From NCBI GenBank assembly GCA_002707205.1, contig PAMH01000013.1, forward strand, positions 1-62,748: 62,748 bases of DNA, written 5' to 3'. A program made the position numbers and the translations under genes. Numbering within the stretch: the first letter of the stretch is position 1; each line of letters starts with the position of its first letter. Below, one piece after another: positions 1 to 62,748 of this stretch. The notes under the pieces are model-generated. The model ran no database searches. It was given only the letters and a program-made list of their open reading frames with translations, and was not told the DNA's origin. The stretch comes from Legionellales bacterium. GTDB lineage: Bacteria; Pseudomonadota; Gammaproteobacteria; UBA1113.

Positions 1-78
1 CCCTACACTAAAACATGGAACTAAAATAACCCATGTAATAAATATTTGAGCGTATTGTATGAGATAAGGAGCATAGTT

Positions 79-372
79 ATGTGGAACTTTATGTGTTTTC
101 GAAGAATGTTAACCCCCGTTTTAATTCAAATTATTTTTTGGTTTGTTGTTGCCTATTGCTTATTTGTTGGCATATATGATCTAGCAAGACACATGAATAT
201 CATGCTCGCACTTGAGATTTTAATTTTAGGTCCAATTGCAGCACGTATTATCTCTGAATTTTTAATCTTATTTTTTACAATGAATGAAACTCTAACAGAT
301 ATTAGAGATATTCAGAATGTTAAGCTTGAGCATATCTCCAAATCATCTCAACATAATAAGGAAGTTCTATGA
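79..372 (+). CDS. Small membrane protein, DUF4282-like
   Basis: ATG at 79 lies 7 nt after AAGGAG (66-71). There are two hydrophobic helices (VLIQIIFWFVVAYCLFVGI and LALEILILGPIAARIISEFLILFF). The ORF-track start at 46 has no RBS. Confidence 0.5.
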   Translation: MWNFMCFRRMLTPVLIQIIFWFVVAYCLFVGIYDLARHMNIMLALEILILGPIAARIISEFLILFFTMNETLTDIRDIQNVKLEHISKSSQHNKEVL

Positions 373-620
373 CAGGTATCGCAAACTATTTAATCGGCCC
401 TTTACAAAATGTACAAGTTGCCATCTTACTATTAACGGGTATTTTGCATATTATTTTTGCGGGTGCGGTGGCTAAGGATGCTGGTAGACTCAATAAAGAC
501 AAGATTCCAACCTGTCTTGTCTCTGGCGTCACATGGGCTTTTGCGACACTTGTTGGCGGTGTCTTCACCGCCGCTATCTACTGGTTTATACATCGCAGTA
601 GTTTTACCCGATTCAATTAA
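369..620 (+). CDS. Small hydrophobic membrane protein, family not recognised
   Basis: ATGA start/stop overlap with the upstream ORF at 369-372. The 83-aa product has 2-3 TM-like segments (VAILLLTGILHIIFAGAV and VTWAFATLVGGVFTAAIYWFI). Confidence 0.45.
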   Translation: MTGIANYLIGPLQNVQVAILLLTGILHIIFAGAVAKDAGRLNKDKIPTCLVSGVTWAFATLVGGVFTAAIYWFIHRSSFTRFN

Positions 621-668
621 CAATTGAACTTTACAATACTTTTTTTAAATTATGGAAAGGAGTCCATC

Positions 669-920
669 ATGAAATTAAAACACTGGTTAATTATATTACC
701 GGGAATGATTATATGTTCAACTATTTTTGCACAAAGCCCACCAACAAATTCAGACAAAATATTAATTACTGCATGCAATACACAAAAAATTCAAGCCTGT
801 ATGCAAAATTGCGTTAAACAAATAAACCCGCATACAGGTACTACGCAGACAGCAACCCCTCTTAATCAATGTGTGAATACTTGTAATACACAAGGATGTC
901 AGGTGGCTCAGAAAAAGTGA
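669..920 (+). CDS. Small secreted cysteine-rich protein
   Basis: ATG at 669 follows GGAAAGGAG. It has a signal peptide (MKLKHWLIILPGMIICSTIFA/QS). The mature part of about 60 aa has six Cys arranged C-x7-C-x3-C ... C-x3-C-x4-C. Confidence 0.5.
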   Translation: MKLKHWLIILPGMIICSTIFAQSPPTNSDKILITACNTQKIQACMQNCVKQINPHTGTTQTATPLNQCVNTCNTQGCQVAQKK

Positions 921-987
921 CTTGTGCAAAATACACAGTTGGCGTATACTTTCGGGTTCATTGATTCTATGATTTAAGGGGGCTCTG

Positions 988-2046
988 ATGGATAATTATC
1001 CAGAATTACAAACAAGCTTTGCCCCTGATTTCTCGCCAGTTGTTGATCCGGCTGGCGGATCTCCTGTTTCTATTACCTTAGTTAACTATTCACACGAATT
1101 TATTACTGAGCGCGTTGATTTAACACCAGAAGAGTGCCAAACCTACCTTACTGATGACACTTTTACGTGGGTTCATGTTCAGGGACAACCCAGTCCAAGA
1201 TTGCTTATGGAATTTGGCAAATTATTTGACCTGCACCCACTCGCACTAGAAGATGTTATCAATATCGGAGAACGTTCAAAGACAGAAACATTTGAAAATC
1301 AAATGGTTGTCATTCTTGGAATGCCAGTAAAACGCGGTACTCGAATTATCAGCGAACAAGTTACTTTTTTCTTAGGTGAGAATTACTTAATTAGCTTTCA
1401 CAATGGCGATGAAGATCCATTCAAAGCAGTCAAACGTCGATTGCATCATCCTAAAGCCGCACTACGCACCCGTGAACTTGACTATCTTCTTTATGTACTT
1501 GTAGATGTCATTATCGATCATGGCTTTCCAATTCTTGATGAGTTTGATGATGAGATTGAACAGGTTGAACAACAATTACTTGGTCCCGAAGGTGTTGATA
1601 CGTTTAAAGTGCTATATATTATTAAACGAGAATTGCTAGTGCTACGTTTAAAAATTCGACCGCAACGTGAAGCATTACGTGTACTTATGCGTGATGATAA
1701 TAATATGCTAAACGAAGAGACTAAAATTTATCTTCGTGACTGTTATGATCATGTCTCTCGTCTTATTGACATGATAGAAATTTATCGTGATATGACCAGT
1801 AATATGTTAGATGTGCATTTATCTTTAGTCAATAAAAATACATTTTTATCAAATGAAGTTCAGCGTAAAGCAACTGTTTGGGCAATGCTATTTGCACCTT
1901 TAACTTTCATTACAGGTATTTATGGGATGAACTTTGCCAATATTCCCGAATTACATTGGGCATATGGATTTATTATTGCTATTGCGGTGATGGCAGGAAT
2001 AGGTGTGCTTTTGGCAGTGATATTCAAACGTCGTAATTGGCTATAA
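988..2046 (+). CDS. corA: Magnesium/cobalt transporter CorA
   Basis: The GIYGMNFANIPE signature (YGMNF) sits between two C-terminal TM helices. The length of 352 aa is typical of CorA. Confidence 0.9.
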   Translation: MDNYPELQTSFAPDFSPVVDPAGGSPVSITLVNYSHEFITERVDLTPEECQTYLTDDTFTWVHVQGQPSPRLLMEFGKLFDLHPLALEDVINIGERSKTETFENQMVVILGMPVKRGTRIISEQVTFFLGENYLISFHNGDEDPFKAVKRRLHHPKAALRTRELDYLLYVLVDVIIDHGFPILDEFDDEIEQVEQQLLGPEGVDTFKVLYIIKRELLVLRLKIRPQREALRVLMRDDNNMLNEETKIYLRDCYDHVSRLIDMIEIYRDMTSNMLDVHLSLVNKNTFLSNEVQRKATVWAMLFAPLTFITGIYGMNFANIPELHWAYGFIIAIAVMAGIGVLLAVIFKRRNWL

Positions 2047-2080
2047 ATCACTTATGATTCTTTCATAATCGCATGTTTAT

Positions 2081-3040
2081 CTAACACTGCTTAATACTTC
2101 GACTAACGGTAATCCACGCACCGAGTAATCCTAATGCTATTCCCAGTAAACAAAAAGCGACAAAACTAGAAAAGCCAAATAAATGTAATTGAAAGTTTGT
2201 TGAAAAAGTATCTGCTAAATTATTAACAACACGCGACAAACTAACAGTGAAAACGCCAACGATAAACATTGCTAAAAGCGTACCAAACAAGCCATAAAAT
2301 ACACCCGTATACAAAAACGGACGGCGAATTAAGCTGTCGCTAGCGCCAATTAATTTTAAAACTTGGATTTCTTTTTGATAATGTTGTATCGCGTATTTAA
2401 TTGTATTACCAACAATAATCACTGTGCCAAAGCCTAAAATAATTGCAATTCCTAGCGTAACACTTTTAATGACAGATAAAATAGCAAATAAACGTTTAAT
2501 CCAATCCATATCAAGCTGTACATCGTCAACAGCAGGTAATTGCCGTAATTGCGCTGCCAAAATTTGTAGTTGTGCTGGCTGCTGATATGCAATGCTCGGG
2601 CTAATCTCTAATACTGCGGGTAAGGGGTTATGATTTAAACCCAATAACACTTGTTTAAAACCAACACTCTTTGCAAACTCACTCAATCCTTGTTCCGGTG
2701 AAATATAGCGAATTTTAATTATTTGTTCTTGAGCAGATAATTCATGCATTAAGTCTTGTATAGTTTGTTCCGATGTTCCTGGTTTCAAATAAACACTAAT
2801 TTTTGCTGATGCTGTTAAACCTTTTGTTGCATAATCAACATTATTAACTAAGACTAACAGTAAAATTGGTAACGCAAGCGTCATGGCAATTACTAAACTC
2901 GTAAATATTGTGCTGGATAAATGTTTCTTTAAGCGTCCTAACCCCATCAATATTGCAGTTCGATGACGTTTCAATAATAAACTCAATGTACTTTGATAAA
3001 GGGAGTGATTTCGTTTCATATTATTCCACTGTCGTTTCAT
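2081..3040 (-). CDS. ftsX: Cell division permease-like protein FtsX
   Basis: It lies downstream of ftsE. The product has four TM segments and a large periplasmic loop after TM1. An alternative ATG at 3019 lies just past the ftsE stop. Confidence 0.85.
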   Translation of the reverse strand: MKRQWNNMKRNHSLYQSTLSLLLKRHRTAILMGLGRLKKHLSSTIFTSLVIAMTLALPILLLVLVNNVDYATKGLTASAKISVYLKPGTSEQTIQDLMHELSAQEQIIKIRYISPEQGLSEFAKSVGFKQVLLGLNHNPLPAVLEISPSIAYQQPAQLQILAAQLRQLPAVDDVQLDMDWIKRLFAILSVIKSVTLGIAIILGFGTVIIVGNTIKYAIQHYQKEIQVLKLIGASDSLIRRPFLYTGVFYGLFGTLLAMFIVGVFTVSLSRVVNNLADTFSTNFQLHLFGFSSFVAFCLLGIALGLLGAWITVSRSIKQC

Positions 3041-3716
3041 AGTTCGTCTTAATTTTAACGCCCGTACTTACCATGCAGCCTTGATGTAAAGTTAATAAGC
3101 GATAATTTAATTGTGTAATTAAAGCGAGATCATGTGACGCAATCAAAACGCTGACGCCAACCTGATTAAATTGTTCAAATAAAGCCATTATCTCCGCAGA
3201 TAACTCAGGATCTAAATTACCTGTTGGTTCATCAGCAAGCAAAATCGCTGGTTTATTAACAACAGCACGCGCAATACCAACTCGTTGTTGTTCCCCACCT
3301 GATAATGATTGCGGATAAAATTTTTCCTTTTTTAGCAAACCAACTTTTGCTAATGCAGCTCTAACGCGCCGACCAATTTCTTGATGTCGATATCCTGCTA
3401 TCATTAATGGCATAGCGACATTTTCAAAAATAGTATAGTCATCTAGTAAATACGGGTTCTGGAAAATAATGCCCATTTGCCGACGTACTAGTGGTACTTT
3501 TCTATTAGATAACTTCGCTATGTTATGCCCATTTAGTAAAATTTTACCATTCGTTGGACGATCAATTAATGCAATTAATTTTAATAAAGTACTCTTCCCT
3601 GCGCCGGAGTGCCCAGTCAAAAAAGCCATTTCTCCTTTCTTCAAAGAAAAATTAACGTGTTTTAATGCATCATAGCCATTTTCATAACGCTTGCTGATGT
3701 TTTCAAACTCAATCAT
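3021..3716 (-). CDS. ftsE: Cell division ATP-binding protein FtsE
   Basis: Walker [13 protein letters not shown] signature LSGGEQQRV and Walker B ILLADEP are present. The start [11 protein letters not shown] at 3716 follows GGAGGG. The ORF-track start at 3740 overlaps the ftsY stop. Confidence 0.9.
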
Positions 3717-3739
3717 TCGTTTCCCTCCGTCTGATATCA

Positions 3740-4765
3740 TTACTCCGCGAACAGTGCGTCAACAAAAGCTGTTGCCTCAAAATTTCTTAAATCTTCAATA
3801 CCTTCCCCAATACCTATGTAACGAATAGGGATACCTAAAGTATCAGCAATTGAAAAAATAATACCACCTTTTGCTGTGCCATCTAACTTAGTTAACGCAA
3901 TGCCTGTGACGTTGACAGCTTGCATAAATGTTTTAGCCTGCACTAGTGCATTTTGGCCAATGCTTGCATCTAATACCAATAATGTTTCATGTGGTGCAGT
4001 TACTTCTTGTTTTTGAATGACACGTCGCACTTTTTTAAGTTCATCCATAAGATGGTGTTGTGTGTGTAAACGACCCGCTGTATCTGCTAACAATATATCA
4101 CATTTCTTTGCTTGCGCAGATTGTAATGCATCAAAAATCACTGACGCACTATCTGAGCCTGCTTTTTGGCATATAACTGTAACATCATTACGCTCACCCC
4201 AAACCTGTAATTGCTCAATTGCTGCAGCACGAAACGTATCGCCAGCAGCTAACATTACTTTTTTACCTATCGCTTGAAACTGTTTTGCCAACTTACCAAT
4301 AGTTGTTGTTTTGCCTGCGCCATTAATACCGACCACAAGTATTACAAATGGTTGTTGTCCTGTTGAAAGCTCTAATGATTTTTCAACAGGTTTTAAAATT
4401 TCTTCTAATACTGATTTCAATTCATCAATTAATACGGCTGGATCAGCTATCTGTTTACGATCAACACGCGCAGTTAATTGTTGAATAATTTTATTCGTTG
4501 TTTCAACGCCAACATCTGCCATTAGTAATCGTGTTTCTATCTCTTCTAGTAATGCTGCATCAATTTGTTTTTTGCCTAAAATTAAATTACCTAAACCTGA
4601 TGTTAGGCCACTACGCGTTTTACTTAACCCTTGCTTTAATCGCGAAAATAGTCCTTGTTTTTTGGGCATTTCAGAGACTTCAGTCATTGACGCATCATTC
4701 ACTACCTCAGCAACTTGTTCTGATACTTGTGGCTTTTCTTTATCTTTTTTAAATATGTTAAACAT
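3740..4765 (-). CDS. ftsY: Signal recognition particle receptor FtsY
   Basis: NG-domain motifs GINGAGKTTTIGKLA, DTAGR and TKLDGTAKGG are present, with an acidic N-terminal region. It forms ftsY-ftsE-ftsX synteny. Confidence 0.92.
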   Translation of the reverse strand: MFNIFKKDKEKPQVSEQVAEVVNDASMTEVSEMPKKQGLFSRLKQGLSKTRSGLTSGLGNLILGKKQIDAALLEEIETRLLMADVGVETTNKIIQQLTARVDRKQIADPAVLIDELKSVLEEILKPVEKSLELSTGQQPFVILVVGINGAGKTTTIGKLAKQFQAIGKKVMLAAGDTFRAAAIEQLQVWGERNDVTVICQKAGSDSASVIFDALQSAQAKKCDILLADTAGRLHTQHHLMDELKKVRRVIQKQEVTAPHETLLVLDASIGQNALVQAKTFMQAVNVTGIALTKLDGTAKGGIIFSIADTLGIPIRYIGIGEGIEDLRNFEATAFVDALFAE

Positions 4766-4927
4766 TATTTTTACCTAAAATATGAATTTTCTGTACCCAA
4801 TACACTTAAAAATAATTTGTTATAACTTCGCATTTCGAGGTAGTTTGGGTATATACTTAACAACAACTTATCATATGTCTAACATGATACAAAATTTAAA
4901 CAAGATTGAATAGCTTTAGGTGAATTT

Positions 4928-6337
4928 ATGCGAATATTATCTTCTATCTTATTTTTCTGTGTTTTAATATTCACCACAATTAACATATTCGCAGCTAATC
5001 CTCCCCCAGTAAAAAAAGCAATCTATGAATATCAACTCAATAATGGATTGCAACTTATTGTAAAACCAGATACCAGAGCACCTGTTGTTTTATCTGAAAT
5101 TTGGTATCGAGTAGGTTCAAGTTACGAACATGCCGGCATTACTGGTATCTCACATTTTCTTGAGCATATGATGTTTAAAGGTACGACCAAATATCCAGCA
5201 GATACTTTCATTAAACTCATTGCAGATAACGGTGGACAACAAAATGCCATGACAACTCAAGATTTTACGGTATATTATCAAGAACTTTCGAATGATAAAT
5301 TACCATTAGCTTTCAAACTCGAAGCTGATCGCATGCAGCATCTAGTATTATCTCAAAAAGATTTCACGAGCGAATTAGAAGTTGTTCAAGAAGAACGAAA
5401 AATGCGTGTTGATAATGACCCAATCATGCTGACTTATGAACGTTATAATGCCGCTGCTTTTCTGAATAATCCATACAGAAACCCCGTCGCAGGCTGGGCA
5501 AGTGATTTACAACAATTTACACTTGATGATCTCAAACAATGGTATAGCACATGGTATGTGCCCAATAATGCAACGATTGTTGTAATTGGCGATGTGCAGC
5601 CCGAAGCTGTTTATAAATTAGCACAAGAAAATTTTGGCGCAATCAAACCTAAGCCTTTACCTGAAATTAAAAAATATCCGTTAACAAATGCAATCGGTCA
5701 AAAAACTGTTTTCGTTAAAGCCCCTGCAAAATTACCCATGCTTTATCTTGGCTTTAATGTACCAAGTGCTGTAACGGCACACGAAAGTTATGAACCTTAT
5801 GCATTGGATGTGCTTGCCACTGTCTTAGGTGGCACAAATAGTTCTCGCTTACAAAAAGACTTAGTAAGAGACAAGCGCATGGCTGGCGATATTGCTGTTT
5901 ATTATTCAATCTATGCAAGACTTCCTACTTTATTTCAAGTTGCTGCTATACCCGCTGAAGGGATAGATACTCAACGGTTACAAGCTGAAATTATGAACGA
6001 AATTATACAATTACAAGACAAACCCATTTCTGAAAATGAGCTAAAACGTATTAAAACTCAAGTTATCGCCAATCGGATTTATGCACGAGATTCTATAGAT
6101 TCACAAGGTATGATTATTGGAACACTTGCTAGCGTTGGATTAGCGTACACTGAAATTGACAATTACCAACAACAAATAGAAAAAATTACACCCACTCAAA
6201 TACAAGCTGTCGCAAAAAAATACTTAAATGCCGAAAATTTAACTGTTGGTATATTACTACCTCAAACAATTACAGCGCCTTTAAAAAAGACACAAGCAGA
6301 AACAACTCCAGCATTGAGGAATACAAATGTTCAATAA
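4928..6337 (+). CDS. M16 family zinc peptidase (catalytic-type subunit)
   Basis: It has an N-terminal signal peptide and the inverted zinc motif HFLEHMMFKG (HxxEH), with a downstream glutamate in the EVVQEERKMR region. Confidence 0.85.
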   Translation: MRILSSILFFCVLIFTTINIFAANPPPVKKAIYEYQLNNGLQLIVKPDTRAPVVLSEIWYRVGSSYEHAGITGISHFLEHMMFKGTTKYPADTFIKLIADNGGQQNAMTTQDFTVYYQELSNDKLPLAFKLEADRMQHLVLSQKDFTSELEVVQEERKMRVDNDPIMLTYERYNAAAFLNNPYRNPVAGWASDLQQFTLDDLKQWYSTWYVPNNATIVVIGDVQPEAVYKLAQENFGAIKPKPLPEIKKYPLTNAIGQKTVFVKAPAKLPMLYLGFNVPSAVTAHESYEPYALDVLATVLGGTNSSRLQKDLVRDKRMAGDIAVYYSIYARLPTLFQVAAIPAEGIDTQRLQAEIMNEIIQLQDKPISENELKRIKTQVIANRIYARDSIDSQGMIIGTLASVGLAYTEIDNYQQQIEKITPTQIQAVAKKYLNAENLTVGILLPQTITAPLKKTQAETTPALRNTNVQ

Positions 6338-7679
6338 ACCACGATGCCTGTTATTGGGCTTAATAACAATCATAGGATTGCAAACAACTGTTCAAGCTGC
6401 ACCGACTGAAAAAGTATTAACGATTGATAAATGGAAAACCCATAACAATGCCTCAGTTTATTATGTCAATTTACCTCAGTTACCCATCGTAGATATCAAT
6501 GTTATTTTTAATGCAGGCTCTGCACAAGATGGCACGCAATATGGGTTAGCCAATTTAACAGGTGATATGATTGGTGAAAGTGCAAAAAATTTATCTGCCG
6601 ATGAAATCGCTGAAAAATTTGATGATGTTGCTGCTGTGGTTGACACTGATATTTCGAGAAACAATACAATAATACATCTGAGAAGTTTAACAGATAAAAA
6701 TTTACTTACGCCTGCATTAGAGACTTTCACAACGATTATCAATCAACCAAACTTTAACAGTGCAAGCTTTAATCGCGTGCAACAACAAACCTTACAAGCG
6801 ATTTTACAACAAGAACAATCTCCAAGTGATATTGCCGATAAAGCCTTATTTAAAGCAATTTATCAAAATTATCCCTACGGCTATCCTCGTATAGGAGAAA
6901 CAACAACTGTTACAAAACTACAGCCTAAAGATTTATCAAATTTTTACCAACGCTATTATGTGGGTAGTAATGCAAAAATTATTATTGTAGGTGATATAAC
7001 AAAACAGCGGGCAAAGGCAATTGCCAACCAAATCGTAGGTAATTTACCTGATGGTCAACCGACAATACCGTTAGAGAAACCTAAAAAAAATACCACAGCA
7101 ATAACAAAACATATTAATTATCCAGCTTCACAAACATTTATCCGACTTGGAGAATTAGGTATTAATCGACACGATGATGACTATTTTCCACTGTATGTGG
7201 GTAATTATATTTTTGGTGGTGGCGTTTTAGTCTCTCGTTTATTTAAAGAAGTGAGAGAATCTAGAGGATTGACTTACAGCGTATATAGTTTATTTCTGCC
7301 TTATCAACAACCAGGCCCTTTCATGATAACTTTACAAGCAAGAAATAATGTCGCTGATGAAGCAATTGATGTCATCAAAAAACAACTGGTTTTATTCCTG
7401 AGTAACGGACCTAACGCTTCTGAACTTAATGCTGCAAAACAAAATATTATTGGTAGTTTTCCCCTTAAGTTAGATAGTAATAGCGCGATTCTTTCCCAAG
7501 TCAGTAATATTGCAGTTTATAATTTACCACTTGATTATTTAGATACTTATAGGGAAAAAGTAGAACAAGTAACACGTAATGATGTTCAACGCGCATTCAA
7601 TAAACATATTAAAATGAAAAACTTATTAACCATTACTGTTGGCCCAGAATCAACAGGTAGTCAAACAAATGAACAATAA
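6327..7679 (+). CDS. M16 family peptidase, non-catalytic-type partner
   Basis: It overlaps the upstream M16 gene by 11 nt. It has a signal peptide and M16 fold similarity, but the HxxEH position reads GLANLTGDM. Confidence 0.8.
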   Translation: MFNKPRCLLLGLITIIGLQTTVQAAPTEKVLTIDKWKTHNNASVYYVNLPQLPIVDINVIFNAGSAQDGTQYGLANLTGDMIGESAKNLSADEIAEKFDDVAAVVDTDISRNNTIIHLRSLTDKNLLTPALETFTTIINQPNFNSASFNRVQQQTLQAILQQEQSPSDIADKALFKAIYQNYPYGYPRIGETTTVTKLQPKDLSNFYQRYYVGSNAKIIIVGDITKQRAKAIANQIVGNLPDGQPTIPLEKPKKNTTAITKHINYPASQTFIRLGELGINRHDDDYFPLYVGNYIFGGGVLVSRLFKEVRESRGLTYSVYSLFLPYQQPGPFMITLQARNNVADEAIDVIKKQLVLFLSNGPNASELNAAKQNIIGSFPLKLDSNSAILSQVSNIAVYNLPLDYLDTYREKVEQVTRNDVQRAFNKHIKMKNLLTITVGPESTGSQTNEQ

Positions 7680-8226
7680 TCAAGTAAGCATTATTGGTGG
7701 CCTGTGGCGCGGACAGAAAATAAGTTTTTCTGATTTTCCAGGCTTAAGACCAACTCCCAACCGGGTTAAAGAAACATTATTCAATTGGCTAAGTGCTGAT
7801 ATCATAGATGCAATTTGCTTAGATTTATTTGCTGGTAGTGGTGCTTTAGGTTTTGAGGCACTGTCACGTGGCGCAAAACAAGTGACTTTTATTGATGATA
7901 ATTATTTAGCAATCCAAGCTATTAGAAAAAATGCAAAACGTCTCAATGTCACAAATGCGCACTTCATGCATGGTAAAATTCCAAAATTAACTTTAGATAT
8001 AAATTGTGCCTATGACATTATTTTTATCGATCCCCCTTTTAAGCATCAACTTGTTAATCCAAGTATTGCTTGGTTAGAACAACATCATTATTTAAAAATT
8101 AATGCATTAATCTATATCGAGCAGGCAATTGATGATGAGCCAATTTTAGTACCATCTAATTGGCAAGTATTACGTGAAAAACAAGCTGGTATGGTTAGCT
8201 ATACTTTATTTCAAAAATTATCATGA
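7669..8226 (+). CDS. rsmD: 16S rRNA (guanine966-N2)-methyltransferase RsmD
   Basis: IIGGLWRGQKISF, RPTPNRVKETLFNWL, the SAM motif LDLFAGSGALGFEALSRGA and DPPF are present. The start is uncertain (7639 or 7669). Confidence 0.8.
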   Translation: MNNNQVSIIGGLWRGQKISFSDFPGLRPTPNRVKETLFNWLSADIIDAICLDLFAGSGALGFEALSRGAKQVTFIDDNYLAIQAIRKNAKRLNVTNAHFMHGKIPKLTLDINCAYDIIFIDPPFKHQLVNPSIAWLEQHHYLKINALIYIEQAIDDEPILVPSNWQVLREKQAGMVSYTLFQKLS

Positions 8227-8236
8227 GGACGGCTTT

Positions 8237-8890
8237 ATGGCTAATGAAAGCTTAAAACAACAAGTTGCAACTGCGGCATTAAAATATATCAAAGATGATA
8301 TGACCATTGGTATTGGCACTGGTACAACCGTACATTATTTTATTGAAGGATTAAAAAATTATCGTCATCGTATTGATGCAGTCGTTGCAAGCTCCATTGA
8401 TACTCAGAATAAATTAAAAAATGTAGGAATTCCTGTGGTCGAAATGACTAGCGTTAATCAAATTGATCTTTATGTTGATGGCGCTGATGAAGTTAATCCA
8501 CATAAACAACTGATTAAAGGCGGCGGTGGCGCGCTAACACGCGAAAAAATTATTGCCTACAATAGTAAGCAATTTATTTGTATTGTTGATGAAACAAAAT
8601 GTGTTGATATTTTAGGACAATTTCCTTTACCTATTGAAGTTATTCCCATGGCACGTAGCATAGTCGCACGCGCACTCGTACAACTTGGCGGAAATCCTGT
8701 TTATAGGGAAAACTTTATCACTGATAATCAAAATATTATCCTAGATGTTAATGGTTTAGATATTATGCAACCTATCGCACTCGAAGGCGAACTTAATCAA
8801 ATTCCTGGTGTTGTTAGCAATGGACTTTTTGCCCAAAAAACCCCGCAAACAGTTTTGGTAGCAAAAAATAATGGCATTACAGAAGTTTAA
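8237..8890 (+). CDS. rpiA: Ribose-5-phosphate isomerase A
   Basis: GIGTGTTVHYFI, DLYVDGADEV and KGGGGALTREKI motifs are present. ATG at 8237 follows GAGGA. The ORF-track N-terminal extension overlaps rsmD. Confidence 0.9.
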   Translation: MANESLKQQVATAALKYIKDDMTIGIGTGTTVHYFIEGLKNYRHRIDAVVASSIDTQNKLKNVGIPVVEMTSVNQIDLYVDGADEVNPHKQLIKGGGGALTREKIIAYNSKQFICIVDETKCVDILGQFPLPIEVIPMARSIVARALVQLGGNPVYRENFITDNQNIILDVNGLDIMQPIALEGELNQIPGVVSNGLFAQKTPQTVLVAKNNGITEV

Positions 8891-8900
8891 TTAGCGCATT

Positions 8901-9182
8901 TTATCTTAACCTTCGAATATCTTTTTGAGCAACAGACACCTGCTGCTTTAGGCCTGCCGAATGTGATTTAAGCAAAATCATTTCCAAAATGTAACTTAAC
9001 TGTTCATTTGGTTGAGCGCACTCTAAATAGCTAAGACACCAGTCAAATGCTTGACTATAATTCCCAATACAACAATACATCTGAGCCATATCAAGAAATG
9101 TATTTTCAAATTCCACATGACGTTTTTGTGACAAGAGGTTTTTTTTTCTGTGTCTATCTGCTAACAAGTTACTCATAACCAC
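8901..9182 (-). CDS. Hypothetical protein, possibly a single TPR-like helical hairpin
   Basis: This is a 93-aa ORF with a helical segment (AQMYCCIGNYSQAFDWCLSYLECAQP). No family was recognised. Confidence 0.35.
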   Translation of the reverse strand: MVMSNLLADRHRKKNLLSQKRHVEFENTFLDMAQMYCCIGNYSQAFDWCLSYLECAQPNEQLSYILEMILLKSHSAGLKQQVSVAQKDIRRLR

Positions 9183-9265
9183 ACCCTCAGGTTATTGTCT
9201 CAGCGATTTACATGCTAAAATTTATTTCTAATGACTACTTTTCATCTGTATCTGAAAGTAGACGC

Positions 9266-9282
9266 CCTTGATATTATCAAGG
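9266..9282. promoter_or_regulatory. Perfect 17-bp palindrome CCTTGATA-T-TATCAAGG in a divergent promoter region (candidate operator)
   Basis: Read directly from the sequence. It lies between the minus-strand ORF start at 9182 and the LysM gene start at 9397. Confidence 0.25.
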
Positions 9283-9396
9283 ATAATAATTACTTATGCA
9301 TATAAAAATATTTTTTTAGTTCTATATTATTAACATAATATATTGTTGCTATTTTAGCTAGGACTGTTTACAAAAATTTACATAAAGGATGTGGCC

Positions 9397-10437
9397 ATGC
9401 GATTTCTTCTATTTATATTTAGTTTAGGTTTTCTTCACTGTGCAATCGCAAATACAAATTTAAATATAAAAAATGATGCGCCTATGACTTACACAGTGCA
9501 ACCTGGTGATACGTTAATGGGCATTGCACAAATGTATTTAGATAATCCCATGCAATGGCGGCAACTACTACGCGCCAATCCACAAATTAAAAATCCTTAC
9601 CAACTTTATCCTGGGCAAGTATTGAATTTAACCTTAGTTGATGGACAAGAAAAACTAACGATTTCAAATGGCGGAACGATTAAACTATCACCTCGCATTC
9701 GCTCTAAAGCCATTAACAATCCCGTTCCTATTATCCCACTGAGTGTGATTAAACCATTCTTAACAGGCACACGTGTTGTAGCACGAGATGAATTAAAATA
9801 TGCACCCTATATCGTTGCAACAGCAGATGAACATATTGCCGTTGGCGCAGGAGATCGTATTTATGCCTTAGGGATTAGTAGCCATAGCTCTAATCAAGAG
9901 TTTGCGATTTATCGTATGGGCGAAGCCTACAAGAATCCACTGTCTCAACAAATTTTAGGTTATGAAGCTGAACATGTTGGTGATGCAAAAGTCGTTACCG
10001 CAGGCCAACCTGCGACATTGCTGGTAACCAGCGCCAATAGAGAAGTATTAGCAAAAGATCGACTACTACCCGCAACTAGTGCGCATGTAAATACAGATTT
10101 CATCCTGTCAAAACCTCTACATCATGTTACTGGTAATATTGTCGCAGTATTAAATGGCGTGACACAAATAGGACAGTATCAAACGGTTGTTATAGATATG
10201 GGTAAGCAATCTAACTTAAAACCAGGTAATGTACTTGCTATTTATCGTCAAGGTCAGAAAATTGAAAACCCTATTAAACCGTTAACAGGTTATCAAGCAG
10301 AAGTGCAGCTCCCTAACGAATGGGCAGGTGATTTAATGGTTTTTCGTGTATTTGAGAATGTCAGTTATGGTGTTGTATTACACGCTACTCGCGCCTTACA
10401 TGTCAATGATATTGTAACAAACCCCAATATTATTTAA
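9397..10437 (+). CDS. LysM domain peptidoglycan-binding protein, TsaP-like
   Basis: It has a signal peptide and a LysM motif (YTVQPGDTLMGIAQMYL...WRQLLRANPQIKNPYQLYPGQVLNL). Its position next to dprA matches the TsaP/PA0020-type synteny recalled from Pseudomonas. Confidence 0.7.
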   Translation: MRFLLFIFSLGFLHCAIANTNLNIKNDAPMTYTVQPGDTLMGIAQMYLDNPMQWRQLLRANPQIKNPYQLYPGQVLNLTLVDGQEKLTISNGGTIKLSPRIRSKAINNPVPIIPLSVIKPFLTGTRVVARDELKYAPYIVATADEHIAVGAGDRIYALGISSHSSNQEFAIYRMGEAYKNPLSQQILGYEAEHVGDAKVVTAGQPATLLVTSANREVLAKDRLLPATSAHVNTDFILSKPLHHVTGNIVAVLNGVTQIGQYQTVVIDMGKQSNLKPGNVLAIYRQGQKIENPIKPLTGYQAEVQLPNEWAGDLMVFRVFENVSYGVVLHATRALHVNDIVTNPNII

Positions 10438-10482
10438 ATGACTAGGAGTCATGAAGATAAAGACATAAGCTATTTTGTGTTA

Positions 10483-11115
10483 TTATTTCATACTAAAAGA
10501 GGTTTCGTATTTATCATCATCTTTTTCTATATTGCCTTTAGGACGAAGAGTTGGGTCGTTTAAATTTTTAACCGCTGCTTTTACTAAAAGTGGATCGCCA
10601 GTTAATGAATCCTTTGAAAAAGCTAAACGTTTGCTTGGATTCTCTGAAATTAATGTTTTTTGTACCTGCCTTGCTTGCTCTGTATACACCTCAGACTCTC
10701 CAGCATCACTATTACTCGCTAATTCTGTCGTAGCTAAAGAAGAGAACCCTGCACCCCCATCAAGCAATAAACCTAAAGACTCAATGAGCGCATCTTCTCC
10801 GCCTACAGTTTGTTGATTCCCAGGGCGCGTTTCAGCTCGCATTACTTGTAATTCTGTGGCATTTATGTGTTGTTGATCAAATTTATTTTTTACTAATGCA
10901 ACCGATTTAACACCAATGAATGCAGCCATAATTTTTGCAAAAGAGTCTGGTTCTGGTTGGTTTTTTTCTTTAACAAGCGTCTCATTGGATAAGTGTATAT
11001 TATCTTCTGCTTTTGATGCGGTTGACTCAAATTGGCGCGCACGACTTCGTCTGTTTAGCGTGTTATTTAAAGACGCACTCTGTGTTAACTCATATTTTTT
11101 AGATTTACCAGTCAT
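10483..11115 (-). CDS. Hypothetical protein (orphan)
   Basis: This 210-aa ORF is the longest in the region and has a polar, low-complexity composition. It has no clear RBS and no recognised domain. An antisense 113-aa ORF also exists. Confidence 0.45.
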   Translation of the reverse strand: MTGKSKKYELTQSASLNNTLNRRSRARQFESTASKAEDNIHLSNETLVKEKNQPEPDSFAKIMAAFIGVKSVALVKNKFDQQHINATELQVMRAETRPGNQQTVGGEDALIESLGLLLDGGAGFSSLATTELASNSDAGESEVYTEQARQVQKTLISENPSKRLAFSKDSLTGDPLLVKAAVKNLNDPTLRPKGNIEKDDDKYETSFSMK

Positions 11116-11335
11116 AATAAATTAACTCTGTAACTTTTAACAAACAGGCTGACATAAACTTCCTGCAGAAGCCGTGTTAAAAACCCTGTGCGCAAATTCT
11201 TCTACAGTAATTATTATACACACCAAAAATTAATTTTATATTAAACACCACCTAAAAATAGCTCTTTATCATTAAAGGTTAACTATCTACTCGATTGTAC
11301 CCCCAAAATACATGACAAGTTAATTCAAAGGTGTA

Positions 11336-11344
11336 TGCTATAAT
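11336..11344 (+). promoter_or_regulatory. Candidate extended -10 promoter element (TGCTATAAT) upstream of dprA
   Basis: A TGnTATAAT match lies 28 nt upstream of the dprA ATG. No good -35 element was seen. Confidence 0.3.
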
Positions 11345-11371
11345 AAATAAATTTTTAATGGATAAAAACAT

Positions 11372-12505
11372 ATGAATGCATTACTAGATTGTGAACTAGC
11401 ATGTTGGTTAGCCGTGCACAGCGCTTCTGGAATAGGCATTGCACGGTGGCAAAAACACTTCAAAAACCAAACTGCGAGAACTGTATTGAATAATCAATCT
11501 TTAATCATTGAAAGTTATTTACCTGAAAGTATTAAACAAGCCCTCTTAAAACCTGATTGGGATGCAATTGCTAACACACTCGAATGGCAAAGCGGCACAA
11601 ATCAACATATCATCACGTATTTTGATGCAAAATATCCATCATTGCTCAAAGAAATTTGCTCGCCGCCATTAATTTTATTTGTCAAAGGTCAAGTTAATAG
11701 CTTAAATACGATGCAATTTGCCATGGTTGGCAGTCGTAACGCTTCGCCTAATGGCTTATACATCGCTAAAAATTTTGCACATACATTAGCAAAAATGGGT
11801 ATTACTATTACCAGCGGTTTAGCCTTAGGTATCGACACGGCAAGTCATCAAGGTTGTTTAAATGCCAATGGTCAAACCATTGCAGTATTAGGCACTGGTG
11901 TGGATATTATTTACCCGAAGAAAAATCATTACTTAGCTGATAAAATACAAGAAAACGGTGCTATTATCAGTGAATTTCCTCTAGGTACAAGCCCACAAGC
12001 AAAAAATTTCCCCAAACGCAACCGTATTATTAGTGGGTTAAGTATTGCAACGTTAGTTGTTGAAGCCAGTCTACGCAGTGGCTCATTAATTACAGCAAGA
12101 TTCGCCTTAGAGCAAAATCGAGAAGTGCTCACCATCCCTGGATCTATTCATCAAGCTCAAAGCAAGGGATGCCATGCACTCATAAAACAAGGCGCAGCGT
12201 TAGTTGAGTCTATTGATGATATCCGTGATGCCTTAGAATTATTACCTCATACCTATTTTAATCATCTCGATAATCATGCTGATGAAGCACATACTTATAA
12301 AAAACTAGATAAAGACTGTACAAATATGTTACAATATGTTGGCTTTGAGGTAACCTCCATTGATGTTATGATACAACAAAGTGATTATTCACTTGAACAG
12401 ATATTATTGGGGCTTAGTAAACTTGAACTTGAAGGATTAATTGAAAAAGTACCTGGCGGCTATATAAAACTAGCAGCACATATGCATCATTTTCATGATA
12501 GTTAA
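11372..12505 (+). CDS. dprA: DNA-protecting/processing protein DprA (Smf)
   Basis: Rossmann-like core motifs are present (VGSRNASPNG, ITSGLALGIDTASHQG, GTGVDIIYPKKN, FPKRNRIISGLS, VVEASLRSGSLITA). It forms dprA-smg-topA synteny. Confidence 0.9.
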   Translation: MNALLDCELACWLAVHSASGIGIARWQKHFKNQTARTVLNNQSLIIESYLPESIKQALLKPDWDAIANTLEWQSGTNQHIITYFDAKYPSLLKEICSPPLILFVKGQVNSLNTMQFAMVGSRNASPNGLYIAKNFAHTLAKMGITITSGLALGIDTASHQGCLNANGQTIAVLGTGVDIIYPKKNHYLADKIQENGAIISEFPLGTSPQAKNFPKRNRIISGLSIATLVVEASLRSGSLITARFALEQNREVLTIPGSIHQAQSKGCHALIKQGAALVESIDDIRDALELLPHTYFNHLDNHADEAHTYKKLDKDCTNMLQYVGFEVTSIDVMIQQSDYSLEQILLGLSKLELEGLIEKVPGGYIKLAAHMHHFHDS

Positions 12506-12547
12506 GGGCTTTTTTGCGACATTTAATGGATATTTAAGAGAGAATTT

Positions 12548-13045
12548 ATGAAAGAAAATATGTTTGATGTTCTTCTTTATCTTTTTGAAAATTTTATCAG
12601 TGAGTACCCATACGTACTACCAGAAGAACCCGCTGAACTTACAAGTGCCTTAGAAGTTGCTGGATTTCAGGACAGTTGTATTAACAAGGCATTTTTGTGG
12701 TTAGAGGGTTTAACTGACTTACAAATGCTTAATAACAATCCGAGCAAACATACTCACCTTAAGTCTATTAAGGGTTTTAGGGTATTTAATTCAGAAGAGT
12801 TTGCACGCCTTGATGAAGATGCATTAGGCTTTATTTTATTTCTCGAGCAGCATAATATTATCGATGATGATAGTCGTGAACTCATCATGGACAGACTTAT
12901 GGCATTAGAACATTTTCAAATTGATCTTGAACAAGTCAAATGGGTTACATTGATTGTATTATATCATCATTTCCAAAACAAAGAAGAATTGGAACTGATT
13001 GAAGAATTTTTGTTATTAAACAGTGATGGCGAAACCTTGCATTGA
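12548..13045 (+). CDS. smg: Smg protein (DUF494)
   Basis: The N-terminus MFDVLLYLFENF and an acidic 165-aa product are typical of Smg. It sits between dprA and topA. Confidence 0.85.
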   Translation: MKENMFDVLLYLFENFISEYPYVLPEEPAELTSALEVAGFQDSCINKAFLWLEGLTDLQMLNNNPSKHTHLKSIKGFRVFNSEEFARLDEDALGFILFLEQHNIIDDDSRELIMDRLMALEHFQIDLEQVKWVTLIVLYHHFQNKEELELIEEFLLLNSDGETLH

Positions 13046-13106
13046 CATTTACACTATAAATAGACTAGCCTTGCAACAAAAATACTTTATCAACGACGGG
13101 TAACCC

Positions 13107-15419
13107 ATGGGTAAGCATTTAGTTATCGTAGAATCGCCAGCGAAAGCAAAAACCATTAAAAAATATCTTGGCTCAGATTATGACGTCTTGGCTTCTTATG
13201 GACATGTCAGAGACTTAATCCCTAAAAATGGCGCGGTTGACCCTAATAACGATTATGCCATGCTGTATGAAATTATTGAACGCAACGCCAAGCATGTACA
13301 AAACATTGCAAGCAGTTTAAAAAAATCTGATAGCTTATTACTCGCAACTGACCCAGATAGAGAGGGTGAAGCTATTGCTTGGTCTGTATTTGAGTTAATG
13401 AAAGAAAAAAATATCATTAAAGATAAACCTGTTAAAAGAGTTGTATTTCATCAAATTACCAAAACTGCAATTAAAGCCGCTGTTGAAAATCCAAGAGATT
13501 TAGATATGAGCATGGTTGATGCGCAAGTTGCACGTCGAGCACTAGACTACCTTGTCGGATTTAATTTATCACCGTTATTATGGAAAAAAATTAAACGCGG
13601 CTTGTCTGCTGGTCGAGTACAAAGCCCTGCATTAAGATTAATTGTTGAGCGCGAGCTTGAAATTGAAGCATTTAAGCCGCAAGAGTACTGGAGCATCAAA
13701 GCATTATCAGAAGCGCAACAACAAGTACTACCTGCCCGACTAGTTACTTATCAAGGTACTAAAGTCGAACAATTCAGTTTTACTGATGAAAAAACGACAA
13801 TGGCAGCCAAAACACATTTACTTGATGTTTCTGGGCAAGCGTTAACCGTTATCAAGGTTGATAAAAAACAACGTAAACGTAATCCCGCACCACCTTTTAT
13901 TACCTCAACTTTACAACAAGAAGCAGCGCGAAAATTGAGTTTCACGACCAAGCGTACCATGATGATAGCCCAACAGTTATATGAAGGTATTGACACTGGC
14001 GATGGTGCTGTTGGTTTAATTACTTATATGCGTACAGACTCAGTGAATTTAGCAGATGAAGCTATCAATGAAATTCGTGAGCATATTCAATCACACTATG
14101 GTAAAGAATATTTACCCGAGACGCCTAATGTCTATAAAACGAAAGCAAAAAATGCTCAAGAAGCCCATGAGGCAATTCGACCAACCTCTATTTTACGTAG
14201 ACCCGAAGAACTTGCCGCTTATTTAACTAAAGAACAATTAAAGCTTTATGATCTGATATGGAAACGCGCGATTGCAAGCCAAATGATTCATGCATTAATG
14301 AATACTGTTGCTATCGAACTTGCTTGCGGTAATGAGCAAAATATCTTTAGAGCAAATGGCCAAACTATTGCTCATCCTGGCTTTATCACGGTTTATCAAG
14401 AAGGCGTAGATGATGCTAAAGCAAGCGATGATGAAGATAAAATTTTACCAGAAATGAAAAAAGGCGATAAATTACCCTTAAAAGATATTTTATGTGAACA
14501 ACATTTTACCGAGCCGCCCCCAAGATTTTCCGAAGCTAGCTTAGTAAAAATTTTAGAAGATCATGGCATCGGTCGACCATCTACTTATGCCTCTATCATT
14601 TCAACATTACTTAATCGTGAATATGTCACACTTGAGAAAAAACGATTTATGCCCACAGACATTGGCCGCGTGGTCAATAAATTTTTGACGAATTATTTTA
14701 CGCAATATGTTGATTATGACTTCACTGCAAACCTAGAAAATGATTTAGATGCTATTTCACGTGGTGAAAAAAAATGGATACCTGTTTTAGATAATTTCTG
14801 GATACCTTTTAAAGATAAAATTCATGAAATCGAAACAACCGTCTCTAAAAAAGATGTAACAACCGAGAGCATTGGCGAAAATTGCCCTGAGTGCGGCAAA
14901 GAATTAGTCATGCGATTAGGTCGTATGGGTAAATTTATTGCATGTACAGGTTATCCTGATTGTAAATATACCAGAAACCCTGATGGTGATGGCGGCAGTA
15001 ATAGTGAACCAGAATATATCGAAGGACGCAATTGCCCAAAATGCCAACATCAATTATTAATACGTTATGGCCGTTATGGCAAGTTTATTGGTTGCAGTAA
15101 TTATCCCAATTGCAAACATATCGAGCCATTGGAAAAACCTGCCGAAACAGGTGTTTCTTGTCCTGCTTGTAAAGACGGTACGATTTTGCAACGTAAATCT
15201 CGCAATGGGAAAATATTTTATTCTTGTTCGTGTTACCCAGACTGTAAATATGCGTTATGGAATCAGCCACTGGCGCAATCTTGTCCCGAGTGTCATTGGC
15301 CAATCACTACCGTTAAAACAACTAAGAGTCGTGGTACAGAACGTGTTTGCCCAGAAAAAAATTGTAAGTTTGCCGAAGATTACGAATTACCAGAAGATGA
15401 TCAATCAAAATCACAATAA
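13107..15419 (+). CDS. topA: DNA topoisomerase I
   Basis: It has a Toprim N-terminus (LVIVESPAKAKTIKKYLG, ATDPDREGEAI) and the active-site region ITYMRTDS. The C-terminal part has repeated Cys4 zinc-ribbon motifs (CPECG...C..YPDCKY). Confidence 0.95.
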   Translation: MGKHLVIVESPAKAKTIKKYLGSDYDVLASYGHVRDLIPKNGAVDPNNDYAMLYEIIERNAKHVQNIASSLKKSDSLLLATDPDREGEAIAWSVFELMKEKNIIKDKPVKRVVFHQITKTAIKAAVENPRDLDMSMVDAQVARRALDYLVGFNLSPLLWKKIKRGLSAGRVQSPALRLIVERELEIEAFKPQEYWSIKALSEAQQQVLPARLVTYQGTKVEQFSFTDEKTTMAAKTHLLDVSGQALTVIKVDKKQRKRNPAPPFITSTLQQEAARKLSFTTKRTMMIAQQLYEGIDTGDGAVGLITYMRTDSVNLADEAINEIREHIQSHYGKEYLPETPNVYKTKAKNAQEAHEAIRPTSILRRPEELAAYLTKEQLKLYDLIWKRAIASQMIHALMNTVAIELACGNEQNIFRANGQTIAHPGFITVYQEGVDDAKASDDEDKILPEMKKGDKLPLKDILCEQHFTEPPPRFSEASLVKILEDHGIGRPSTYASIISTLLNREYVTLEKKRFMPTDIGRVVNKFLTNYFTQYVDYDFTANLENDLDAISRGEKKWIPVLDNFWIPFKDKIHEIETTVSKKDVTTESIGENCPECGKELVMRLGRMGKFIACTGYPDCKYTRNPDGDGGSNSEPEYIEGRNCPKCQHQLLIRYGRYGKFIGCSNYPNCKHIEPLEKPAETGVSCPACKDGTILQRKSRNGKIFYSCSCYPDCKYALWNQPLAQSCPECHWPITTVKTTKSRGTERVCPEKNCKFAEDYELPEDDQSKSQ

Positions 15420-15432
15420 ATGGAGTTAACCT

Positions 15433-15999
15433 GTGAGCCTAAATGTTAGTGATGAAACCTTTAAACGCGCCATTGCCGCGTTAAAGCAACAACAGATAAT
15501 TGCTTACCCAACCGAAGCAGTTTATGGCTTAGGCTGTGATCCGCGCAGTGAATCTGCGGTTGAAAAAATTTTACAATTAAAAAATCGTCAGCGCGAAAAA
15601 GGCTTAATCCTCATTGCCTGTGACATCACCCAATTAGAACCCTATTTGGGTTTATTAACTGACAAACAATGGCAACAATTAAAGCAAACATGGCCGGGCG
15701 CACATACATGGTTAGTCCCCAAATCAAATGCCGTGCCCACTTGGATTCATGGTGCATTTGACACGATTGCCGTGCGCGTAACCAATCATCCTGTTGCCGC
15801 GGCGCTATGTCAACGTTTTGGGCATCCATTAGTTTCAACCAGCGCAAATCGTGCTGGACAAACGCCACTGACAGATAATGTGCGTGTTTTTGAAACTTTT
15901 GGCGATGAAATCGATTACATTGTACCAGGCCGTGTTGGCAACCAACGTAAGCCCTCCGTGATTCAAGATCTACTGACTCAACAATTAATTCGAGAATAA
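15433..15999 (+). CDS. tsaC: L-threonylcarbamoyladenylate synthase TsaC (YrdC family)
   Basis: It uses a GTG start. YrdC motifs AYPTEAVYGLGCD and LVSTSANRAGQ are present. The 188-aa single-domain form sits at the conserved position after topA. Confidence 0.85.
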   Translation: MSLNVSDETFKRAIAALKQQQIIAYPTEAVYGLGCDPRSESAVEKILQLKNRQREKGLILIACDITQLEPYLGLLTDKQWQQLKQTWPGAHTWLVPKSNAVPTWIHGAFDTIAVRVTNHPVAAALCQRFGHPLVSTSANRAGQTPLTDNVRVFETFGDEIDYIVPGRVGNQRKPSVIQDLLTQQLIRE

Positions 16000-16002
16000 A
16001 TC

Positions 16003-16320
16003 ATGGCTAAGTGGTATCCCGTAGCAACTATTGATGAAATCCCAGCAGGTGAATATAAAGCAGTATTTGCAGGCGATGAAGATATTCTTTTGATTCATTG
16101 CGACGACCAATTCTATGCAATACAAGATCGCTGCTCACACCAAGAAGCCCCTCTAGATGGTGGTGATTTAGAAGGCGATCAATTTTTCTGCCCTCTCCAT
16201 GGTGCCAGCTTTTGTATTAAAACCGGCGAAGCCACGGCACCACCGGCATATGAGCCTATCAACACGTATCCCACAAAAATCGATCATAGAACGATTTTTG
16301 TGGAGATTGAAGAGGATTAA
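16003..16320 (+). CDS. Rieske [2Fe-2S] ferredoxin-like protein
   Basis: The Rieske ligand motifs CSHQ and CPLHG are separated by 17 residues. The product is 105 aa. Confidence 0.8.
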   Translation: MAKWYPVATIDEIPAGEYKAVFAGDEDILLIHCDDQFYAIQDRCSHQEAPLDGGDLEGDQFFCPLHGASFCIKTGEATAPPAYEPINTYPTKIDHRTIFVEIEED

Positions 16321-16350
16321 ATGTTTGATGAAAAAATCAACTAATTTTTT

Positions 16351-16806
16351 CTATTTAAACGTTGGACTTTGATTTTTTTCTTCGCCACAATTTAAAGATT
16401 TTTGCTCTTCTATTGACCTCTTTGAGTTTAATATAAATTTAAGACTCATTTTATTCACGTAGGTTGTTAAAACACTGGTTTGTTGTCTAGTTTTACTTAT
16501 AGGGGGCTGGACTGAATTGCCATTTTTTTCTGCTGTATTATTATTGTCCGGCGAAATAATAGAAGTCCATTTTTCATAAGGAGGATCACTTTTTTTCGCA
16601 GAGCCATCATTAACCCAGAAATTACTAAACATTTGAGCTTTTGTTTGCTCATTTGCTGCTCGAGGGGAGGTTTCAAAGCAGTTGTTTTCATTAACAATCA
16701 AAAAATCAGAAAATAGCGGGCTTTTTCTTTCAGAATTAATTCTAGCTTCATAGCCCATATGACATGTATCATTTGACTCATCTATAAATTCATAATGTTG
16801 TGGCAT
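16351..16806 (-). CDS. Hypothetical protein (orphan, polar/low complexity)
   Basis: ATG follows AAAGGA. The 151-aa product has no recognised domain and a Glu-containing polar C-terminus. Confidence 0.5.
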   Translation of the reverse strand: MPQHYEFIDESNDTCHMGYEARINSERKSPLFSDFLIVNENNCFETSPRAANEQTKAQMFSNFWVNDGSAKKSDPPYEKWTSIISPDNNNTAEKNGNSVQPPISKTRQQTSVLTTYVNKMSLKFILNSKRSIEEQKSLNCGEEKNQSPTFK

Positions 16807-16861
16807 ATCTATCCTTTATTGTTATAATTATTGTTAGATTTATGTATTTATACATAAATGT

Positions 16862-17356
16862 TTATTGTATACTAATTTTGTTTAAATTGCACGCAAACAA
16901 ACTTAATTTGATAAATAACTTGACCCACTTTTTTATTTTGTTTACGCCCTCACTTGTAAGCGGTTGTTTATTCGATAAGTTGTATAATATATCGTTAATC
17001 TTTTGTAATGACTCAACTAAAGTGCTTGAAAGATCAAATGGTGAAAGTAGATTTTTTCTATGTCTTTTTATTGCAATATATGCATTTTTCAAATCATCTA
17101 AACGTTTATTAGTTTCGATTTCGGCTTGTTTTTGGTCACGATTAAGTATTGATGAATCACCGTTTTCTAATTCCGTATGTAATCTTTTAAATTCTTTAAT
17201 TAATTGACGTGTTTTATTAAATACGACGCTATAGCGCTCATGCGGCTTTTTGTTGTGAATAAGCGACTTGAGAGACATCACTTCAAGAAACTCATAAAAA
17301 TCTTCTAGCTTTTTGATTTTATGCGCGACTTTTAACTGATAGTTTGCTTTATACAT
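16862..17356 (-). CDS. Hypothetical protein (orphan, predicted helical/coiled coil)
   Basis: This is a 164-aa Lys/Glu-rich helical ORF with no obvious RBS and no recognised domain. Confidence 0.45.
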   Translation of the reverse strand: MYKANYQLKVAHKIKKLEDFYEFLEVMSLKSLIHNKKPHERYSVVFNKTRQLIKEFKRLHTELENGDSSILNRDQKQAEIETNKRLDDLKNAYIAIKRHRKNLLSPFDLSSTLVESLQKINDILYNLSNKQPLTSEGVNKIKKWVKLFIKLSLFACNLNKISIQ

Positions 17357-17435
17357 TATTATTTTTTTTTAATTATAATAGTTAATGAACAAAATTTTAT
17401 CATCGCTTATAAAAAAGTTAAGGCTTTGTCTAGAA

Positions 17436-17987
17436 TCAATTTAATAATCGAGTCAATGACATTCTTTGTTTCACTTCATCCTCCAACTTTTTTTGTTCCA
17501 CTTCATCCTCCGGCATTGCTTGTCGCTCTTTATTCTTATCTTGATTCATAATATTAAATTCTCCTATCAGATCACTATATGGGACGATTATTCGCGGTTC
17601 GTTTGAGTAATTTTCTTGATGTTGTACAAAGATAAGATTTTTTTTAAAACCTTGCTTCTTATTATAATCCTCTAAATACTGCCACACTTGCTGATATGAA
17701 GCTTGTAATTGTTCAAGTGATGTTTTTAACTCATTATTTACCTCCACAAAGCACTTTTCTGCATTCATTTGTGCGGATTGGCAAACAGAATGACTATCAT
17801 AGTCATTCTGTTTTTGGAGGATATTTAGCATATTTGCTTTATCAGCTTCAAAATGCTTATACAGCTCAGAAAAATCGGCTCTATTTACAACAGAATTATC
17901 TAGCAGCGACAATCTACCTTGAATCCATAATGACATTTGTTTTATTTTTTGATGTATATCCTTGTTTTCTAATGTTTCTGTATACAT
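17436..17987 (-). CDS. Hypothetical protein (orphan, coiled coil, with a C-terminal 9-residue repeat)
   Basis: ATG follows GGAAGGA. The C-terminus carries EDEVEQKKL / EDEVKQRMS, encoded by a 13-nt direct repeat (17472-17484 and 17499-17511). Confidence 0.5.
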   Translation of the reverse strand: MYTETLENKDIHQKIKQMSLWIQGRLSLLDNSVVNRADFSELYKHFEADKANMLNILQKQNDYDSHSVCQSAQMNAEKCFVEVNNELKTSLEQLQASYQQVWQYLEDYNKKQGFKKNLIFVQHQENYSNEPRIIVPYSDLIGEFNIMNQDKNKERQAMPEDEVEQKKLEDEVKQRMSLTRLLN

Positions 17988-18029
17988 TTGGCTATCGTCC
18001 TTCCTGTCATAAGGTTGTATCCCTCAAAT

Positions 18030-19388
18030 TTATAACTGCTGTAAGGCTTGTTCTAAGGTTTCCACCGCAATCACCTCAAGGCCTTGAGGTGGTTTTTTAG
18101 GTGCATTAGCTTTAGGGATGATTGCACGTTTAAAACCATGCTTAACCGCTTCACGTAATCGCTCTTGGCCTGATTGCACAGGACGAATTTCTCCTGCTAA
18201 ACCAATTTCACCAAACACTATCAAATCATCAGGGACTGTCTGATTTTTAAAGCTAGAAACAACTGCAAAAATTAATGCTAAATCAGCGGCGGTTTCAGAC
18301 ACTCTCACGCCACCTACAACATTGACAAAAACATCTTGCCCATAACAAGCTAATCCACCATGGCGACTCAATACAGCTAATAACATAGCCAAACGATTCT
18401 GTTCTAATCCTACAGTGACGCGTCTTGGATTGGCTAGAGGGCTATCAGCAACCAATGCCTGCACCTCAATTAACAATGGCCGACTTCCTTCCCATGTCAC
18501 CATAATGACGCTACCAGATACCGCCTGCTCGTATTGCGACAAAAATATTGCTGAAGGATTATTCACGCCCCTTAAGCCTTTATCTGTCATTGCAAAAACA
18601 CCTAATTCATTTACCGCACCAAAACGATTTTTAATCGCACGCACAACACGATAGCGGCTATCGCTTTGCCCTTCAAAATACAACACCGCATCAACCATGT
18701 GTTCTAACACACGAGGTCCTGCTAAAGCCCCCTCTTTTGTCACATGCCCCACTAAAAATAACGCAATACCGGTTTGCTTAGCAAAACGTACTAATTGTGC
18801 GGCACTTTCACGCACTTGCCCAACGCCGCCCGGCGCTGATTGAATTAAATCGGTATAGATTGTTTGTATTGAGTCGATCACAATCACATCAGGCTTTTCT
18901 TTATTCGCTTGGCTAATAATTTTCTCAACATTGGTTTCAGCTAATAAAAATAAAGGATGTGACATTAACTCTAAACGTTGCGCACGCAGCGTCACTTGTT
19001 GTAACGATTCCTCACCCGTCACATATAAGCATTGCTGATTTTCACTTAATTGCGCTAAAGTTTGAATCAGCAGTGTAGATTTACCAATACCGGGATCTCC
19101 ACCTATTAACACCACCGAACCGGGTACTAATCCACCACCAAGCACGCGATCTAATTCAGCTTGCGCTGTACTCATACGTGGTGTTTCAGTTAATTCAACT
19201 TGCTGAATTGGAATAACTACTGCAGCTTGTTCGCCAGCAAAACCAACAAATTTTGATGAGGTTTTTGCTGGTGTCACAATTTCTTCGATGAATGAGTTCC
19301 ATTCCTGACAAGCACTACATTGCCCTAACCATTTAGGGGAAACACTGCCACATTCTCGACAAACATATTGTTGTTTTGATTTACTCAT
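18030..19388 (-). CDS. radA: DNA repair protein RadA (Sms)
   Basis: It has an N-terminal zinc finger (CRECGSVSPKWLGQCSACQEWN), Walker A GGDPGIGKSTL, a KNRFG motif and a Lon-like C-terminal domain. Confidence 0.95.
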   Translation of the reverse strand: MSKSKQQYVCRECGSVSPKWLGQCSACQEWNSFIEEIVTPAKTSSKFVGFAGEQAAVVIPIQQVELTETPRMSTAQAELDRVLGGGLVPGSVVLIGGDPGIGKSTLLIQTLAQLSENQQCLYVTGEESLQQVTLRAQRLELMSHPLFLLAETNVEKIISQANKEKPDVIVIDSIQTIYTDLIQSAPGGVGQVRESAAQLVRFAKQTGIALFLVGHVTKEGALAGPRVLEHMVDAVLYFEGQSDSRYRVVRAIKNRFGAVNELGVFAMTDKGLRGVNNPSAIFLSQYEQAVSGSVIMVTWEGSRPLLIEVQALVADSPLANPRRVTVGLEQNRLAMLLAVLSRHGGLACYGQDVFVNVVGGVRVSETAADLALIFAVVSSFKNQTVPDDLIVFGEIGLAGEIRPVQSGQERLREAVKHGFKRAIIPKANAPKKPPQGLEVIAVETLEQALQQL

Positions 19389-19506
19389 ATGGTTAATGAT
19401 AGCCTTTTTGAAGAATCTTTAGACCCCACAGACAAATTGCGAGACGTTATATTGTTTTTAGAACACACGCTATTTAAGCTTTGAAGTAAACGCTATATTA
19501 ATATCA

Positions 19507-19547
19507 AAAGCTAAATCTTATATCTCAAATAAACTAGATTTAGCTTT
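19507..19547 (-). terminator. Intrinsic terminator downstream of the lipoprotein gene
   Basis: A perfect 12-bp inverted repeat (AAAGCTAAATCT / AGATTTAGCTTT) has a 17-nt loop. On the minus strand it is followed by TTTTGATATT. It starts 15 nt after the stop at 19562. Confidence 0.55.
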
Positions 19548-19561
19548 TAAGCAAGTATGGA

Positions 19562-20020
19562 TTAGCTGCTAATAATACGCCATTTACCCGAAGAACTTCG
19601 ACAAGCTGTACCATAGATTGTTTGACGACTACCATTGACTGTTGCAGCAGTGGTAAAATCACGACAAGGCTCGCCTGATGCGCCGGTGAATGTACGTGTT
19701 GGTGTCACAGCATAGCTGTTTTGATTATCTGGGTTTGACCACGAAGTTGTCTGATTAGTTCGGTTGCTTTCCAGTGCTTGATTCAGTTTTAACTGATCAA
19801 TATTATCCATAGATTTACCAATTGGTCCACCCAAAACACTACTACCTGTCGTGTGACTTGAGCTAGTTGTTGATGTTGTTGTCGTTGTACTCGCCATATC
19901 ACCAAGCATAGGCCCTGTTGTTGCACTAACATCTTGATTCGACGAAGAAGAAGTTGTAATACATCCTGATAACCCTAATGTTGCAATCGCTGCAACTACA
20001 AAAACAAAAGTCTTGTTCAT
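19562..20020 (-). CDS. Lipoprotein, 17-kDa surface-antigen-like family
   Basis: It has a lipobox (LGLSGC) and a Ser/Thr-rich linker. The C-terminal motif GEPCRDFTTAATVNGSRQTIYGTACRSSSGKWRI is typical of Rickettsia/Legionella-type surface-antigen lipoproteins. Confidence 0.6.
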   Translation of the reverse strand: MNKTFVFVVAAIATLGLSGCITTSSSSNQDVSATTGPMLGDMASTTTTTSTTSSSHTTGSSVLGGPIGKSMDNIDQLKLNQALESNRTNQTTSWSNPDNQNSYAVTPTRTFTGASGEPCRDFTTAATVNGSRQTIYGTACRSSSGKWRIISS

Positions 20021-20388
20021 AATTTCCTCGATACGATTATTGCATGCTAAAGTACTTACAAAAGATTGACGATAATCATCAAATAATACTGTTTACATAA
20101 CATCTTAAAAAATTTTAGTGTGTTCCACCGCAAACGCTAATTATAGATAGAATTTACGTAAAACATCGAGCAGGGGTTACGATAAATATGCTAGCCAAGA
20201 AAAACGATGTTGTAAAAAATAAAACATACACCAAGTGTCTAAATCTTTTTTAAAACACTTTCACATAAAGCATAGCGTATTTAGCATAAGTCCTGCTATA
20301 AATTATAAGTGCAATCTGTTGAGAGTCAACTTTATGAGCTGCTTATTTCAAAATACGCTTAAGTTTGCTATGAAGCTAACAGCAGAAA

Positions 20389-20838
20389 TTACTCTGCTGC
20401 AACTTGTACTTTTACTTCCGTTTCGATATCAGTGAATAATTCAACCATAAAAGCATATTCACCCACTTGGCGAATAGGTCCTTCTGGCATATGTATTTCA
20501 CTTTTACAAATTTCAATACCAGCTGCGTCAGTAATCGCTTTTGCAAGCTCGGTAACACCAATCGAACCGTATAATTTACCTTCATCTGCTGCGCGCGCAA
20601 CAATATCAACGACTAAGCCTTCAACTTTTGCTAGACGCGCATTTGCTGCATCAATTTTTGCTTTTGCAGCCTTTTCCAGTTCTGCGCGACGCGCTTCGAA
20701 TTGGGCGAGATTTGCTTTAGTTGCAGGTAGCGCCTTTTGATATGGCACTAAATAATTTCGACCATAACCTGGGCTAACTTTAACTTTATCACCCAAGTCG
20801 CCTAGTTTACGTATTCTTTCTAATAAAATGACTTCCAT
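20389..20838 (-). CDS. rplI: 50S ribosomal protein L9
   Basis: MEVILLERIRKLGDLGDKVKVSPGYGRNYLVP is a canonical L9 N-terminus. Confidence 0.95.
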   Translation of the reverse strand: MEVILLERIRKLGDLGDKVKVSPGYGRNYLVPYQKALPATKANLAQFEARRAELEKAAKAKIDAANARLAKVEGLVVDIVARAADEGKLYGSIGVTELAKAITDAAGIEICKSEIHMPEGPIRQVGEYAFMVELFTDIETEVKVQVAAE

Positions 20839-20906
20839 CATAGACCTCGTTTTTAAAAAATAACAAAATTTCTCGTTAAAAATGGTTAAAAGTAATTCAT
20901 TAAGAA

Positions 20907-21140
20907 CTAGTTACCATGCCCGTCAGTGTAAGGCAATAAAGCGAGAACTCTTGCTTTTTTAATTGCAGCAGACAACATACGCTGGTATTTTGCTGATACA
21001 CCGGTAATACGCGAAGGCACAATTGCACCTGTTTCTGTAATATACTTTCGTAATGTTGCTAAATCTTTGTAATCAATTTCTGTTACATTTTTGCTTGCAA
21101 ATGGACATCTTTTGCCCCCTCTGCGTGTAAAATTAGCCAT
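20907..21140 (-). CDS. rpsR: 30S ribosomal protein S18
   Basis: [33 protein letters not shown] matches S18. The start MANFTRR at 21140 was preferred over the ORF-track extension. Confidence 0.95.
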
Positions 21141-21160
21141 AAAAACCTCCAAATTCCTAA

Positions 21161-21514
21161 TTATTCGCCACTGTCGTTACGATGCTTTTCTTTGCTTTTC
21201 ATCATAGGCGATGATGTTTCTTGTGCAACTGCATGATTTTTACGCTCAACCAAATGACGAATAATTGCATCATTTAATCGAAAAGCGCTAACTAATTCAT
21301 CTACAGTTTCTTGATCACAAGTGACATTCATTAGTACATAATGTGCTTTGTGAATTTTATCGATAGGATAAGCTAATTGACGTCGTCCCCAATCTTCCAA
21401 ACGGCTGATATCACCTTTATTATTTGAAATCAAAGACTTGTAGCGATCGATCATCGCAGGGACTTGTTCACTTTGATCAGGGTGAACTAAAAAAACAATT
21501 TCGTAGTGTCTCAT
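21161..21514 (-). CDS. rpsF: 30S ribosomal protein S6
   Basis: [18 protein letters not shown] is a canonical S6 N-terminus and follows AAGGAG. The ORF-track extension to 21586 was rejected. Confidence 0.95.
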
Positions 21515-21685
21515 AAAACGACTCCTTACGGTTAAACATATTGAGATGTTAATTAAACACCCCACGCTAGCCTCATAAAAAGGCAAGGAGAACCATGGCT
21601 GAATTAAATCAATGCTGTTAATAAAAATATAACCTGCATAGAAAAAACACAGCCCGCACTTTTGCTTTCTACAAAAGCGCTTGCC

Positions 21686-21713
21686 ATAGTATCAAATTTT
21701 AGACAAATTGCAA
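21686..21713 (-). promoter_or_regulatory. Candidate sigma70 promoter of the rpsF operon (TTGCAA-16 nt-TACTAT on the minus strand)
   Basis: The hexamers were read directly from the sequence. They lie about 170 nt upstream of the rpsF start, which leaves room for a leader. Confidence 0.3.
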
Positions 21714-21774
21714 ATCCTATAGCACTTAAATGCGCATTCAGACAATAGCGGCAATAAAAACATAGGCGTTATTA

Positions 21775-23169
21775 TTATTTTGCAAAATTTTTCGAAGTTT
21801 GAACCCTAGTAGTGGTTAGAAAGCTCATGTGCATGCAACACGCATCGTAGATCTTTTTAAATTTCTCTTCTTGAAACGCATCACCATCTATACCAGCCAT
21901 GTTTATTTCTCTGTGTTCTTGAATAGCTTGACGTAATTCCTTGGCCGCGCTGACGAAGTTATTAGCTTTTCTCGTTACAGTTGGAGAATCAAACATAGAT
22001 ATTCGCGCACGTGCTGACTGTGGCTTTTCCTCAATATAAGCATCTAACTCATTAATAACTGACGCTATTTTTACAAAATTTGAAAATTTTTCACTAATCT
22101 CCTGAAAAGTGGGGCGCTCCGCTGGAGTTTTGTGAATCATTTGCTTTAAAAAAGCTTTTAAATCATTTTTTAGAACTTTAGCTACAGGATTTACTGTATC
22201 AATATCTACAACACCAGTAAAATCAATGAACCTGGGATAACTATCAACTCTGTTATTTATAACGTAACAATACCAGTTAAGGGCGCTGGGACTCAATAAT
22301 AATAACGCAACAATGCTTAAAGCATAAACTTCGGTTTTTTCATTATAATTGAATTGCCTATTTTGAAAGGGGAAGAATTCCGGTGCCATATATCCAAAAG
22401 AACCGAAAAGAGCACTGTCAACATAATCACTCTCCTCACGACTTACAGCATAACCATTGTCAATTATTTTGGCCGATTTTTCTTTATTTGTACTATCTAA
22501 GCATATAATATTATCTAGTTTTATATCTCTATGCAAAAGTGCTTTTTCTTGATATAGCATCAACTCTTTCGCTGCACTTGCAATAATCTCTAACTTTTCT
22601 TGAAAAGAAAGTTTTTTCGTCTTATCTTCTTCTGCAAGACAATCAAGTAAATCTTTGCCTTGATAATAAGTTTGTTGAGTCACAACATGTTCTATGTCTT
22701 TTGCCAAATAGGTATGATATTGTTCTCGTCCAACGCCGAGTATTTTATTAGCTTTAACCTCACCTTTAACACCTTCTATTGTTAACTTAGCACCAAAATT
22801 TTTCGTTTTGAATGTAGACAATATTTCATCTTTTAATACTTTGATTTTCTCTGGGTGTTTACGTTCTTCAAGCATTAGCAAATGTTGTTTATTATCTTTT
22901 TGATAATAAACAACATATTTTTCATTATCCCTCGTACAACGAATCTTGGTAACATCGCTACTAAATAAATCCTTACTTTTTAGTGGGTAATAAGATCCTC
23001 GTTTAATCTTACCATCATTAAACGATTGTTCATTTTTAGGCGGTTGAAATTGATAGCGATTCCCGTGTTCATCAAAAATAGGTTGATACAATGACGGTGA
23101 CTGAGTCTTTTTTAAATAAGTATTTAATAAAAAAATTTTACTATCAGTATTTGTATTTATATTTGGCAT
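21775..23169 (-). CDS. Eukaryotic-like (Hanks-type) Ser/Thr protein kinase, effector-like
   Basis: It has the catalytic loop LHRDIKLDNII, a DFG-equivalent reading IIDNGYA, and the activation/APE segment GSFGYMAPEF. The N-lobe is divergent and there is a C-terminal extension of about 110 aa. Confidence 0.75.
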   Translation of the reverse strand: MPNINTNTDSKIFLLNTYLKKTQSPSLYQPIFDEHGNRYQFQPPKNEQSFNDGKIKRGSYYPLKSKDLFSSDVTKIRCTRDNEKYVVYYQKDNKQHLLMLEERKHPEKIKVLKDEILSTFKTKNFGAKLTIEGVKGEVKANKILGVGREQYHTYLAKDIEHVVTQQTYYQGKDLLDCLAEEDKTKKLSFQEKLEIIASAAKELMLYQEKALLHRDIKLDNIICLDSTNKEKSAKIIDNGYAVSREESDYVDSALFGSFGYMAPEFFPFQNRQFNYNEKTEVYALSIVALLLLSPSALNWYCYVINNRVDSYPRFIDFTGVVDIDTVNPVAKVLKNDLKAFLKQMIHKTPAERPTFQEISEKFSNFVKIASVINELDAYIEEKPQSARARISMFDSPTVTRKANNFVSAAKELRQAIQEHREINMAGIDGDAFQEEKFKKIYDACCMHMSFLTTTRVQTSKNFAK

Positions 23170-23264
23170 ATTATTTTCCTATTATTATAATAATTCTTAT
23201 AAGTTTTTATTATACAAAAATAAAACTCGCCTGCCAAATTTTCCTACAAACTGCTGTCCTAGCA

Positions 23265-24707
23265 CTATTTCAATGATTCTTCTAGCTTCATGACTAACAT
23301 TTTCTCAACCTGCATATCATGAATGCTGTACGGAATACCGCCAACACCTAAGCCTGAATGTTTTAATCCTGCAAAAGGCATACCATCCACACGAAATGCA
23401 GTATGATCATTTAACATGACCGCTGATGCCGCTAATCGTTGATACGCATACATCGCATAACTAAGATTGTTAGTAAATACAGCGGCTTGAAAAGCAAAAG
23501 GAAGTGCATTGGCACGCGTAATCGCTTCATCCAAATCTTCATAAGAATAAACACAAATCACAGGACCGAATACCTCATTTTGACTAATAGTTGCGTCATC
23601 TGGTGGATTGAATAATACCGTTGGGGCATAACAGGTCTCAGTAATTGCGCGCGTACCGCACAAAGCTTGCGCACCTTGCGCAATCGCCTCTTGTACACAT
23701 TGATCAACTCTTTGCAATTCACTTGGACGAATAAAAGGACCTACTTCCGTTTCTTTTAAGGTCGGATCACCAACTTGCAGCTCGCTGGCACTTTTTGCCA
23801 ATGCTTGAGCTAATTTTTCAGCAATTTTTTCATGCACATAAACACGCTGAACTGAGACACAAACTTGACCTGCATGATAAAAACCACCCTTAGTCAAGGC
23901 AGGAATTGTTTTTTCAAAATCTGCATCAGCTTCAACAATCACCGGCGCAACTCCACCATGTTCTAAAGCACAACGCGTACCTGGTGCTAATTGAGAACGC
24001 AACTTCCAACCAACCTTCGCGCTACCTATAAAAGAGAAAAAAGCCACTCGTGAATCTGTTACTAACGTTGTTGCTAACTCATTATCAGCGATAACCATTG
24101 CCTGACACCACTCTCGTGGCAAGCCAGCTTGATGAAAAATGTCAACAATATGCATACAAGAAAGTGGCGTATCACTTGCAGGCTTAACAATCACCGGACA
24201 TCCTGCAGCTACTGCAGATCCAACTTGATGCACAATTAGGTTAACTGGATGATTAAATGCACTAACTGCAACAACAACACCAATAGGTTCTCGTTGCGTA
24301 AATGCAATACGATTAGCACTGGCGTTATTGTAATTCATTGGAATCACATCACCTGAATCAGTCCGCAATGTTTCAATACAAATTTTAATACCGTCAATAG
24401 CACGGGTTACTTCCGCCAAGGAATCCATCAGTGGTTTACCGCCTTCATGAGCAGAGGCTAAAGCTAATTTGTCATGTTGCTCTGACATTAACACCACAAC
24501 ACGCTCTAAAATCTCAATACGTTTTGGTGTAGATAACCATTCTGATCTATTTTTATAACATTGATGGGCTGTCTTTAAAGCTTGTTGAATATGTAATTCA
24601 CTGGCACAATCAATTGTTGCAATGACACTAAGATCATATGGTGCAACCACATCCATTTTTTCTTCTGTTTTGATGTCTTTTGCTAATAACAAAGGATAAT
24701 GTTTCAT
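23265..24707 (-). CDS. NAD(P)-dependent aldehyde dehydrogenase
   Basis: ALDH motifs ALEHGGVAP (catalytic Glu region), FYHAGQVCVS (catalytic Cys) and EVFGPV are present. The product is 480 aa. Confidence 0.9.
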   Translation of the reverse strand: MKHYPLLLAKDIKTEEKMDVVAPYDLSVIATIDCASELHIQQALKTAHQCYKNRSEWLSTPKRIEILERVVVLMSEQHDKLALASAHEGGKPLMDSLAEVTRAIDGIKICIETLRTDSGDVIPMNYNNASANRIAFTQREPIGVVVAVSAFNHPVNLIVHQVGSAVAAGCPVIVKPASDTPLSCMHIVDIFHQAGLPREWCQAMVIADNELATTLVTDSRVAFFSFIGSAKVGWKLRSQLAPGTRCALEHGGVAPVIVEADADFEKTIPALTKGGFYHAGQVCVSVQRVYVHEKIAEKLAQALAKSASELQVGDPTLKETEVGPFIRPSELQRVDQCVQEAIAQGAQALCGTRAITETCYAPTVLFNPPDDATISQNEVFGPVICVYSYEDLDEAITRANALPFAFQAAVFTNNLSYAMYAYQRLAASAVMLNDHTAFRVDGMPFAGLKHSGLGVGGIPYSIHDMQVEKMLVMKLEESLK

Positions 24708-24749
24708 AAATTTACCTCAATAAAAAGATGCGATACTAATAGCAAGAAG

Positions 24750-26384
24750 CTAGCTAATACAAATCATTTGCCCCAATTCTTTTGTGAGCTTCATATTTTC
24801 AGTGTAATCTACCGGACAATCAATAATTACCACTGTATTATCTTTGATAGCTTGTTTTAAAGTTGGCACTAATTCATCTGCACTATTAATACGATATCCT
24901 TTTGCGCCAAAACTATGAGCGTATTGCACAAAGTCAGGATTAGTAAAGTCAATATGACTTGCTCGTCCAAAATGTGTTTCCTGTTTCCATCGAATCAATC
25001 CATATTCATTATCACGCCAAATCATGATAATAATAGGCGTTCCAACACGCATAGCTGTTTCAATTTCTTGCGAGTTCATTAAAAAGCCGGCATCACCTGT
25101 CACCGCAACTACCGTTCTTTGTGGATGCACTAACTTGGCACCAATAGCACCTGGCACACCAATGCCCATCGACGCAAAACCATTAGAAATGATGCAGGTA
25201 TTAGGCAAATTTGCCTGATATAACCGCGCCATCCACATCTTGTGCGCACCCACATCAGAAATAACAATATCTTCATCATTTAAAACCTGACGCAAATCCC
25301 AAACAATTTTTTGCGGCTTTACAGGGAAGCCAGTATCATTGGCATATTTTTCAGCCTGTTCAACAATTACTTTGCGTAAATTATCTGCTTGATAATTCTC
25401 ACGCACATCTACTTGCTCGACTAATGCCGTTAATGATTGCTTTATATCACCAATGACACCGCAAGCAAGAATATAATACTCATCAACTTCAGCAGGAGAC
25501 TCATCAATGTGAATAATTTTTTTATCTTTATTTTTGTGCCACAAATAAGGATGGTACTCAATCATATCAAAACCAATACAAATAATGACATCAGCTTTAT
25601 CAAAACCACATGAAACATAATCATGTGCTTGCAAACCCACTGTCCCTAAGGAGTACGGATTTGAAAAAGGAATAACACCCTTAGCCATGAAAGTATTAGC
25701 AACTGGAATTTTTAGTCTTTCTGCTAAGGCAATTAATTCGTCATGCGCCTTTGCGCGAACAACACCATTACCAGCCATGATTACTGGAAATTTAGCTTGA
25801 CGAATAATATCAATAGCCTGTTCCAACTTATGTTTAGGCGGATAAGGAGGCGTAGCGGACTGTACTTTCAATGGCAACTCATTTTCAACATCCATCTGTG
25901 CAATGTTTTCAGGTAAATCAATAAAACATGCGCCAGGCTTTTCTGTTTGTGAGACTTTAAATGCCTTACGAACAATCTCAGGAATATTTTTTGGAATCAA
26001 TACCTGCGTACTATATTTAGTGATAGGTTTGAATAACTCAACCAAATTTAAAACTTGATGACTCTCTTTATGTAACCGATTAGTACCCGCTTGACCTGCA
26101 ATAGCCACCAAAGGTGCGCGATCTAGATTTGCATCAGCCACACCAGTAACTAAGTTGGTCGCACCTGGACCTAATGTTGCCAAACACACACCTGCTTGTC
26201 CCGTCAAACGCCCATGCATATCTGCCATAAAAGCTGCGCCTTGCTCATGACGTGTTGTAATGAAGTTAATTTTACTGTCGAGCAATGCATCCATAACGTC
26301 AATATTCTCTTCTCCTGGAATACCAAACATGGTTTCAACATTTTCATTTTCTAAACATTTAACAAATAGTTCTGCTGCTTTCAT
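24750..26384 (-). CDS. Thiamine-diphosphate enzyme, catabolic acetolactate synthase (AlsS)-like
   Basis: GIPGEENIDVMDAL, RHEQGAAFMADMHGRLTG, LGPGATNLVTG and the TPP-binding motif GDAGFLMNSQEIETA are present. The product is 544 aa and no small subunit gene is adjacent. Confidence 0.85.
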   Translation of the reverse strand: MKAAELFVKCLENENVETMFGIPGEENIDVMDALLDSKINFITTRHEQGAAFMADMHGRLTGQAGVCLATLGPGATNLVTGVADANLDRAPLVAIAGQAGTNRLHKESHQVLNLVELFKPITKYSTQVLIPKNIPEIVRKAFKVSQTEKPGACFIDLPENIAQMDVENELPLKVQSATPPYPPKHKLEQAIDIIRQAKFPVIMAGNGVVRAKAHDELIALAERLKIPVANTFMAKGVIPFSNPYSLGTVGLQAHDYVSCGFDKADVIICIGFDMIEYHPYLWHKNKDKKIIHIDESPAEVDEYYILACGVIGDIKQSLTALVEQVDVRENYQADNLRKVIVEQAEKYANDTGFPVKPQKIVWDLRQVLNDEDIVISDVGAHKMWMARLYQANLPNTCIISNGFASMGIGVPGAIGAKLVHPQRTVVAVTGDAGFLMNSQEIETAMRVGTPIIIMIWRDNEYGLIRWKQETHFGRASHIDFTNPDFVQYAHSFGAKGYRINSADELVPTLKQAIKDNTVVIIDCPVDYTENMKLTKELGQMICIS

Positions 26385-26443
26385 GGTCGAGCCTCTTTCT
26401 ATAATAACTAAGGAAGTTTTAATACTTATGCGTATAAGTCTAG

Positions 26444-26463
26444 TCCACTTTTAAAAAAGTGGA
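26444..26463 (-). terminator. Hairpin (TCCACTTTT-AA-AAAAGTGGA) just downstream of the membrane-protein gene; weak terminator candidate
   Basis: A 9-bp perfect inverted repeat lies directly after the stop at 26465. It has no separate U-tract. Confidence 0.3.
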
Positions 26464-26464
26464 A

Positions 26465-27652
26465 TTATCCAGCTTGAGCACAGGCAATTAAGCCTTCACT
26501 CTTTTCAGCAGGAGATAAAATAGCATCAATTGATGATGTTGATTCTAAATTTAAATGACGCTTTAATACGGCATCTTTAAGTGATCGTTCATCTACTTCA
26601 GTATTTTTTGTTTTCTCTGTTTTTTTCACCCTATCTTGATAGCTATGGATACTATTATCAGAATGTACATTCGACAAATTTAATTTATTACCACCTTCAA
26701 TTTTTGATGTAATATTGTTTTCCTCCTTGAAATTTTCCATTGAGGGAATAAGTGCATTTTCTTTAACATAATTTTTTAATGCTTTTTTCTCATCTTTCTT
26801 TCTTCTTCTTTTTTTAATTTTGGATAAAATACCACAGCCTGTCGCGCCAGATAGCCCAACCCCAAAAAATATTAGCGAAGGAATCATTAAAACTGGCATC
26901 AAGCTTGAACATGCTGCCAACATCAAACCTGTACCTGCTACTGTCATCAATTCAAACTTAAGCATATTTTTTTTGTATTTTTCTCGCCGTGTTTTCCTAA
27001 TAATACGCACGACTTGTTTATCTTGTTTACTAGCTTTTTTGTCTAATGATAATCCAATATTTTGAGCATAATTTGAAAGAGAAATATTATCGATTGTTTT
27101 TTTTGATTGTAATAACTTCTTATTACAATTAATTATTGCTTGTGATTTATTTTTTAATCGCGTCTGCATTTTTAATAAATTATCAAATGATTTATAATCA
27201 CGTTCCGAAGAAAAAGGGCGTTGCCCAAGTTTTACAATTTGTTTATCTAACTGTTGATACTTTGTTAAATAATCGAAAAGTACATATTCATCATCAAGCT
27301 TTCTGTAAGACTTGTTTACGTTCCTAAAGGATTCTGCAATACCACATAGTGGCGCACAAAATAACATCATGGGTGTTATGATTGGTAATAAACTACTAGT
27401 AATGCCCGCAATTAAACCCATATTCGCAAAAAATTGTAAAGCTTGTATTCCTAAGCCAAAAAAACCTTTGGCCATATGAATTAAACCCCACATTGTTTTT
27501 TCTTTATTATGACGTTTATATTTTTCTGCATTTGCGATAGTGCGAATACCTGTTGCAAGATTCAAGCCACCAACAAAAATAGCTAAACCAGATATTAATG
27601 CGGCCGGGGTAGAAATATTTTCTAGTGGATGCTGCGTATTTATTACAGACAT
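26465..27652 (-). CDS. Membrane protein with two long (~45 aa) double-length hydrophobic domains and a polybasic stretch; Inc/effector-like
   Basis: The hydrophobic blocks are GFFGLGIQALQFFANMGLIAGITSSLLPIITPMMLFCAPLCGIA and LMTVAGTGLMLAACSSLMPVLMIPSLIFFGVGLSGATGCGIL. They are followed by KKRRRKKDEKK. No family was recognised. Confidence 0.55.
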   Translation of the reverse strand: MSVINTQHPLENISTPAALISGLAIFVGGLNLATGIRTIANAEKYKRHNKEKTMWGLIHMAKGFFGLGIQALQFFANMGLIAGITSSLLPIITPMMLFCAPLCGIAESFRNVNKSYRKLDDEYVLFDYLTKYQQLDKQIVKLGQRPFSSERDYKSFDNLLKMQTRLKNKSQAIINCNKKLLQSKKTIDNISLSNYAQNIGLSLDKKASKQDKQVVRIIRKTRREKYKKNMLKFELMTVAGTGLMLAACSSLMPVLMIPSLIFFGVGLSGATGCGILSKIKKRRRKKDEKKALKNYVKENALIPSMENFKEENNITSKIEGGNKLNLSNVHSDNSIHSYQDRVKKTEKTKNTEVDERSLKDAVLKRHLNLESTSSIDAILSPAEKSEGLIACAQAG

Positions 27653-27921
27653 AAAATTCTCCTGTTATTAAATTTTATTAATTATTAGCTTGAATTAAAT
27701 TTAATATCAGCGAAAGCAATTTTCTCCTAAAACTCAGACACGCTTTATTGTAAAACATATCGAAAACCAAAAGTCAAACATGAAAATTCAACGCAAAAAA
27801 TTCAACTTTCTAAATTAACTGCTATGCTTTTATAGTGAAGAAAAAATTTAAATTAAATCTTTTCTTATTAAAGTACGAGCTGTTTTTAGATAAAAAACCT
27901 ACTTATCATTAGGGGGAAAGT

Positions 27922-28107
27922 ATGTTTGAGTATGGTGGAATACTTGGCTTGATAATTCTCGCGTTGGATATCTGGGCCATTATCAGTATTCTTTCAAGTG
28001 GTCATTCTGTGGGTGGTAAAGTGTTATGGACTTTAATTGTAATACTTTTACCTGTGATTGGTTTAATTCTATGGCTACTCTTAGGTCCACGTGCGCTAAA
28101 AACCTAG
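27922..28107 (+). CDS. PLD nuclease N-terminal domain (PLDc_N) small membrane protein
   Basis: The 61-aa product has two TM segments. The motif LDIWAIISIL...KVLWTLIVILLPVIGLILWLLLGPR is typical of this family. ATG follows GGGGGAAAG. Confidence 0.65.
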   Translation: MFEYGGILGLIILALDIWAIISILSSGHSVGGKVLWTLIVILLPVIGLILWLLLGPRALKT

Positions 28108-28178
28108 TAAGAAATTTTTGCATCGCGTACATAAATTCTACGGTGCGCGATGTTTAATATTCAAAAAGGTCAATAAAA

Positions 28179-29441
28179 ATGAAATTTAAAACCTTACAAT
28201 TCTCTGAAAATCTATATTCTAGCTATTGGCTTTATCCATTAACATTCGCTTTTTTAGCTACCTTTTTATTAATAATCACACTTAGGCTAGATACAGATAT
28301 TTTAAAATTTTTACCTGGTTCAATGCCAACTTTTGATATTGATGTATTACGTAAAGTCTTAAGTTTAATTACCACATCAAGTATTTCTATAACCAGCGTG
28401 GTTTTCTCGATCACTGTACTTACTTTATCACTGGCAAGTAGCCAACTTGGTCCTAGGCTTTTACCAACTTTTATTCGTCAAGGTAAAACACAATTAGTCA
28501 TTGCCGTCTTTATTGGCATATATGTTTATTGTTTATTGCTTTTGGCCTTTTCAAGTGTTAACACTGAGAATAATTACATTGCTTCTTTTATCGTTGGTGT
28601 CTTACTCGGAATTATCTCCTTTCTAGCATTAATTTATTTCATTCATTACGTTTGTAAAGCAATTCAAATTGAAAATGTGCTCAACTATTTGAGTAATGAA
28701 ACTGTGCTCATTATGAATCGCTCGCTTCTTGATAAACCGCCTGAAGATACTACCCAAGCAATAAACTTTAATGATCTTGCTCTCGGTGATCTTTTTTCTC
28801 AATTTACCGGTTATATACAGTCTATTGATTATGACAAATTAATTGATATTGCAAAAACTTATGAGAGTCACGTTGAATTACTCATGCAGCCAGGTGATTT
28901 TTTAACACAGGGTATTGTTGTTGCGCGCTATTCCAATATGCAAGCAGATAAAGATGCGCTAGAGACAGCTATTAATCAGTGTTTTTTTGTGGGTATGAAA
29001 CGTACACCTGTACAAGATATTGAGTATGGCTTTGAGCAAATTGTTGAAATAGCCGTTAGAGCATTATCTCCAGGTATTAATAATCCATTCACAGCAATTT
29101 ACTGCATTCACCAGTTCACTTATTTATTAACAATTTTATCAACCAAATATATACCAAATGACTATACAACAACAGATAAATTTACTGTGCATTTTAAGCA
29201 ATTTAGTTATCAAAGTATTATAGAAACAGCAATTGAACAATTACGTTTTTGCGCGGTTACGTATTGCAGCGTTACTATCACATTACTGAAAATGATAAAA
29301 CAAGTTTTAAGTATTAATCATCATATTGAAATAGAATTAACACTTAAAAAACAAGCTAAAATTATCTATGAATCAGCACAACAACAAAATTTTCATCCTG
29401 CTGACTTACAGGCTATTAAAATAATATATGATCAAATTTAA
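28179..29441 (+). CDS. Membrane protein, DUF2254-like
   Basis: Four N-terminal TM helices are followed by a soluble domain of about 250 aa. The architecture and length (420 aa) fit DUF2254. The assignment is from memory only. Confidence 0.45.
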   Translation: MKFKTLQFSENLYSSYWLYPLTFAFLATFLLIITLRLDTDILKFLPGSMPTFDIDVLRKVLSLITTSSISITSVVFSITVLTLSLASSQLGPRLLPTFIRQGKTQLVIAVFIGIYVYCLLLLAFSSVNTENNYIASFIVGVLLGIISFLALIYFIHYVCKAIQIENVLNYLSNETVLIMNRSLLDKPPEDTTQAINFNDLALGDLFSQFTGYIQSIDYDKLIDIAKTYESHVELLMQPGDFLTQGIVVARYSNMQADKDALETAINQCFFVGMKRTPVQDIEYGFEQIVEIAVRALSPGINNPFTAIYCIHQFTYLLTILSTKYIPNDYTTTDKFTVHFKQFSYQSIIETAIEQLRFCAVTYCSVTITLLKMIKQVLSINHHIEIELTLKKQAKIIYESAQQQNFHPADLQAIKIIYDQI

Positions 29442-29447
29442 TCAAAC

Positions 29448-30230
29448 CTAACCTCGCCCTCCAACAATACGATCTTCCGGAATTGTTTCAGATTTAGGTG
29501 CTGTAACATAAGGTGGTATTATCCCTTGCATACGCATTATTGCACCTGAGTGACGCTCATACGGTGCAACCATGTCTGGTGACGAATAATAATAAATATT
29601 ACTCTTATCCGCTGCTAATGCACTAATTCCACCACCATTATTTAAAACCTCAGCTTGTGCTTTATCTGTTGTATTCACAAAAATTGTACGTGTATACAAA
29701 CATTTTGCATTCAGACTTGATGTACCAGTTAAAGTTGCATCTAGTCTTTGCACATAACCCGCTAAATAAATATTTGCATCACCATTACCAATAACCCGTA
29801 AATGAGAATTATTTAATCCCGTAATTTTAATATTTCCGGGACCTTTAAAATAAAACCTACTGATATCAGGTACATAAATATCCACATGAACACGATAATA
29901 AGGATTATAGGTATAATCAGGATCCATAAACATGGTTAATGTTTGATCGCTCACCGAATAATGTACCGCATTAACCAACGTCGAATCTCCTTGTAATTCC
30001 ACGCGAGTCACATTTTGATAAGATGGATTAGTTTCCAAATGGAACTCCATATTAAAAGGTCCCGTTGCGCTCACTGAATTAAACATAGGAAACGTCCCTC
30101 CTTTTTTGGTATGAAAACCAGAAGGCGTTAATTCAGTAACTTTGGGGTGTGCGGCTTGTTCTAGTGATGAACAAGCCGTTAATAAAGCACAAAAAATCAA
30201 CAAAAACGTCGTGAGCATGCGTATTCGCAT
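29448..30230 (-). CDS. Lipoprotein with a DUF2807/GIN (putative adhesin head) beta-helix domain
   Basis: It has a lipobox (LLTACS). Repeated beta-strand units (GPGNIKITGLNNSHLRVIGNGDANIYLAGYVQRLDATLTGTSSLNA) are characteristic of DUF2807. Confidence 0.6.
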   Translation of the reverse strand: MRIRMLTTFLLIFCALLTACSSLEQAAHPKVTELTPSGFHTKKGGTFPMFNSVSATGPFNMEFHLETNPSYQNVTRVELQGDSTLVNAVHYSVSDQTLTMFMDPDYTYNPYYRVHVDIYVPDISRFYFKGPGNIKITGLNNSHLRVIGNGDANIYLAGYVQRLDATLTGTSSLNAKCLYTRTIFVNTTDKAQAEVLNNGGGISALAADKSNIYYYSSPDMVAPYERHSGAIMRMQGIIPPYVTAPKSETIPEDRIVGGRG

Positions 30231-30421
30231 TAATTTCCTCTAATATGATTAAACTCCCTTCATGCTACATTAAGCTATTCAGACTATTTACGCAACATCT
30301 ATTCAAAATACGCACATAATATAAACAAGATACATTTGTGCAAAATCAATTGTAAACAGTCATAAGTTTTTTTGGTATGATAAGCCACAATCTTCAGTTA
30401 TAAAAACAAGAGACTATATTT

Positions 30422-32722
30422 ATGATGGACATTAATAAACAAATAGCATTAGAGTTATCAATTAGACCTGAGCAAGTACAAGCAGCTGTGACATTATTAG
30501 ATGATGGTGCAACTGTGCCTTTTATTTCACGTTATCGAAAGGAAGTCACGGGCAGTCTAGATGATACTATTTTACGTAATTTAGAAGAAAGACTTGCATA
30601 TTTACGTGAACTTGAAGAGCGAAAATTAACAATCCTTAAAAGTATTAAAGAGCAAGAAAAGCTCACGCCAGAACTTGAAAAAGCCATTTTATCTGCCGAT
30701 ACAAAAACGCGTGTTGAAGATTTATATTTACCTTATAAACCTAAACGTAGAACAAAAGCACAAATTGCCAAAGAAGCCGGTATTGAACCATTAGCACTTG
30801 CTATCTTAAATGATCAAAGTCTTAATCCAGAACAAGCTGCTAATGCATATGTTAACGTAGAAAAAGGATTTACAGACATTAAAGCTGTACTGGATGGCGC
30901 AAAACAAATTCTCATGGAAAACTTTGCTGAAAATGCTGAATTAATTGGCCAAATTAGAGATTATTTATGGCAGCATGCAAAAGTTATTGCAACCGTTGTC
31001 AAAGGCAAAGAAGAGGAAGGACAAAAATTTTCTGACTATTACTCATATGAAGAACCTATCAATAAAATACCCTCTCACCGAGCACTCGCAATTTTACGTG
31101 GCCGCCGTGAAGGTATTTTAAACCTCACGCTGGTTATTCCTGAACCCGAAAATCAAGCATTTAATGAACCTGAAAAAATGATTGCAGCGCATTTTAATAT
31201 CATGACAAATCAAACTGCAACCACTTGGCTTAATGAAGTTGTTCGCTGGACTTGGAAAATTAAAGTCAACACACAATTAGAATTAGAAATTATCAATGAT
31301 GTGCGTAAAAAATCTGAAACAGAAGCAATTCATGTTTTTGCTGAGAACTTACGGGCATTATTGCTTGCTGCGCCTGCCGGCATGAAAGTAACCATGGGGC
31401 TAGATCCCGGTTTACGTACAGGTGTTAAAGTTGTTGTAGTCGATGCAACTGGCAAGCTTCTTGAGTACGTAACTATATACCCACATGTACCAAGAAAAGA
31501 ATGGGATAAGTCTATACAAATACTAGCAACATTGTGTGAAAAACATAACGTTGAACTAATCAGTATTGGTAACGGAACAGCCTCTAGAGAAACTGAAAAA
31601 TTAGTTTCTGAGTTGACTAAACAACATAAAGCACTTAATTTATCAAAAATTGTAGTCTCTGAAGCCGGCGCATCGGTCTATTCTGCATCAGCGCTTGCAG
31701 CAAAAGAATTTCCAGACTTAGATGTAACTATTCGGGGGGCTGTCTCTATTGCTCGTAGACTGCAAGACCCATTAGCAGAACTGGTTAAAATTGATCCCAA
31801 GTCAATTGGCGTTGGTCAATATCAACATGATGTTAATCAACCACAATTAGCTAAAAGTCTTAAAAATGTCGTTGAAGATTGTGTTAATGCCGTTGGTGTT
31901 GATTTAAATACCGCTTCAGCAGAACTATTGTCTTATATTGCAGGACTCAATGATACAATTGCGCAAAATATTATTGCGTTTAGAGATGAAAAAGGTATTT
32001 TTAATAATCGCCAAGAATTATTAAATGTTACTCGTTTAGGTGAGAAAACTTTTGAACAAGCTGCAGGATTTTTACGTATTCCCAATGGTGATAATCCATT
32101 AGATTCATCCTCTGTACATCCCGAAGCTTATCCTGTTGTTAAATCTATTTTAGAAAAAAATAGCAAGGTTTTAAAAGAAATTATTGGTAACAGCGACTTT
32201 CTTAAAAATTTACGTGCAGTTGAATACACAGATGAGCAATTTGGTTTACCAACCGTTACAGATATTATAAAAGAACTTGAAAAACCTGGGCGCGATCCTA
32301 GGCCTGAATTTAAAACGGCTGTGTTTATAGATGGCATTGAAGAAATTAAAGATTTAAAAGAAGGCATGGTACTAGAAGGCGTAGTCTCTAATGTTGCTAA
32401 CTTTGGTGCTTTTGTTGATATTGGCGTACATCAAGATGGCCTAGTGCATATTTCTGAACTGGCAAACACTTTTGTCAGTGATCCTCGTACTGTTGTTAAA
32501 GTCGGTGATATCGTAAAAGTTAAAGTTTTAGAAGTTGATGAAAAAAGAAAACGGATTAATCTTACCATGCGTATTAATAAGCAAGGCGCATCAAACAAAA
32601 CAACAGAAACTAAAGATCAACAACCAAGGCAAACAAATCGTCCGAAACAAAAAAGTCCTAGACAAGAAGCTTCACCATCAGCAATGGGCGAAGCATTACT
32701 TGCTGCATTACAAAAAAAATAA
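30422..32722 (+). CDS. tex: Transcription accessory protein Tex
   Basis: The Tex N-terminus is present ([24 protein letters not shown]), with YqgF-like and HhH regions. A C-terminal S1 domain is present ([33 protein letters not shown]). Confidence 0.92.
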
Positions 32723-32771
32723 AACATGATTGCTAAATAATGTTAATATGTTGGTGGCTTGAATGTCAGTT

Positions 32772-35540
32772 CTATAGTTTATTTACTGTACCAAAGTCAT
32801 CAACATATCCTGGAATATCTGAAGTCAACATACCAGAAGGGTCATTAACACCTACGTTTCCTAATGTTTTTAATGCTATTTGGAAATAAACACGATTATC
32901 AAAGACCGGATTATTGTTATTATCTAAATAATTAAATTCTCGTCCGGCCATTACTCGAGCTGACCAACAACAAGTATCATACTGTAGTCCAGCATAATAG
33001 GTTTGAGGATAGTTATGACTAATATTATAATTCCAACGGCCTACAAATTCCCACTTCTGCGTAATTGGCCAAACAGTTGAAATATCTGCTTGATTTAAAT
33101 TATTTTTATAACTATTTGAAGGAATGGTTGTGCCGTCACTTGGAATAAAAGCATCACCACCCTGCAAAAAGTTATATCCAATATTAAAAATATGGGCGTT
33201 ATCAAATTTATATTGGAAGGTTAAGTTAGCATTATTTAATTCATTATCGCTGGGATTATAAGCCGCATCACCTATAACATGCCAATATTTTGCAACTTCA
33301 TAATCTAATTCTGCAGCAATTGGGGATGTCACACTATCTGGAGAAACTTCATTATCCAATGTAACTAAATCTAAAGTATCCTCATCTAGATTTACACGTC
33401 TATTTTCAAAATAATAAATTTGTCCAATACTAAAGCGTGCTTTTTCATCGCCTGTTTTATTATCAATAAAACGTGTTGTAACTGCCGCAGAAAGTTGATT
33501 TGCATCACCAATACGATCAAAACCAGAATAGCGGTTTGTTTGAAATAATTGTGAAAAGCTAAATGGATTAATGGTTGTATCAAATAAAGGAATATCATTT
33601 TGATCTTGATAGGGCACATAAAGATAAAATAATCTTGGCTCCAAAGTCTGTGTATAACTATGTGAAAATAAATTACCTTGCCGATCAAAAAATAAACCTG
33701 AGTCAATATCTATAATTGGCAAAACACTCGTGATATTACTCGCATCACCAGGTGTCTGATGTTGTAAATCGTACTCACGCATGGTTAACTGTAAATCAGG
33801 TTTTATATAACCCCACGTCCAATATTTTGCATAGTAGATATCTGGATCTAAATATGTTCTATCGCCTTCAACCGGTATTGTATCATCACCTGGATTTTTA
33901 TTAATCGCGAAATCATCAAACTGGGTATCAATTTTAAAGTTTAAATTATTTGGCAAACCTGGATAATTACCACTTAATAATAACTCAGGTAATTTTTTAT
34001 ATTGATTTAAAACTGGACTTTGATTGACTGGATGCAAAGTTTGATATGCTTGCATTTGTCCGGTGAAATGCCAATGTTGGCTATTATAATAAATATCACC
34101 TTCATTAAGAATTTGATTATCAGTAATTTGTGCCGGATCACTACTAAAATCTTCAAAATAATAATCATCACTGGCCTTATTTAAATATAAATAACTTGAC
34201 CAATTGACATTGTAACTACGATTATCTTTAAGCGACACAAAGTATCGGTCATCACTACTATTATCTAAACGATTTAGTTCTGATTGTTGTAAGGATGATG
34301 GTGGTGCATCACTACCTAAAATTTCACTTTGTGATTCATCCTGAAATGAAGCAAATTCACGATCATTTGGCAAAAAACTCGCATGAAAATTTCCTGCACT
34401 ATCAGGTGTTAAATAACGAAAAATACCATTTAATTGTAAACCTCTCGTTGACATAATATCTGGCGTGATAGTTGCATCATAATTGGGGGCAATATTCCAG
34501 TAAAAAGGAATACCTAAATCAAGACCCGTGTTTGTAGAAGAACCAAACGTAGGATACAAGAAACCTGTTTTACGCCGATCATCGATAGGGAATGAAAAAT
34601 AAGGCGCATAAAAAACTGGGATATTACCTAAATATAATACCGCATTTGTCGCCTCACCACGCCCCGTGTCTTTATTTAATGTCAGTGTGTTTGAGGTTAA
34701 ATTCCAACCGGCCGTTGCCGGCGGGCAAGCTGTATAAGTACCCTTATAGACTTTAACCACTCCCGATGGTAAACGTTCAACTTGATGTGCTGTACCCCAA
34801 CTGTTTAATGTATTGAGCACAACATTGTCACTAATAGGATTACCGGCTGCATCCTTGGGCTCAATTACCGGCGTAGATGACATACGATAAATAACATCAT
34901 TTAAAGAACCGGCTTTATCATCTAAATTAAAATGCCCCTTATCACCAATCATTAATGTACCTGGTTCGCGTAATATAACACCACCCAACGCATCGATAGT
35001 AACAATTTTTTGTGTTTTAGGATCTCGATTTAAATATACAGTATCAGACTGAATTTTACGATTAGGCTGGGTAACTATGACATTTCCAGATAAAACTGAG
35101 CCGCTGGTTTGTGAAAACTGACTTTGATCGGCTGAAATATGTACAGGCGCTTTATTATCTTTAGCTTCATAAATATCTTTATAATATAAATTAGGCTCAG
35201 TATAATAACCTCCGCATATTTGATTAGGCAATTTTTTAGGCACCCAACCAATATATCCAGCAATTTGTTCAGCAGAAAGTGTTTTAGGATCAATTTTTTT
35301 ATAATTTATTGGTGTATTATCTTTAGTAACTGTAGGCTTTGCCGATGATTTAGCCTTTTTTTGAGGCGCTTTATTTAATGGTTCATGTGTTTTTATTGCA
35401 CTCACTTTATCATGACATGTCCACGTTGTACCAATTTGCTCACAATCCCACGGTGAATTTGATGCATATAGTGAACTCATAACAAATAGGCTACTTAGAC
35501 TAATCGCTAAACAAGATAATTTCACACCTTGTTTTGGCAT
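32772..35540 (-). CDS. lptD: LPS-assembly outer membrane protein LptD
   Basis: A signal peptide starts from M at 35540 (MPKQGVKLSCLAISLSSLFVMSSLYA). The product has an OstA-like N-domain, a large beta-barrel and a C-terminal aromatic-rich end. The ORF-track start at 35606 was judged too long. Confidence 0.9.
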   Translation of the reverse strand: MPKQGVKLSCLAISLSSLFVMSSLYASNSPWDCEQIGTTWTCHDKVSAIKTHEPLNKAPQKKAKSSAKPTVTKDNTPINYKKIDPKTLSAEQIAGYIGWVPKKLPNQICGGYYTEPNLYYKDIYEAKDNKAPVHISADQSQFSQTSGSVLSGNVIVTQPNRKIQSDTVYLNRDPKTQKIVTIDALGGVILREPGTLMIGDKGHFNLDDKAGSLNDVIYRMSSTPVIEPKDAAGNPISDNVVLNTLNSWGTAHQVERLPSGVVKVYKGTYTACPPATAGWNLTSNTLTLNKDTGRGEATNAVLYLGNIPVFYAPYFSFPIDDRRKTGFLYPTFGSSTNTGLDLGIPFYWNIAPNYDATITPDIMSTRGLQLNGIFRYLTPDSAGNFHASFLPNDREFASFQDESQSEILGSDAPPSSLQQSELNRLDNSSDDRYFVSLKDNRSYNVNWSSYLYLNKASDDYYFEDFSSDPAQITDNQILNEGDIYYNSQHWHFTGQMQAYQTLHPVNQSPVLNQYKKLPELLLSGNYPGLPNNLNFKIDTQFDDFAINKNPGDDTIPVEGDRTYLDPDIYYAKYWTWGYIKPDLQLTMREYDLQHQTPGDASNITSVLPIIDIDSGLFFDRQGNLFSHSYTQTLEPRLFYLYVPYQDQNDIPLFDTTINPFSFSQLFQTNRYSGFDRIGDANQLSAAVTTRFIDNKTGDEKARFSIGQIYYFENRRVNLDEDTLDLVTLDNEVSPDSVTSPIAAELDYEVAKYWHVIGDAAYNPSDNELNNANLTFQYKFDNAHIFNIGYNFLQGGDAFIPSDGTTIPSNSYKNNLNQADISTVWPITQKWEFVGRWNYNISHNYPQTYYAGLQYDTCCWSARVMAGREFNYLDNNNNPVFDNRVYFQIALKTLGNVGVNDPSGMLTSDIPGYVDDFGTVNKL

Positions 35541-35923
35541 TATTTTTTTTGAATGTTCCAAACCTATTAAAGACATGTATCCCTTGTTCATAAATATTCT
35601 AATCAATGCTAAAGCTTAGCTCAGCATCACAACTGCTCATCGCTGATAAATATGAGCTATTTTACATCAACTATGCGCTATCTGCATCTAAAACTTAGAT
35701 AATGTCAAATCAAAATTGAAATATTGCTATACCAATAAGCAAATATCTACACATCATCATCGAGTAATAAAAACAGTATGATTAATCAATTACCAGTATA
35801 AATATTTTTCACCCACTTTTTATGACTCACGTAATAACCTTTCTTAATAATGACAATAAAATACGCTTTATCTAAGCTATGTTATAATTTTCTAAAATTT
35901 AAAATGATGCAGGAAATATTATC

Positions 35924-36916
35924 ATGCCTGAACGTTATGAACTGTTAGAAAATTGGTTAGATACTGTCTTTGATAAAGAAAAATATGTACTGACTAAACT
36001 TGCCGGCGATGCAAGTTTTCGCTGCTACTATCGTGTACAGACAACAACAAAAAGTTATATTCTAATGGATGCACCACCAAATCAAGAATGCTGTGAAAGT
36101 TTTGTTGCCATTGATGGACTGTTATCCTCAAAAGGTATACATGCGCCAGAAATTTTTCATCAAAATCAAAAAGATGGGTTTTTATTATTAGAAGATTTTG
36201 GTGATGATGTGCTTTTAAAAATATTATCGCCAAAAAATGCAGATGAAAATTATAAAAAGGCCATCGATATTATTTGTCTTATGCAAAAAATCCAGCACAC
36301 AGCACAAATACCTACATTTGATTACACATTTATCCAGCAAGAGCTCAATTTATTTAAAACTTGGTTTTTAGAAAAATTATTAGTTTATACACTCCCAGAT
36401 AATGAAGCAAAAATAATTGATAACTTTTTTCATCATCTAGCTGAACAAATTATGCAGCAACCTTATGTATTTATACATCGTGATTTCCATGCCAGAAATT
36501 TAATGTCATTATCAACCGGAGAACTTGGTGTCTTAGATTTTCAAGATGCGATGTTAGGTCCTATAAGTTACGACTTAGTTTCATTACTGAAAGATGCTTA
36601 TATTAGTTGGCCACGACAAAAACAGGAGTTATGGTTAAGTTATTATCATAACCAAGCGCTAAAACAGGGTATCTTGAATAATTATGCTTTAGGACAACTG
36701 TATAATGATTTTGATATTATAGGTTTGCAACGCCATATTAAAATAATTGGCATTTTTTCAAGATTGGCCATCCGTGATGGTAAAACACAATACTTAAATG
36801 ATATACCGCGTGTGTTACACTATACATTAGATGCATTAACACGTATTGAATTATATCACGATGTCTATCAGCTATTTACTAAAAAATTACAACCGTTATT
36901 TGAAAACCACCAATAG
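35924..36916 (+). CDS. amgK: Aminoglycoside-phosphotransferase-fold kinase, anomeric MurNAc/GlcNAc kinase (AmgK)-like
   Basis: It has the APH-fold catalytic region FIHRDFHARNLM and LGVLDFQDA. It lies divergent from lptD and directly upstream of a MurU-like gene, as in Pseudomonas. Confidence 0.7.
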   Translation: MPERYELLENWLDTVFDKEKYVLTKLAGDASFRCYYRVQTTTKSYILMDAPPNQECCESFVAIDGLLSSKGIHAPEIFHQNQKDGFLLLEDFGDDVLLKILSPKNADENYKKAIDIICLMQKIQHTAQIPTFDYTFIQQELNLFKTWFLEKLLVYTLPDNEAKIIDNFFHHLAEQIMQQPYVFIHRDFHARNLMSLSTGELGVLDFQDAMLGPISYDLVSLLKDAYISWPRQKQELWLSYYHNQALKQGILNNYALGQLYNDFDIIGLQRHIKIIGIFSRLAIRDGKTQYLNDIPRVLHYTLDALTRIELYHDVYQLFTKKLQPLFENHQ

Positions 36917-36929
36917 ATGGATAAATTAA

Positions 36930-37598
36930 ATGAAAGCAATAATCCTCGCTGCAGGTGAGGGGCGAAGACTAAAGCCATTAACCGATCATATACCTAAACC
37001 ACTGCTTAAAATTAATGGACAATGCTTAATTGAATATCACATCAATGCCTTGGTTAAAGCGGGCATCAATGAAATTATCATTAATGTTTCTCACCTTGGA
37101 CAACAAATCATAGATACGTTGGGTGATGGTCATCGATATAATGCTAAACTAGCTTACTCTATTGAATCTGAACCATTAGAAACAGCGGGGGGAATTTTAA
37201 AAGCTTTGCCGCTACTGGGTTCAAACCCATTTATTGCAATAAGTGCTGATATTTTTACAGATTACCATTTTAAAAACTTAGTAGACTTACCTATTCATTT
37301 AGCACACCTCGTATTGACAGATAATCCACCCTTTCACCCCAACGGTGATTTTGCCTTAGAGAAATCTATAGTTAAAAATGATGGTAAGCCACTATATAAT
37401 TTTGCAGGCATCAGTGTTCTATCCCCATTATTATTTAAAGATTGCAAATCTGGTAAATTTTCTTTAGCCCCGTTATTGCGCTCTGCAATTAATAATTTTG
37501 CGGTGAGTGGCGAGTACTTTCAAGGTATTTGGCATAATATTGGTACTATGGAAATTTATCAAACAGTACAACAGAAATTTGCAAACAATAAGGTCTAA
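36930..37598 (+). CDS. murU: Nucleotidyltransferase, MurNAc-alpha-1-phosphate uridylyltransferase (MurU)-like
   Basis: It has the N-terminal sugar-nucleotidyltransferase motif MKAIILAAGEGRRLKPLTDHIPKPLL. The product is 222 aa and the gene is coupled to the amgK-like gene. Confidence 0.7.
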   Translation: MKAIILAAGEGRRLKPLTDHIPKPLLKINGQCLIEYHINALVKAGINEIIINVSHLGQQIIDTLGDGHRYNAKLAYSIESEPLETAGGILKALPLLGSNPFIAISADIFTDYHFKNLVDLPIHLAHLVLTDNPPFHPNGDFALEKSIVKNDGKPLYNFAGISVLSPLLFKDCKSGKFSLAPLLRSAINNFAVSGEYFQGIWHNIGTMEIYQTVQQKFANNKV

Positions 37599-37604
37599 TG
37601 GCAG

Positions 37605-38180
37605 ATGCAATTAATCTCGACCCTTAGAAAAAAAATGAAAACTGCAAGAAAGAATTTACCTCAATCTTTTCAATCTGATGCTGCAATCGCTATCTATAAA
37701 AAGTTTATGCAACTTAATTTATTAAAAGAGAAAAATAATATCGCTGGCTATTTATCAGTTAATGGTGAAGTGGATACTCTATTATTTCAACAGGCTATAT
37801 GGCATGCAAAAAAAAATTATTTTCTGCCTGTCATGACTGGCACACCAGATGAAAAGCTTCTATTTCATCCTTACAACTCTGCCACAAAAACACAGCATGT
37901 AAATTTTAATATTATTGAGCCTGTGCCATCAGACCCTATCTTGCCTCAACAATTAGACTTAGTACTTGTGCCATTAGTTGCCTTTGATGAAAAATGTCAA
38001 AGAATAGGTATGGGTAAAGGTTTTTACGATAAAACATTTGCGTTTCGCAAAAATTATCCTTCTCCATTACTCATTGGTTTGGCTTATGAAATGCAGAGAA
38101 CTCATCAACTAAAATTAAATGACTGGGATGTTGCGCTTGATATAATCATTACAGAACAACATGTTTATTATAAAAAATAA
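37605..38180 (+). CDS. 5-formyltetrahydrofolate cyclo-ligase
   Basis: LVLVPLVAFDEKCQRIGMGKGFYDKT matches the family motif. The product is 191 aa. Confidence 0.8.
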   Translation: MQLISTLRKKMKTARKNLPQSFQSDAAIAIYKKFMQLNLLKEKNNIAGYLSVNGEVDTLLFQQAIWHAKKNYFLPVMTGTPDEKLLFHPYNSATKTQHVNFNIIEPVPSDPILPQQLDLVLVPLVAFDEKCQRIGMGKGFYDKTFAFRKNYPSPLLIGLAYEMQRTHQLKLNDWDVALDIIITEQHVYYKK

Positions 38181-38227
38181 TTTGATCTTTAAATTTTATA
38201 CAAAATACAAAGTCATTTAAGCATAAA

Positions 38228-39406
38228 TTATGAATCTTCTTGTTTAATAAACTTTGCGGAAATTATTGCAGCAATTGCAAGCCCCGTTAAAATTAATGCT
38301 AAAGGTAGCTGTGTATCTGTTGTCACATGTGCAGCAATATAACTACTGATATACCCACAAAATAATTGTAAAAAACTATATAAAGCACTAACAATACCAA
38401 ATTTAGCATCAAATACAGTAAAAGCAATTAATGAAGCATTCGAAAATATAAAACCAGTTCCTAATAAAAAAATCAGATAAGGAATTAAAATAGCAGCCAC
38501 ACTAAATAAGTGTAAGACGTATGTTACTAGCATTAATAGTCCGCCGAGCAACATTAAAATTCGTCCTATTTTCATTGCTTGAAATGATGTGGAACGCTTC
38601 AAAAAAATCACATTGCCACCTCGACCTAACAACATAACAAGCATAATAAAAATAGTTAACCATCCGTAATTAATAACGGATAACCCTAATACACTTTGAA
38701 AAAGAAAGGGGCTAATAGCTACATAAGCTAATATACCTGAAATACATGCCCCTGCCGTTATTGCACAAGATAAAAACTGCGCATGCTTAAATGTATTCAC
38801 ATAATCAATGCATATTTGCTTTATTTTAAATGGTTGAATATGTTTACGCGCGACTGTTTCAGGTAGAAAAATAATCACCATAACAACCACAAAAACCATA
38901 TACACAGTTAATACATAAAATACTGCTCGCCAATCAAAATAATATTCTATATAACTACCAATAATAGGTGCAATAGCTGGAATCATACCAAAAATCAAAC
39001 TTAAATATGCTAATAATTTTGATAACATTTCACCTTTCAAGACATCACGTATCATAGAACGCACTAAAGTCAATGAACAAGCAACCCCAAGTCCTTGTAT
39101 CAATCGTCCTAATAACAATGTATCAATATGCTGTGCTAAAACACAAAATAAACTACCGATAAAACCTAAAGAGATGCCTATAATTAATATTTTTTTTCGT
39201 CCATAGCTATCTGATAATGGACCCCAAATTAATTGCCCAAAACCAAAACCTAACATGTATAACGAAACGGTAAGTTTGGCCAAATAATCTGACACTTGAA
39301 AGTACTGAGCAATATGTGGTAATGAAGGCACATACATATCAGATGCAATAGCACCAGTTAATAAAATAAAAATTAAAATACAAAAAAATGGTACTAACGT
39401 TTTCAT
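38228..39406 (-). CDS. MFS drug efflux transporter (Bcr/CflA-like)
   Basis: It has about 12 TM helices and the MFS motif GPLSDSYGRKKILIIG after TM2. The start MKTLVPFF at 39406 was preferred. Confidence 0.8.
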   Translation of the reverse strand: MKTLVPFFCILIFILLTGAIASDMYVPSLPHIAQYFQVSDYLAKLTVSLYMLGFGFGQLIWGPLSDSYGRKKILIIGISLGFIGSLFCVLAQHIDTLLLGRLIQGLGVACSLTLVRSMIRDVLKGEMLSKLLAYLSLIFGMIPAIAPIIGSYIEYYFDWRAVFYVLTVYMVFVVVMVIIFLPETVARKHIQPFKIKQICIDYVNTFKHAQFLSCAITAGACISGILAYVAISPFLFQSVLGLSVINYGWLTIFIMLVMLLGRGGNVIFLKRSTSFQAMKIGRILMLLGGLLMLVTYVLHLFSVAAILIPYLIFLLGTGFIFSNASLIAFTVFDAKFGIVSALYSFLQLFCGYISSYIAAHVTTDTQLPLALILTGLAIAAIISAKFIKQEDS

Positions 39407-39627
39407 CTTATTCTCATGCAAACGTTCCAGTGTGATTTTAATATTAAAATATTTCTTTCTCATTATTTGATATTCTCGTTTATAGTTTTACACCATTTAA
39501 TATTTTAATGTATAAAGTTCTCTCGTATTATGAACAATAGAAGTTAGATAAATAATGACATGAAGTCATATTATTTCGTTGACTCGTGTTGGTCAAAAAA
39601 GACAAAAATAAAAAAAGTTATTACTTA

Positions 39628-40185
39628 TTAGTTACCAATTTTAGTTAACTTTTCATTGGTGAATTCAAAAACTATTGGTTGACCCGAAGGTGCATCATAA
39701 GTCCATGTGATAATTTGTTGTTGTGGTGTTTTTACTTTTTGCTGTTGACTATGTACAAAATCAGGACGGCCACAGCTATCCATAACAGACTGCGCCGATT
39801 GCCCCAATTTAACTTGCATACCGGTACGGCATAAGTTTGAGCTCATGACATGACGACCTTGAACACTGATTAAATTAACTTTGTTATTTACAATTTGAAA
39901 AGTCACATCTGGCGGATACTCCGTATCAGACTGAGGTGTTGGTGAATCAAACCGTGTTTGAATTGGCTGATGCGTATACGTCCAATTTTGTATAAAAAGA
40001 TTTTTTTCACCACTACTTGCAACTTTCACTTCATGATCCGGTGTACCACAAATACGCTGTACCTCTTGTAAGGTGTCACCAATATTGACATAACCATGGC
40101 CTTTTTGTGAACTACAAAAATAAGCATAAGTATTACTGCTCATGCCTAATAATAAGATCAAAAAAAGTAACCACTTAGTGCGCAA
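39628..40185 (-). CDS. Secreted protein with two DUF2845-like repeats
   Basis: The TTG start at 40185 lies 9 nt after GGGAG, inside the rpoH 3' end (11-nt overlap). It has a signal peptide (MRTKWLLFLILLLGMSSNTYA). Two repeats are present: C..G.V.IGDT..EV...CGTPD and C..G..V.LGQS..SV...CGRPD. Confidence 0.5.
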   Translation of the reverse strand: MRTKWLLFLILLLGMSSNTYAYFCSSQKGHGYVNIGDTLQEVQRICGTPDHEVKVASSGEKNLFIQNWTYTHQPIQTRFDSPTPQSDTEYPPDVTFQIVNNKVNLISVQGRHVMSSNLCRTGMQVKLGQSAQSVMDSCGRPDFVHSQQQKVKTPQQQIITWTYDAPSGQPIVFEFTNEKLTKIGN

Positions 40186-41035
40186 AGTTAACTAACTCCC
40201 TCTTTAACTTATTCATTGCCTGTTTTTCAATTTGACGAATACGCTCTGGTGAGACTTGATATTTATCAGCTAATTCATGCAATGTTGCTTTTTTCTCCGC
40301 TAACCAACGCACTTGTAAAATATGCTGACTACGCTCATCCAAATTAGCAAGTGCTGTGCCTAATTGGGCATGACTTTGGGCTTCTGTATCAGCATACTCA
40401 AGCATACGTGCCGGATCTTGTGAATGATCTTCTAAATAAGCCATCGACATATAATTATGATCATCTTCACTGTCGTCTGTAGGCAAATCAAGTGACATAT
40501 CTTTTGCATGTAATCGCGTATCCATGCGCCACACTTCTTGTGTCGAAACATTTAGCGTTTTGGCAACATGCTCAACCTCTTCACTGGTAAATCCTAAATG
40601 CTTTTTCATACTACGTAAGTTAAAAAATAATTTGCGTTGTGCTTTGGTTGTTGCAATTTTAACAATACGCCAATTACGGATAATGAACTCATGAATTTCA
40701 GCTTTAATCCAATGAACTGCAAATGAAACTAAGCGTACACCAACGCTAGGATCAAATCGCTTAACTGCTTTCATTAAGCCGACACTACCTTCTTGTACAA
40801 GATCCATAAAGTTCAAACCATAACCACTATATCCTTGTGCAATCTTGGCTACAAATCTTAAATGTGACATCACTAATCGGCGCGCTGCTTGCAAGTCACT
40901 ATTGTTATGATAACGCTTCGCTAAATCTCTCTCTTCTTCTTGTGATAACATGGGAATAAGATTTATGGCATTTAAATAAGCTTGCTCACTACCTAATGGA
41001 ATAGTTGCAGTATTTATCTGGGGCAAATTTTTCAT
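40175..41035 (-). CDS. rpoH: RNA polymerase heat-shock sigma factor RpoH (sigma-32)
   Basis: The RpoH box QRKLFFNLR is present. It has region 2 (DLVQEGSVGLMKAVKRFD) and region 4 (TLHELADKYQVSPERIRQIE). ATG follows AGGAGG. Confidence 0.92.
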   Translation of the reverse strand: MKNLPQINTATIPLGSEQAYLNAINLIPMLSQEEERDLAKRYHNNSDLQAARRLVMSHLRFVAKIAQGYSGYGLNFMDLVQEGSVGLMKAVKRFDPSVGVRLVSFAVHWIKAEIHEFIIRNWRIVKIATTKAQRKLFFNLRSMKKHLGFTSEEVEHVAKTLNVSTQEVWRMDTRLHAKDMSLDLPTDDSEDDHNYMSMAYLEDHSQDPARMLEYADTEAQSHAQLGTALANLDERSQHILQVRWLAEKKATLHELADKYQVSPERIRQIEKQAMNKLKRELVNFAH

Positions 41036-41062
41036 CTACACCTCCTAATAGTTATTGACGAT

Positions 41063-41071
41063 ATTCTAGCA
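41063..41071 (-). promoter_or_regulatory. Candidate extended -10 element (TGCTAGAAT on the minus strand) upstream of rpoH
   Basis: Read directly from the sequence, about 30 nt upstream of the rpoH ATG. No convincing -35 element was seen. Confidence 0.3.
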
Positions 41072-41306
41072 CTTTTTTCATGAAAGTTTTAGTGTTTTTA
41101 TAAAAAATTGTGCTTTTTATGATCATCAATACATATAACCATCTTTCATTTTCATTAATTTTAGAGTAATAAACTTAAAAATACATGTTTTAGTCGATTT
41201 TTTATAGACTTCAGTTAAGTTTCTGATTTACAAGTATTTAAAATCTAAAAAATAAAAGCTGCTATAATAAAAAGACAGCATTGAGCTTTACTAGCTAAAA
41301 AGCACT

Positions 41307-41457
41307 TTAAATCAAATGGTTATGCATTGATTTAAGGTGCATATCTAACGTTTTCATTCGCCATAGCCAGGCAACTTTCCTACACGAGATGTGGTATTGT
41401 TGCCTGCAATTTACCACATCAGGGATGCCAGTGTTACAGTACCCACTGTAACACCGG
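41307..41457. ncRNA. Candidate structured RNA element (family and strand unknown)
   Basis: Five perfect or near-perfect helices fall within about 150 nt. Pair 1: 41307-15/41327-35 (9 bp) interleaved with 41321-26/41338-43 (6 bp). Pair 2: 41368-75/41399-406 (8 bp) interleaved with 41388-96/41412-20 (9 bp). A 13-bp hairpin with one mismatch lies at 41428-40/41445-57. Confidence 0.35.
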
Positions 41458-41577
41458 TCGTGGTAAACTTACTTTCTTCAATACTGAGATAGCAAGCCGA
41501 CTGACATTGCATACTAACGTAGTTTACGAAAGTTCTGACGATGCTACAATTAACAAAACTATTAAATTGAGTGCGAA

Positions 41578-42177
41578 ATGAAAGAGAAACTAAAAGAGAA
41601 ATTACAATCTAGTCTAAATAATTTACTTAAGAATGATACAAGTCAACAAAAAAAACTACAAAACCTCGCTGGTCGTATTGCCGTTATTCATATTAGTCCT
41701 ATTAATCTTACCTTAAACTGTTTATTTACCCATGATGGTATTGATTTTTTAGCAAATCTTTATGCTGAACCGAATGTAACCATTAGTGGTTCACCGCTTG
41801 CTTTCCTAGCAATGAACTTATCTGAAAATAAACTTGCCGATATTTTTGCAGGGAAAATCAAAATTACGGGCGATGTAGATACAGCTCAGAAAGTACAAGA
41901 TTTACTACAAGGTATAGAATTTGACTGGGAGGAATATTTATCCCGTTATACGGGTGATCCTATTGCTTATCATATTGGAAATATCGGTAAAAAGTTTATG
42001 CGTTTTGGTCAACGATTTATTAATACCAGCCAACAAAATATTAGAGAGTATCTACAAGAAGAAATAAAATTATTACCTACTCGTATCGAAGTAGAAGATT
42101 TTTTAGATAACATTGACACATTACGCAGTGATATTGATCGCTTAGAAGCAAAAATTAATTTACTGGAAAAATCATGA
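41578..42177 (+). CDS. ubiJ: Ubiquinone biosynthesis accessory factor UbiJ (SCP2 domain)
   Basis: The layout is collinear with E. coli YigP/UbiJ, including the YTGDPIAY block and a C-terminal coiled coil (DRLEAKINLLEK). It has a 4-nt ATGA overlap with ubiB. Confidence 0.85.
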   Translation: MKEKLKEKLQSSLNNLLKNDTSQQKKLQNLAGRIAVIHISPINLTLNCLFTHDGIDFLANLYAEPNVTISGSPLAFLAMNLSENKLADIFAGKIKITGDVDTAQKVQDLLQGIEFDWEEYLSRYTGDPIAYHIGNIGKKFMRFGQRFINTSQQNIREYLQEEIKLLPTRIEVEDFLDNIDTLRSDIDRLEAKINLLEKS

Positions 42178-43826
42178 AGCTATTTGGAAAAATTTATCGC
42201 TTAATATACATTAACTACATACTCGCTAAAAATGGTTTAGATGAAATTATTCTAGCTATGCGTTGGTTTGCACCTATTAGCTTTTTATCTTACTTAAATC
42301 CTTGGTACTGGTTGCGTAATCGTAAAAAATCACGTGCTGAACGATTACGTATTACTTTAGAATCCTTAGGCCCTATCTTTGTTAAATTTGGACAAATGCT
42401 ATCAACACGCCGTGATTTATTACCTGAAGATATCGTCAATGAACTTGCCAAGTTACAAGATAAAGTCCCTCCTTTTTCTGGCGCCAAAAAAATTATTGAA
42501 AAAACATTAGAAAAACCTATATCAACTTTGTTTGTTAATTTTGATGAGCACGCATTAGCCTCTGCTTCAATCGCACAAGTTCATACAGCGCAATTGCTTG
42601 ATGGACAAGATGTTGTTATTAAAGTTAAAAGACCAAATATTGAAAAAATTATTAAGCGTGATATTGATTTACTTTATAGTTTTGCACGTTTACTACAGCA
42701 TTATACAACTTTTGGTAAACGAATCCGAGCAAAGGATATTATTTCTGAATTTGAACAAACCATTTTAAGTGAATTAGACTTATTACGCGAAGCTGCAAAT
42801 GCTTCAATTCTTAAACGTAATTTTAAAGATTCAAAACAACTTTATATTCCTGAAATTCACTGGCAATATTGTCGTGAAAACATTATGGTTATGGAGCGCA
42901 TTTATGGTATTCCAATCTCTGACATCAACACGCTAAAAGCTCAAAATTTTAATCTTGAGCAATTAGCAAAAAATGGCGTGGAAATATTTTTCACACAGGT
43001 TTTTCGTGATTGTTTTTTTCATGGGGATATGCATCCAGGAAATATTTTCGTTCATCCAAGCAACAAAGACAATCCGCAATATATTGCGATTGATTTTGGC
43101 ATTGTTGGCACATTAACTGAAACGGATCAACGCTACCTTGCTGAAAATATGTTAGCTTTTTTTAAACGTGACTACCGACGTGTTGCCGAATTACATCTTG
43201 AATCAGGCTGGATTCCAGCAAATACTCGCGTACAAGAATTCGAGTCCGCCATCAGTACTGTATGTGAGCCTATTTTTCAAAAACCACTAAAAGAAATTTC
43301 TTTTGGACAGTTACTCATGCGCTTATTCCAAACTGGAAAACGCTTCCACATGGAAATTCAACCACAATTACTTTTACTTCAAAAAACTTTAATTCATATT
43401 GAAGGACTCGGACGTGAACTTTGCCCAGAGTTGGACTTATGGACAAGTGCAGAACCCATTCTGGAAAAATGGATGAGAGAGCAATTAGGACCTAAGTCTA
43501 TCTTAAAAAAAGTTAAAAAAAATCTCCCTCATTGGTTTGAAAAAATGCCTGAAATGCCTGACTTAATTTATCAATACTTAAAAAATGCACCAGCACAAAC
43601 ACCCTCGCTAGCAGTAGTAAATAAAAATAATGACCAACCGACTCCATCGAAATTTTGGCAAGGATTTGGGGTTGCTACATTAGTCATTGCATTATCACTT
43701 TTTATCGTTGTAGATCTTGGTTGGATCACTAAGACCTATTTACTATATATCACGGCAGGTGTTGCTATACTGGGATTTTGCACTTTGAGCTTAAATACCT
43801 TACTGAAAAAAATTGGCCAGTTATAG
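42174..43826 (+). CDS. ubiB: Ubiquinone biosynthesis regulatory protein kinase UbiB (ABC1 family)
   Basis: ABC1/ADCK motifs are present (LGPIFVKFGQMLSTRRDLLP, ASASIAQVH, VVIKVKRP, FFHGDMHPGNIF, IDFGIVG). Two C-terminal TM helices are present. Confidence 0.92.
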   Translation: MKLFGKIYRLIYINYILAKNGLDEIILAMRWFAPISFLSYLNPWYWLRNRKKSRAERLRITLESLGPIFVKFGQMLSTRRDLLPEDIVNELAKLQDKVPPFSGAKKIIEKTLEKPISTLFVNFDEHALASASIAQVHTAQLLDGQDVVIKVKRPNIEKIIKRDIDLLYSFARLLQHYTTFGKRIRAKDIISEFEQTILSELDLLREAANASILKRNFKDSKQLYIPEIHWQYCRENIMVMERIYGIPISDINTLKAQNFNLEQLAKNGVEIFFTQVFRDCFFHGDMHPGNIFVHPSNKDNPQYIAIDFGIVGTLTETDQRYLAENMLAFFKRDYRRVAELHLESGWIPANTRVQEFESAISTVCEPIFQKPLKEISFGQLLMRLFQTGKRFHMEIQPQLLLLQKTLIHIEGLGRELCPELDLWTSAEPILEKWMREQLGPKSILKKVKKNLPHWFEKMPEMPDLIYQYLKNAPAQTPSLAVVNKNNDQPTPSKFWQGFGVATLVIALSLFIVVDLGWITKTYLLYITAGVAILGFCTLSLNTLLKKIGQL

Positions 43827-43983
43827 ATATACTCAAACCACCACATAACGCGTAGTTATAACAAAATATCATAGACGTTCTTAGGTAAATAAAAACTTGT
43901 TGTTATGCACCGAAGAACATTTCAGCACCTCAAAAGATAACGTTAAAAATTACATTTTGAGGTGGTTTGGCTATGAATAATGC

Positions 43984-45474
43984 TTAACCTATCTTAGGTA
44001 TACGCGCTACCATACGCAAAGAGGTTGTTAACTCCTCAAACTGTAACCATGGTCTCAACCATGCAACAGCATGATATGAACCAGGCTGTCCTGGTATAGC
44101 TTTCACTTCAATTTTTGCTTCTGCGAGTGGATATTTCGCTTTTAAATCTTGATTTGAATCTGCATTAGCATTTACATAATTATTAACCCAACGATTCAAC
44201 CACTTTTCACAATCAGATGCTTCCATAAATGCACCTATTTTATCTCTTGCCATCACTTTTAAATAATGAGCAAATCTCGCACTGGCTAAAATATAAGGCA
44301 TTCTTGCTGAAATTGCTGCATTTGCTGTTGCCTCCGGAATATCATACTTTAACGATTTTTGTACTGTTTGGCCGCCAAAAAAAACCGAGTAATTTGTATT
44401 TTTATAATGACATAATGGTAGAAAACCAAGCTTGCTTAATTCAGCTTCTCGCCGATCAGTAATTGCAATTTCACTCGGACATTGCGAATCAATATCGCCC
44501 TCATCAGTGAAAAAAACATGTAAAGGTAAATTTTGTACTTTTCCACCACCTTCTGCACCACGAATAGCTGTGGTCCAACCATATTTGGCAAATGCTTCTG
44601 TTAAACGAACACCGAACACATAGGCTGCATTCATCCAACAATAATCATGATGTGCCAATTGTGTCGTGGGCTTTCCTTCTTTAATTGAGGTTTCTTCAAA
44701 TTGAAACTCTTCAATAGGTAAAGTTGCTTCACCATAAGGAAGTCTTGCTAATACCCGAGGCATAGTCAAAGTAATAAAACGTGAGTCTTCTGAATCTCTA
44801 AAGCTTTTCCATTTAGCATATTCCACGCTATCAAAAATTTTCTCAAGATCTCTTGGATTTGCTAACTCCGCCCAAGTATCAAAACCCATTAATTTACAAC
44901 TTGCAGCACTTATAAATGGACAAAATGCAGCCGCAGAAACCTCAGAGATTTTACGTAACATTTCGACATCTTCAGGATGATTATCAAAATCATAATCACC
45001 AATCATTGCACCATATGGTTCACCACCTGGCATACCAAACTCGTTTTCATAAATTTTTTTAAACATTTGACTTTGGTCAAACTCAACAGCCTTATCTAAA
45101 TCTTTAAATAATTCTCGCTTCTTGACATTTAGCATCTTAATTTTTAAAGATGCACCTGTTTCTGAATTAGAAACAAGATATTGCAAGCCGCGCCAAGTGC
45201 CTTCAATTTTTTTAAAATCTTCTGTATGTATAATTTTTGCTAACTGATTAGAAATAGCTTGATCAAGCTTATTGATTGCGGTATTAATGGTAGCTACTAA
45301 ACTTTTATTCCATATTATAGTGCCATTTAAAGTATTCGCTGTTAATGCACGTAACAGATCCTCCGCCTGACATCTCTCTGTTTGTTTTGTTGCTAAAATA
45401 GCTTGCTCCAATATACTCTCTGAAGCTTCAATACTATTATTCACATCTATTACTGACTGCTGAATATCAGACAT
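43984..45474 (-). CDS. tssC: T6SS contractile sheath large subunit TssC (VipB family), copy 1
   Basis: The 496-aa product carries hallmark blocks: [66 protein letters not shown] and the C-terminal [17 protein letters not shown]. It lies directly downstream of tssB. Confidence 0.93.
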
Positions 45475-45475
45475 T

Positions 45476-45979
45476 TTACTCTCCCCTGTCTAATTCTAAC
45501 TCTTGCACTAATTTTTGTAACTGTGTCGAATCTTGTAATGTCGCCTCTAAAATTGATTCTAACTTATCTGAACGATCTGACTTTGATAGCAAGTCACGAA
45601 GTTTATCTCTTGTGTCTTTTAGTTCCTTTAAGGCAGGAACTTGCCCTACAATTTTAGCGGGTTCAAAATCTTCCATGGCACAAAATTTAAGTTGTATAGA
45701 CATCTCTGAGCCATCATCTTGTAACGTATTTTCAACACGTAAATTCAGTCCTGCATTTTGCTTTTTCATTACCTCATTAAAGTTATCTCTATCAATTTTA
45801 ATGAATTTTCTTTCCTTCAAGGGTTTTAATACTTCTGTTGGATGCCCTGAAAAATCACCTAGCACACCTACAACAAAAGGTAATTCCTTTTCAACAGTAC
45901 CACCTTCTGTTTCAACCTCATATTTAATATGTACCCTAGGTTTTCTAACCCGTTCTAATTTGTCATTAACACTTGACAT
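45476..45979 (-). CDS. tssB: T6SS contractile sheath small subunit TssB (VipA family)
   Basis: [27 protein letters not shown] and the [11 protein letters not shown] blocks are present. The product is 167 aa. Its stop lies 1 nt from the tssC start, and ATG follows AGGAG. Confidence 0.93.
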
Positions 45980-46067
45980 TTTCTTCTCCTATTGTGATTA
46001 ACAAAATTAAAATACCTTTCAACTTTATTGAGATATGCAGTTATTATGTACTGCGGAAGTTTTAAAT

Positions 46068-47174
46068 TTATTTCATATCTTTTAAGCCTATCAATTTTAA
46101 AAAGTTATTTTTGGCAACATCATCACTGATTAATAATTGCATTAATTCCGGCAACGACATTTGTCCCCAATTAATAATATTATCAATACCATATGAAATG
46201 GGAGAGTGTGGCTCAGTAATACGAAAAAAATTTGCGATTGCAGCTAAATCCTTAAGCGATGATTCTCGACTCATTTTTGAAAGTTTTTGGTGATAAGGTT
46301 GAACTTTGAATTCTACATCCTTTGATTTCTTTTGTGATTCATTTTCTTTAATTACATCAACGTGACTAATTTTTGTATCCACATCCTTTAAGTCATGCAA
46401 AATAAAATTAAGATGATCATTAAATAATGTTAGTGCATTTTTAATATGTGAGGATGGTGGTGCGTTATGATGATAACGCGCAACCAAATAGTCTTGCAGC
46501 TGCTCAAACTTTTCTAAAACAAGCTTAAGCTGCTTTTGTAAAAGATCATAAAAGTTTTTGGGCGTTTCTTTAGCTGCTTTTTTTATAACATTTATATCAA
46601 TAAAACCTGCTTCCAACTTTTGATTAATAATTTTCTGATCTTGTATTTTATTAATCGCTATTGCCTGTTGATACTGCCACATGGCATACGAACCGAGATT
46701 TTCGCTGTTTACGATTAATTGATTTTGAATTGGCTGAATCAGACTACCTTGATTATCAATCCCATTTAAACCAATTAATGCTGCAAATCGCGATTCAAGT
46801 CCATCCTCATCAGGTAATGGATAAATATCATCAGGAAAATTTTTTAGTAAAAAATAAATAAGCTCAAACCCTTTTGCTAAACCATAAAAGCCATCTTGAC
46901 GAAGCCAAGCCTCTGTTAACCAACAAGCAATTTCTAAGTCTTTTGTTTGCTCCTTAATTAAGTAGATTCCTTTAGTTGATACCATTTTCCAATAACTCAT
47001 CGAATCAGCATCAGTTTCGCCACTAAGTTGTTTTCTTTCAATTGTTCTTGCCTTATTGCGAGCATCTTTAACCTCGTAATAATCATCACGATAATAATCA
47101 TTTTTTCTTAAATCAATACCACAAGGGTCTTCTTGACTAATATTTTTCAATAAACTTTTTAGGTTAATTGACAT
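46068..47174 (-). CDS. tssA: T6SS protein TssA (ImpA N-terminal domain, short form)
   Basis: It has an ImpA_N-type N-terminus (ISQEDPCGIDLRKNDYYRDDYYEV...AR). The product is 368 aa. It overlaps the tssM stop by 11 nt and lies upstream of tssB. Confidence 0.8.
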   Translation of the reverse strand: MSINLKSLLKNISQEDPCGIDLRKNDYYRDDYYEVKDARNKARTIERKQLSGETDADSMSYWKMVSTKGIYLIKEQTKDLEIACWLTEAWLRQDGFYGLAKGFELIYFLLKNFPDDIYPLPDEDGLESRFAALIGLNGIDNQGSLIQPIQNQLIVNSENLGSYAMWQYQQAIAINKIQDQKIINQKLEAGFIDINVIKKAAKETPKNFYDLLQKQLKLVLEKFEQLQDYLVARYHHNAPPSSHIKNALTLFNDHLNFILHDLKDVDTKISHVDVIKENESQKKSKDVEFKVQPYHQKLSKMSRESSLKDLAAIANFFRITEPHSPISYGIDNIINWGQMSLPELMQLLISDDVAKNNFLKLIGLKDMK

Positions 47175-50100
47175 GTTTTTCCCTTTTTTTGATAGTTATG
47201 TTGTTAGGTAATAAAAATTTTTTAAACAAAGATAAATTTAAAATTGATAGCTTAGCGATATTAGAGATTTGATAACTACTAGTAACTCCATTTAAATTAA
47301 AGTCATAATAATATAAACCTTGATATTTTGTTTTATTCAAAGTACCTTGAGAAAAAAACTGATAAATAGACCACGGGCCAGAAAATTTCATATGGTAATT
47401 GTCACCAGAAAAAGTATTTAACGTTAAGCTCACAGCATTAGCATTTTCAGGGAGTGGCCAACTAATATTTTTTGTTTGTTGTGGTCCATGACGATAATTT
47501 AAATTGGTCTCACCAATATGCAGGATAGAGTTTGTTGCATCACTTGATAATGTTATAGGTTTAATAGAAAATTCTACCGATAATTGATTACTACCAGATA
47601 AAAAATAGTTTGTATGAATTTTTTCCCATTGCATAAATTGATCAATGGATTCACGTGTTAAATCAATAGTATGACCATCAACATGATAGGGTCGCCAAGG
47701 ATTAGATTTCACATCTATGAATGGCTTAATATACTGACTATAATATTTTGACATTAATCCATCTTCCCCAAAAAACGCTATAAAGTCTTTCAAAGGCACT
47801 TGATTTATGCTATTTGTATCAAATGGATAACTACTTTTTAAGTTTTCCACATAGTAAAGCATAACATCATGCTGCCACACCTCATTCATTTTTTGATGCG
47901 CATTATCCAAAATAACAAACCACACTTGGTCTGCTATTTCTGTTAACCATTGATTAATTGGTGTGGGCGTATTATTAGCCAATTGATATAATAACTGGAG
48001 AGGCGTTTTTTTACCTTGTATCATTTCCAAAATAGCATTAAAACTTGCTTGTTGAGGATCTTTTGATTTCTCTATGGTTAATAGATAATCACGTAATTTA
48101 GAGAATACATTGACTGTTTCCTTTAATGTGTATTTTGTAGATATATTTTCATAATAATTATTGATTAATTTAAATGCTTTTGATAACTGATGGTTATCAT
48201 GATCAATATTGTCAGAGTTACTATATATGACTAATAATAAATTATTCATTGGCGATGAACTGTCCATAAGCATATTTAATTTCTTTATACTTTGACTTAA
48301 TGATATAAAAGGTTTAATAGATATATTAGTTAATGCATTATTCCAAGCTGCAATATAATTATGGTTATATTTTTTTATTATTATTGCTTTAATTTGATGG
48401 TCTGTTTGTACGATATTATTCGGTAAACCAATAATCTGATTGTCATGTACTACTTCTTTTGTAATATCTTGATTAAACTTAGAAAAAATATTTTCAAATC
48501 CTTGCTTAGTATATAAACTTGGAATTACGATACTTTTCACATCAAATGAAAATATTTTTTTAAAATTTTCACCAGCCATAGCACTTAAATCTAAATTAGG
48601 ATAGTTACTTACATTGCTTTTTATTTTTAACAATCCATAAGCTCTATCTGCTGGCATAATTTGCTCTAATTGTTTTCTTGCTTTATTTATAAGCAATTGA
48701 TCAATAGGAAGTTTTGGAATGCGATTCTGTAGTGATATATCTAAATATTTTTCAAGTGATTTTAATAAATTAATTTGATCAATATATTCATTTTTCCACT
48801 GAAATAACATCGGTGCTTTAAGCATGTTTTTTTCCACATGATTATTATCACTGAATACCAGATAGGCTTTTAAATTTGCATAAAGTAAATTTGCATCGAC
48901 AATATTTTGACTTAAATCATTTTTCAACTGTGATGCTATTCTTGGTAAAAATAAGCTTCTTAACGCACGATTTAACGTTTCTTCTAATTTTTTCTCTAAA
49001 TAATAATTTGTAAAAATCATTGTTGTGTAAATAAAATTATTATCTTTAGATAAACGATAGGCTTGATATAACTGATTAATTACTGGAACAATTTTAATTA
49101 ACGCAGCATTATCTGGCGCTAGCTGCGTGTAATCATGCTGATAATAATTAATCCGATTTTCAATTAAATGTATTTTAATTTGTAATATTTGATACCCTTG
49201 ATGCATTGAATAAATTAACAATCCTAAAATTACTGGTTGAGCATAGCGTAACACTTGATATTTTCGCCGTTTATTATTGTTATATTTTTTATTTTCACCA
49301 ACCCATTCAGCTTCTGGATATATAACATCTAAAAAAATATTCTTTACAAAATAATTTTCACTTATTTTTTTTTGAGATTTAAAAATTGGTAATACAAGCT
49401 GATACTTTTTTGCTATCGCTTGAGAAAGATAATCATATGGATTACCTGACTCTTGATTACAGCTGGTAAAGTATAGTCCTCTAAACTGCAACGTATCTAG
49501 CTGATTAATACTTAAAAATAATTCAGATATAAAATTAATAATGGGCTGCTTAATTAACTGTATCTGTTGAGGAAACTGATAAATTAATGCTCTATCCCTA
49601 GCAGTTTCAACTTTATTCAAAGTCCATAAGACACGATTTTTTAAAATATTAGTCAGCTGTGTATATTCTTTATTACAATATCTTATAACATATGATTGAT
49701 CATGACATCGTGGTAAAGGTAAAGTAAATCCCCATACTTGCTGTAAATCTTCTTTATTAAGCTCGCTGAAAAATTCACAAAACCCTGATAATAAATCGCA
49801 TTTATTAAAAATAAGATACAAAGGAACATATGCCCCTGATTGTTTATGCACTATTTTTACATATTGACTAACATTTTGAATAAATTCATTCCGTTCCTTA
49901 TTACTCATCGACATTAAATCATGTATAGTTAGTGTCAAAATCACACCACTAAATATTTTATTTTTGTGCACTTTCTTTAATGATTTTATTAAATTTTCAT
50001 ACAAAGATAATTTTTCACTCTTAATATTGTACTTAGGTTTAATAAAAACTGCTTGTTGTGAAAAATACCATTTATAATCTGAAAAGTTTTTATTCAAATA

Positions 50101-50391
50101 TACAGCTTCATCACAACAACTTTGCGCATTAATATAATTTAATTTTATATTGTTTAAAAAACTTTGTTTTCCTGAATTTTTTGAACCGATTATTAAGTAC
50201 CATGGTAGCTTATAAAAATTTAGCTGGAGATAGTCTTGTTTAATTTTATGATGAACCAGCTTTGTATTTATTGATAATTTCTGGAAAACATCATATGCCA
50301 TTGCCTTTATTTTTGCAAAACCAACAGTTAATTTAATGCCTGTATTTTTAAAAAATATTACTGCTTTTTTTATAAAATCCATTATCATCAC
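47164..50391 (-). CDS. tssM: T6SS membrane complex protein TssM (IcmF family), atypical N-terminus
   Basis: The 1075-aa product has the LPWYLIIGSKNSGKQSFL P-loop region at residue ~62 and an IcmF-like periplasmic region. It has an ATGA overlap with tssL. No hydrophobic hairpin precedes the P-loop. Confidence 0.88.
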   Translation of the reverse strand: MMIMDFIKKAVIFFKNTGIKLTVGFAKIKAMAYDVFQKLSINTKLVHHKIKQDYLQLNFYKLPWYLIIGSKNSGKQSFLNNIKLNYINAQSCCDEAVYLNKNFSDYKWYFSQQAVFIKPKYNIKSEKLSLYENLIKSLKKVHKNKIFSGVILTLTIHDLMSMSNKERNEFIQNVSQYVKIVHKQSGAYVPLYLIFNKCDLLSGFCEFFSELNKEDLQQVWGFTLPLPRCHDQSYVIRYCNKEYTQLTNILKNRVLWTLNKVETARDRALIYQFPQQIQLIKQPIINFISELFLSINQLDTLQFRGLYFTSCNQESGNPYDYLSQAIAKKYQLVLPIFKSQKKISENYFVKNIFLDVIYPEAEWVGENKKYNNNKRRKYQVLRYAQPVILGLLIYSMHQGYQILQIKIHLIENRINYYQHDYTQLAPDNAALIKIVPVINQLYQAYRLSKDNNFIYTTMIFTNYYLEKKLEETLNRALRSLFLPRIASQLKNDLSQNIVDANLLYANLKAYLVFSDNNHVEKNMLKAPMLFQWKNEYIDQINLLKSLEKYLDISLQNRIPKLPIDQLLINKARKQLEQIMPADRAYGLLKIKSNVSNYPNLDLSAMAGENFKKIFSFDVKSIVIPSLYTKQGFENIFSKFNQDITKEVVHDNQIIGLPNNIVQTDHQIKAIIIKKYNHNYIAAWNNALTNISIKPFISLSQSIKKLNMLMDSSSPMNNLLLVIYSNSDNIDHDNHQLSKAFKLINNYYENISTKYTLKETVNVFSKLRDYLLTIEKSKDPQQASFNAILEMIQGKKTPLQLLYQLANNTPTPINQWLTEIADQVWFVILDNAHQKMNEVWQHDVMLYYVENLKSSYPFDTNSINQVPLKDFIAFFGEDGLMSKYYSQYIKPFIDVKSNPWRPYHVDGHTIDLTRESIDQFMQWEKIHTNYFLSGSNQLSVEFSIKPITLSSDATNSILHIGETNLNYRHGPQQTKNISWPLPENANAVSLTLNTFSGDNYHMKFSGPWSIYQFFSQGTLNKTKYQGLYYYDFNLNGVTSSYQISNIAKLSILNLSLFKKFLLPNNITIKKREKHVN

Positions 50392-51224
50392 TTATATCGT
50401 TCTTGCTTATTACTATTAACTAATTTATTGAAATCAGAAACTTGTAGATAAATAGTTACAGGTGAAACATTTGCAATTGTTGATAATGCATTTAATATTG
50501 GTTGTGTACTATTTATTGCACGGAAATTATAGTATCCTAGGCTAATTAAAAATAAAGTTAGCGTAATTATTGTTATCTTTTTTAACTTAATTTTATGACA
50601 TGTTTCTTTATGTGGTTTATGAAATACTTTCCATTGTGGAGATAATTTCTGTGACTGGCAATTACGTACTTGTTTAATGTGATAAAAAATTCTATGCCTT
50701 ATTTCATTTCTAATCATTTTATTTTCATGACCATAAAGTTTTCCCTCAAAGCCTAGACTCATTAGGCAATATCCAAACTCTATAAATTCAATATGATCTC
50801 GAATGTTTTTTAACATATTTTCTAAAATAATATAAAAGCGCTCTCCGCCCCATGTTTCTTTTTGAAAATAACTTAATAATCCTTCTTGTGTCCATATGCT
50901 TTTCTTACCCCATGCAGTACTCAATACAACTTCATCTATTGCTGTACACAAACAATATCTTGCTGCAATGATCATTATTTCAGGATAATCAACAAGAACT
51001 AATTTTTTTTCAAAATTTTTTATTTCATCAATCATTAATGTTTGTAATTGAATGATATTTTTCTGCTCTATAGCATATCTTATCTGTATAATTAGGATAA
51101 ATATTATATCTGCAGCTTCTATGAGTTTATTTTTAACTTTAGTACTATTAGATATATCACGCTTCGCATTCTCCATATACGTAGATACAACTTTTTGATT
51201 ATTGACTAAAGCTTTATTATTCAT
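50388..51224 (-). CDS. tssL: T6SS membrane complex protein TssL (DotU family)
   Basis: DotU blocks are present (AARYCLCTAIDEVVL, QKETWGGERFYIILE, CLMSLGFEGK). It has a single C-terminal TM (ITIITLTLFLISLGYY) and no OmpA/PG-binding extension. Confidence 0.87.
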   Translation of the reverse strand: MNNKALVNNQKVVSTYMENAKRDISNSTKVKNKLIEAADIIFILIIQIRYAIEQKNIIQLQTLMIDEIKNFEKKLVLVDYPEIMIIAARYCLCTAIDEVVLSTAWGKKSIWTQEGLLSYFQKETWGGERFYIILENMLKNIRDHIEFIEFGYCLMSLGFEGKLYGHENKMIRNEIRHRIFYHIKQVRNCQSQKLSPQWKVFHKPHKETCHKIKLKKITIITLTLFLISLGYYNFRAINSTQPILNALSTIANVSPVTIYLQVSDFNKLVNSNKQERYK

Positions 51225-52560
51225 ATGTATTTCCTTTAATCGCCCAAATTGATAATTTTAATCCTGGAATCTTTTTTCCTACATGTACTGCAAGCGCACC
51301 TGTTTTTTCAAGATTTTTCCAATGTGAACTTGCTGTATCAATTAAAAAATATGCATGGTTTGCTTGAAATGGTATTTGCTTTGGTACTAGATTTATAGGA
51401 CTAATATTCGCGCCAGGTAATGCTTTATGTATTAATGTTTCAATATGCGATGTAGATGCAATCTTTAATTGATTTGGTAACGATGCTTTCAGTATATCAA
51501 TTGATATATCTGCATACGCAACCAAGACAAACTGACATTCATTGATAATTTTTTTATCATTTATATGAGCTATCCATGTACCATATGTTTTAGCAATTAA
51601 TTTTATATTGATTGCATTTTGTTCCAGCACCAATGTCAATGAAGTTCTAAGCTCATGCATTAATTCTTTAAACGTTTCATTTAAATTATCATGCCTATAT
51701 TGTGTTTTTTTTATGGGTCTTCTTTTCTTACTGATATAAGTTGAAATCTCAGCCATTAATGAATTCAACACTTGATAAAGATATTCTGGATGAACCACAC
51801 GCTTCTGGCTAATATAATATAATTCTTGTTGATATTTATTCATCATTTGTAATAAAAGAAAATCAACCATTTCTGCTGTTCCAGCATGATTTTCATCTGT
51901 TAAACGGTTAGCAATTAACTCTGCTCTATTTTCCACTAATCCATATATTTCTAAAATATAAGATGATAATCGCTTACTTGTTTGACAGTTTATCCATATT
52001 GTTTCAAAAGCATTATCTAGTAGGATTTTACGATTAATACCCACCTCAATAATTTTTGCTATCGGCAAAATACTATATGCTGACAAGTTTTCATATTCAG
52101 GCATAATTGAACATGCTAATTTAGCCATTTGAATCTCAACTTCATTGTGACTATCTGCAATTGCATCTTCAATTTTTGATTGAAATATTATATTTCTATG
52201 AATCTGTTTTGTTTCATTTGTACCAACTTCAGCTATTTCTTTTTCTCGTAATGGAATTGTTAGATAAATGATTTTATTATGTATATTCTCTGGAATATCC
52301 AGCGGAACGGGTAATTGATCTACTGTAGATAAATCAAAATATGTACCATCAGGAAATATTCCACGCGCATATTTTAATGCAATTTTTCCTATTGATAATA
52401 AATTTTCATCTATCGCAAAAGATTGTAATCCCCAGAAGTTTTCATTATTTACCGTTATTTTTTGTTGTATTATATTCTCAAAATACCTTTCTTGTTGTTG
52501 GAAATGTTGTGGATGAAGAAACATACCTTCATACCAAACAATACGATTGCTAAATAACAT
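51217..52560 (-). CDS. tssK: T6SS baseplate protein TssK
   Basis: It has the canonical N-terminus RIVWYEGMFLHPQHFQQQERYFE. The product is 447 aa and the gene overlaps the tssL start by 8 nt. Confidence 0.9.
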   Translation of the reverse strand: MLFSNRIVWYEGMFLHPQHFQQQERYFENIIQQKITVNNENFWGLQSFAIDENLLSIGKIALKYARGIFPDGTYFDLSTVDQLPVPLDIPENIHNKIIYLTIPLREKEIAEVGTNETKQIHRNIIFQSKIEDAIADSHNEVEIQMAKLACSIMPEYENLSAYSILPIAKIIEVGINRKILLDNAFETIWINCQTSKRLSSYILEIYGLVENRAELIANRLTDENHAGTAEMVDFLLLQMMNKYQQELYYISQKRVVHPEYLYQVLNSLMAEISTYISKKRRPIKKTQYRHDNLNETFKELMHELRTSLTLVLEQNAINIKLIAKTYGTWIAHINDKKIINECQFVLVAYADISIDILKASLPNQLKIASTSHIETLIHKALPGANISPINLVPKQIPFQANHAYFLIDTASSHWKNLEKTGALAVHVGKKIPGLKLSIWAIKGNTYE

Positions 52561-52570
52561 AACTTACCCT

Positions 52571-53056
52571 TTAATTTGTCTTAACACTCAGGGTGTGAGA
52601 TTCTAATAATATTTTTAAATTGATATTTTTATTTGCTGTTGTGTCACATTTAATGAGGTGACGCCAATTGCCTATCCTTTGGTTTTGATACCCTGCAATA
52701 ATGCCTATATAATGTGTATCCTCTGATATTGCTTCAGATATGTGCATTGTGGTTTTGGGTCTGATTTCTATGATATTTTTATCAATTAAATCATCACCCA
52801 ATACAGCAGAGCTATTATTTTCTAATGCAATATAACTTGCCTGATTAAATTTATCTGGTTTGCTTAATTGATAAATTGTTAGTGCGACGGGTGATGCTTG
52901 TCCATTAATATCGGGATTTAAATAGGTTACTGATTGTACATCCATTTCAGCCGTAGGTATGTTAGCGCTAAACCATGCACATCCACTTAAAGATGAAACA
53001 ACGGTAATACTTATTATTAAAAGTAAACTTATCTTTTTCATTTTTTCTCTTTTCAT
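52571..53056 (-). CDS. tssJ: T6SS outer-membrane lipoprotein TssJ
   Basis: It has a lipobox (SSLSGC) and family blocks LNPDINGQASPVALTIYQL and YIGIIAGYQN....WR. An alternative start exists at 53041. Confidence 0.82.
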   Translation of the reverse strand: MKREKMKKISLLLIISITVVSSLSGCAWFSANIPTAEMDVQSVTYLNPDINGQASPVALTIYQLSKPDKFNQASYIALENNSSAVLGDDLIDKNIIEIRPKTTMHISEAISEDTHYIGIIAGYQNQRIGNWRHLIKCDTTANKNINLKILLESHTLSVKTN

Positions 53057-53136
53057 CTTAGTGTTTTATCTCTATCCAATCATGTGTTCATACATCAATA
53101 GTATTAATATTTTTTATATGCTAATTAGAAGTGAAT

Positions 53137-54030
53137 TTAAGTAATTTTCACTTCTAAGTTATTAGCACTGTTAATAATTAATTCATCCAAAATATCTATT
53201 GGTGCTTGATCTTGAAAATTTGCGGTTCTACCATCAGCACCCTGAATTAACATTGACTCAGTTAAAGCTGACAGACCTAAATCATGCAATATATTTCCTT
53301 TGTTATGTAATAACTTTCTATTTGAGCCACTTTTATTAATAGTAGATACTGTAGATGCTGGCATTTCTAAATCATGGACTACGATAAGTCCTTGATCTAT
53401 CAAAGATTTACTTTTTGTAAAATGTGAATGTATGGTATTCGTCTGTTGCTGAAATACGGTATGTTTTTCAATTGTTGATTTATTTTCTGCACCATACAAA
53501 AAACTTAAATCTTCAAATTTTGATATTTCTTCTTTATCAGACCATAAATGTTTTTTTAAATTTGTTATTACATTGTTTTCTTTACAATGACTAATTGGTA
53601 TGGGCTTTATATTCCAATCATTATCCGCGTCTAATATACTATCTTCACTTGAATGCTCTATTGTATGAGCAATATATTCTTTTTCTAAATTGACTTGATA
53701 AAATTGTTCACCAACTTCAATAATATCATTTTGTGCTAAGCGTATTAACTCACCATCCTGCTCAATAAAAAAATCACCATTATTTTTACTAATGGTTAAA
53801 CACTTAACAAAATATGTTGGTTGTGGTAAGTCAGATTCTTCTTGACTATTTTCTTGGTTCTGTGCCGATACTTTTATTTCCGCAGCCACGGCGTTTGCCG
53901 TACTTGGTTTTATCGCTGTATCAGCCAATATTTTTGCAGGTTTACAATTAATGAGAGATTTAAGCGTCAATTTTAGGTTTTTTTCAATGGTTGCCATATT
54001 GTATTCTTTGTTAATTAAATTTAAACCCAC
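53137..54030 (-). CDS. Hypothetical T6SS-associated protein occupying the fha (tagH) position
   Basis: This is the first gene of the tssJKLM-tssABC block, with a GTG start (alternative ATG at 53997). At most a degenerate FHA-like terminal strand is visible (ELIRLAQNDIIEVGEQFYQV). No GR...S..H...NG FHA core was seen. Confidence 0.5.
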   Translation of the reverse strand: MGLNLINKEYNMATIEKNLKLTLKSLINCKPAKILADTAIKPSTANAVAAEIKVSAQNQENSQEESDLPQPTYFVKCLTISKNNGDFFIEQDGELIRLAQNDIIEVGEQFYQVNLEKEYIAHTIEHSSEDSILDADNDWNIKPIPISHCKENNVITNLKKHLWSDKEEISKFEDLSFLYGAENKSTIEKHTVFQQQTNTIHSHFTKSKSLIDQGLIVVHDLEMPASTVSTINKSGSNRKLLHNKGNILHDLGLSALTESMLIQGADGRTANFQDQAPIDILDELIINSANNLEVKIT

Positions 54031-54487
54031 TTGGTTATATGGGTATTAAACTCATTAAACAATGAAAAGCATAGTTTGTCAAATTTTTTGAGTATTAATT
54101 ACAATTATAGAGTTTATTACTTATAGGTTGTGCATTGTAAATAATCTGACAGTTGTGGCAACAATTTATTTAAGCCGCTTTTAAAAATTTAAAGACATCA
54201 TATATTCTAGGGTTGAATGAAACCATTTAACATGACAAGAAATTGCAATATATCCTTTAATCTCAATTGGTTAAACATAAGTAATACCACTAAAATAAAC
54301 TTGATTTGGTTTATTAGTAACTTGACTAGAATTCAACTACTTAATTACTAACTATAGCGCTGACGATAATCAAATTTCGAATGATAAATTTTAATTTACT
54401 TATCATAGGCTAATCAGTGAAACATAGCGGTACTAAATTTGAAGTGTCCTAAGAACTGAACTTATACAAGCTTTTTGAACAACCAGT

Positions 54488-55135
54488 TTAGTTAATAGAA
54501 TTATTAAATTTAGTGATAACTTTGTTAGTTGTAACATTAACCAAAACATCAAGGCTTGCAAATAGATCCATTGCTCCTTGTGCTTTACTGATGTGGTTAT
54601 CCGCATAGAAGTTATCGGTTAACTCTGACGTATATCGCAAAAATGCATTAAAATGTAATTTCGTCTCCTCTTCGTATTTTTTCAATGCCTCACAAAAAGT
54701 ATTTGAACTATCAGCAATATACGTAGCCAAATATAATGAATTAATTATCCCAAGGATAACGCCTAACCCGGCTGTAGGTGCCATGGCATGAGCTGAGTCA
54801 CCTAATAAAGCAATCAACCCATCTGTTATTTTTTGAGGTGATAACTGACGTAATGTTCTAGATTTTATAATGTTTTCTTTGGGCGTGCTTAAAATAGCTT
54901 GTTTTATTTTTTCTGGCAGACATGGCATATTTTCAAATAATTCATTAAATTTTATGTTCGGTTCATAATCAAAATCTTGGCTATCTAATCTATAGGCAGT
55001 AAAAATATAATAATTATAGCCATTTTCTGTTTTTTGATTTGGATATATTAAAAACCTAGTATTTTTTCCCGAAGATTTGCTGTTTACTTTTTTCAAACAT
55101 CGGTATCCCTCATACAATATTTTGACTTTAATCAA
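54488..55135 (-). pseudogene. Truncated/frameshifted FAD-dependent monooxygenase remnant
   Basis: The C-terminal motif LLGDSAHAMAPTAGLGVILGI (GD..H...P..G.G) is retained. The N-terminal GxGxxG FAD-binding fold is absent and the start is TTG. An out-of-frame upstream peptide (IADSIFGEQAVVKFD, stop at ~55140) suggests a frameshift. Confidence 0.6.
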
Positions 55136-55557
55136 ATTTAACTACGGCTTGTTCACCAAAGATACTATCGGCAATATATTTTACTTACTTTCATAAACTA
55201 GCTAAAAATTCTTATGGCTCTTTAAACTCATAATATGGGTAATTGAGATAGTTGTAAAGCGCATTCAATAATAATTGTACCGCTTTAAATATTATCTACA
55301 AGACTAAACCCTCAACTTTTAAATGCGTAAAATAGACATTTTAATTCCAGCATTTTAAATAGATAGCAATTGCATGCTTAAGATGAATATTATTGGTTTT
55401 TCTATATTTCACCGAGAAAACCTCGATATCATTCAAGCATCAATAAACGTATAACTGTTCATACAGCCATTTAATACCGCTCGTTAAAAAAACATTTGGT
55501 ATCTGGAGCACTGCAACTCATGGAAATTACAACATTCAGCTTTAAAGTCATATTCAA

Positions 55558-58140
55558 CTAGATAGTTACTAATATTTTACAGGCTTGCATATCATAATCA
55601 ACTAGAAGATTTTTAATTCTTTTTCTTTGCAGTATAGACGACATAAATTTTTTGCTTATTGCTGGCAACAATTGTTGTTGTATCGTATTATCAATCAATC
55701 GTGCGCCATACTGATGTGAACAACAAACATTCCCTAAATAAGAAACTAAACCATCTGTAAACTCAGGTGTAAGCTGATATTGTTTATAAATAATTTCAGT
55801 TAATTTTTGTAATTTTAACTGAATAATCCTTTTTAATACTGATGTTGATAAAGTTAAATAAGGAATAGAAATGAAACGACCCAAAAATGCGGGTTTAAAT
55901 ATTTTTAACAACTCGTCTTCAATATATATTGTCAATGCTTGCATATCAATGTCAGCTTGAGTTGCACAAAAATCTTCAATTTGTTCACCACAGGAGTTCG
56001 CTGTCATTAGAATAATAGTATTTGTAAAGTCTATATTTCGTCCTTGTCCATCTTGTAGTATTCCTTTATCAAAAACCTGATAAAAAATATCTTGCATACT
56101 TGGATGTGCTTTATCAATTTCATCGAGTAAAATTAAACTGTAAGGATTTTGTTTCACTGCATCAGTTAAAATACCGCCTTCACCATAACCAATATATCCC
56201 GGCGGCGCACCTGCAAGCATTGAAACTTTATGGGCTTCTTTATACTCAGACATATTAATAGTGATTAGATTTTCTTTTGAACCAAAAATGCTTTCTGCTA
56301 AAACTAAGGCGGTTTCTGTTTTGCCAACACCACTTGGACCTAATAATAAAAACACACCCATTGGTTTAGTCGTGTCAGTTAATTTTAAACTTGATGTTAA
56401 CATATGTTCAGACAAAATTTTAATTGCATATGGTTGGCCAATGATCTTCGTTGACAATGCCTTTTCTAAGCTAAGTAATTGGTTTGCTTGCTCTTTTAAA
56501 ATATGTCCTATGGGAATACCTGTCCAATCAGCAATAACTTCTGATATGATTTTTTCATTAACAAAAGCTTGTAAAAGTGGTCTGTCTTTCTGTATGGTTT
56601 TCAATTGCTTTTCATAATATATAAATGATTTTTTTATTTTATTAAGTGTTAATTTTGATAAATTTTCATTCGCTAAACTACTACGTAAGCTGATTATTTT
56701 TTCGATAATTTTTTTTTCATCATTCCATTGTTTAAATAATACTTTATTTTCTCTTTCAATTTTATAGATTAATTGCTGATTAGTGCCAATGTTTTTATGA
56801 GATATTCCTTGCTTTTTTTCTAAAATTAATCGCTGAAGCGCTTGCTTTAAAAGCTCAATTTTTTTCTCGTTTTTTGTAATATTAATTGGAGTTTCCTTAA
56901 GCCTACTTGCAACTCTGGCGCAAGCAGTATCTAGAACGCTAATACCTTTATCTGGCAGTTTTTTACTTGAAATATATCTCTGTGAAAGTAATACAGCTTT
57001 TTTGATAGCATTATCCAAAATAAATACGCCATGATGTTTTTCAAGGCTCTCAACTAAAGATTGCAACATGCTTATTGCTGTTTCTGTATCCGGCTCATCA
57101 ACCTTAACTAATTGAAATCTTCTTGTTAATGCGGCATCTTTTTCAAAATACTGCTGGTATTCATTCCACGTTGTTGCTGCTATCACACTTAAATCACCAC
57201 GTGCTAGTGCAGGCTTCAATAAATTAGCTGCATCATTTTGTCCGGCTTGTCCACCAGCACCAATTAATGCATGGGCTTCATCAAAAAATAAAATTATGGG
57301 TTTATCTGATATTTTCACTTCAAAAAGTAGTTGTTTTAACCGTTTTTCAAAAACACCTTTAACACTTGCACCAGCTTGTAAAGCACCCATATCCACAGCG
57401 TAAATAATCGTACCTTTCAATATATCTGGAATGTCATTTTTCTCTATTTTTAGTGCAAGTCCTTCAACAATAGCCGTTTTACCAACACCAGGATCTCCTG
57501 TTAAAATAACATTATTTTGTCTTCGCCTAGAGAGGATATCAATGGATTGTCTTATTTCATCTTCACGTCCAATCACAGCATCTATTTTTTTATCTTGCGC
57601 TTGCTGATTCAAATTAATCGCATATTTTTTAAGTGCGTTATTTTTATCTACTCTTCTATTTACCGTATCTATTTCTACATCATGCCCAAGGTTACCAATA
57701 GTCGCTTTTACAGTATTTGATGACACTTTTAAAAACTCATCGGATATACAAGCAGCAATTTGTGATAAAATGGGATCACATATTAAAGCTATCAGAATCA
57801 TTCCAGAATCAATATATTGAGACTGAAACTCTAATGATGCAACTAACCAAGCTGCATTAATTAACTCAATCAATCTTACAGCTATTGCTGGTGTTTGCTC
57901 ATTACCTGAATTCAGACCCGATAAGTTTTTATGTAAATCAGTAGTTATTTTTTCAATATTGCAATTATATATGGTCAATGCTTTTCTTATTATCGCTGAT
58001 TTGTTTTTTAATAAATGCAGCAACCAATGCTCAATTTCAATATTATAATGTGACTTGGCTACACAAAGACTTGCCGCCTCATTTAAAGTTTGGCGAGATA
58101 AATCATCCAATTTTTCAATTAAATTTTTTATGTTTTCCAT
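55558..58140 (-). CDS. clpV: T6SS AAA+ ATPase ClpV (TssH)
   Basis: It has a Clp N-domain start ([20 protein letters not shown]) and two AAA+ modules. Their Walker A motifs are [15 protein letters not shown] and [15 protein letters not shown], and their Walker B motifs are ILFFDEAH and [11 protein letters not shown]. The product is 860 aa. Confidence 0.93.
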
Positions 58141-58179
58141 ATATATTCCTTTATAGATTTATAATTTAATATCATTGTT

Positions 58180-59148
58180 TTAAAAAATAGCGTTTCCAAA
58201 CTCAATACATGTTTGGGTTTTTTCATTGTCAATAATATTTAACCAACTCGTCCAACCCAATTGCATGTTTTTTTCATTTGTTAATTTTTTAATTGGTATT
58301 GTTTTCTTATTTATTTTAAAAATTAATTTGAAACAAAATTGGTAACCCATATAATCAAAAATTACTTTTTTAATTTCTCTCATCATATGTTTACTAGGCA
58401 GCAGATCTAAAAATTTCTCATAATCAATATCACCAATAATTACTGCAAAACCATTCTGAGAGTACCAAGCTTTACTGCCTATAATAGCATTCATGCCTAG
58501 TGTGTTATTATGACTATTAACTGTAATCTTTGTTAAATTATCCTTCTCAATCACAAACCAATGACCTTGTAACTGCATGATTTTAATAGGCAAAGAAAAA
58601 TAATCTGAAAGCAATATGCTTAATCCGTAAGCCGTTCTATTTTGATTTGAAAATAATGCTGCATAGAATAAATGTCTATTTTTTTCTTGTGCATTTTTAT
58701 AAATTAATGAAATGCCTGTTAATGATAGAACTAACTCTATGATTTCAGATTTTTTTTGGTGCTCTAATCCAATATAAAATCGTGCTTTTTCCCATGCCTG
58801 ATAAAATAAACTGATAAGCCTATGATGAAATATATTTAAAAATGCATATAAAGTATAATCTTTTGCATTAATTCTTTCCATGACTAACGAGGATAAATGT
58901 TCAGGTAATATACCAGACTGACCAATCAGCCCCATAAAGGTAACCATGACATCTACTTGATTTTTTTTTATTTTAAGATCAATCACCTCATTTATTGCAT
59001 AAGATAAACTTGGACTAGTTACAAATTTAACGGGTGTAATATCTCGTTGATTTAATAATTTAACTAATTGAAAAAAGTCAAATGACATGATATTTTCTTG
59101 AATAAATTGTAAATCCTCATCTGTTTTCATTATAAACTTTTCTTCCAC
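58180..59148 (-). CDS. tssG: T6SS baseplate protein TssG
   Basis: It has the N-terminal FDFFQLVKLLNQ block. The likely true start is ATG at 59130, which shares one nucleotide with the tssF stop (TAATG coupling). Confidence 0.88.
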   Translation of the reverse strand: MEEKFIMKTDEDLQFIQENIMSFDFFQLVKLLNQRDITPVKFVTSPSLSYAINEVIDLKIKKNQVDVMVTFMGLIGQSGILPEHLSSLVMERINAKDYTLYAFLNIFHHRLISLFYQAWEKARFYIGLEHQKKSEIIELVLSLTGISLIYKNAQEKNRHLFYAALFSNQNRTAYGLSILLSDYFSLPIKIMQLQGHWFVIEKDNLTKITVNSHNNTLGMNAIIGSKAWYSQNGFAVIIGDIDYEKFLDLLPSKHMMREIKKVIFDYMGYQFCFKLIFKINKKTIPIKKLTNEKNMQLGWTSWLNIIDNEKTQTCIEFGNAIF

Positions 59149-60938
59149 TGATTAATCTCGACACCACTTTCATCTATGAAAGTTAAATCAACGAACGTAT
59201 TTAAGTCACAAGTTTTATTCAAATATTCATATAAAACATAACCAAATAATAATTCATTATTTTCTGGAAAATATTTTTTATTTATCGTTATTCTTAACTT
59301 TATCCCATGACTAAAATCTGTCGCCATATATCCATGTATAGGTTTAATAATTTTTTTTAAATCTACTGTTTGAATTCCATGCATAATCAAATCACTATAG
59401 TGCTTGTCATTTAAGCAACTCATTGATAAAACATTTTGTATTTGTTGCTTTGTGTTTTCATTATCTTCTAAAAATTTTTGTCTTAATGCTATTAAGGCAA
59501 TTATATCTATCTGTAATGAGGTGTTATGCTTCTGATAAACAGGTGCTGTAACTTCTGAAAGACTAACTGCTGCTAAATTAGTACTTGTTTCAGCATCTTT
59601 AAATGCAAAAATTTTCCCGGAATCATCCTGTGTCAGTTGTATGTTTTCAAACTTATTAGCGCAAAGCATTTCTGCAACAATAGAGGTTTTATTATTGAGT
59701 GTTGGCTCAATATTTTTAAAGCTGACATTAATGAAACTCTCGTAACCTGAAATATGATATCTTCCAATTTCTTCGCTTGATTTTTTATAATGATACCAAT
59801 GTAGATATTTAGCATTAATATCATCTGCATACTTATATCCAAAAAATGGTCGGCAAACCATATTTTTATACTCAGATATGACATTTACATTATTAATGTG
59901 ATAAATCTCACACTCTGCCATATCAAAATCATTGTCTGGAATAACGGGATAATCATTAATTTTCTGATCTATGACAACCGGCACTGAATTAATTTCGAAT
60001 AAATTAATAACAGGGGAGCATCCTAGTAAAAATGTTTTTTTATTTATTATCGATACTAAATCTGCTTGATAGTTATTAAAGTAAATATTTATGTTTATAG
60101 AGCAACCCATATCATCAGTTACATATTTTGATAAATGCTTCAGTCTAAAATATAAATATTTTTTCGGATATAAAAAAAATTCCATCAGTAAATTTTGTGC
60201 TATTTCTGCATTTTTTTGTGATGGGAATAAATTCTCTTCATCGTCAAAACCCAAAAAAGAAACCAACGATTCAGGATAAATAGTTACTGTCTCATCACTT
60301 TCTGATGTAATCGTAATATAGCTAATGTTTTTAAATAAAATTTGTTGTATTAAATAAGCATTTTCAGTTGAAGTATTAATATAAAAATCCAAATTATTTA
60401 TATTCATTACCTTTATGTTATGCGCCGGATTTATTGCTTGTAATCTAATACTTAATGCCGACTTTGTTTTCTTATTTTTATATGCTTGTTCACACTTAAA
60501 ATTACATCCGAAATATATATCAGTAATTTTAATTGGATATATGGTGAGAGGATAACATGTTCTAAACACACAACTTTTACCATCTGTTGTTTTTGAACTG
60601 AGTTCTGTATTTTTAGGAAGATTATAGGTTTCATCGTGGTTATTAACATTTTTAATTTGAACTGTACTTAATGAGGGAATAATTGATAAATAATTTGGAT
60701 ATAATAAATTTAAGATTGATTGTGATGCGCTTTGCATTTGTCTATCAATTTTATAATTTATTCTTGCAGTTAAAAATGCAAAAGACTCAATTAAAGTACC
60801 AACAAGTGGGTCTTCTGTATTACCTTCGCCCATACATAATCGATTTCCTATTTTTGGATAAGCTTTTGCAAAGGCATCACCTTCATTGCGTAAATAGTTT
60901 AATTCACTTTGGTAATATTTAAGTAAGCTTTTCTTCAT
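59130..60938 (-). CDS. tssF: T6SS baseplate protein TssF
   Basis: It has the canonical N-terminus LLKYYQSELNYLRNEGDAFAKAYPKIGNRL and LIESFAFLTARI. The product is 602 aa. Confidence 0.92.
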   Translation of the reverse strand: MKKSLLKYYQSELNYLRNEGDAFAKAYPKIGNRLCMGEGNTEDPLVGTLIESFAFLTARINYKIDRQMQSASQSILNLLYPNYLSIIPSLSTVQIKNVNNHDETYNLPKNTELSSKTTDGKSCVFRTCYPLTIYPIKITDIYFGCNFKCEQAYKNKKTKSALSIRLQAINPAHNIKVMNINNLDFYINTSTENAYLIQQILFKNISYITITSESDETVTIYPESLVSFLGFDDEENLFPSQKNAEIAQNLLMEFFLYPKKYLYFRLKHLSKYVTDDMGCSININIYFNNYQADLVSIINKKTFLLGCSPVINLFEINSVPVVIDQKINDYPVIPDNDFDMAECEIYHINNVNVISEYKNMVCRPFFGYKYADDINAKYLHWYHYKKSSEEIGRYHISGYESFINVSFKNIEPTLNNKTSIVAEMLCANKFENIQLTQDDSGKIFAFKDAETSTNLAAVSLSEVTAPVYQKHNTSLQIDIIALIALRQKFLEDNENTKQQIQNVLSMSCLNDKHYSDLIMHGIQTVDLKKIIKPIHGYMATDFSHGIKLRITINKKYFPENNELLFGYVLYEYLNKTCDLNTFVDLTFIDESGVEINQWKKSL

Positions 60939-60941
60939 TTT

Positions 60942-61415
60942 TCACCCATCAATTGTAAATTTTTGTCTAAAATAATCCCATGAAGAATCAAATGTTGCTG
61001 CTGTATTTATCATGCTACTATTTAATTTTGCATATATTTTTAATTTTATTGTTCTATTTACTGCAATATCACTTGTTAATATTTCTATATACACATCGCT
61101 TAATCTTTTTTCTGAATGCAAAATATTTTCTTTTATATGCTGACACAGCATGGTTTGAGAAGACTTATGTCCAAAATGGCTATGTGAAAAATCTATCATG
61201 CCATAATTTAAGATCGAATTTTTTAATGCAATTAATTCTTCGGGCAGCTGTATGCCTAAAGATCTTGTATTTAAAATATTTTCTATATTTAGTTTAATAT
61301 CTGCTATCAATTGCCTTTGTTCAATGACATTCATTACTTTACTTTCTCTATGATTATATGGCTGCTCATCTATTAATCTTTGCAAGAGTGGCGTATTAAA
61401 CTTCATGTACTCCAA
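60942..61415 (-). CDS. tssE: T6SS baseplate protein TssE (gp25-like)
   Basis: TPLLQRLIDEQP and the NIENILNTR / ILNYGMIDFS blocks are typical of the GPW/gp25 family. The product is 157 aa and its stop lies 3 nt before the tssF start. Confidence 0.85.
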   Translation of the reverse strand: MEYMKFNTPLLQRLIDEQPYNHRESKVMNVIEQRQLIADIKLNIENILNTRSLGIQLPEELIALKNSILNYGMIDFSHSHFGHKSSQTMLCQHIKENILHSEKRLSDVYIEILTSDIAVNRTIKLKIYAKLNSSMINTAATFDSSWDYFRQKFTIDG

Positions 61416-61427
61416 TATTTATCCTTC

Positions 61428-62748
61428 CTAATTTAATTTCACTTGAGTTATCAATCTAAATTGTAATTCTATTTCATCAATTTGATATTGTGGTTTTAAA
61501 TGCATAATACAATGATATTTCCCTGGCATACTCTTATTTTCTGTCACTTTAACTTTGGCTTCTCTTAAAGGATATTTTGTTCTGACATCCCGCGTTAAGG
61601 TAGTATTTTGTGCACGATATTGATGTAACCAACTATCTAGAAATAATTCACATTCCCTTGCACTGGAAAAGCCACCAATACGATCACGAAGTATCATTTT
61701 AATATAATGTGCAAATCGTGATACACACAATACATAATGTAATAAGGATGAGAGACTTGCGTTTACTGTCCCTGTTTTTGTTGTAAATTTTATTGGTTGT
61801 TGTAATGTTTGCATGTTATAGAAAATTGCTTTTTCTAAGTATCGATTATCTTTTAATACAATAAATCCTGCTTCACTTAATATTTTTTCCTGTGTATCTG
61901 TTATGGCATATTCTGTTGCATTTTTTGCAATTAAGTTATCCTCATCTGTCGAATAATAATCGCGATAAATATCAACGACACCCCCTTTACTATCCTTTTG
62001 ATGAATTCCTCGCATATCACTAAACCATCCTGTCTCTCGATATGATGTTATTACTGTACAAGCAAAAGCATAGCTTGCATTGCCCCAAAGATAATCGTCA
62101 TGATGTTCTGCCGATTCAGTAAAAAAGCGATTATGCGCAGATGAAGTAATTGCCTGATATAGTGGCCGCATTCTAATTCGTGGTAACACTAAACCTAAAT
62201 AATGTGAATCCTCTTCTATACGTATTTGCTTCCACCGTTCATATTCTTTTTGTTGTAATAAATCTTTTACTTGAAAGGGTATCTGTATCTCTGAAAAACT
62301 ATTAATACCAAAAAAATTAGGTGCAATACCTACCACTATCGGACAAAATGCACTGCTAGCAATTTTTGCTAATTCTCTAAGCAAATAAATACAATCTGGA
62401 ATATCTGGTTGTATATTATGATTAAAATAATAGTCGGCAATAATCAAACCAAATGGTTGCCCACCGGGTTGATCAAACTCCTGTTCATAAATTTTTTTAA
62501 ATAATGCCGACTGATCAAAATCAACTGCATGTTCAATATTCTTTGCTAATACTTTGGCACTAATATTTAAAATTTTGATTACAGTTGATGTATCATCTTC
62601 GCGAGCATTTAGTAGTAACAATAAACCACGCCATGAAGCCTCTAGTTTTTGCAATAAGCTATTATGAAGAATAATATTTATTTGTTTGTTAATGACGGCA
62701 TCAATATGCTGGATTAATTTCAATATAATGTTATCTGAACTTATTAAC
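61428..62748 (-). CDS. Second, divergent TssC-family sheath protein (partial, runs off the window edge)
   Basis: TssC blocks are present: LQKLEASWRGLLLLL, FDQSALFKKIYEQEFDQPGGQPFG, SAFCPIVVG, SRFAHYIKMILRDRIG and KYHCIMHLKPQYQIDEI. The ORF-track start at 62723 is a TTG, and the frame stays open (LISSDNII...) up to position 62748. Confidence 0.85.
   Translation of the reverse strand, partial: LISSDNIILKLIQHIDAVINKQINIILHNSLLQKLEASWRGLLLLLNAREDDTSTVIKILNISAKVLAKNIEHAVDFDQSALFKKIYEQEFDQPGGQPFGLIIADYYFNHNIQPDIPDCIYLLRELAKIASSAFCPIVVGIAPNFFGINSFSEIQIPFQVKDLLQQKEYERWKQIRIEEDSHYLGLVLPRIRMRPLYQAITSSAHNRFFTESAEHHDDYLWGNASYAFACTVITSYRETGWFSDMRGIHQKDSKGGVVDIYRDYYSTDEDNLIAKNATEYAITDTQEKILSEAGFIVLKDNRYLEKAIFYNMQTLQQPIKFTTKTGTVNASLSSLLHYVLCVSRFAHYIKMILRDRIGGFSSARECELFLDSWLHQYRAQNTTLTRDVRTKYPLREAKVKVTENKSMPGKYHCIMHLKPQYQIDEIELQFRLITQVKLN

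Follow-up and report, generated by a model that had tools for sequence, protein, structure and literature searches.

We have identified, in a 62,748-nucleotide stretch of DNA (the window), a chromosomal cluster of structural genes that, judged by its protein families, is a canonical proteobacterial-type (T6SS-i) contractile secretion system. It is a new, stripped-down example of a well-known machine, and no new kind of system. The reading we favor, with a rough probability of 0.62, is that this type VI secretion system (T6SS) is of "Imp" descent, streamlined but still used, with its tube and spike encoded elsewhere, in a host near the Legionellales. The identity, integrity and order of the genes are clear, as is their chromosomal linkage: the cluster shares its contig with topA, radA, ftsYEX, rpoH, lptD and ubiB. 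Positions 43984-62748 hold the following features:

43984..45474, minus strand: TssC, main copy, ImpC/TssC41-type sheath large subunit (PF05943 and PF18945; TIGR03355, 676 bits)
45476..45979, minus strand: TssB, sheath small subunit (PF05591; TIGR03358)
46068..47174, minus strand: TssA, short form, ImpA_N only (PF06812; TIGR03363, 237 bits, cut-off 161)
47164..50391, minus strand: TssM, membrane-complex subunit, 1075 aa (IcmF-related_N, IcmF-related, IcmF_C; TIGR03348, 679 bits)
50388..51224, minus strand: TssL, DotU-type (PF09850; TIGR03349, 157 bits, cut-off 90)
51217..52560, minus strand: TssK, baseplate subunit (PF05936, full length; TIGR03353, 384 bits)
52571..53056, minus strand: TssJ, outer-membrane lipoprotein (PF12790; TIGR03352; lipobox LSGC at residue 23)
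53137..54030, minus strand: orphan protein, 297 aa (family-less; related to genes upstream of tssJ in relatives)
54031..54487, no strand: AT-rich non-coding spacer (three-frame translation and gap measurement)
54488..55135, minus strand: probable C-terminal remnant of a class-A FAD monooxygenase (PF01494, profile positions 268-345 of 349; GDSAH motif)
55136..55557, no strand: AT-rich non-coding spacer, no recognizable coding remnant (stop codons throughout the three-frame translation)
55558..58140, minus strand: ClpV/TssH, sheath-recycling AAA+ ATPase (TIGR03345, 1035 bits, cut-off 885)
58180..59148, minus strand: TssG, baseplate subunit (PF06996; TIGR03347, 225 bits)
59130..60938, minus strand: TssF, baseplate subunit (PF05947, full length; TIGR03359, 399 bits)
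60942..61415, minus strand: TssE, gp25-like baseplate subunit (PF04965; TIGR03357, 74 bits, cut-off 53.2)
61428..62748, minus strand: TssC paralog (TssC'), ImpD/TssC40-type second sheath large subunit (VipB and VipB_2; TIGR03355, 417 bits, cut-off 271.5)

The first-pass annotation had counted 13 consecutive T6SS ORFs. There are 14 ORFs on the minus strand, comprising 12 intact Tss genes (TssC twice), the monooxygenase remnant and the orphan. The HMM search that it proposed bears out its gene names: Pfam and NCBIfam recover all 12 Tss genes above curated cut-offs, with full-length profile matches except at the TssM N-terminus, and every motif it quoted is found in the gene to which it was assigned. 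The Pfam matches are VipB with VipB_2 twice (43984-45474 and 61428-62723), T6SS_VipA, ImpA_N, DotU, T6SS_VasE, T6SS-SciN, T6SS_TssG, T6SS_TssF, GPW_gp25, the three IcmF domains and a ClpB-like double AAA protein. The description "near-complete" fits 11 of the 13 core families, but Hcp and VgrG are missing, as is PAAR, which lies outside the 13. The genes are tightly packed or overlapping, as had been claimed, with junctions between -19 and +88 nt; the only wider spacings, of 422 and 457 nt, lie on either side of one ORF. In all, ∼17 kb of uninterrupted ORFs are kept open at 30% GC. A promoter scan of the cluster returned no more sites than expected by chance, and the AT-rich DNA makes such a scan uninformative.

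If the parts work as in the well-studied families to which they belong, TssJ, TssL and TssM would form an envelope-spanning complex, and TssE, TssF, TssG and TssK a baseplate, its assembly primed by TssA. TssB, TssC and the TssC40-like paralog would make up the contractile sheath, to be taken apart by ClpV once contracted. The paralog overruns the window, with its ATG 23 nt past position 62748 (the start codon is seen in L087), and the full protein has 447 aa. Its match to TIGR03355 begins only at profile position 52, and in a neighbor-joining tree it clusters with the second-copy TssC of gammaproteobacterial loci, including those of the Photobacterium/Vibrio/Shewanella type. By these sequence criteria it belongs to the ImpD/TssC40 type of paralog that Agrobacterium also carries. 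Neither TssC41 nor TssC40 can stand in for the other in A. tumefaciens, where Hcp secretion depends on both (PMC3702570).

We propose that the cluster descends from a two-TssC "Imp" architecture, which Agrobacterium and Rhizobium share with Vibrio, Photobacterium and Shewanella. Like the window, the Imp T6SS of Agrobacterium tumefaciens and Rhizobium leguminosarum (atu4330-4352; ImpA-N), which we take to be SecReT6 subtype i5, has two TssC homologs, an ImpC/TssC41-like main copy and an ImpD/TssC40-like paralog without the N-terminal part. Both also have a short, ImpA_N-only TssA and share the core families TssA, B, C, E, F, G, K, L, M and ClpV. The differences are equally clear. TssJ is present in the window and absent from Agrobacterium, whereas the window lacks TagJ/ImpE, a recognizable Fha/ImpI, PppA, PpkA, TagF and an adjacent hcp-vgrG operon, and its TssM lacks the TM1-TM2 segment. 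The gene order is circularly permuted relative to Agrobacterium, with C'-E-F-G-ClpV placed before J-K-L-M-A-B-C. Related loci are ordered TssJKLM-(TagF-PppA)-TssA-B-C-C'-TagJ-E-F-G-ClpV, and the two-TssC clusters of Photobacterium, Vibrio (V. harveyi chromosome 2, V. owensii, V. penaeicida), Shewanella, and Cellvibrionaceae and Chromatiales metagenome-assembled genomes (MAGs) run TssJ-K-L-M ... TssA-B-C-C'-...-E-F-G-ClpV, with TssC 63 to 67% identical to that of the window. One Cellvibrionaceae MAG resembles the window in having no TagJ-sized gap between TssC' and TssE. The Photobacterium jeanii locus (L014), the only two-TssC locus whose gap genes were identified, has an unpermuted order and carries TagF, a PP2C phosphatase and TagJ, unlike the window. 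Set against its relatives, the cluster is reduced and reshuffled: the TssC'-E-F-G-ClpV module is now upstream of the J-K-L-M-A-B-C module, with a decayed flavoenzyme gene in between, the accessory regulators TagJ, TagF and PppA are gone, as is any Fha or PpkA that could be recognized, and TssM has lost its first two membrane helices.

The closest T6SS that we found are marine or metagenomic loci, L095 (GCA_030644425.1), L097, L099 and L100. These share with the window the module orphan-TssJ-K-L-M-A-B-C, with the same orphan family upstream of tssJ, and likewise have no TssC' after TssC. In L095, L097 and L100, however, E-F-G-ClpV does not directly precede the orphan gene as it does in the window (the L099 contig ends there). 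The main TssC is 74 to 82% identical to those of these four loci, 74 to 83% identical to those of marine relatives and 63 to 70% identical to TssC of GTDB representatives. Other components are far more diverged: TssK and TssM of the window are 44 to 45% and 35 to 38% identical to those of the relatives, which among themselves share 63 to 70% and 52 to 55%, and TssL is also much more diverged than in the relatives. By hydropathy and alignment, the N-terminal TM1-TM2 hairpin that L095, L097, L100 and L014 have is missing from TssM of the window. The TIGR03348 match of this TssM begins at profile position 105, and TssM of L099 is similarly truncated. The P-loop previously ascribed to TssM does not hold as such, since its Walker A motif reads GSKNSGKQ, a degenerate form and not the canonical GK[ST]. 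TssM scores 294 bits against the IcmF_IVB model (cut-off, 1000), while TssL, which is short, anchored in the membrane at its C terminus and devoid of a peptidoglycan-binding domain, also scores above the cut-off of the IcmH/DotU_IVB model. ClpV keeps its two Walker A and two Walker B motifs (ILFFDE, LILLDE) intact.

Can such a cluster still fire? Pfam annotation and tblastn with the nearest relatives' proteins found no hcp, vgrG, PAAR, TagJ or TagF in ∼81 kb of contiguous genome (the window plus flanks of 8 kb and 10 kb), and PppA and a recognizable Fha were likewise not found in this span. Downstream of the main tssC there are 157 nt and then a convergent ubiB with no hcp or vgrG between, whereas hcp and/or vgrG directly follow tssC in L095, L097, L099 and L100, the three closest loci among them. 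This would fit a relic that has lost its tube, its spike and part of TssM and is decaying in a reducing genome, as would the degenerate Walker A motif, the loss of every accessory regulator, the decayed gene and non-coding DNA within the cluster, and the faster divergence of this lineage than of its relatives. We nevertheless consider a relic unlikely. All 12 genes remain open (ORFs of up to 1075, 860 and 602 aa) in DNA of 27 to 36% GC, with matches above curated cut-offs; the catalytic motifs of ClpV are intact; and translationally coupled junctions are kept. Satellite hcp and vgrG genes are common in other bacteria, e.g., V. cholerae, whose hcp1 and hcp2 are placed away from the main cluster (table in PMC3702570), and L099, the closest relative, combines a similarly truncated TssM with a nearby hcp. 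We infer that other parts of the genome supply Hcp, VgrG, PAAR and the effectors and that the system is probably functional, assembling and firing as its gene content would predict. On a rough split, there is an even chance that the target is a eukaryotic host or grazer; competing bacteria are a somewhat weaker candidate, and a machine that no longer works is the least probable of the three.

The cluster is divided in two by the remnant and ∼0.9 kb of non-coding DNA. Within 54488-55135, HpxO and UbiH-family matches fall far under cut-off, and nothing recognizable as the N-terminal Rossmann half of a monooxygenase lies upstream; this ORF is probably a pseudogene relic and no part of the T6SS. 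The spacer at 54031-54487 presumably holds a putative promoter for the second half of the cluster. The orphan at 53137-54030 occupies the site upstream of tssJ where related systems have Fha/TagH. It has no match in Pfam, PDB or NCBIfam and three homologs among 1.8 billion representatives. Its AF2 model (pLDDT, 31.7) is uninformative. BLASTP matches to the genes upstream of tssJ in L095, L097 and L100 (E = 1e-8 to 5e-6) place it, at the sequence level, as a divergent protein in a small family that occupies this position in the nearest relatives.

The host forms a clonal population in the Tara Oceans data, with 16 contigs of other assemblies 99.98 to 100% identical to the window. It is an AT-rich, uncultured, globally distributed marine gammaproteobacterium, and among named organisms the Legionellales are its nearest relatives. 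The first-pass annotation had suggested a Legionellales-type host, and the best named matches make this affiliation plausible. For LptD, two "Legionellales bacterium" MAGs reach 59% and 52% identity and Aquicella lusitana 41%, with no Legionella protein among the top matches; the other named matches among the best 120 are labeled only "Gammaproteobacteria bacterium." RadA has little power to discriminate (72% identity with a "Legionellales bacterium" MAG versus 68 to 71% with other named gammaproteobacteria, including Pleionea and Kangiellaceae), and LegK1, the best NCBIfam model for the window's Hanks kinase, matches far under cut-off. The host could instead belong to a different deep-branching lineage of AT-rich marine gammaproteobacteria that may be free-living, in which case the T6SS would be taxonomically unremarkable. 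The Legionellales names are MAG submitters' labels, the closest T6SS relatives (including a 90%-identity cluster mate of L095) are labeled only "Gammaproteobacteria bacterium," one cluster member comes from the 0.45- to 0.8-µm Tara size fraction of small free cells, and no Dot/Icm gene was seen in ∼81 kb. We regard this as the less probable placement, though one to be taken seriously: the best named matches of the faster-evolving LptD carry Legionellales names only, and the window encodes a eukaryotic-type kinase resembling LegK1, a hydrophobic membrane protein with two lobes and several orphans without a family. A relative at 71% LptD identity also carries a GDA1/CD39 NTPDase, a eukaryote-like enzyme found in Legionella too.

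The rarity of T6SS in this lineage had been overstated as a novelty, as clusters are reported in L. cherrii, L. dumoffii (Tex-KL) and L. gormanii (PMC5348487), in restricted Legionellaceae clades (bioRxiv 10.1101/2024.10.21.619444) and, in partial form, in the Legionellales symbiont "Candidatus Centrionella anaeramoebae" (bioRxiv 10.64898/2026.04.11.717937). At the level of their published descriptions, these cases resemble the window in that a T6SS turns up here and there in a lineage whose defining system is otherwise the Dot/Icm T4BSS. However, none is among the best TssC matches, and the window organism belongs to a distant lineage, marine and uncultured: its LptD is only 41% identical to that of Aquicella. 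An error of assembly or binning, or a foreign island acquired very recently, is a highly improbable explanation of the cluster. GC content is 29.9% in the T6SS region and 35.4% elsewhere in the window, and the flanks are non-syntenic in the LptD relatives, but the ubiB-tssC and tssC'-ompA-like junctions recur at 99.98 to 100% identity in independent assemblies from different Tara samples, and neither an integrase nor a tRNA nor a repeat boundary turned up. The GC3 of the T6SS genes (0.17 to 0.24) is close to that of housekeeping genes (0.20 to 0.30), and their composition is fully ameliorated, since TssC proteins at 63 to 70% identity sit in genomes of 39 to 63% GC.

The minus strand at 43984-62748 carries 14 consecutive ORFs, 12 of which are T6SS core genes by Pfam and NCBIfam, each scoring above its curated NCBIfam cut-off. 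In the direction of transcription they run TssC', TssE, TssF, TssG, ClpV/TssH, then TssJ, TssK, TssL, TssM, TssA, TssB, and TssC. The sheath genes TssB and TssC match TIGR03358 and, twice, TIGR03355 (VipA and VipB in Pfam); the baseplate set TssE, TssF, TssG, and TssK matches TIGR03357, TIGR03359, TIGR03347, and TIGR03353; and the membrane-complex genes TssJ, TssL, and TssM match TIGR03352, TIGR03349, and TIGR03348. TssA passes TIGR03363 at 237 (cut-off, 161), and ClpV/TssH, with intact Walker A and B motifs, reaches 1035 bits against 885 (TIGR03345). Homology predicts a complete envelope complex together with the baseplate, the sheath, and the ATPase that recycles it. The first-pass annotation had proposed a T6SS locus here from short motifs; every motif it quoted is present, and the HMM search recovers the Tss families above the Pfam and NCBIfam cut-offs, so the locus is real. 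Its count of 13 ORFs becomes 14, two of which are not Tss genes, and TssC occurs twice. It also described the genes as tightly packed, as indeed they are: neighboring genes are spaced by -19 to +88 nt, save for two wider gaps (422 and 457 nt). GC content is 29.9% in this region and 35.4% in the rest of the window. Judged from its gene content, this is a canonical T6SS-i main cluster, an already known kind of machine with some variant features.

The description of the locus as nearly complete holds for 11 of the 13 T6SS-i core families, but the remaining two, Hcp and VgrG, are missing, as is the accessory PAAR protein. We searched ∼81 kb, that is, the window plus flanks of 8 and 10 kb at its two ends, taken from contigs with identical proteins. 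There was no gene with the Hcp (TssD) family PF05638, and the best tblastn match in the ∼81 kb using Hcp from two close metagenomic loci (L095 and L099) had an E value of 0.15. For VgrG (TssI), no Phage_GPD match was found among the ORFs scanned and the pre-annotated genes, and VgrG from L095 and L100, another close locus, gave no tblastn match in the ∼81 kb. The same sets of ORFs and genes across the ∼81 kb yielded no match to PAAR, a non-core tip protein, and Photobacterium TagJ and TagF gave no tblastn match there (best E value overall, 0.15). Beyond the second TssC lie an OmpA-like barrel protein, ComM, UbiK, P-II, and a MacB-type ABC system; below the main TssC lies a convergent ubiB. The window contains no effector gene that would tell whether the target is a eukaryote or a bacterium. 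The tube, spike, and effectors would have to be supplied from elsewhere in the genome, in the manner of the satellite hcp/vgrG loci that occur in other bacteria. A promoter and terminator scan found promoter-like sites no more often than in shuffled sequence, so we make no claim of an operon. Scans of the window for tRNAs and Rfam families found nothing.

The second TssC (447 aa), which is cut by the window end with its ATG 23 nt past position 62748, is 34% identical to the main TssC. In a neighbor-joining tree, the main TssC falls inside a tight TssC clade, and the paralog sits among the second TssC copies from gammaproteobacterial loci. The idea that it is a novel, truncated sheath gene was rejected: it is a known ImpD/TssC40-type paralog, and its place in the tree marks the duplication as an inherited feature without novelty. 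A scan of genome contigs found TssC 63-70% identical to the window's in GTDB representatives, among them Xanthobacter, Planctomycetes, Elioraea and other Acetobacteraceae, Photobacterium, Vibrio, and Shewanella. Across those 80 mapped loci, the recurrent order is TssJ-K-L-M ... TssA-TssB-TssC-TssC' ... TssE-F-G-ClpV, the Imp architecture known from Agrobacterium. In the Photobacterium jeanii locus, TagF and a PP2C phosphatase sit between TssM and TssA, and ImpE/TagJ sits between TssC' and TssE; in this single locus checked, the ∼900-nt gap that follows TssC' in related loci is thus ImpE/TagJ, and we dropped the suggestion that it holds hcp. The window shares the second, ImpD/TssC40-type TssC with the Imp two-TssC systems of Agrobacterium and Rhizobium. 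However, the Imp order, TssA-TssB-TssC-TssC'-TagJ-TssE-TssF-TssG, is not that of the window, where TssC' comes first and TssC last. TagJ is also absent from the window (the TssC'-TssE gap is 12 nt, and tblastn found no match), and none of the Imp regulators Fha/TagH, PpkA, PppA, and TagF lies within the cluster. In Agrobacterium, neither TssC41 nor TssC40 can stand in for the other, since Hcp secretion requires both, and mutual stabilization is confined to TssC41 and TssB (PMC3702570).

The nearest matches are unnamed metagenomic TssC proteins, found by protein search and 74-83% identical to the window's, and we fetched four of their loci. All four have the same module as the window, an orphan gene followed by TssJ-K-L-M-A-B-C. 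In the three close loci that reach past tssC, hcp and/or vgrG come next, whereas in the window this place is taken by ubiB. The close relatives clearly resemble one another more than the window's proteins resemble them: for TssK, identity is 63-70% among the relatives but 44-45% between them and the window, and the corresponding values for TssM are 52-55% and 35-38%.

TssM is unusual. It scores 679 on TIGR03348 (cut-off, 388), and the match begins only at profile position 105. In relatives (L095, L097, L100, and Photobacterium), two strongly hydrophobic helices span residues ∼17-63, and a PWY motif follows at 127-133. The window TssM (47164-50391) starts 62 residues before the PWY motif, without the TM1-TM2 hairpin, and keeps the third helix region (AQPVILGLLIYSM). 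No upstream extension of the ORF is possible: it opens at the first start codon that follows an in-frame stop, and it overlaps the stop codon of tssL. The P-loop reported in the first-pass annotation is not canonical; it reads GSKNSGKQ, with the conserved Ser/Thr replaced. In L099, the closest relative, TssM (3405-6467) is N-terminally truncated too. Loss of the hairpin need not inactivate the protein, since removing a helical hairpin preserves topology. An identity as Dot/Icm IVB IcmF/IcmH was rejected, as TssM scores 294 bits on IcmF_IVB (cut-off, 1000) versus 679 on the T6SS model. The neighboring TssL (50388-51224) does pass the IcmH_DotU_IVB cut-off (121 versus 50 bits), but it is adjoined by tssK and tssM and, by this context, is clearly a T6SS gene. 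This cross-match to the T4BSS IcmH/DotU_IVB equivalog could mislead automatic annotation of Legionellales-like genomes.

Two ORFs inside the cluster are not Tss genes.

Non-Tss ORFs within the cluster
53137-54030, minus strand: orphan, 297 aa; no known family (searches of Pfam, NCBIfam, and PDB profiles)
54488-55135, minus strand: flavin-monooxygenase remnant; last ∼80 positions of the FAD_binding_3 profile, with a GDSAH motif

The orphan is a distant homolog of genes upstream of tssJ in the relatives (BLASTP E values of 1e-8 to 5e-6), and three homologs were found among 1.8 billion representatives. It occupies the position of Fha and has no FHA match in Pfam or the PDB profile search. A weak beta-rich stretch at residues 72-122 was insufficient to call it FHA-like, and a single-sequence AF2 model (pLDDT, 31.7) was too poor for a fold search. 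The other ORF is not a T6SS gene but what is left of a class-A FAD monooxygenase, of which it keeps the C-terminal part; the 422 nt upstream of it hold only stop-riddled sequence. Between the two T6SS halves, at 54031-55557, the remnant is flanked on each side by ∼0.45 kb of AT-rich, stop-riddled DNA, and it resembles a decayed gene caught up in the cluster's rearrangement.

Is this cluster native to its genome? Sixteen contigs of other assemblies carry the window sequence with both housekeeping junctions, at 99.98-100% identity. These contigs (L001-L006, L087-L094, L104, and L105) are independent assemblies of other, mostly Tara Oceans samples, with ≤2 SNPs per 21 kb. One cluster member is from a Tara mesopelagic 0.45-0.8 µm fraction. 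The population is remarkably clonal and widely distributed. GC3 is 0.17-0.24 in the tss genes, near the 0.20-0.30 of housekeeping genes. Because the junctions recur in 16 contigs and the GC3 values match, we rejected both misassembly and recent transfer.

The housekeeping genes (corA, ftsYEX, rsmD, rpiA, dprA, topA, tsaC, radA, rplI, tex, lptD, rpoH, and ubiJ/ubiB) place the window on a gammaproteobacterial chromosome. Two host markers, RadA and LptD, were compared, with MAG labels being the submitters' own. LptD, the better discriminator, shares 59% and 52% identity with two MAGs labeled "Legionellales bacterium" and 41% with Aquicella lusitana, and its top 120 matches name no order other than Legionellales. 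RadA is a weak discriminator, at 72% identity to a "Legionellales bacterium" MAG versus 68-71% for other named gammaproteobacteria. LptD relatives at 71% and 52% share only an APH-NTP_transferase-LptD block with the window, and in neither does a T6SS lie within 10 kb. LptD itself (32772-35606; 944 aa) has its first Pfam match at residue 156, an apparent long N-terminal extension; homologs are 842-987 aa long.

Other genes bear on the nature of the host organism. A stand-alone eukaryotic-type Ser/Thr (Hanks) kinase of 464 aa (21775-23169), the only one in the window and 21 kb from the T6SS cluster, has the Legionella Dot/Icm effector LegK1 as its best NCBIfam match (50.7 bits, far under the cut-off of 550) and is a possible secreted effector. 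The protein at 26465-27652 (395 aa) has an Inc-like layout of two hydrophobic lobes with a charged, Lys-rich coiled region between them, and three adjacent minus-strand ORFs at 16351-17987, between tsaC and radA, encode charged, coiled-coil-like proteins of 151, 164, and 183 aa; none of the four has a Pfam or NCBIfam family. On a contig of the relative with 71% LptD identity (L103), 14857-16110 encodes a GDA1/CD39 NTPDase, a eukaryote-like nucleoside phosphatase family also found in Legionella, with an Exo_endo_phos protein nearby. The first-pass annotation suggested a Legionellales-type intracellular bacterium. The RadA and LptD matches, the LegK1-like kinase, the Inc-like protein, the family-less ORFs, and the relative's NTPDase jointly make a Legionellales-like, possibly host-associated organism plausible; the ∼81 kb contain no dot/icm genes. 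The accompanying view that T6SSs are rare or poorly described in Legionellales is a fair statement, although their presence is not new: clusters are reported in L. cherrii, L. dumoffii Tex-KL, and L. gormanii (PMC5348487) and in restricted Legionellaceae clades (bioRxiv 10.1101/2024.10.21.619444), with a partial T6SS in "Ca. Centrionella" (bioRxiv 10.64898/2026.04.11.717937). The text of a large study of Legionellales evolution does not mention the system (PMC8896642).

How, then, should the cluster be read? One reading is that a marine, Legionellales-like, host-associated bacterium maintains a minimal T6SS under selection, with 12 structural genes and no regulators, a one-helix TssM in place of three helices, and a lineage-specific orphan replacing Fha, and aims it at eukaryotic cells (to enter them, to escape from the phagosome, or to fend off grazers) beside or instead of Dot/Icm. 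We give this full reading a probability of roughly 0.15. That the cluster is instead the relic of a decaying T6SS is also unlikely, if far from negligible: hcp and vgrG are missing from the ∼81 kb, TssM is truncated, every regulator has been lost from the cluster, a pseudogene remnant lies within it, and divergence is accelerated compared to relatives. Yet ∼17 kb of ORFs remain intact at 30% GC, with intact ATPase motifs and coupled junctions, and these features argue for a cluster kept by selection.

T6SSs in Legionellales are sporadic and functionally unstudied. If the cluster is active, the T6SS would reach an abundant, globally distributed open-ocean lineage that appears to be kin of the professional intracellular Legionellales, and a naturally minimized cluster (lacking TagJ, TagF, PppA, and a recognizable Fha, with a short TssM and unlinked tube and spike) could inform which parts are dispensable. 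Were the reading of a selected, eukaryote-directed system true, this would be, after Francisella, the second independent intracellular lineage of gammaproteobacteria to depend on a T6SS, as well as a natural experiment in which the TssM TM1-TM2 hairpin proves dispensable. A relic would show how a streamlining genome sheds a large machine step by step. Either outcome leaves the current picture of how the T6SS works unchanged.

Two further loci in the window merit mention. A lipoprotein at 19562-20020 has a Ser/Thr-rich linker and a C-terminal domain resembling the "17 kDa outer membrane surface antigen" (PF16998 and PF16587). At 23265-26384, a thiamine-diphosphate enzyme (544 aa) adjoins an aldehyde dehydrogenase (480 aa), with the highest GC content nearby (39-41%).

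Follow-up and report, generated by a model that had tools for sequence, protein, structure and literature searches.

The stretch of DNA analysed here, referred to as the window, comprises 62,748 nucleotides of Legionellales bacterium contig PAMH01000013.1; the host organism is uncultured, and the one taxonomic hint from the analysis is a RadA match of 72% to a Legionellales MAG. The minus strand of the window carries a single T6SS cluster with the rearranged order impD-tssE-tssF-tssG-clpV-x-x-tssJ-tssK-tssL-tssM-tssA-tssB-tssC. The genes and the matches on which their assignments rest are as follows.

61428..62748, minus strand: impD/tssC40-type sheath paralog (copy 2); Pfam VipB and VipB_2, TIGR03355; 439 of 447 codons inside the window
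60942..61415, minus strand: tssE, gp25-like baseplate / sheath-initiator subunit; Pfam GPW_gp25, 1.1e-10
59130..60938, minus strand: tssF; Pfam T6SS_TssF, 1.3e-115
58180..59148, minus strand: tssG; Pfam T6SS_TssG, 1e-72
55558..58140, minus strand: clpV/tssH; Pfam AAA_2, AAA_lid_9, AAA and ClpB_D2-small, with Clp_N on an identical protein
54488..55135, minus strand: 215-aa ORF, UbiH-like FAD hydroxylase C-terminal fragment; Pfam FAD_binding_3, 1.6e-06
53137..54030, minus strand: 297-aa conserved protein with no assigned family; homologs in L002 and L092 occupy the same position
52571..53056, minus strand: tssJ; Pfam T6SS-SciN, 9.2e-28
51217..52560, minus strand: tssK; PF05936 T6SS_VasE on the identical L086 gene, blastp to reference TssK
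50388..51224, minus strand: tssL; PF09850 DotU on the identical L086 gene
47164..50391, minus strand: tssM; IcmF-related Pfam domains on the identical L086 gene
46068..47174, minus strand: tssA, short form, 368 aa; TIGR03363, 3.6e-70, 237 bits (cut-off 160.85)
45476..45979, minus strand: tssB, sole copy in the window; Pfam T6SS_VipA, 9.7e-57
43984..45474, minus strand: canonical tssC (copy 1), 496 aa; TIGR03355, 676 bits, profile positions 5-473

A sequence-only reading of the window had placed two diverged TssC-family genes at opposite ends of the locus, copy 1 in a tssA-tssB-tssC arrangement and copy 2 before tssE with neither tssB nor hcp between them. Both observations hold, as impD and tssE are separated by 12 nt that contain no ORF. 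Copy 2 lies 14 kb from tssA and 16 kb from the only tssB; phmmer searches (E up to 1) detected a single TssB homolog in the window and no homologs of Hcp, VgrG, PAAR, TagJ, Fha or TagF. The 215-aa ORF, which matches only positions 268-345 of the 349 in the FAD_binding_3 profile and is flanked by gaps of 422 and 457 nt, occupies a slot that holds DUF6931 in relatives, and tblastn of the window found no DUF6931. The ORF is probably a remnant or an insertion. Pfam and NCBIfam searches with the adjacent 297-aa protein gave no match; its homologs in L002 and L092 are 28% (E 4e-13) and 23% (E 3e-07) identical, respectively. A scan for sigma-70 promoters and terminators 5' of impD returned promoter-like sites no more numerous than in shuffled sequence, and it therefore says nothing on whether an operon starts at impD.

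The copy 2 reading frame spans 61428-62747 (439 codons) and is open to the window edge. It had been proposed that the TTG at 62723 is not the true start and that the gene is cut by the edge, and metagenome contigs that extend the locus and are 99.99-100% identical to the window (L086, L087, L089 and L090) bear this out. The complete ORF on these contigs encodes 447 aa; its ATG lies 23 nt past the edge, leaving 8 codons (MKKEIFRQ) outside, and is preceded 8 codons 5' by an in-frame TAA. Thus the expectation of some 55 further N-terminal residues was mistaken, the protein being a naturally short form bounded by an upstream stop. Beyond the edge, the longer contigs encode an OmpA-like porin and housekeeping functions, and the 8.2 kb past the edge contains no T6SS genes, including no second tssB, hcp or vgrG. 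Neither an abutting independent T6SS locus nor a pseudogene is therefore present. All contigs with this locus match the window at 99.5-100% identity; the relative after these reaches only 63% at the protein level.

BLASTP aligns copies 1 and 2 with 34% identity across 435 aa (E 3e-102). The conserved block AVDFDQS..FKKIYE..PGG..DY.F is identical at 22 of 35 positions (about 63%), in agreement with the 60% estimated earlier by eye. Both proteins match Pfam VipB and VipB_2 and NCBIfam TIGR03355. In copy 2, VipB (PF05943, 4.6e-95) covers residues 10-316 and VipB_2 (PF18945, 4.1e-37) residues 327-435, such that the VipB N-terminal domain and the C-terminal gpW/gp25-like domain of a sheath large subunit are both present. 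The TIGR03355 match of copy 2 starts at profile position 48 and scores 419 bits (cut-off 271.5), lower than that of copy 1. An AF2 model of copy 2 computed with a 133-sequence alignment, which replaced an 11-sequence alignment yielding a pLDDT of 43.5, has a pLDDT of 87.8 and a pTM of 0.89. Foldseek superimposes this model on the solved TssC/VipB structures 5n8n_B, 3j9g, 5urw and 5mxn with a TM of 0.85, and with an rmsd of 3.0 Å to extended-state chains. As modelled, ImpD has the sheath-subunit fold in full, with the C-terminal gp25-like "handshake" domain retained.

The two copies differ at the N-terminus. The WRG motif is preceded by 46 residues in copy 2 and by about 93 in canonical TssC; measured from the upstream stop to WRG, relatives have at most 44-48 codons and all 77 TssC-clade ORFs have 92 or more. 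The docking site of ClpV-N is the N-terminal LLDEII helix of VipB (PMC4239648). When this helix, flagged in the sequence-only reading as a feature to check, was sought in both copies, copy 1 was found to have a full N-terminus with a SILEQAI motif, which conforms to the TssC-clade consensus [SF][IL]L[ED]QAI, whereas copy 2 begins after that region and has no LLDEII-type helix. The short form is not confined to the window: the 36 of 36 short homologs (about 426-450 aa) and the window copy fall into one monophyletic subclade, which has at least 36 intact members with identity down to 42% and conserved synteny. In this subclade, the N-terminal segment with the ClpV-recognition helix of canonical TssC has been lost; across the ImpD family as a whole, some lineages have a long N-terminus and others none. 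Because the helix is missing, short-form ImpD would itself not be a direct ClpV-N target.

A neighbor-joining tree of 152 sheath proteins with 50 bootstrap replicates contains one split, recovered in 50/50 replicates, that separates 63 of 64 second-position copies and window copy 2 from 74 of 75 tssB-adjacent copies. The split spans Alpha- and Gammaproteobacteria and Planctomycetota with copies 1 and 2 on opposite sides, which places copy 2 in the ImpD/TssC40 clade and supports the earlier view of an old paralogy rather than a recent duplication. Of the 80 GTDB loci retrieved, more than 60 have an ImpD-type paralog, and Rhizobium and Pseudoalteromonas replicons carry one as well; for Rhizobium pRL12 and the Pseudoalteromonas replicon, tblastn gives as its best match a second annotated tssC located between tssC and tagJ-tssE. 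The GTDB genome scan, which did not recover the lineage of the window, gave a best hit of 41-42%. Copy 1 shares 67-83% identity with homologs from many phyla. Such paralogs have also been described in Vibrio fluvialis and Tateyamaria. Two diverged TssC genes per T6SS cluster are thus already known (Agrobacterium TssC40/41, Vibrio impD, Tateyamaria). The Agrobacterium TssC41/TssC40 pair, cited in the sequence-only reading as precedent, does belong to the same orthologous family, but it is far from the only one. Copy 2 is an intact ImpD/TssC40 ortholog, the divergent second "TssC" of many T6SS clusters.

tssE or tagJ-tssE directly follows impD in 70 of the 74 ImpD-clade genes of the tree set, and at other loci the ImpD-clade copy comes after tssC, not tssB, in 63 of 64 cases. 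Copy 2 likewise is not immediately downstream of tssB; it precedes tssE, and a canonical tssB-tssC is present elsewhere in the cluster. The usual place of impD is between tssC and (tagJ-)tssE, whereas in the window tssA-tssB-tssC sits at the far end of the cluster. impD has kept its position directly upstream of tssE despite the rearrangement, and since the adjacent paralog order is present in more than 60 loci, the TssC/ImpD pair predates it. The split order recurs: impD and tssC are about 17 kb apart on scaffold_951 with the order seen in the window, impD also comes first in L002, L008, L098, L099 and the P0012 contig, and the short-clade relatives examined mostly have impD first and tssABC last. 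At L016, an orphan impD has no T6SS neighbours, and at L099 three genes, namely hcp, a lipase-like gene and one more, separate impD from tssE. Chance in the history of the operon could account for the impD-tssE adjacency. The window is a variant of a known arrangement, with impD beside baseplate genes rather than beside tssB-tssC, and not a new system.

Among the closest known counterparts is Agrobacterium tumefaciens C58, whose TssC40 (Atu4340, ImpD), encoded with TssC41 (Atu4341, ImpC), shares the clade of copy 2, an assignment that rests on the literature and on the equivalently placed ortholog of Rhizobium johnstonii pRL12. Agrobacterium and the window each have one canonical TssB/TssC pair per cluster and a second TssC upstream of tssE. 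Within-cluster TssC/ImpD identity is about 34-45%, so that Agrobacterium-type divergence is of the same order as that in the window, and ImpD of Rhizobium, a close relative of Agrobacterium, likewise has a short N-terminus (462 aa). The Agrobacterium/Rhizobium order is tssA-tssB-tssC41-tssC40-tagJ-tssE, whereas the window has tssA-tssB-tssC 16 kb away and lacks tagJ. ImpD proteins of the Vibrio T6SS1 type and of the Colwellia/Pseudoalteromonas/Thioalkalispiraceae type are also in the clade of copy 2 and are encoded before (tagJ-)tssE in clusters with tssBC. The Vibrio/Colwellia-type proteins are long forms (about 500-528 aa) with their own divergent N-terminal extension (LLDxVL...KAL.YW), which is missing in copy 2. 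Such genes are labelled "tssC" by PGAP and "ImpD" by JGI/KEGG. Copy 2 shares Pfam domains and fold with canonical TssC/VipB (V. cholerae VipB, P. aeruginosa TssC1, A. vinelandii TssC 9n4v) at 30-35% identity, but lacks the ClpV-N-bound helix and is not beside tssB; its alignment begins at about residue 65 of the 493-aa 9n4v TssC chain. With the eCIS sheath initiators Pvc4/Afp4 any likeness would be one of functional analogy only. No specific Pvc4/Afp relationship emerged from sequence or structure, the fold search returning a distant AFP sheath (6rc8_B, E 6.6e-3, TM 0.38) far below the TssC matches. The Leisingera "TssCL" fusion (VipA + VipA + VipB, PMC9515649) was considered as a possible ImpD-TssB fusion; its VipB part is 24-28% identical to both clades, and this low identity together with a different cluster position makes it uninformative on an ImpD-TssB protomer.

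Mean evolutionary distances are 0.97 for ImpD, 1.03 for TssE, 0.95 for TssF and 1.19 for TssA, compared with 0.36 for TssC and 0.45 for TssB. The evolutionary rate of ImpD is thus about 2.7 times that of TssC and 2.2 times that of TssB and resembles the pace of baseplate proteins; in each of the 2080 locus pairs compared, TssC is the more conserved of the two. The fast rate could also reflect relaxed constraint on a subunit that is dispensable in some lineages.

The explanation that best accommodates these observations, and to which we assign about an even chance, is that copy 2, a short-form ImpD/TssC40 ortholog, acts as a terminal, non-lattice sheath subunit. The ancient and clean clade, the baseplate-like rate, the retained tssE adjacency and the monophyletic, N-terminally truncated subclade all argue for such a role. 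ImpD would be a specialised sheath-like subunit, probably sub-stoichiometric, rather than a repeating subunit of the lattice; it would form or prime a terminal ring of the TssB/TssC sheath and work jointly with TssC and short-form TssA, with both of which ImpD shows residual co-variation. Its most likely site would be the baseplate (TssE) end, like that of Pvc4 in Photorhabdus PVC particles, where this dedicated sheath paralog forms the first ring and handshakes with a gp25-like adaptor (PMC12546770). Hcp secretion in Agrobacterium depends on TssC40, which is non-redundant with TssC41 and dispensable for TssB stability (PMC3702570). The ImpD paralogs may, more tentatively and with somewhat less than even confidence, be a distinct component of a large short-TssA T6SS subtype that provides a dedicated terminal ring of sheath fold, either an initiator or a cap. 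Such a component would have been overlooked because annotation pipelines label ImpD as "tssC". Against the proposal, none of the T6SSs with a solved baseplate or sheath structure is known to have ImpD, and these systems need no such ring.

A heteromeric sheath, in which ImpD co-polymerises with TssB and TssC along its entire length as a regular lattice subunit, appears rather unlikely. The conserved sheath fold and C-terminal handshake domain, the co-variation of ImpD with TssC across loci and the essentiality of ImpD in Agrobacterium would be compatible with it, and the PVC trunk alternates two paralogs, Pvc2 and Pvc3. The fast evolution of ImpD relative to TssC and TssB of the same clusters argues against it, as does the finding that, of the 170 columns with TssC conservation of 90% or more, just 50 reach that level in ImpD. 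An N-terminus that is either long or absent is also hard to fit into a fixed helical lattice, and TssB stability in Agrobacterium needs TssC41, not TssC40.

A distal role for ImpD, whether as cap, terminator or adaptor for TssA at the end that TssA caps and where the sheath grows, is similarly improbable. It draws on a partial-correlation analysis, which is crude in that its input is pairwise distances among 50 related loci and phylogeny is controlled only partly: residual co-variation of ImpD is strongest with TssA (0.57), is 0.46 with TssC (Mantel p 0.001 each), and is absent with TssE (-0.16). The lack of ImpD-TssE co-variation fits a tight interface poorly and could point to the distal end. 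Moreover, tssA is near impD in all ImpD clusters examined, commonly as tssA-tssB-tssC-impD, and the window TssA is a short form without a TagA-type distal anchor (PMC7896307). However, impD remained syntenic with tssE after the rearrangement and not with tssA, and because short TssA also acts early at the baseplate, its co-variation with ImpD cannot discriminate between the two ends of the sheath.

The presence of VipB-family genes at both ends of the locus had also suggested two alternative sheaths or the fusion of two T6SS loci, with copy 2 derived from a second system or mode, but this reading is very improbable and already largely refuted: tssB and every other core gene are single-copy in the cluster, the flanking 8.2 kb is free of T6SS genes, the paralog pair is older than the rearrangement, the split order recurs in relatives, TssC and ImpD distances rise together (Spearman 0.84, 65 loci), the pattern expected if both are inherited as parts of one machine, and both Agrobacterium paralogs are required and non-redundant. 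That copy 2 is a decaying, non-functional relic of a duplicated tssC can scarcely be credited, for although the window pair is the most diverged among the 65 loci (34.4% identity) and copy 2 is N-terminally truncated with a lower TIGR03355 score, its intact ORF is identical in several independent metagenome assemblies, it matches the ImpD clade at 66 of the 76 columns where conservation within that clade is 90% or more, its model folds confidently, and the short subclade is intact and syntenic.

For annotation, genes like copy 2 should not be named truncated or duplicated tssC. ImpD does not appear in the text of a 2026 review of T6SS accessory factors, and the window adds context for a barely studied protein that has been neglected though it is essential in Agrobacterium. 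The comparative data sharpen a testable hypothesis of ImpD as a terminal, non-lattice sheath subunit. If this is true, the component would work without the N-terminal, ClpV/TagJ-facing segment and would be tied genetically to the baseplate module rather than to tssBC.

The window carries a single compact type VI secretion system (T6SS) cluster on the minus strand, which extends from 43984 to the window edge and comprises, in transcription order, the following genes.

61428 to beyond 62748, minus strand: VipB-family gene (copy 2), first in transcription order
60942-61415, minus strand: tssE
59130-60938, minus strand: tssF
58180-59148, minus strand: tssG
55558-58140, minus strand: clpV
54488-55135, minus strand: FAD-hydroxylase fragment, 215 aa
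53137-54030, minus strand: conserved protein, no family assigned, 297 aa
52571-53056, minus strand: tssJ
51217-52560, minus strand: tssK
50388-51224, minus strand: tssL
47164-50391, minus strand: tssM
46068-47174, minus strand: tssA, short form
45476-45979, minus strand: tssB
43984-45474, minus strand: canonical tssC (copy 1), last in transcription order

The genes mostly abut or overlap (intergenic gaps of -19 to 88 nt); ubiB/ubiJ and rpoH lie beyond the tssC end. TssB occurs once in the window. No homologs of Hcp, VgrG, PAAR, TagJ, Fha or TagF were detected by phmmer in the 62.7-kb window, and the genes called in the 8.2 kb beyond its edge (L086:1-8190, on an identical contig that extends further) are without T6SS Pfam families, so genes for the tube and spike must lie elsewhere in the genome. 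The GC content of the T6SS region (43984-62748) is 29.9%, compared with 33.8% for the window and 35.4% for the remainder (1-43983), which may reflect horizontal origin or AT-biased drift.

The FAD-hydroxylase fragment, located between clpV and the 297-aa gene, is the exception to the tight spacing, with flanking gaps of 422 nt (55136-55557) and 457 nt (54031-54487). Its Pfam FAD_binding_3 match covers only profile positions 268-345 of 349, the C-terminal part of a UbiH-like hydroxylase. A DUF6931 gene fills this slot in relatives, the window retains no homolog of it, and the 215-aa ORF looks like a gene remnant or replacement. The 297-aa protein has no Pfam or NCBIfam match and keeps its position in two related loci (28% identity in L002, 23% in L092). 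Its size of ~30 kDa, in a cluster with short-form TssA and without TagJ or TagB, makes it a candidate for the ~30-kDa TssA-S partner class of Bernal et al. 2021 (PMC7896307).

Copies 1 and 2 share 34% identity over 435 aa (E 3e-102), and both match VipB, VipB_2 and TIGR03355. Together with the single TssB, this shows that the sequence-only reading was correct in placing two diverged TssC-family genes at opposite ends of one locus. The exact window TssF protein is present on 19 public metagenome contigs; six were compared with the window and are 99.98-100% identical to it over the common part. One of these, L086 (63,585 bp), reaches 8,190 bases past the window edge and places the true start of copy 2 at an ATG 23 nt beyond that edge, where MKKEIFRQ precedes the window's LISSDN, with an in-frame TAA 8 codons upstream of the ATG. 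The full protein has 447 aa. Thus, as first suspected, the gene does not begin at the annotated TTG at 62723 and is cut by the window, but only 8 residues are missing rather than the ~55 that had been predicted. Farther upstream on L086 are genes for an OmpA-like β-barrel, a comM-like Mg-chelatase, BMFP (PF04380) and P-II, and a MacAB-TolC-type efflux operon; tssB, hcp, vgrG and the abutting second T6SS locus that had been considered were not found in these 8,190 bases.

The short length of copy 2 is a family trait. Its nearest homologs have 426-450 aa, and an upstream stop in the related loci L002/L003 and L008 leaves room for no more than 44-46 codons ahead of the conserved WRG motif, compared with at least 92 possible codons in 77/77 canonical TssC ORFs. 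A run of N (388-397) in a Tara scaffold (L001) falls exactly on the start region of this gene, the window also ends there (62748), and two further contigs (L091 and L088) end 66 and 433 nt inside its 5′ part. Assembly thus seems to break repeatedly at this A/T-rich 5′ part, with the result that gene callers report a 431-aa TTG-start protein.

Many homologs of copy 2 carry the JGI name 'ImpD'. On Rhizobium johnstonii pRL12 and a Pseudoalteromonas replicon, its best tblastn match is the second of two PGAP 'tssC' genes, in the order tssA-tssB-tssC-[second tssC]-tagJ-tssE. The Agrobacterium imp operon has the same arrangement, with Atu4341/ImpC as TssC41 and Atu4340/ImpD as TssC40 (PMC3702570). 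A scan of GTDB representative genomes retrieved 80 loci, whose gene order was read from blastp matches to labelled references; more than 60 show tssA-tssB-tssC-impD-(tagJ)-tssE-tssF-tssG, in Gammaproteobacteria (Colwellia, Kangiella, Psychromonas, Thioalkalispiraceae), Alphaproteobacteria (Acetobacteraceae, Rhizobiaceae) and Planctomycetota. A neighbour-joining tree was built from 152 sheath proteins whose labels came from genomic position rather than similarity. One of its splits (bootstrap 50/50) encloses 63/64 second-position copies and copy 2 and leaves 74/75 tssB-adjacent copies outside. The paralogy is thus ancient, as first proposed over a recent duplication, and the two copies in the window are one case of it. 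An impD is recorded in Vibrio fluvialis T6SS1 (PMC5371669), and Tateyamaria has two TssCs of 34-37% identity (PMC9515649). We are highly confident that copy 2 is an ImpD/TssC40 ortholog with the anatomy described here. It is a real member of a known family; a truncated gene or fused locus was rejected. A third kind of extra sheath-like protein is represented by the 1,205-aa 'sheath large subunit' of the Leisingera aquaemixtae plasmid NZ_CP081053.1 (L097:736-4353), the 'TssCL' of PMC9515649, whose gene lies beside vgrG and distant from tssBC and whose VipB part is 24-28% identical to both the TssC and ImpD clades.

In the window, impD is the first gene of the cluster and tssA-tssB-tssC the last three, a conserved variant rather than an assembly accident. 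The same order is seen on scaffold_951 of another metagenome (ImpD 48% and TssC 78% identical to those of the window, ~17 kb apart). The cluster likewise opens with impD in L002 (63% identity) and L098 (58%), where impD directly follows the MacAB operon as in the window lineage, and in the Legionellales MAG L008, the P0012 contig and L099. The shared MacAB-TolC-type neighbour (L086:1-4060, L002:2605-7085, L098:5058-9744) points to a conserved location on the chromosome and to vertical inheritance in the group. In the tree set, impD is directly upstream of (tagJ-)tssE in 70/74 ImpD-clade genes, even where tssBC has moved off. The adjacency is not absolute, as the 42%-identical relative L099 (10001-17367) reads impD-hcp-x-lipase-like-tssE-tssF-tssG followed by DUF6931; clpV is absent from its usual place there, and ClpV may be encoded elsewhere or absent. 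In L092 and L099, vgrG lies directly upstream of impD in divergent orientation. A Lake Baikal gammaproteobacterial MAG (L016:3079-4380) encodes a lone short-form ImpD of 433 aa with both VipB domains; its neighbours are PIN, RsmI and HAD genes, and T6SS genes are absent from the 3 kb upstream and the 9 kb downstream.

Canonical TssCs, copy 1 included, share the motif [SF][IL]L[ED]QAI, which corresponds to the VipB LLDEII helix, the ClpV-N docking site (PMC4239648). Copy 2 starts after this region and aligns to solved TssC from about residue 65 of 493. Long-form ImpDs have their own divergent N-terminal extension that begins with an LLDxVL-like helix. All 36 short homologs group with the window protein as one subclade. 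L049:9278-12090 encodes a short ImpD (~47 residues before WYG/WRG) in the ancestral adjacent order tssA-tssB-tssC-impD, and thus the truncation probably preceded the rearrangement. The AlphaFold2 model of copy 2 (133-sequence alignment; pLDDT 87.8, pTM 0.89) matches TssC/VipB chains in Foldseek with a TM of 0.85 and an rmsd of 3.0 Å to extended-state sheaths, so that ImpD retains the entire sheath-subunit core, including the C-terminal gp25-like domain.

Sequence divergence was compared over 65 loci, with one copy of each protein. Pairwise identity averages 75% for TssC and 49% for ImpD, conservation is lower in ImpD for 2,080/2,080 locus pairs, and none of the other within-locus pairs among the 65 is as diverged as that of the window (34.4% versus a median of 40%). 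The TssC and ImpD distances correlate (Spearman 0.84), as expected of parts inherited together. Mean corrected distances from 50 loci with all six proteins are 0.97 for ImpD, 1.03 for TssE, 0.95 for TssF and 1.19 for TssA, and 0.36 for TssC and 0.45 for TssB. By this measure ImpD evolves as baseplate and cap proteins do, unlike the lattice subunits. Of the 170 columns conserved at 90% or more in TssC, only 50 reach that level in ImpD, which has 76 such columns of its own, 66 of them kept by the window protein; the pattern indicates purifying selection under other constraints rather than decay. A crude mirror-tree analysis, based on partial correlations between distance matrices and on Mantel permutation and with phylogeny only partly controlled, recovers the known TssE-TssF pair (0.63) and gives, for ImpD, 0.57 with TssA, 0.46 with TssC, 0.21 with TssB and -0.16 with TssE, a result to be taken as a lead.

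Published genetics in Agrobacterium show that Hcp secretion requires TssC40, that TssC41 does not make it redundant and that TssB remains stable without it (PMC3702570). ImpD could be a sheath-fold subunit specialised to form or prime a ring at one end of the sheath, a proposal to which we give an even chance. Synteny with tssE, kept even where tssBC has moved, favors the baseplate end as the site of such a ring; this placement is tentative and, taken by itself, rather doubtful. A structural precedent is the PVC particle, whose sheath is initiated by a paralog, Pvc4, in handshake contact with the gp25-like adaptor (PMC12546770). Location at the distal, TssA-capped end is a serious alternative, in line with the co-variation of ImpD with TssA and TssC and not with TssE; as the first action of short-form TssA is at the baseplate (PMC7896307), the two locations are not exclusive. 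The TssC40 genetics, the evolutionary rates, an N-terminus that varies or is missing, and the presence of just one tssB argue against copy 2 as the subunit of another sheath and against ImpD as a regular subunit along a heteromeric lattice.

Contigs carrying the locus were assembled from Tara Oceans and other marine metagenomes. Their source is an uncultured gammaproteobacterium of the sea that may, at low confidence, be close to Legionellales. The window also encodes a 464-aa eukaryotic-like Ser/Thr kinase (21775-23169, minus strand) with a weak NCBIfam match, far below cut-off, to the Legionella Dot/Icm effector kinase LegK1 (E 1.1e-13), and a RadA whose best named match is a Legionellales MAG protein (72% identity); together these hint at a host-associated lifestyle. 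Copy 2 is a real and correctly observed feature that specialists on ImpD/TssC40 would find ordinary. It is of mild interest because ImpD is absent from a 2026 review of T6SS accessory factors and because the rearranged, N-terminally short subclade offers a natural experiment on ImpD's ties.
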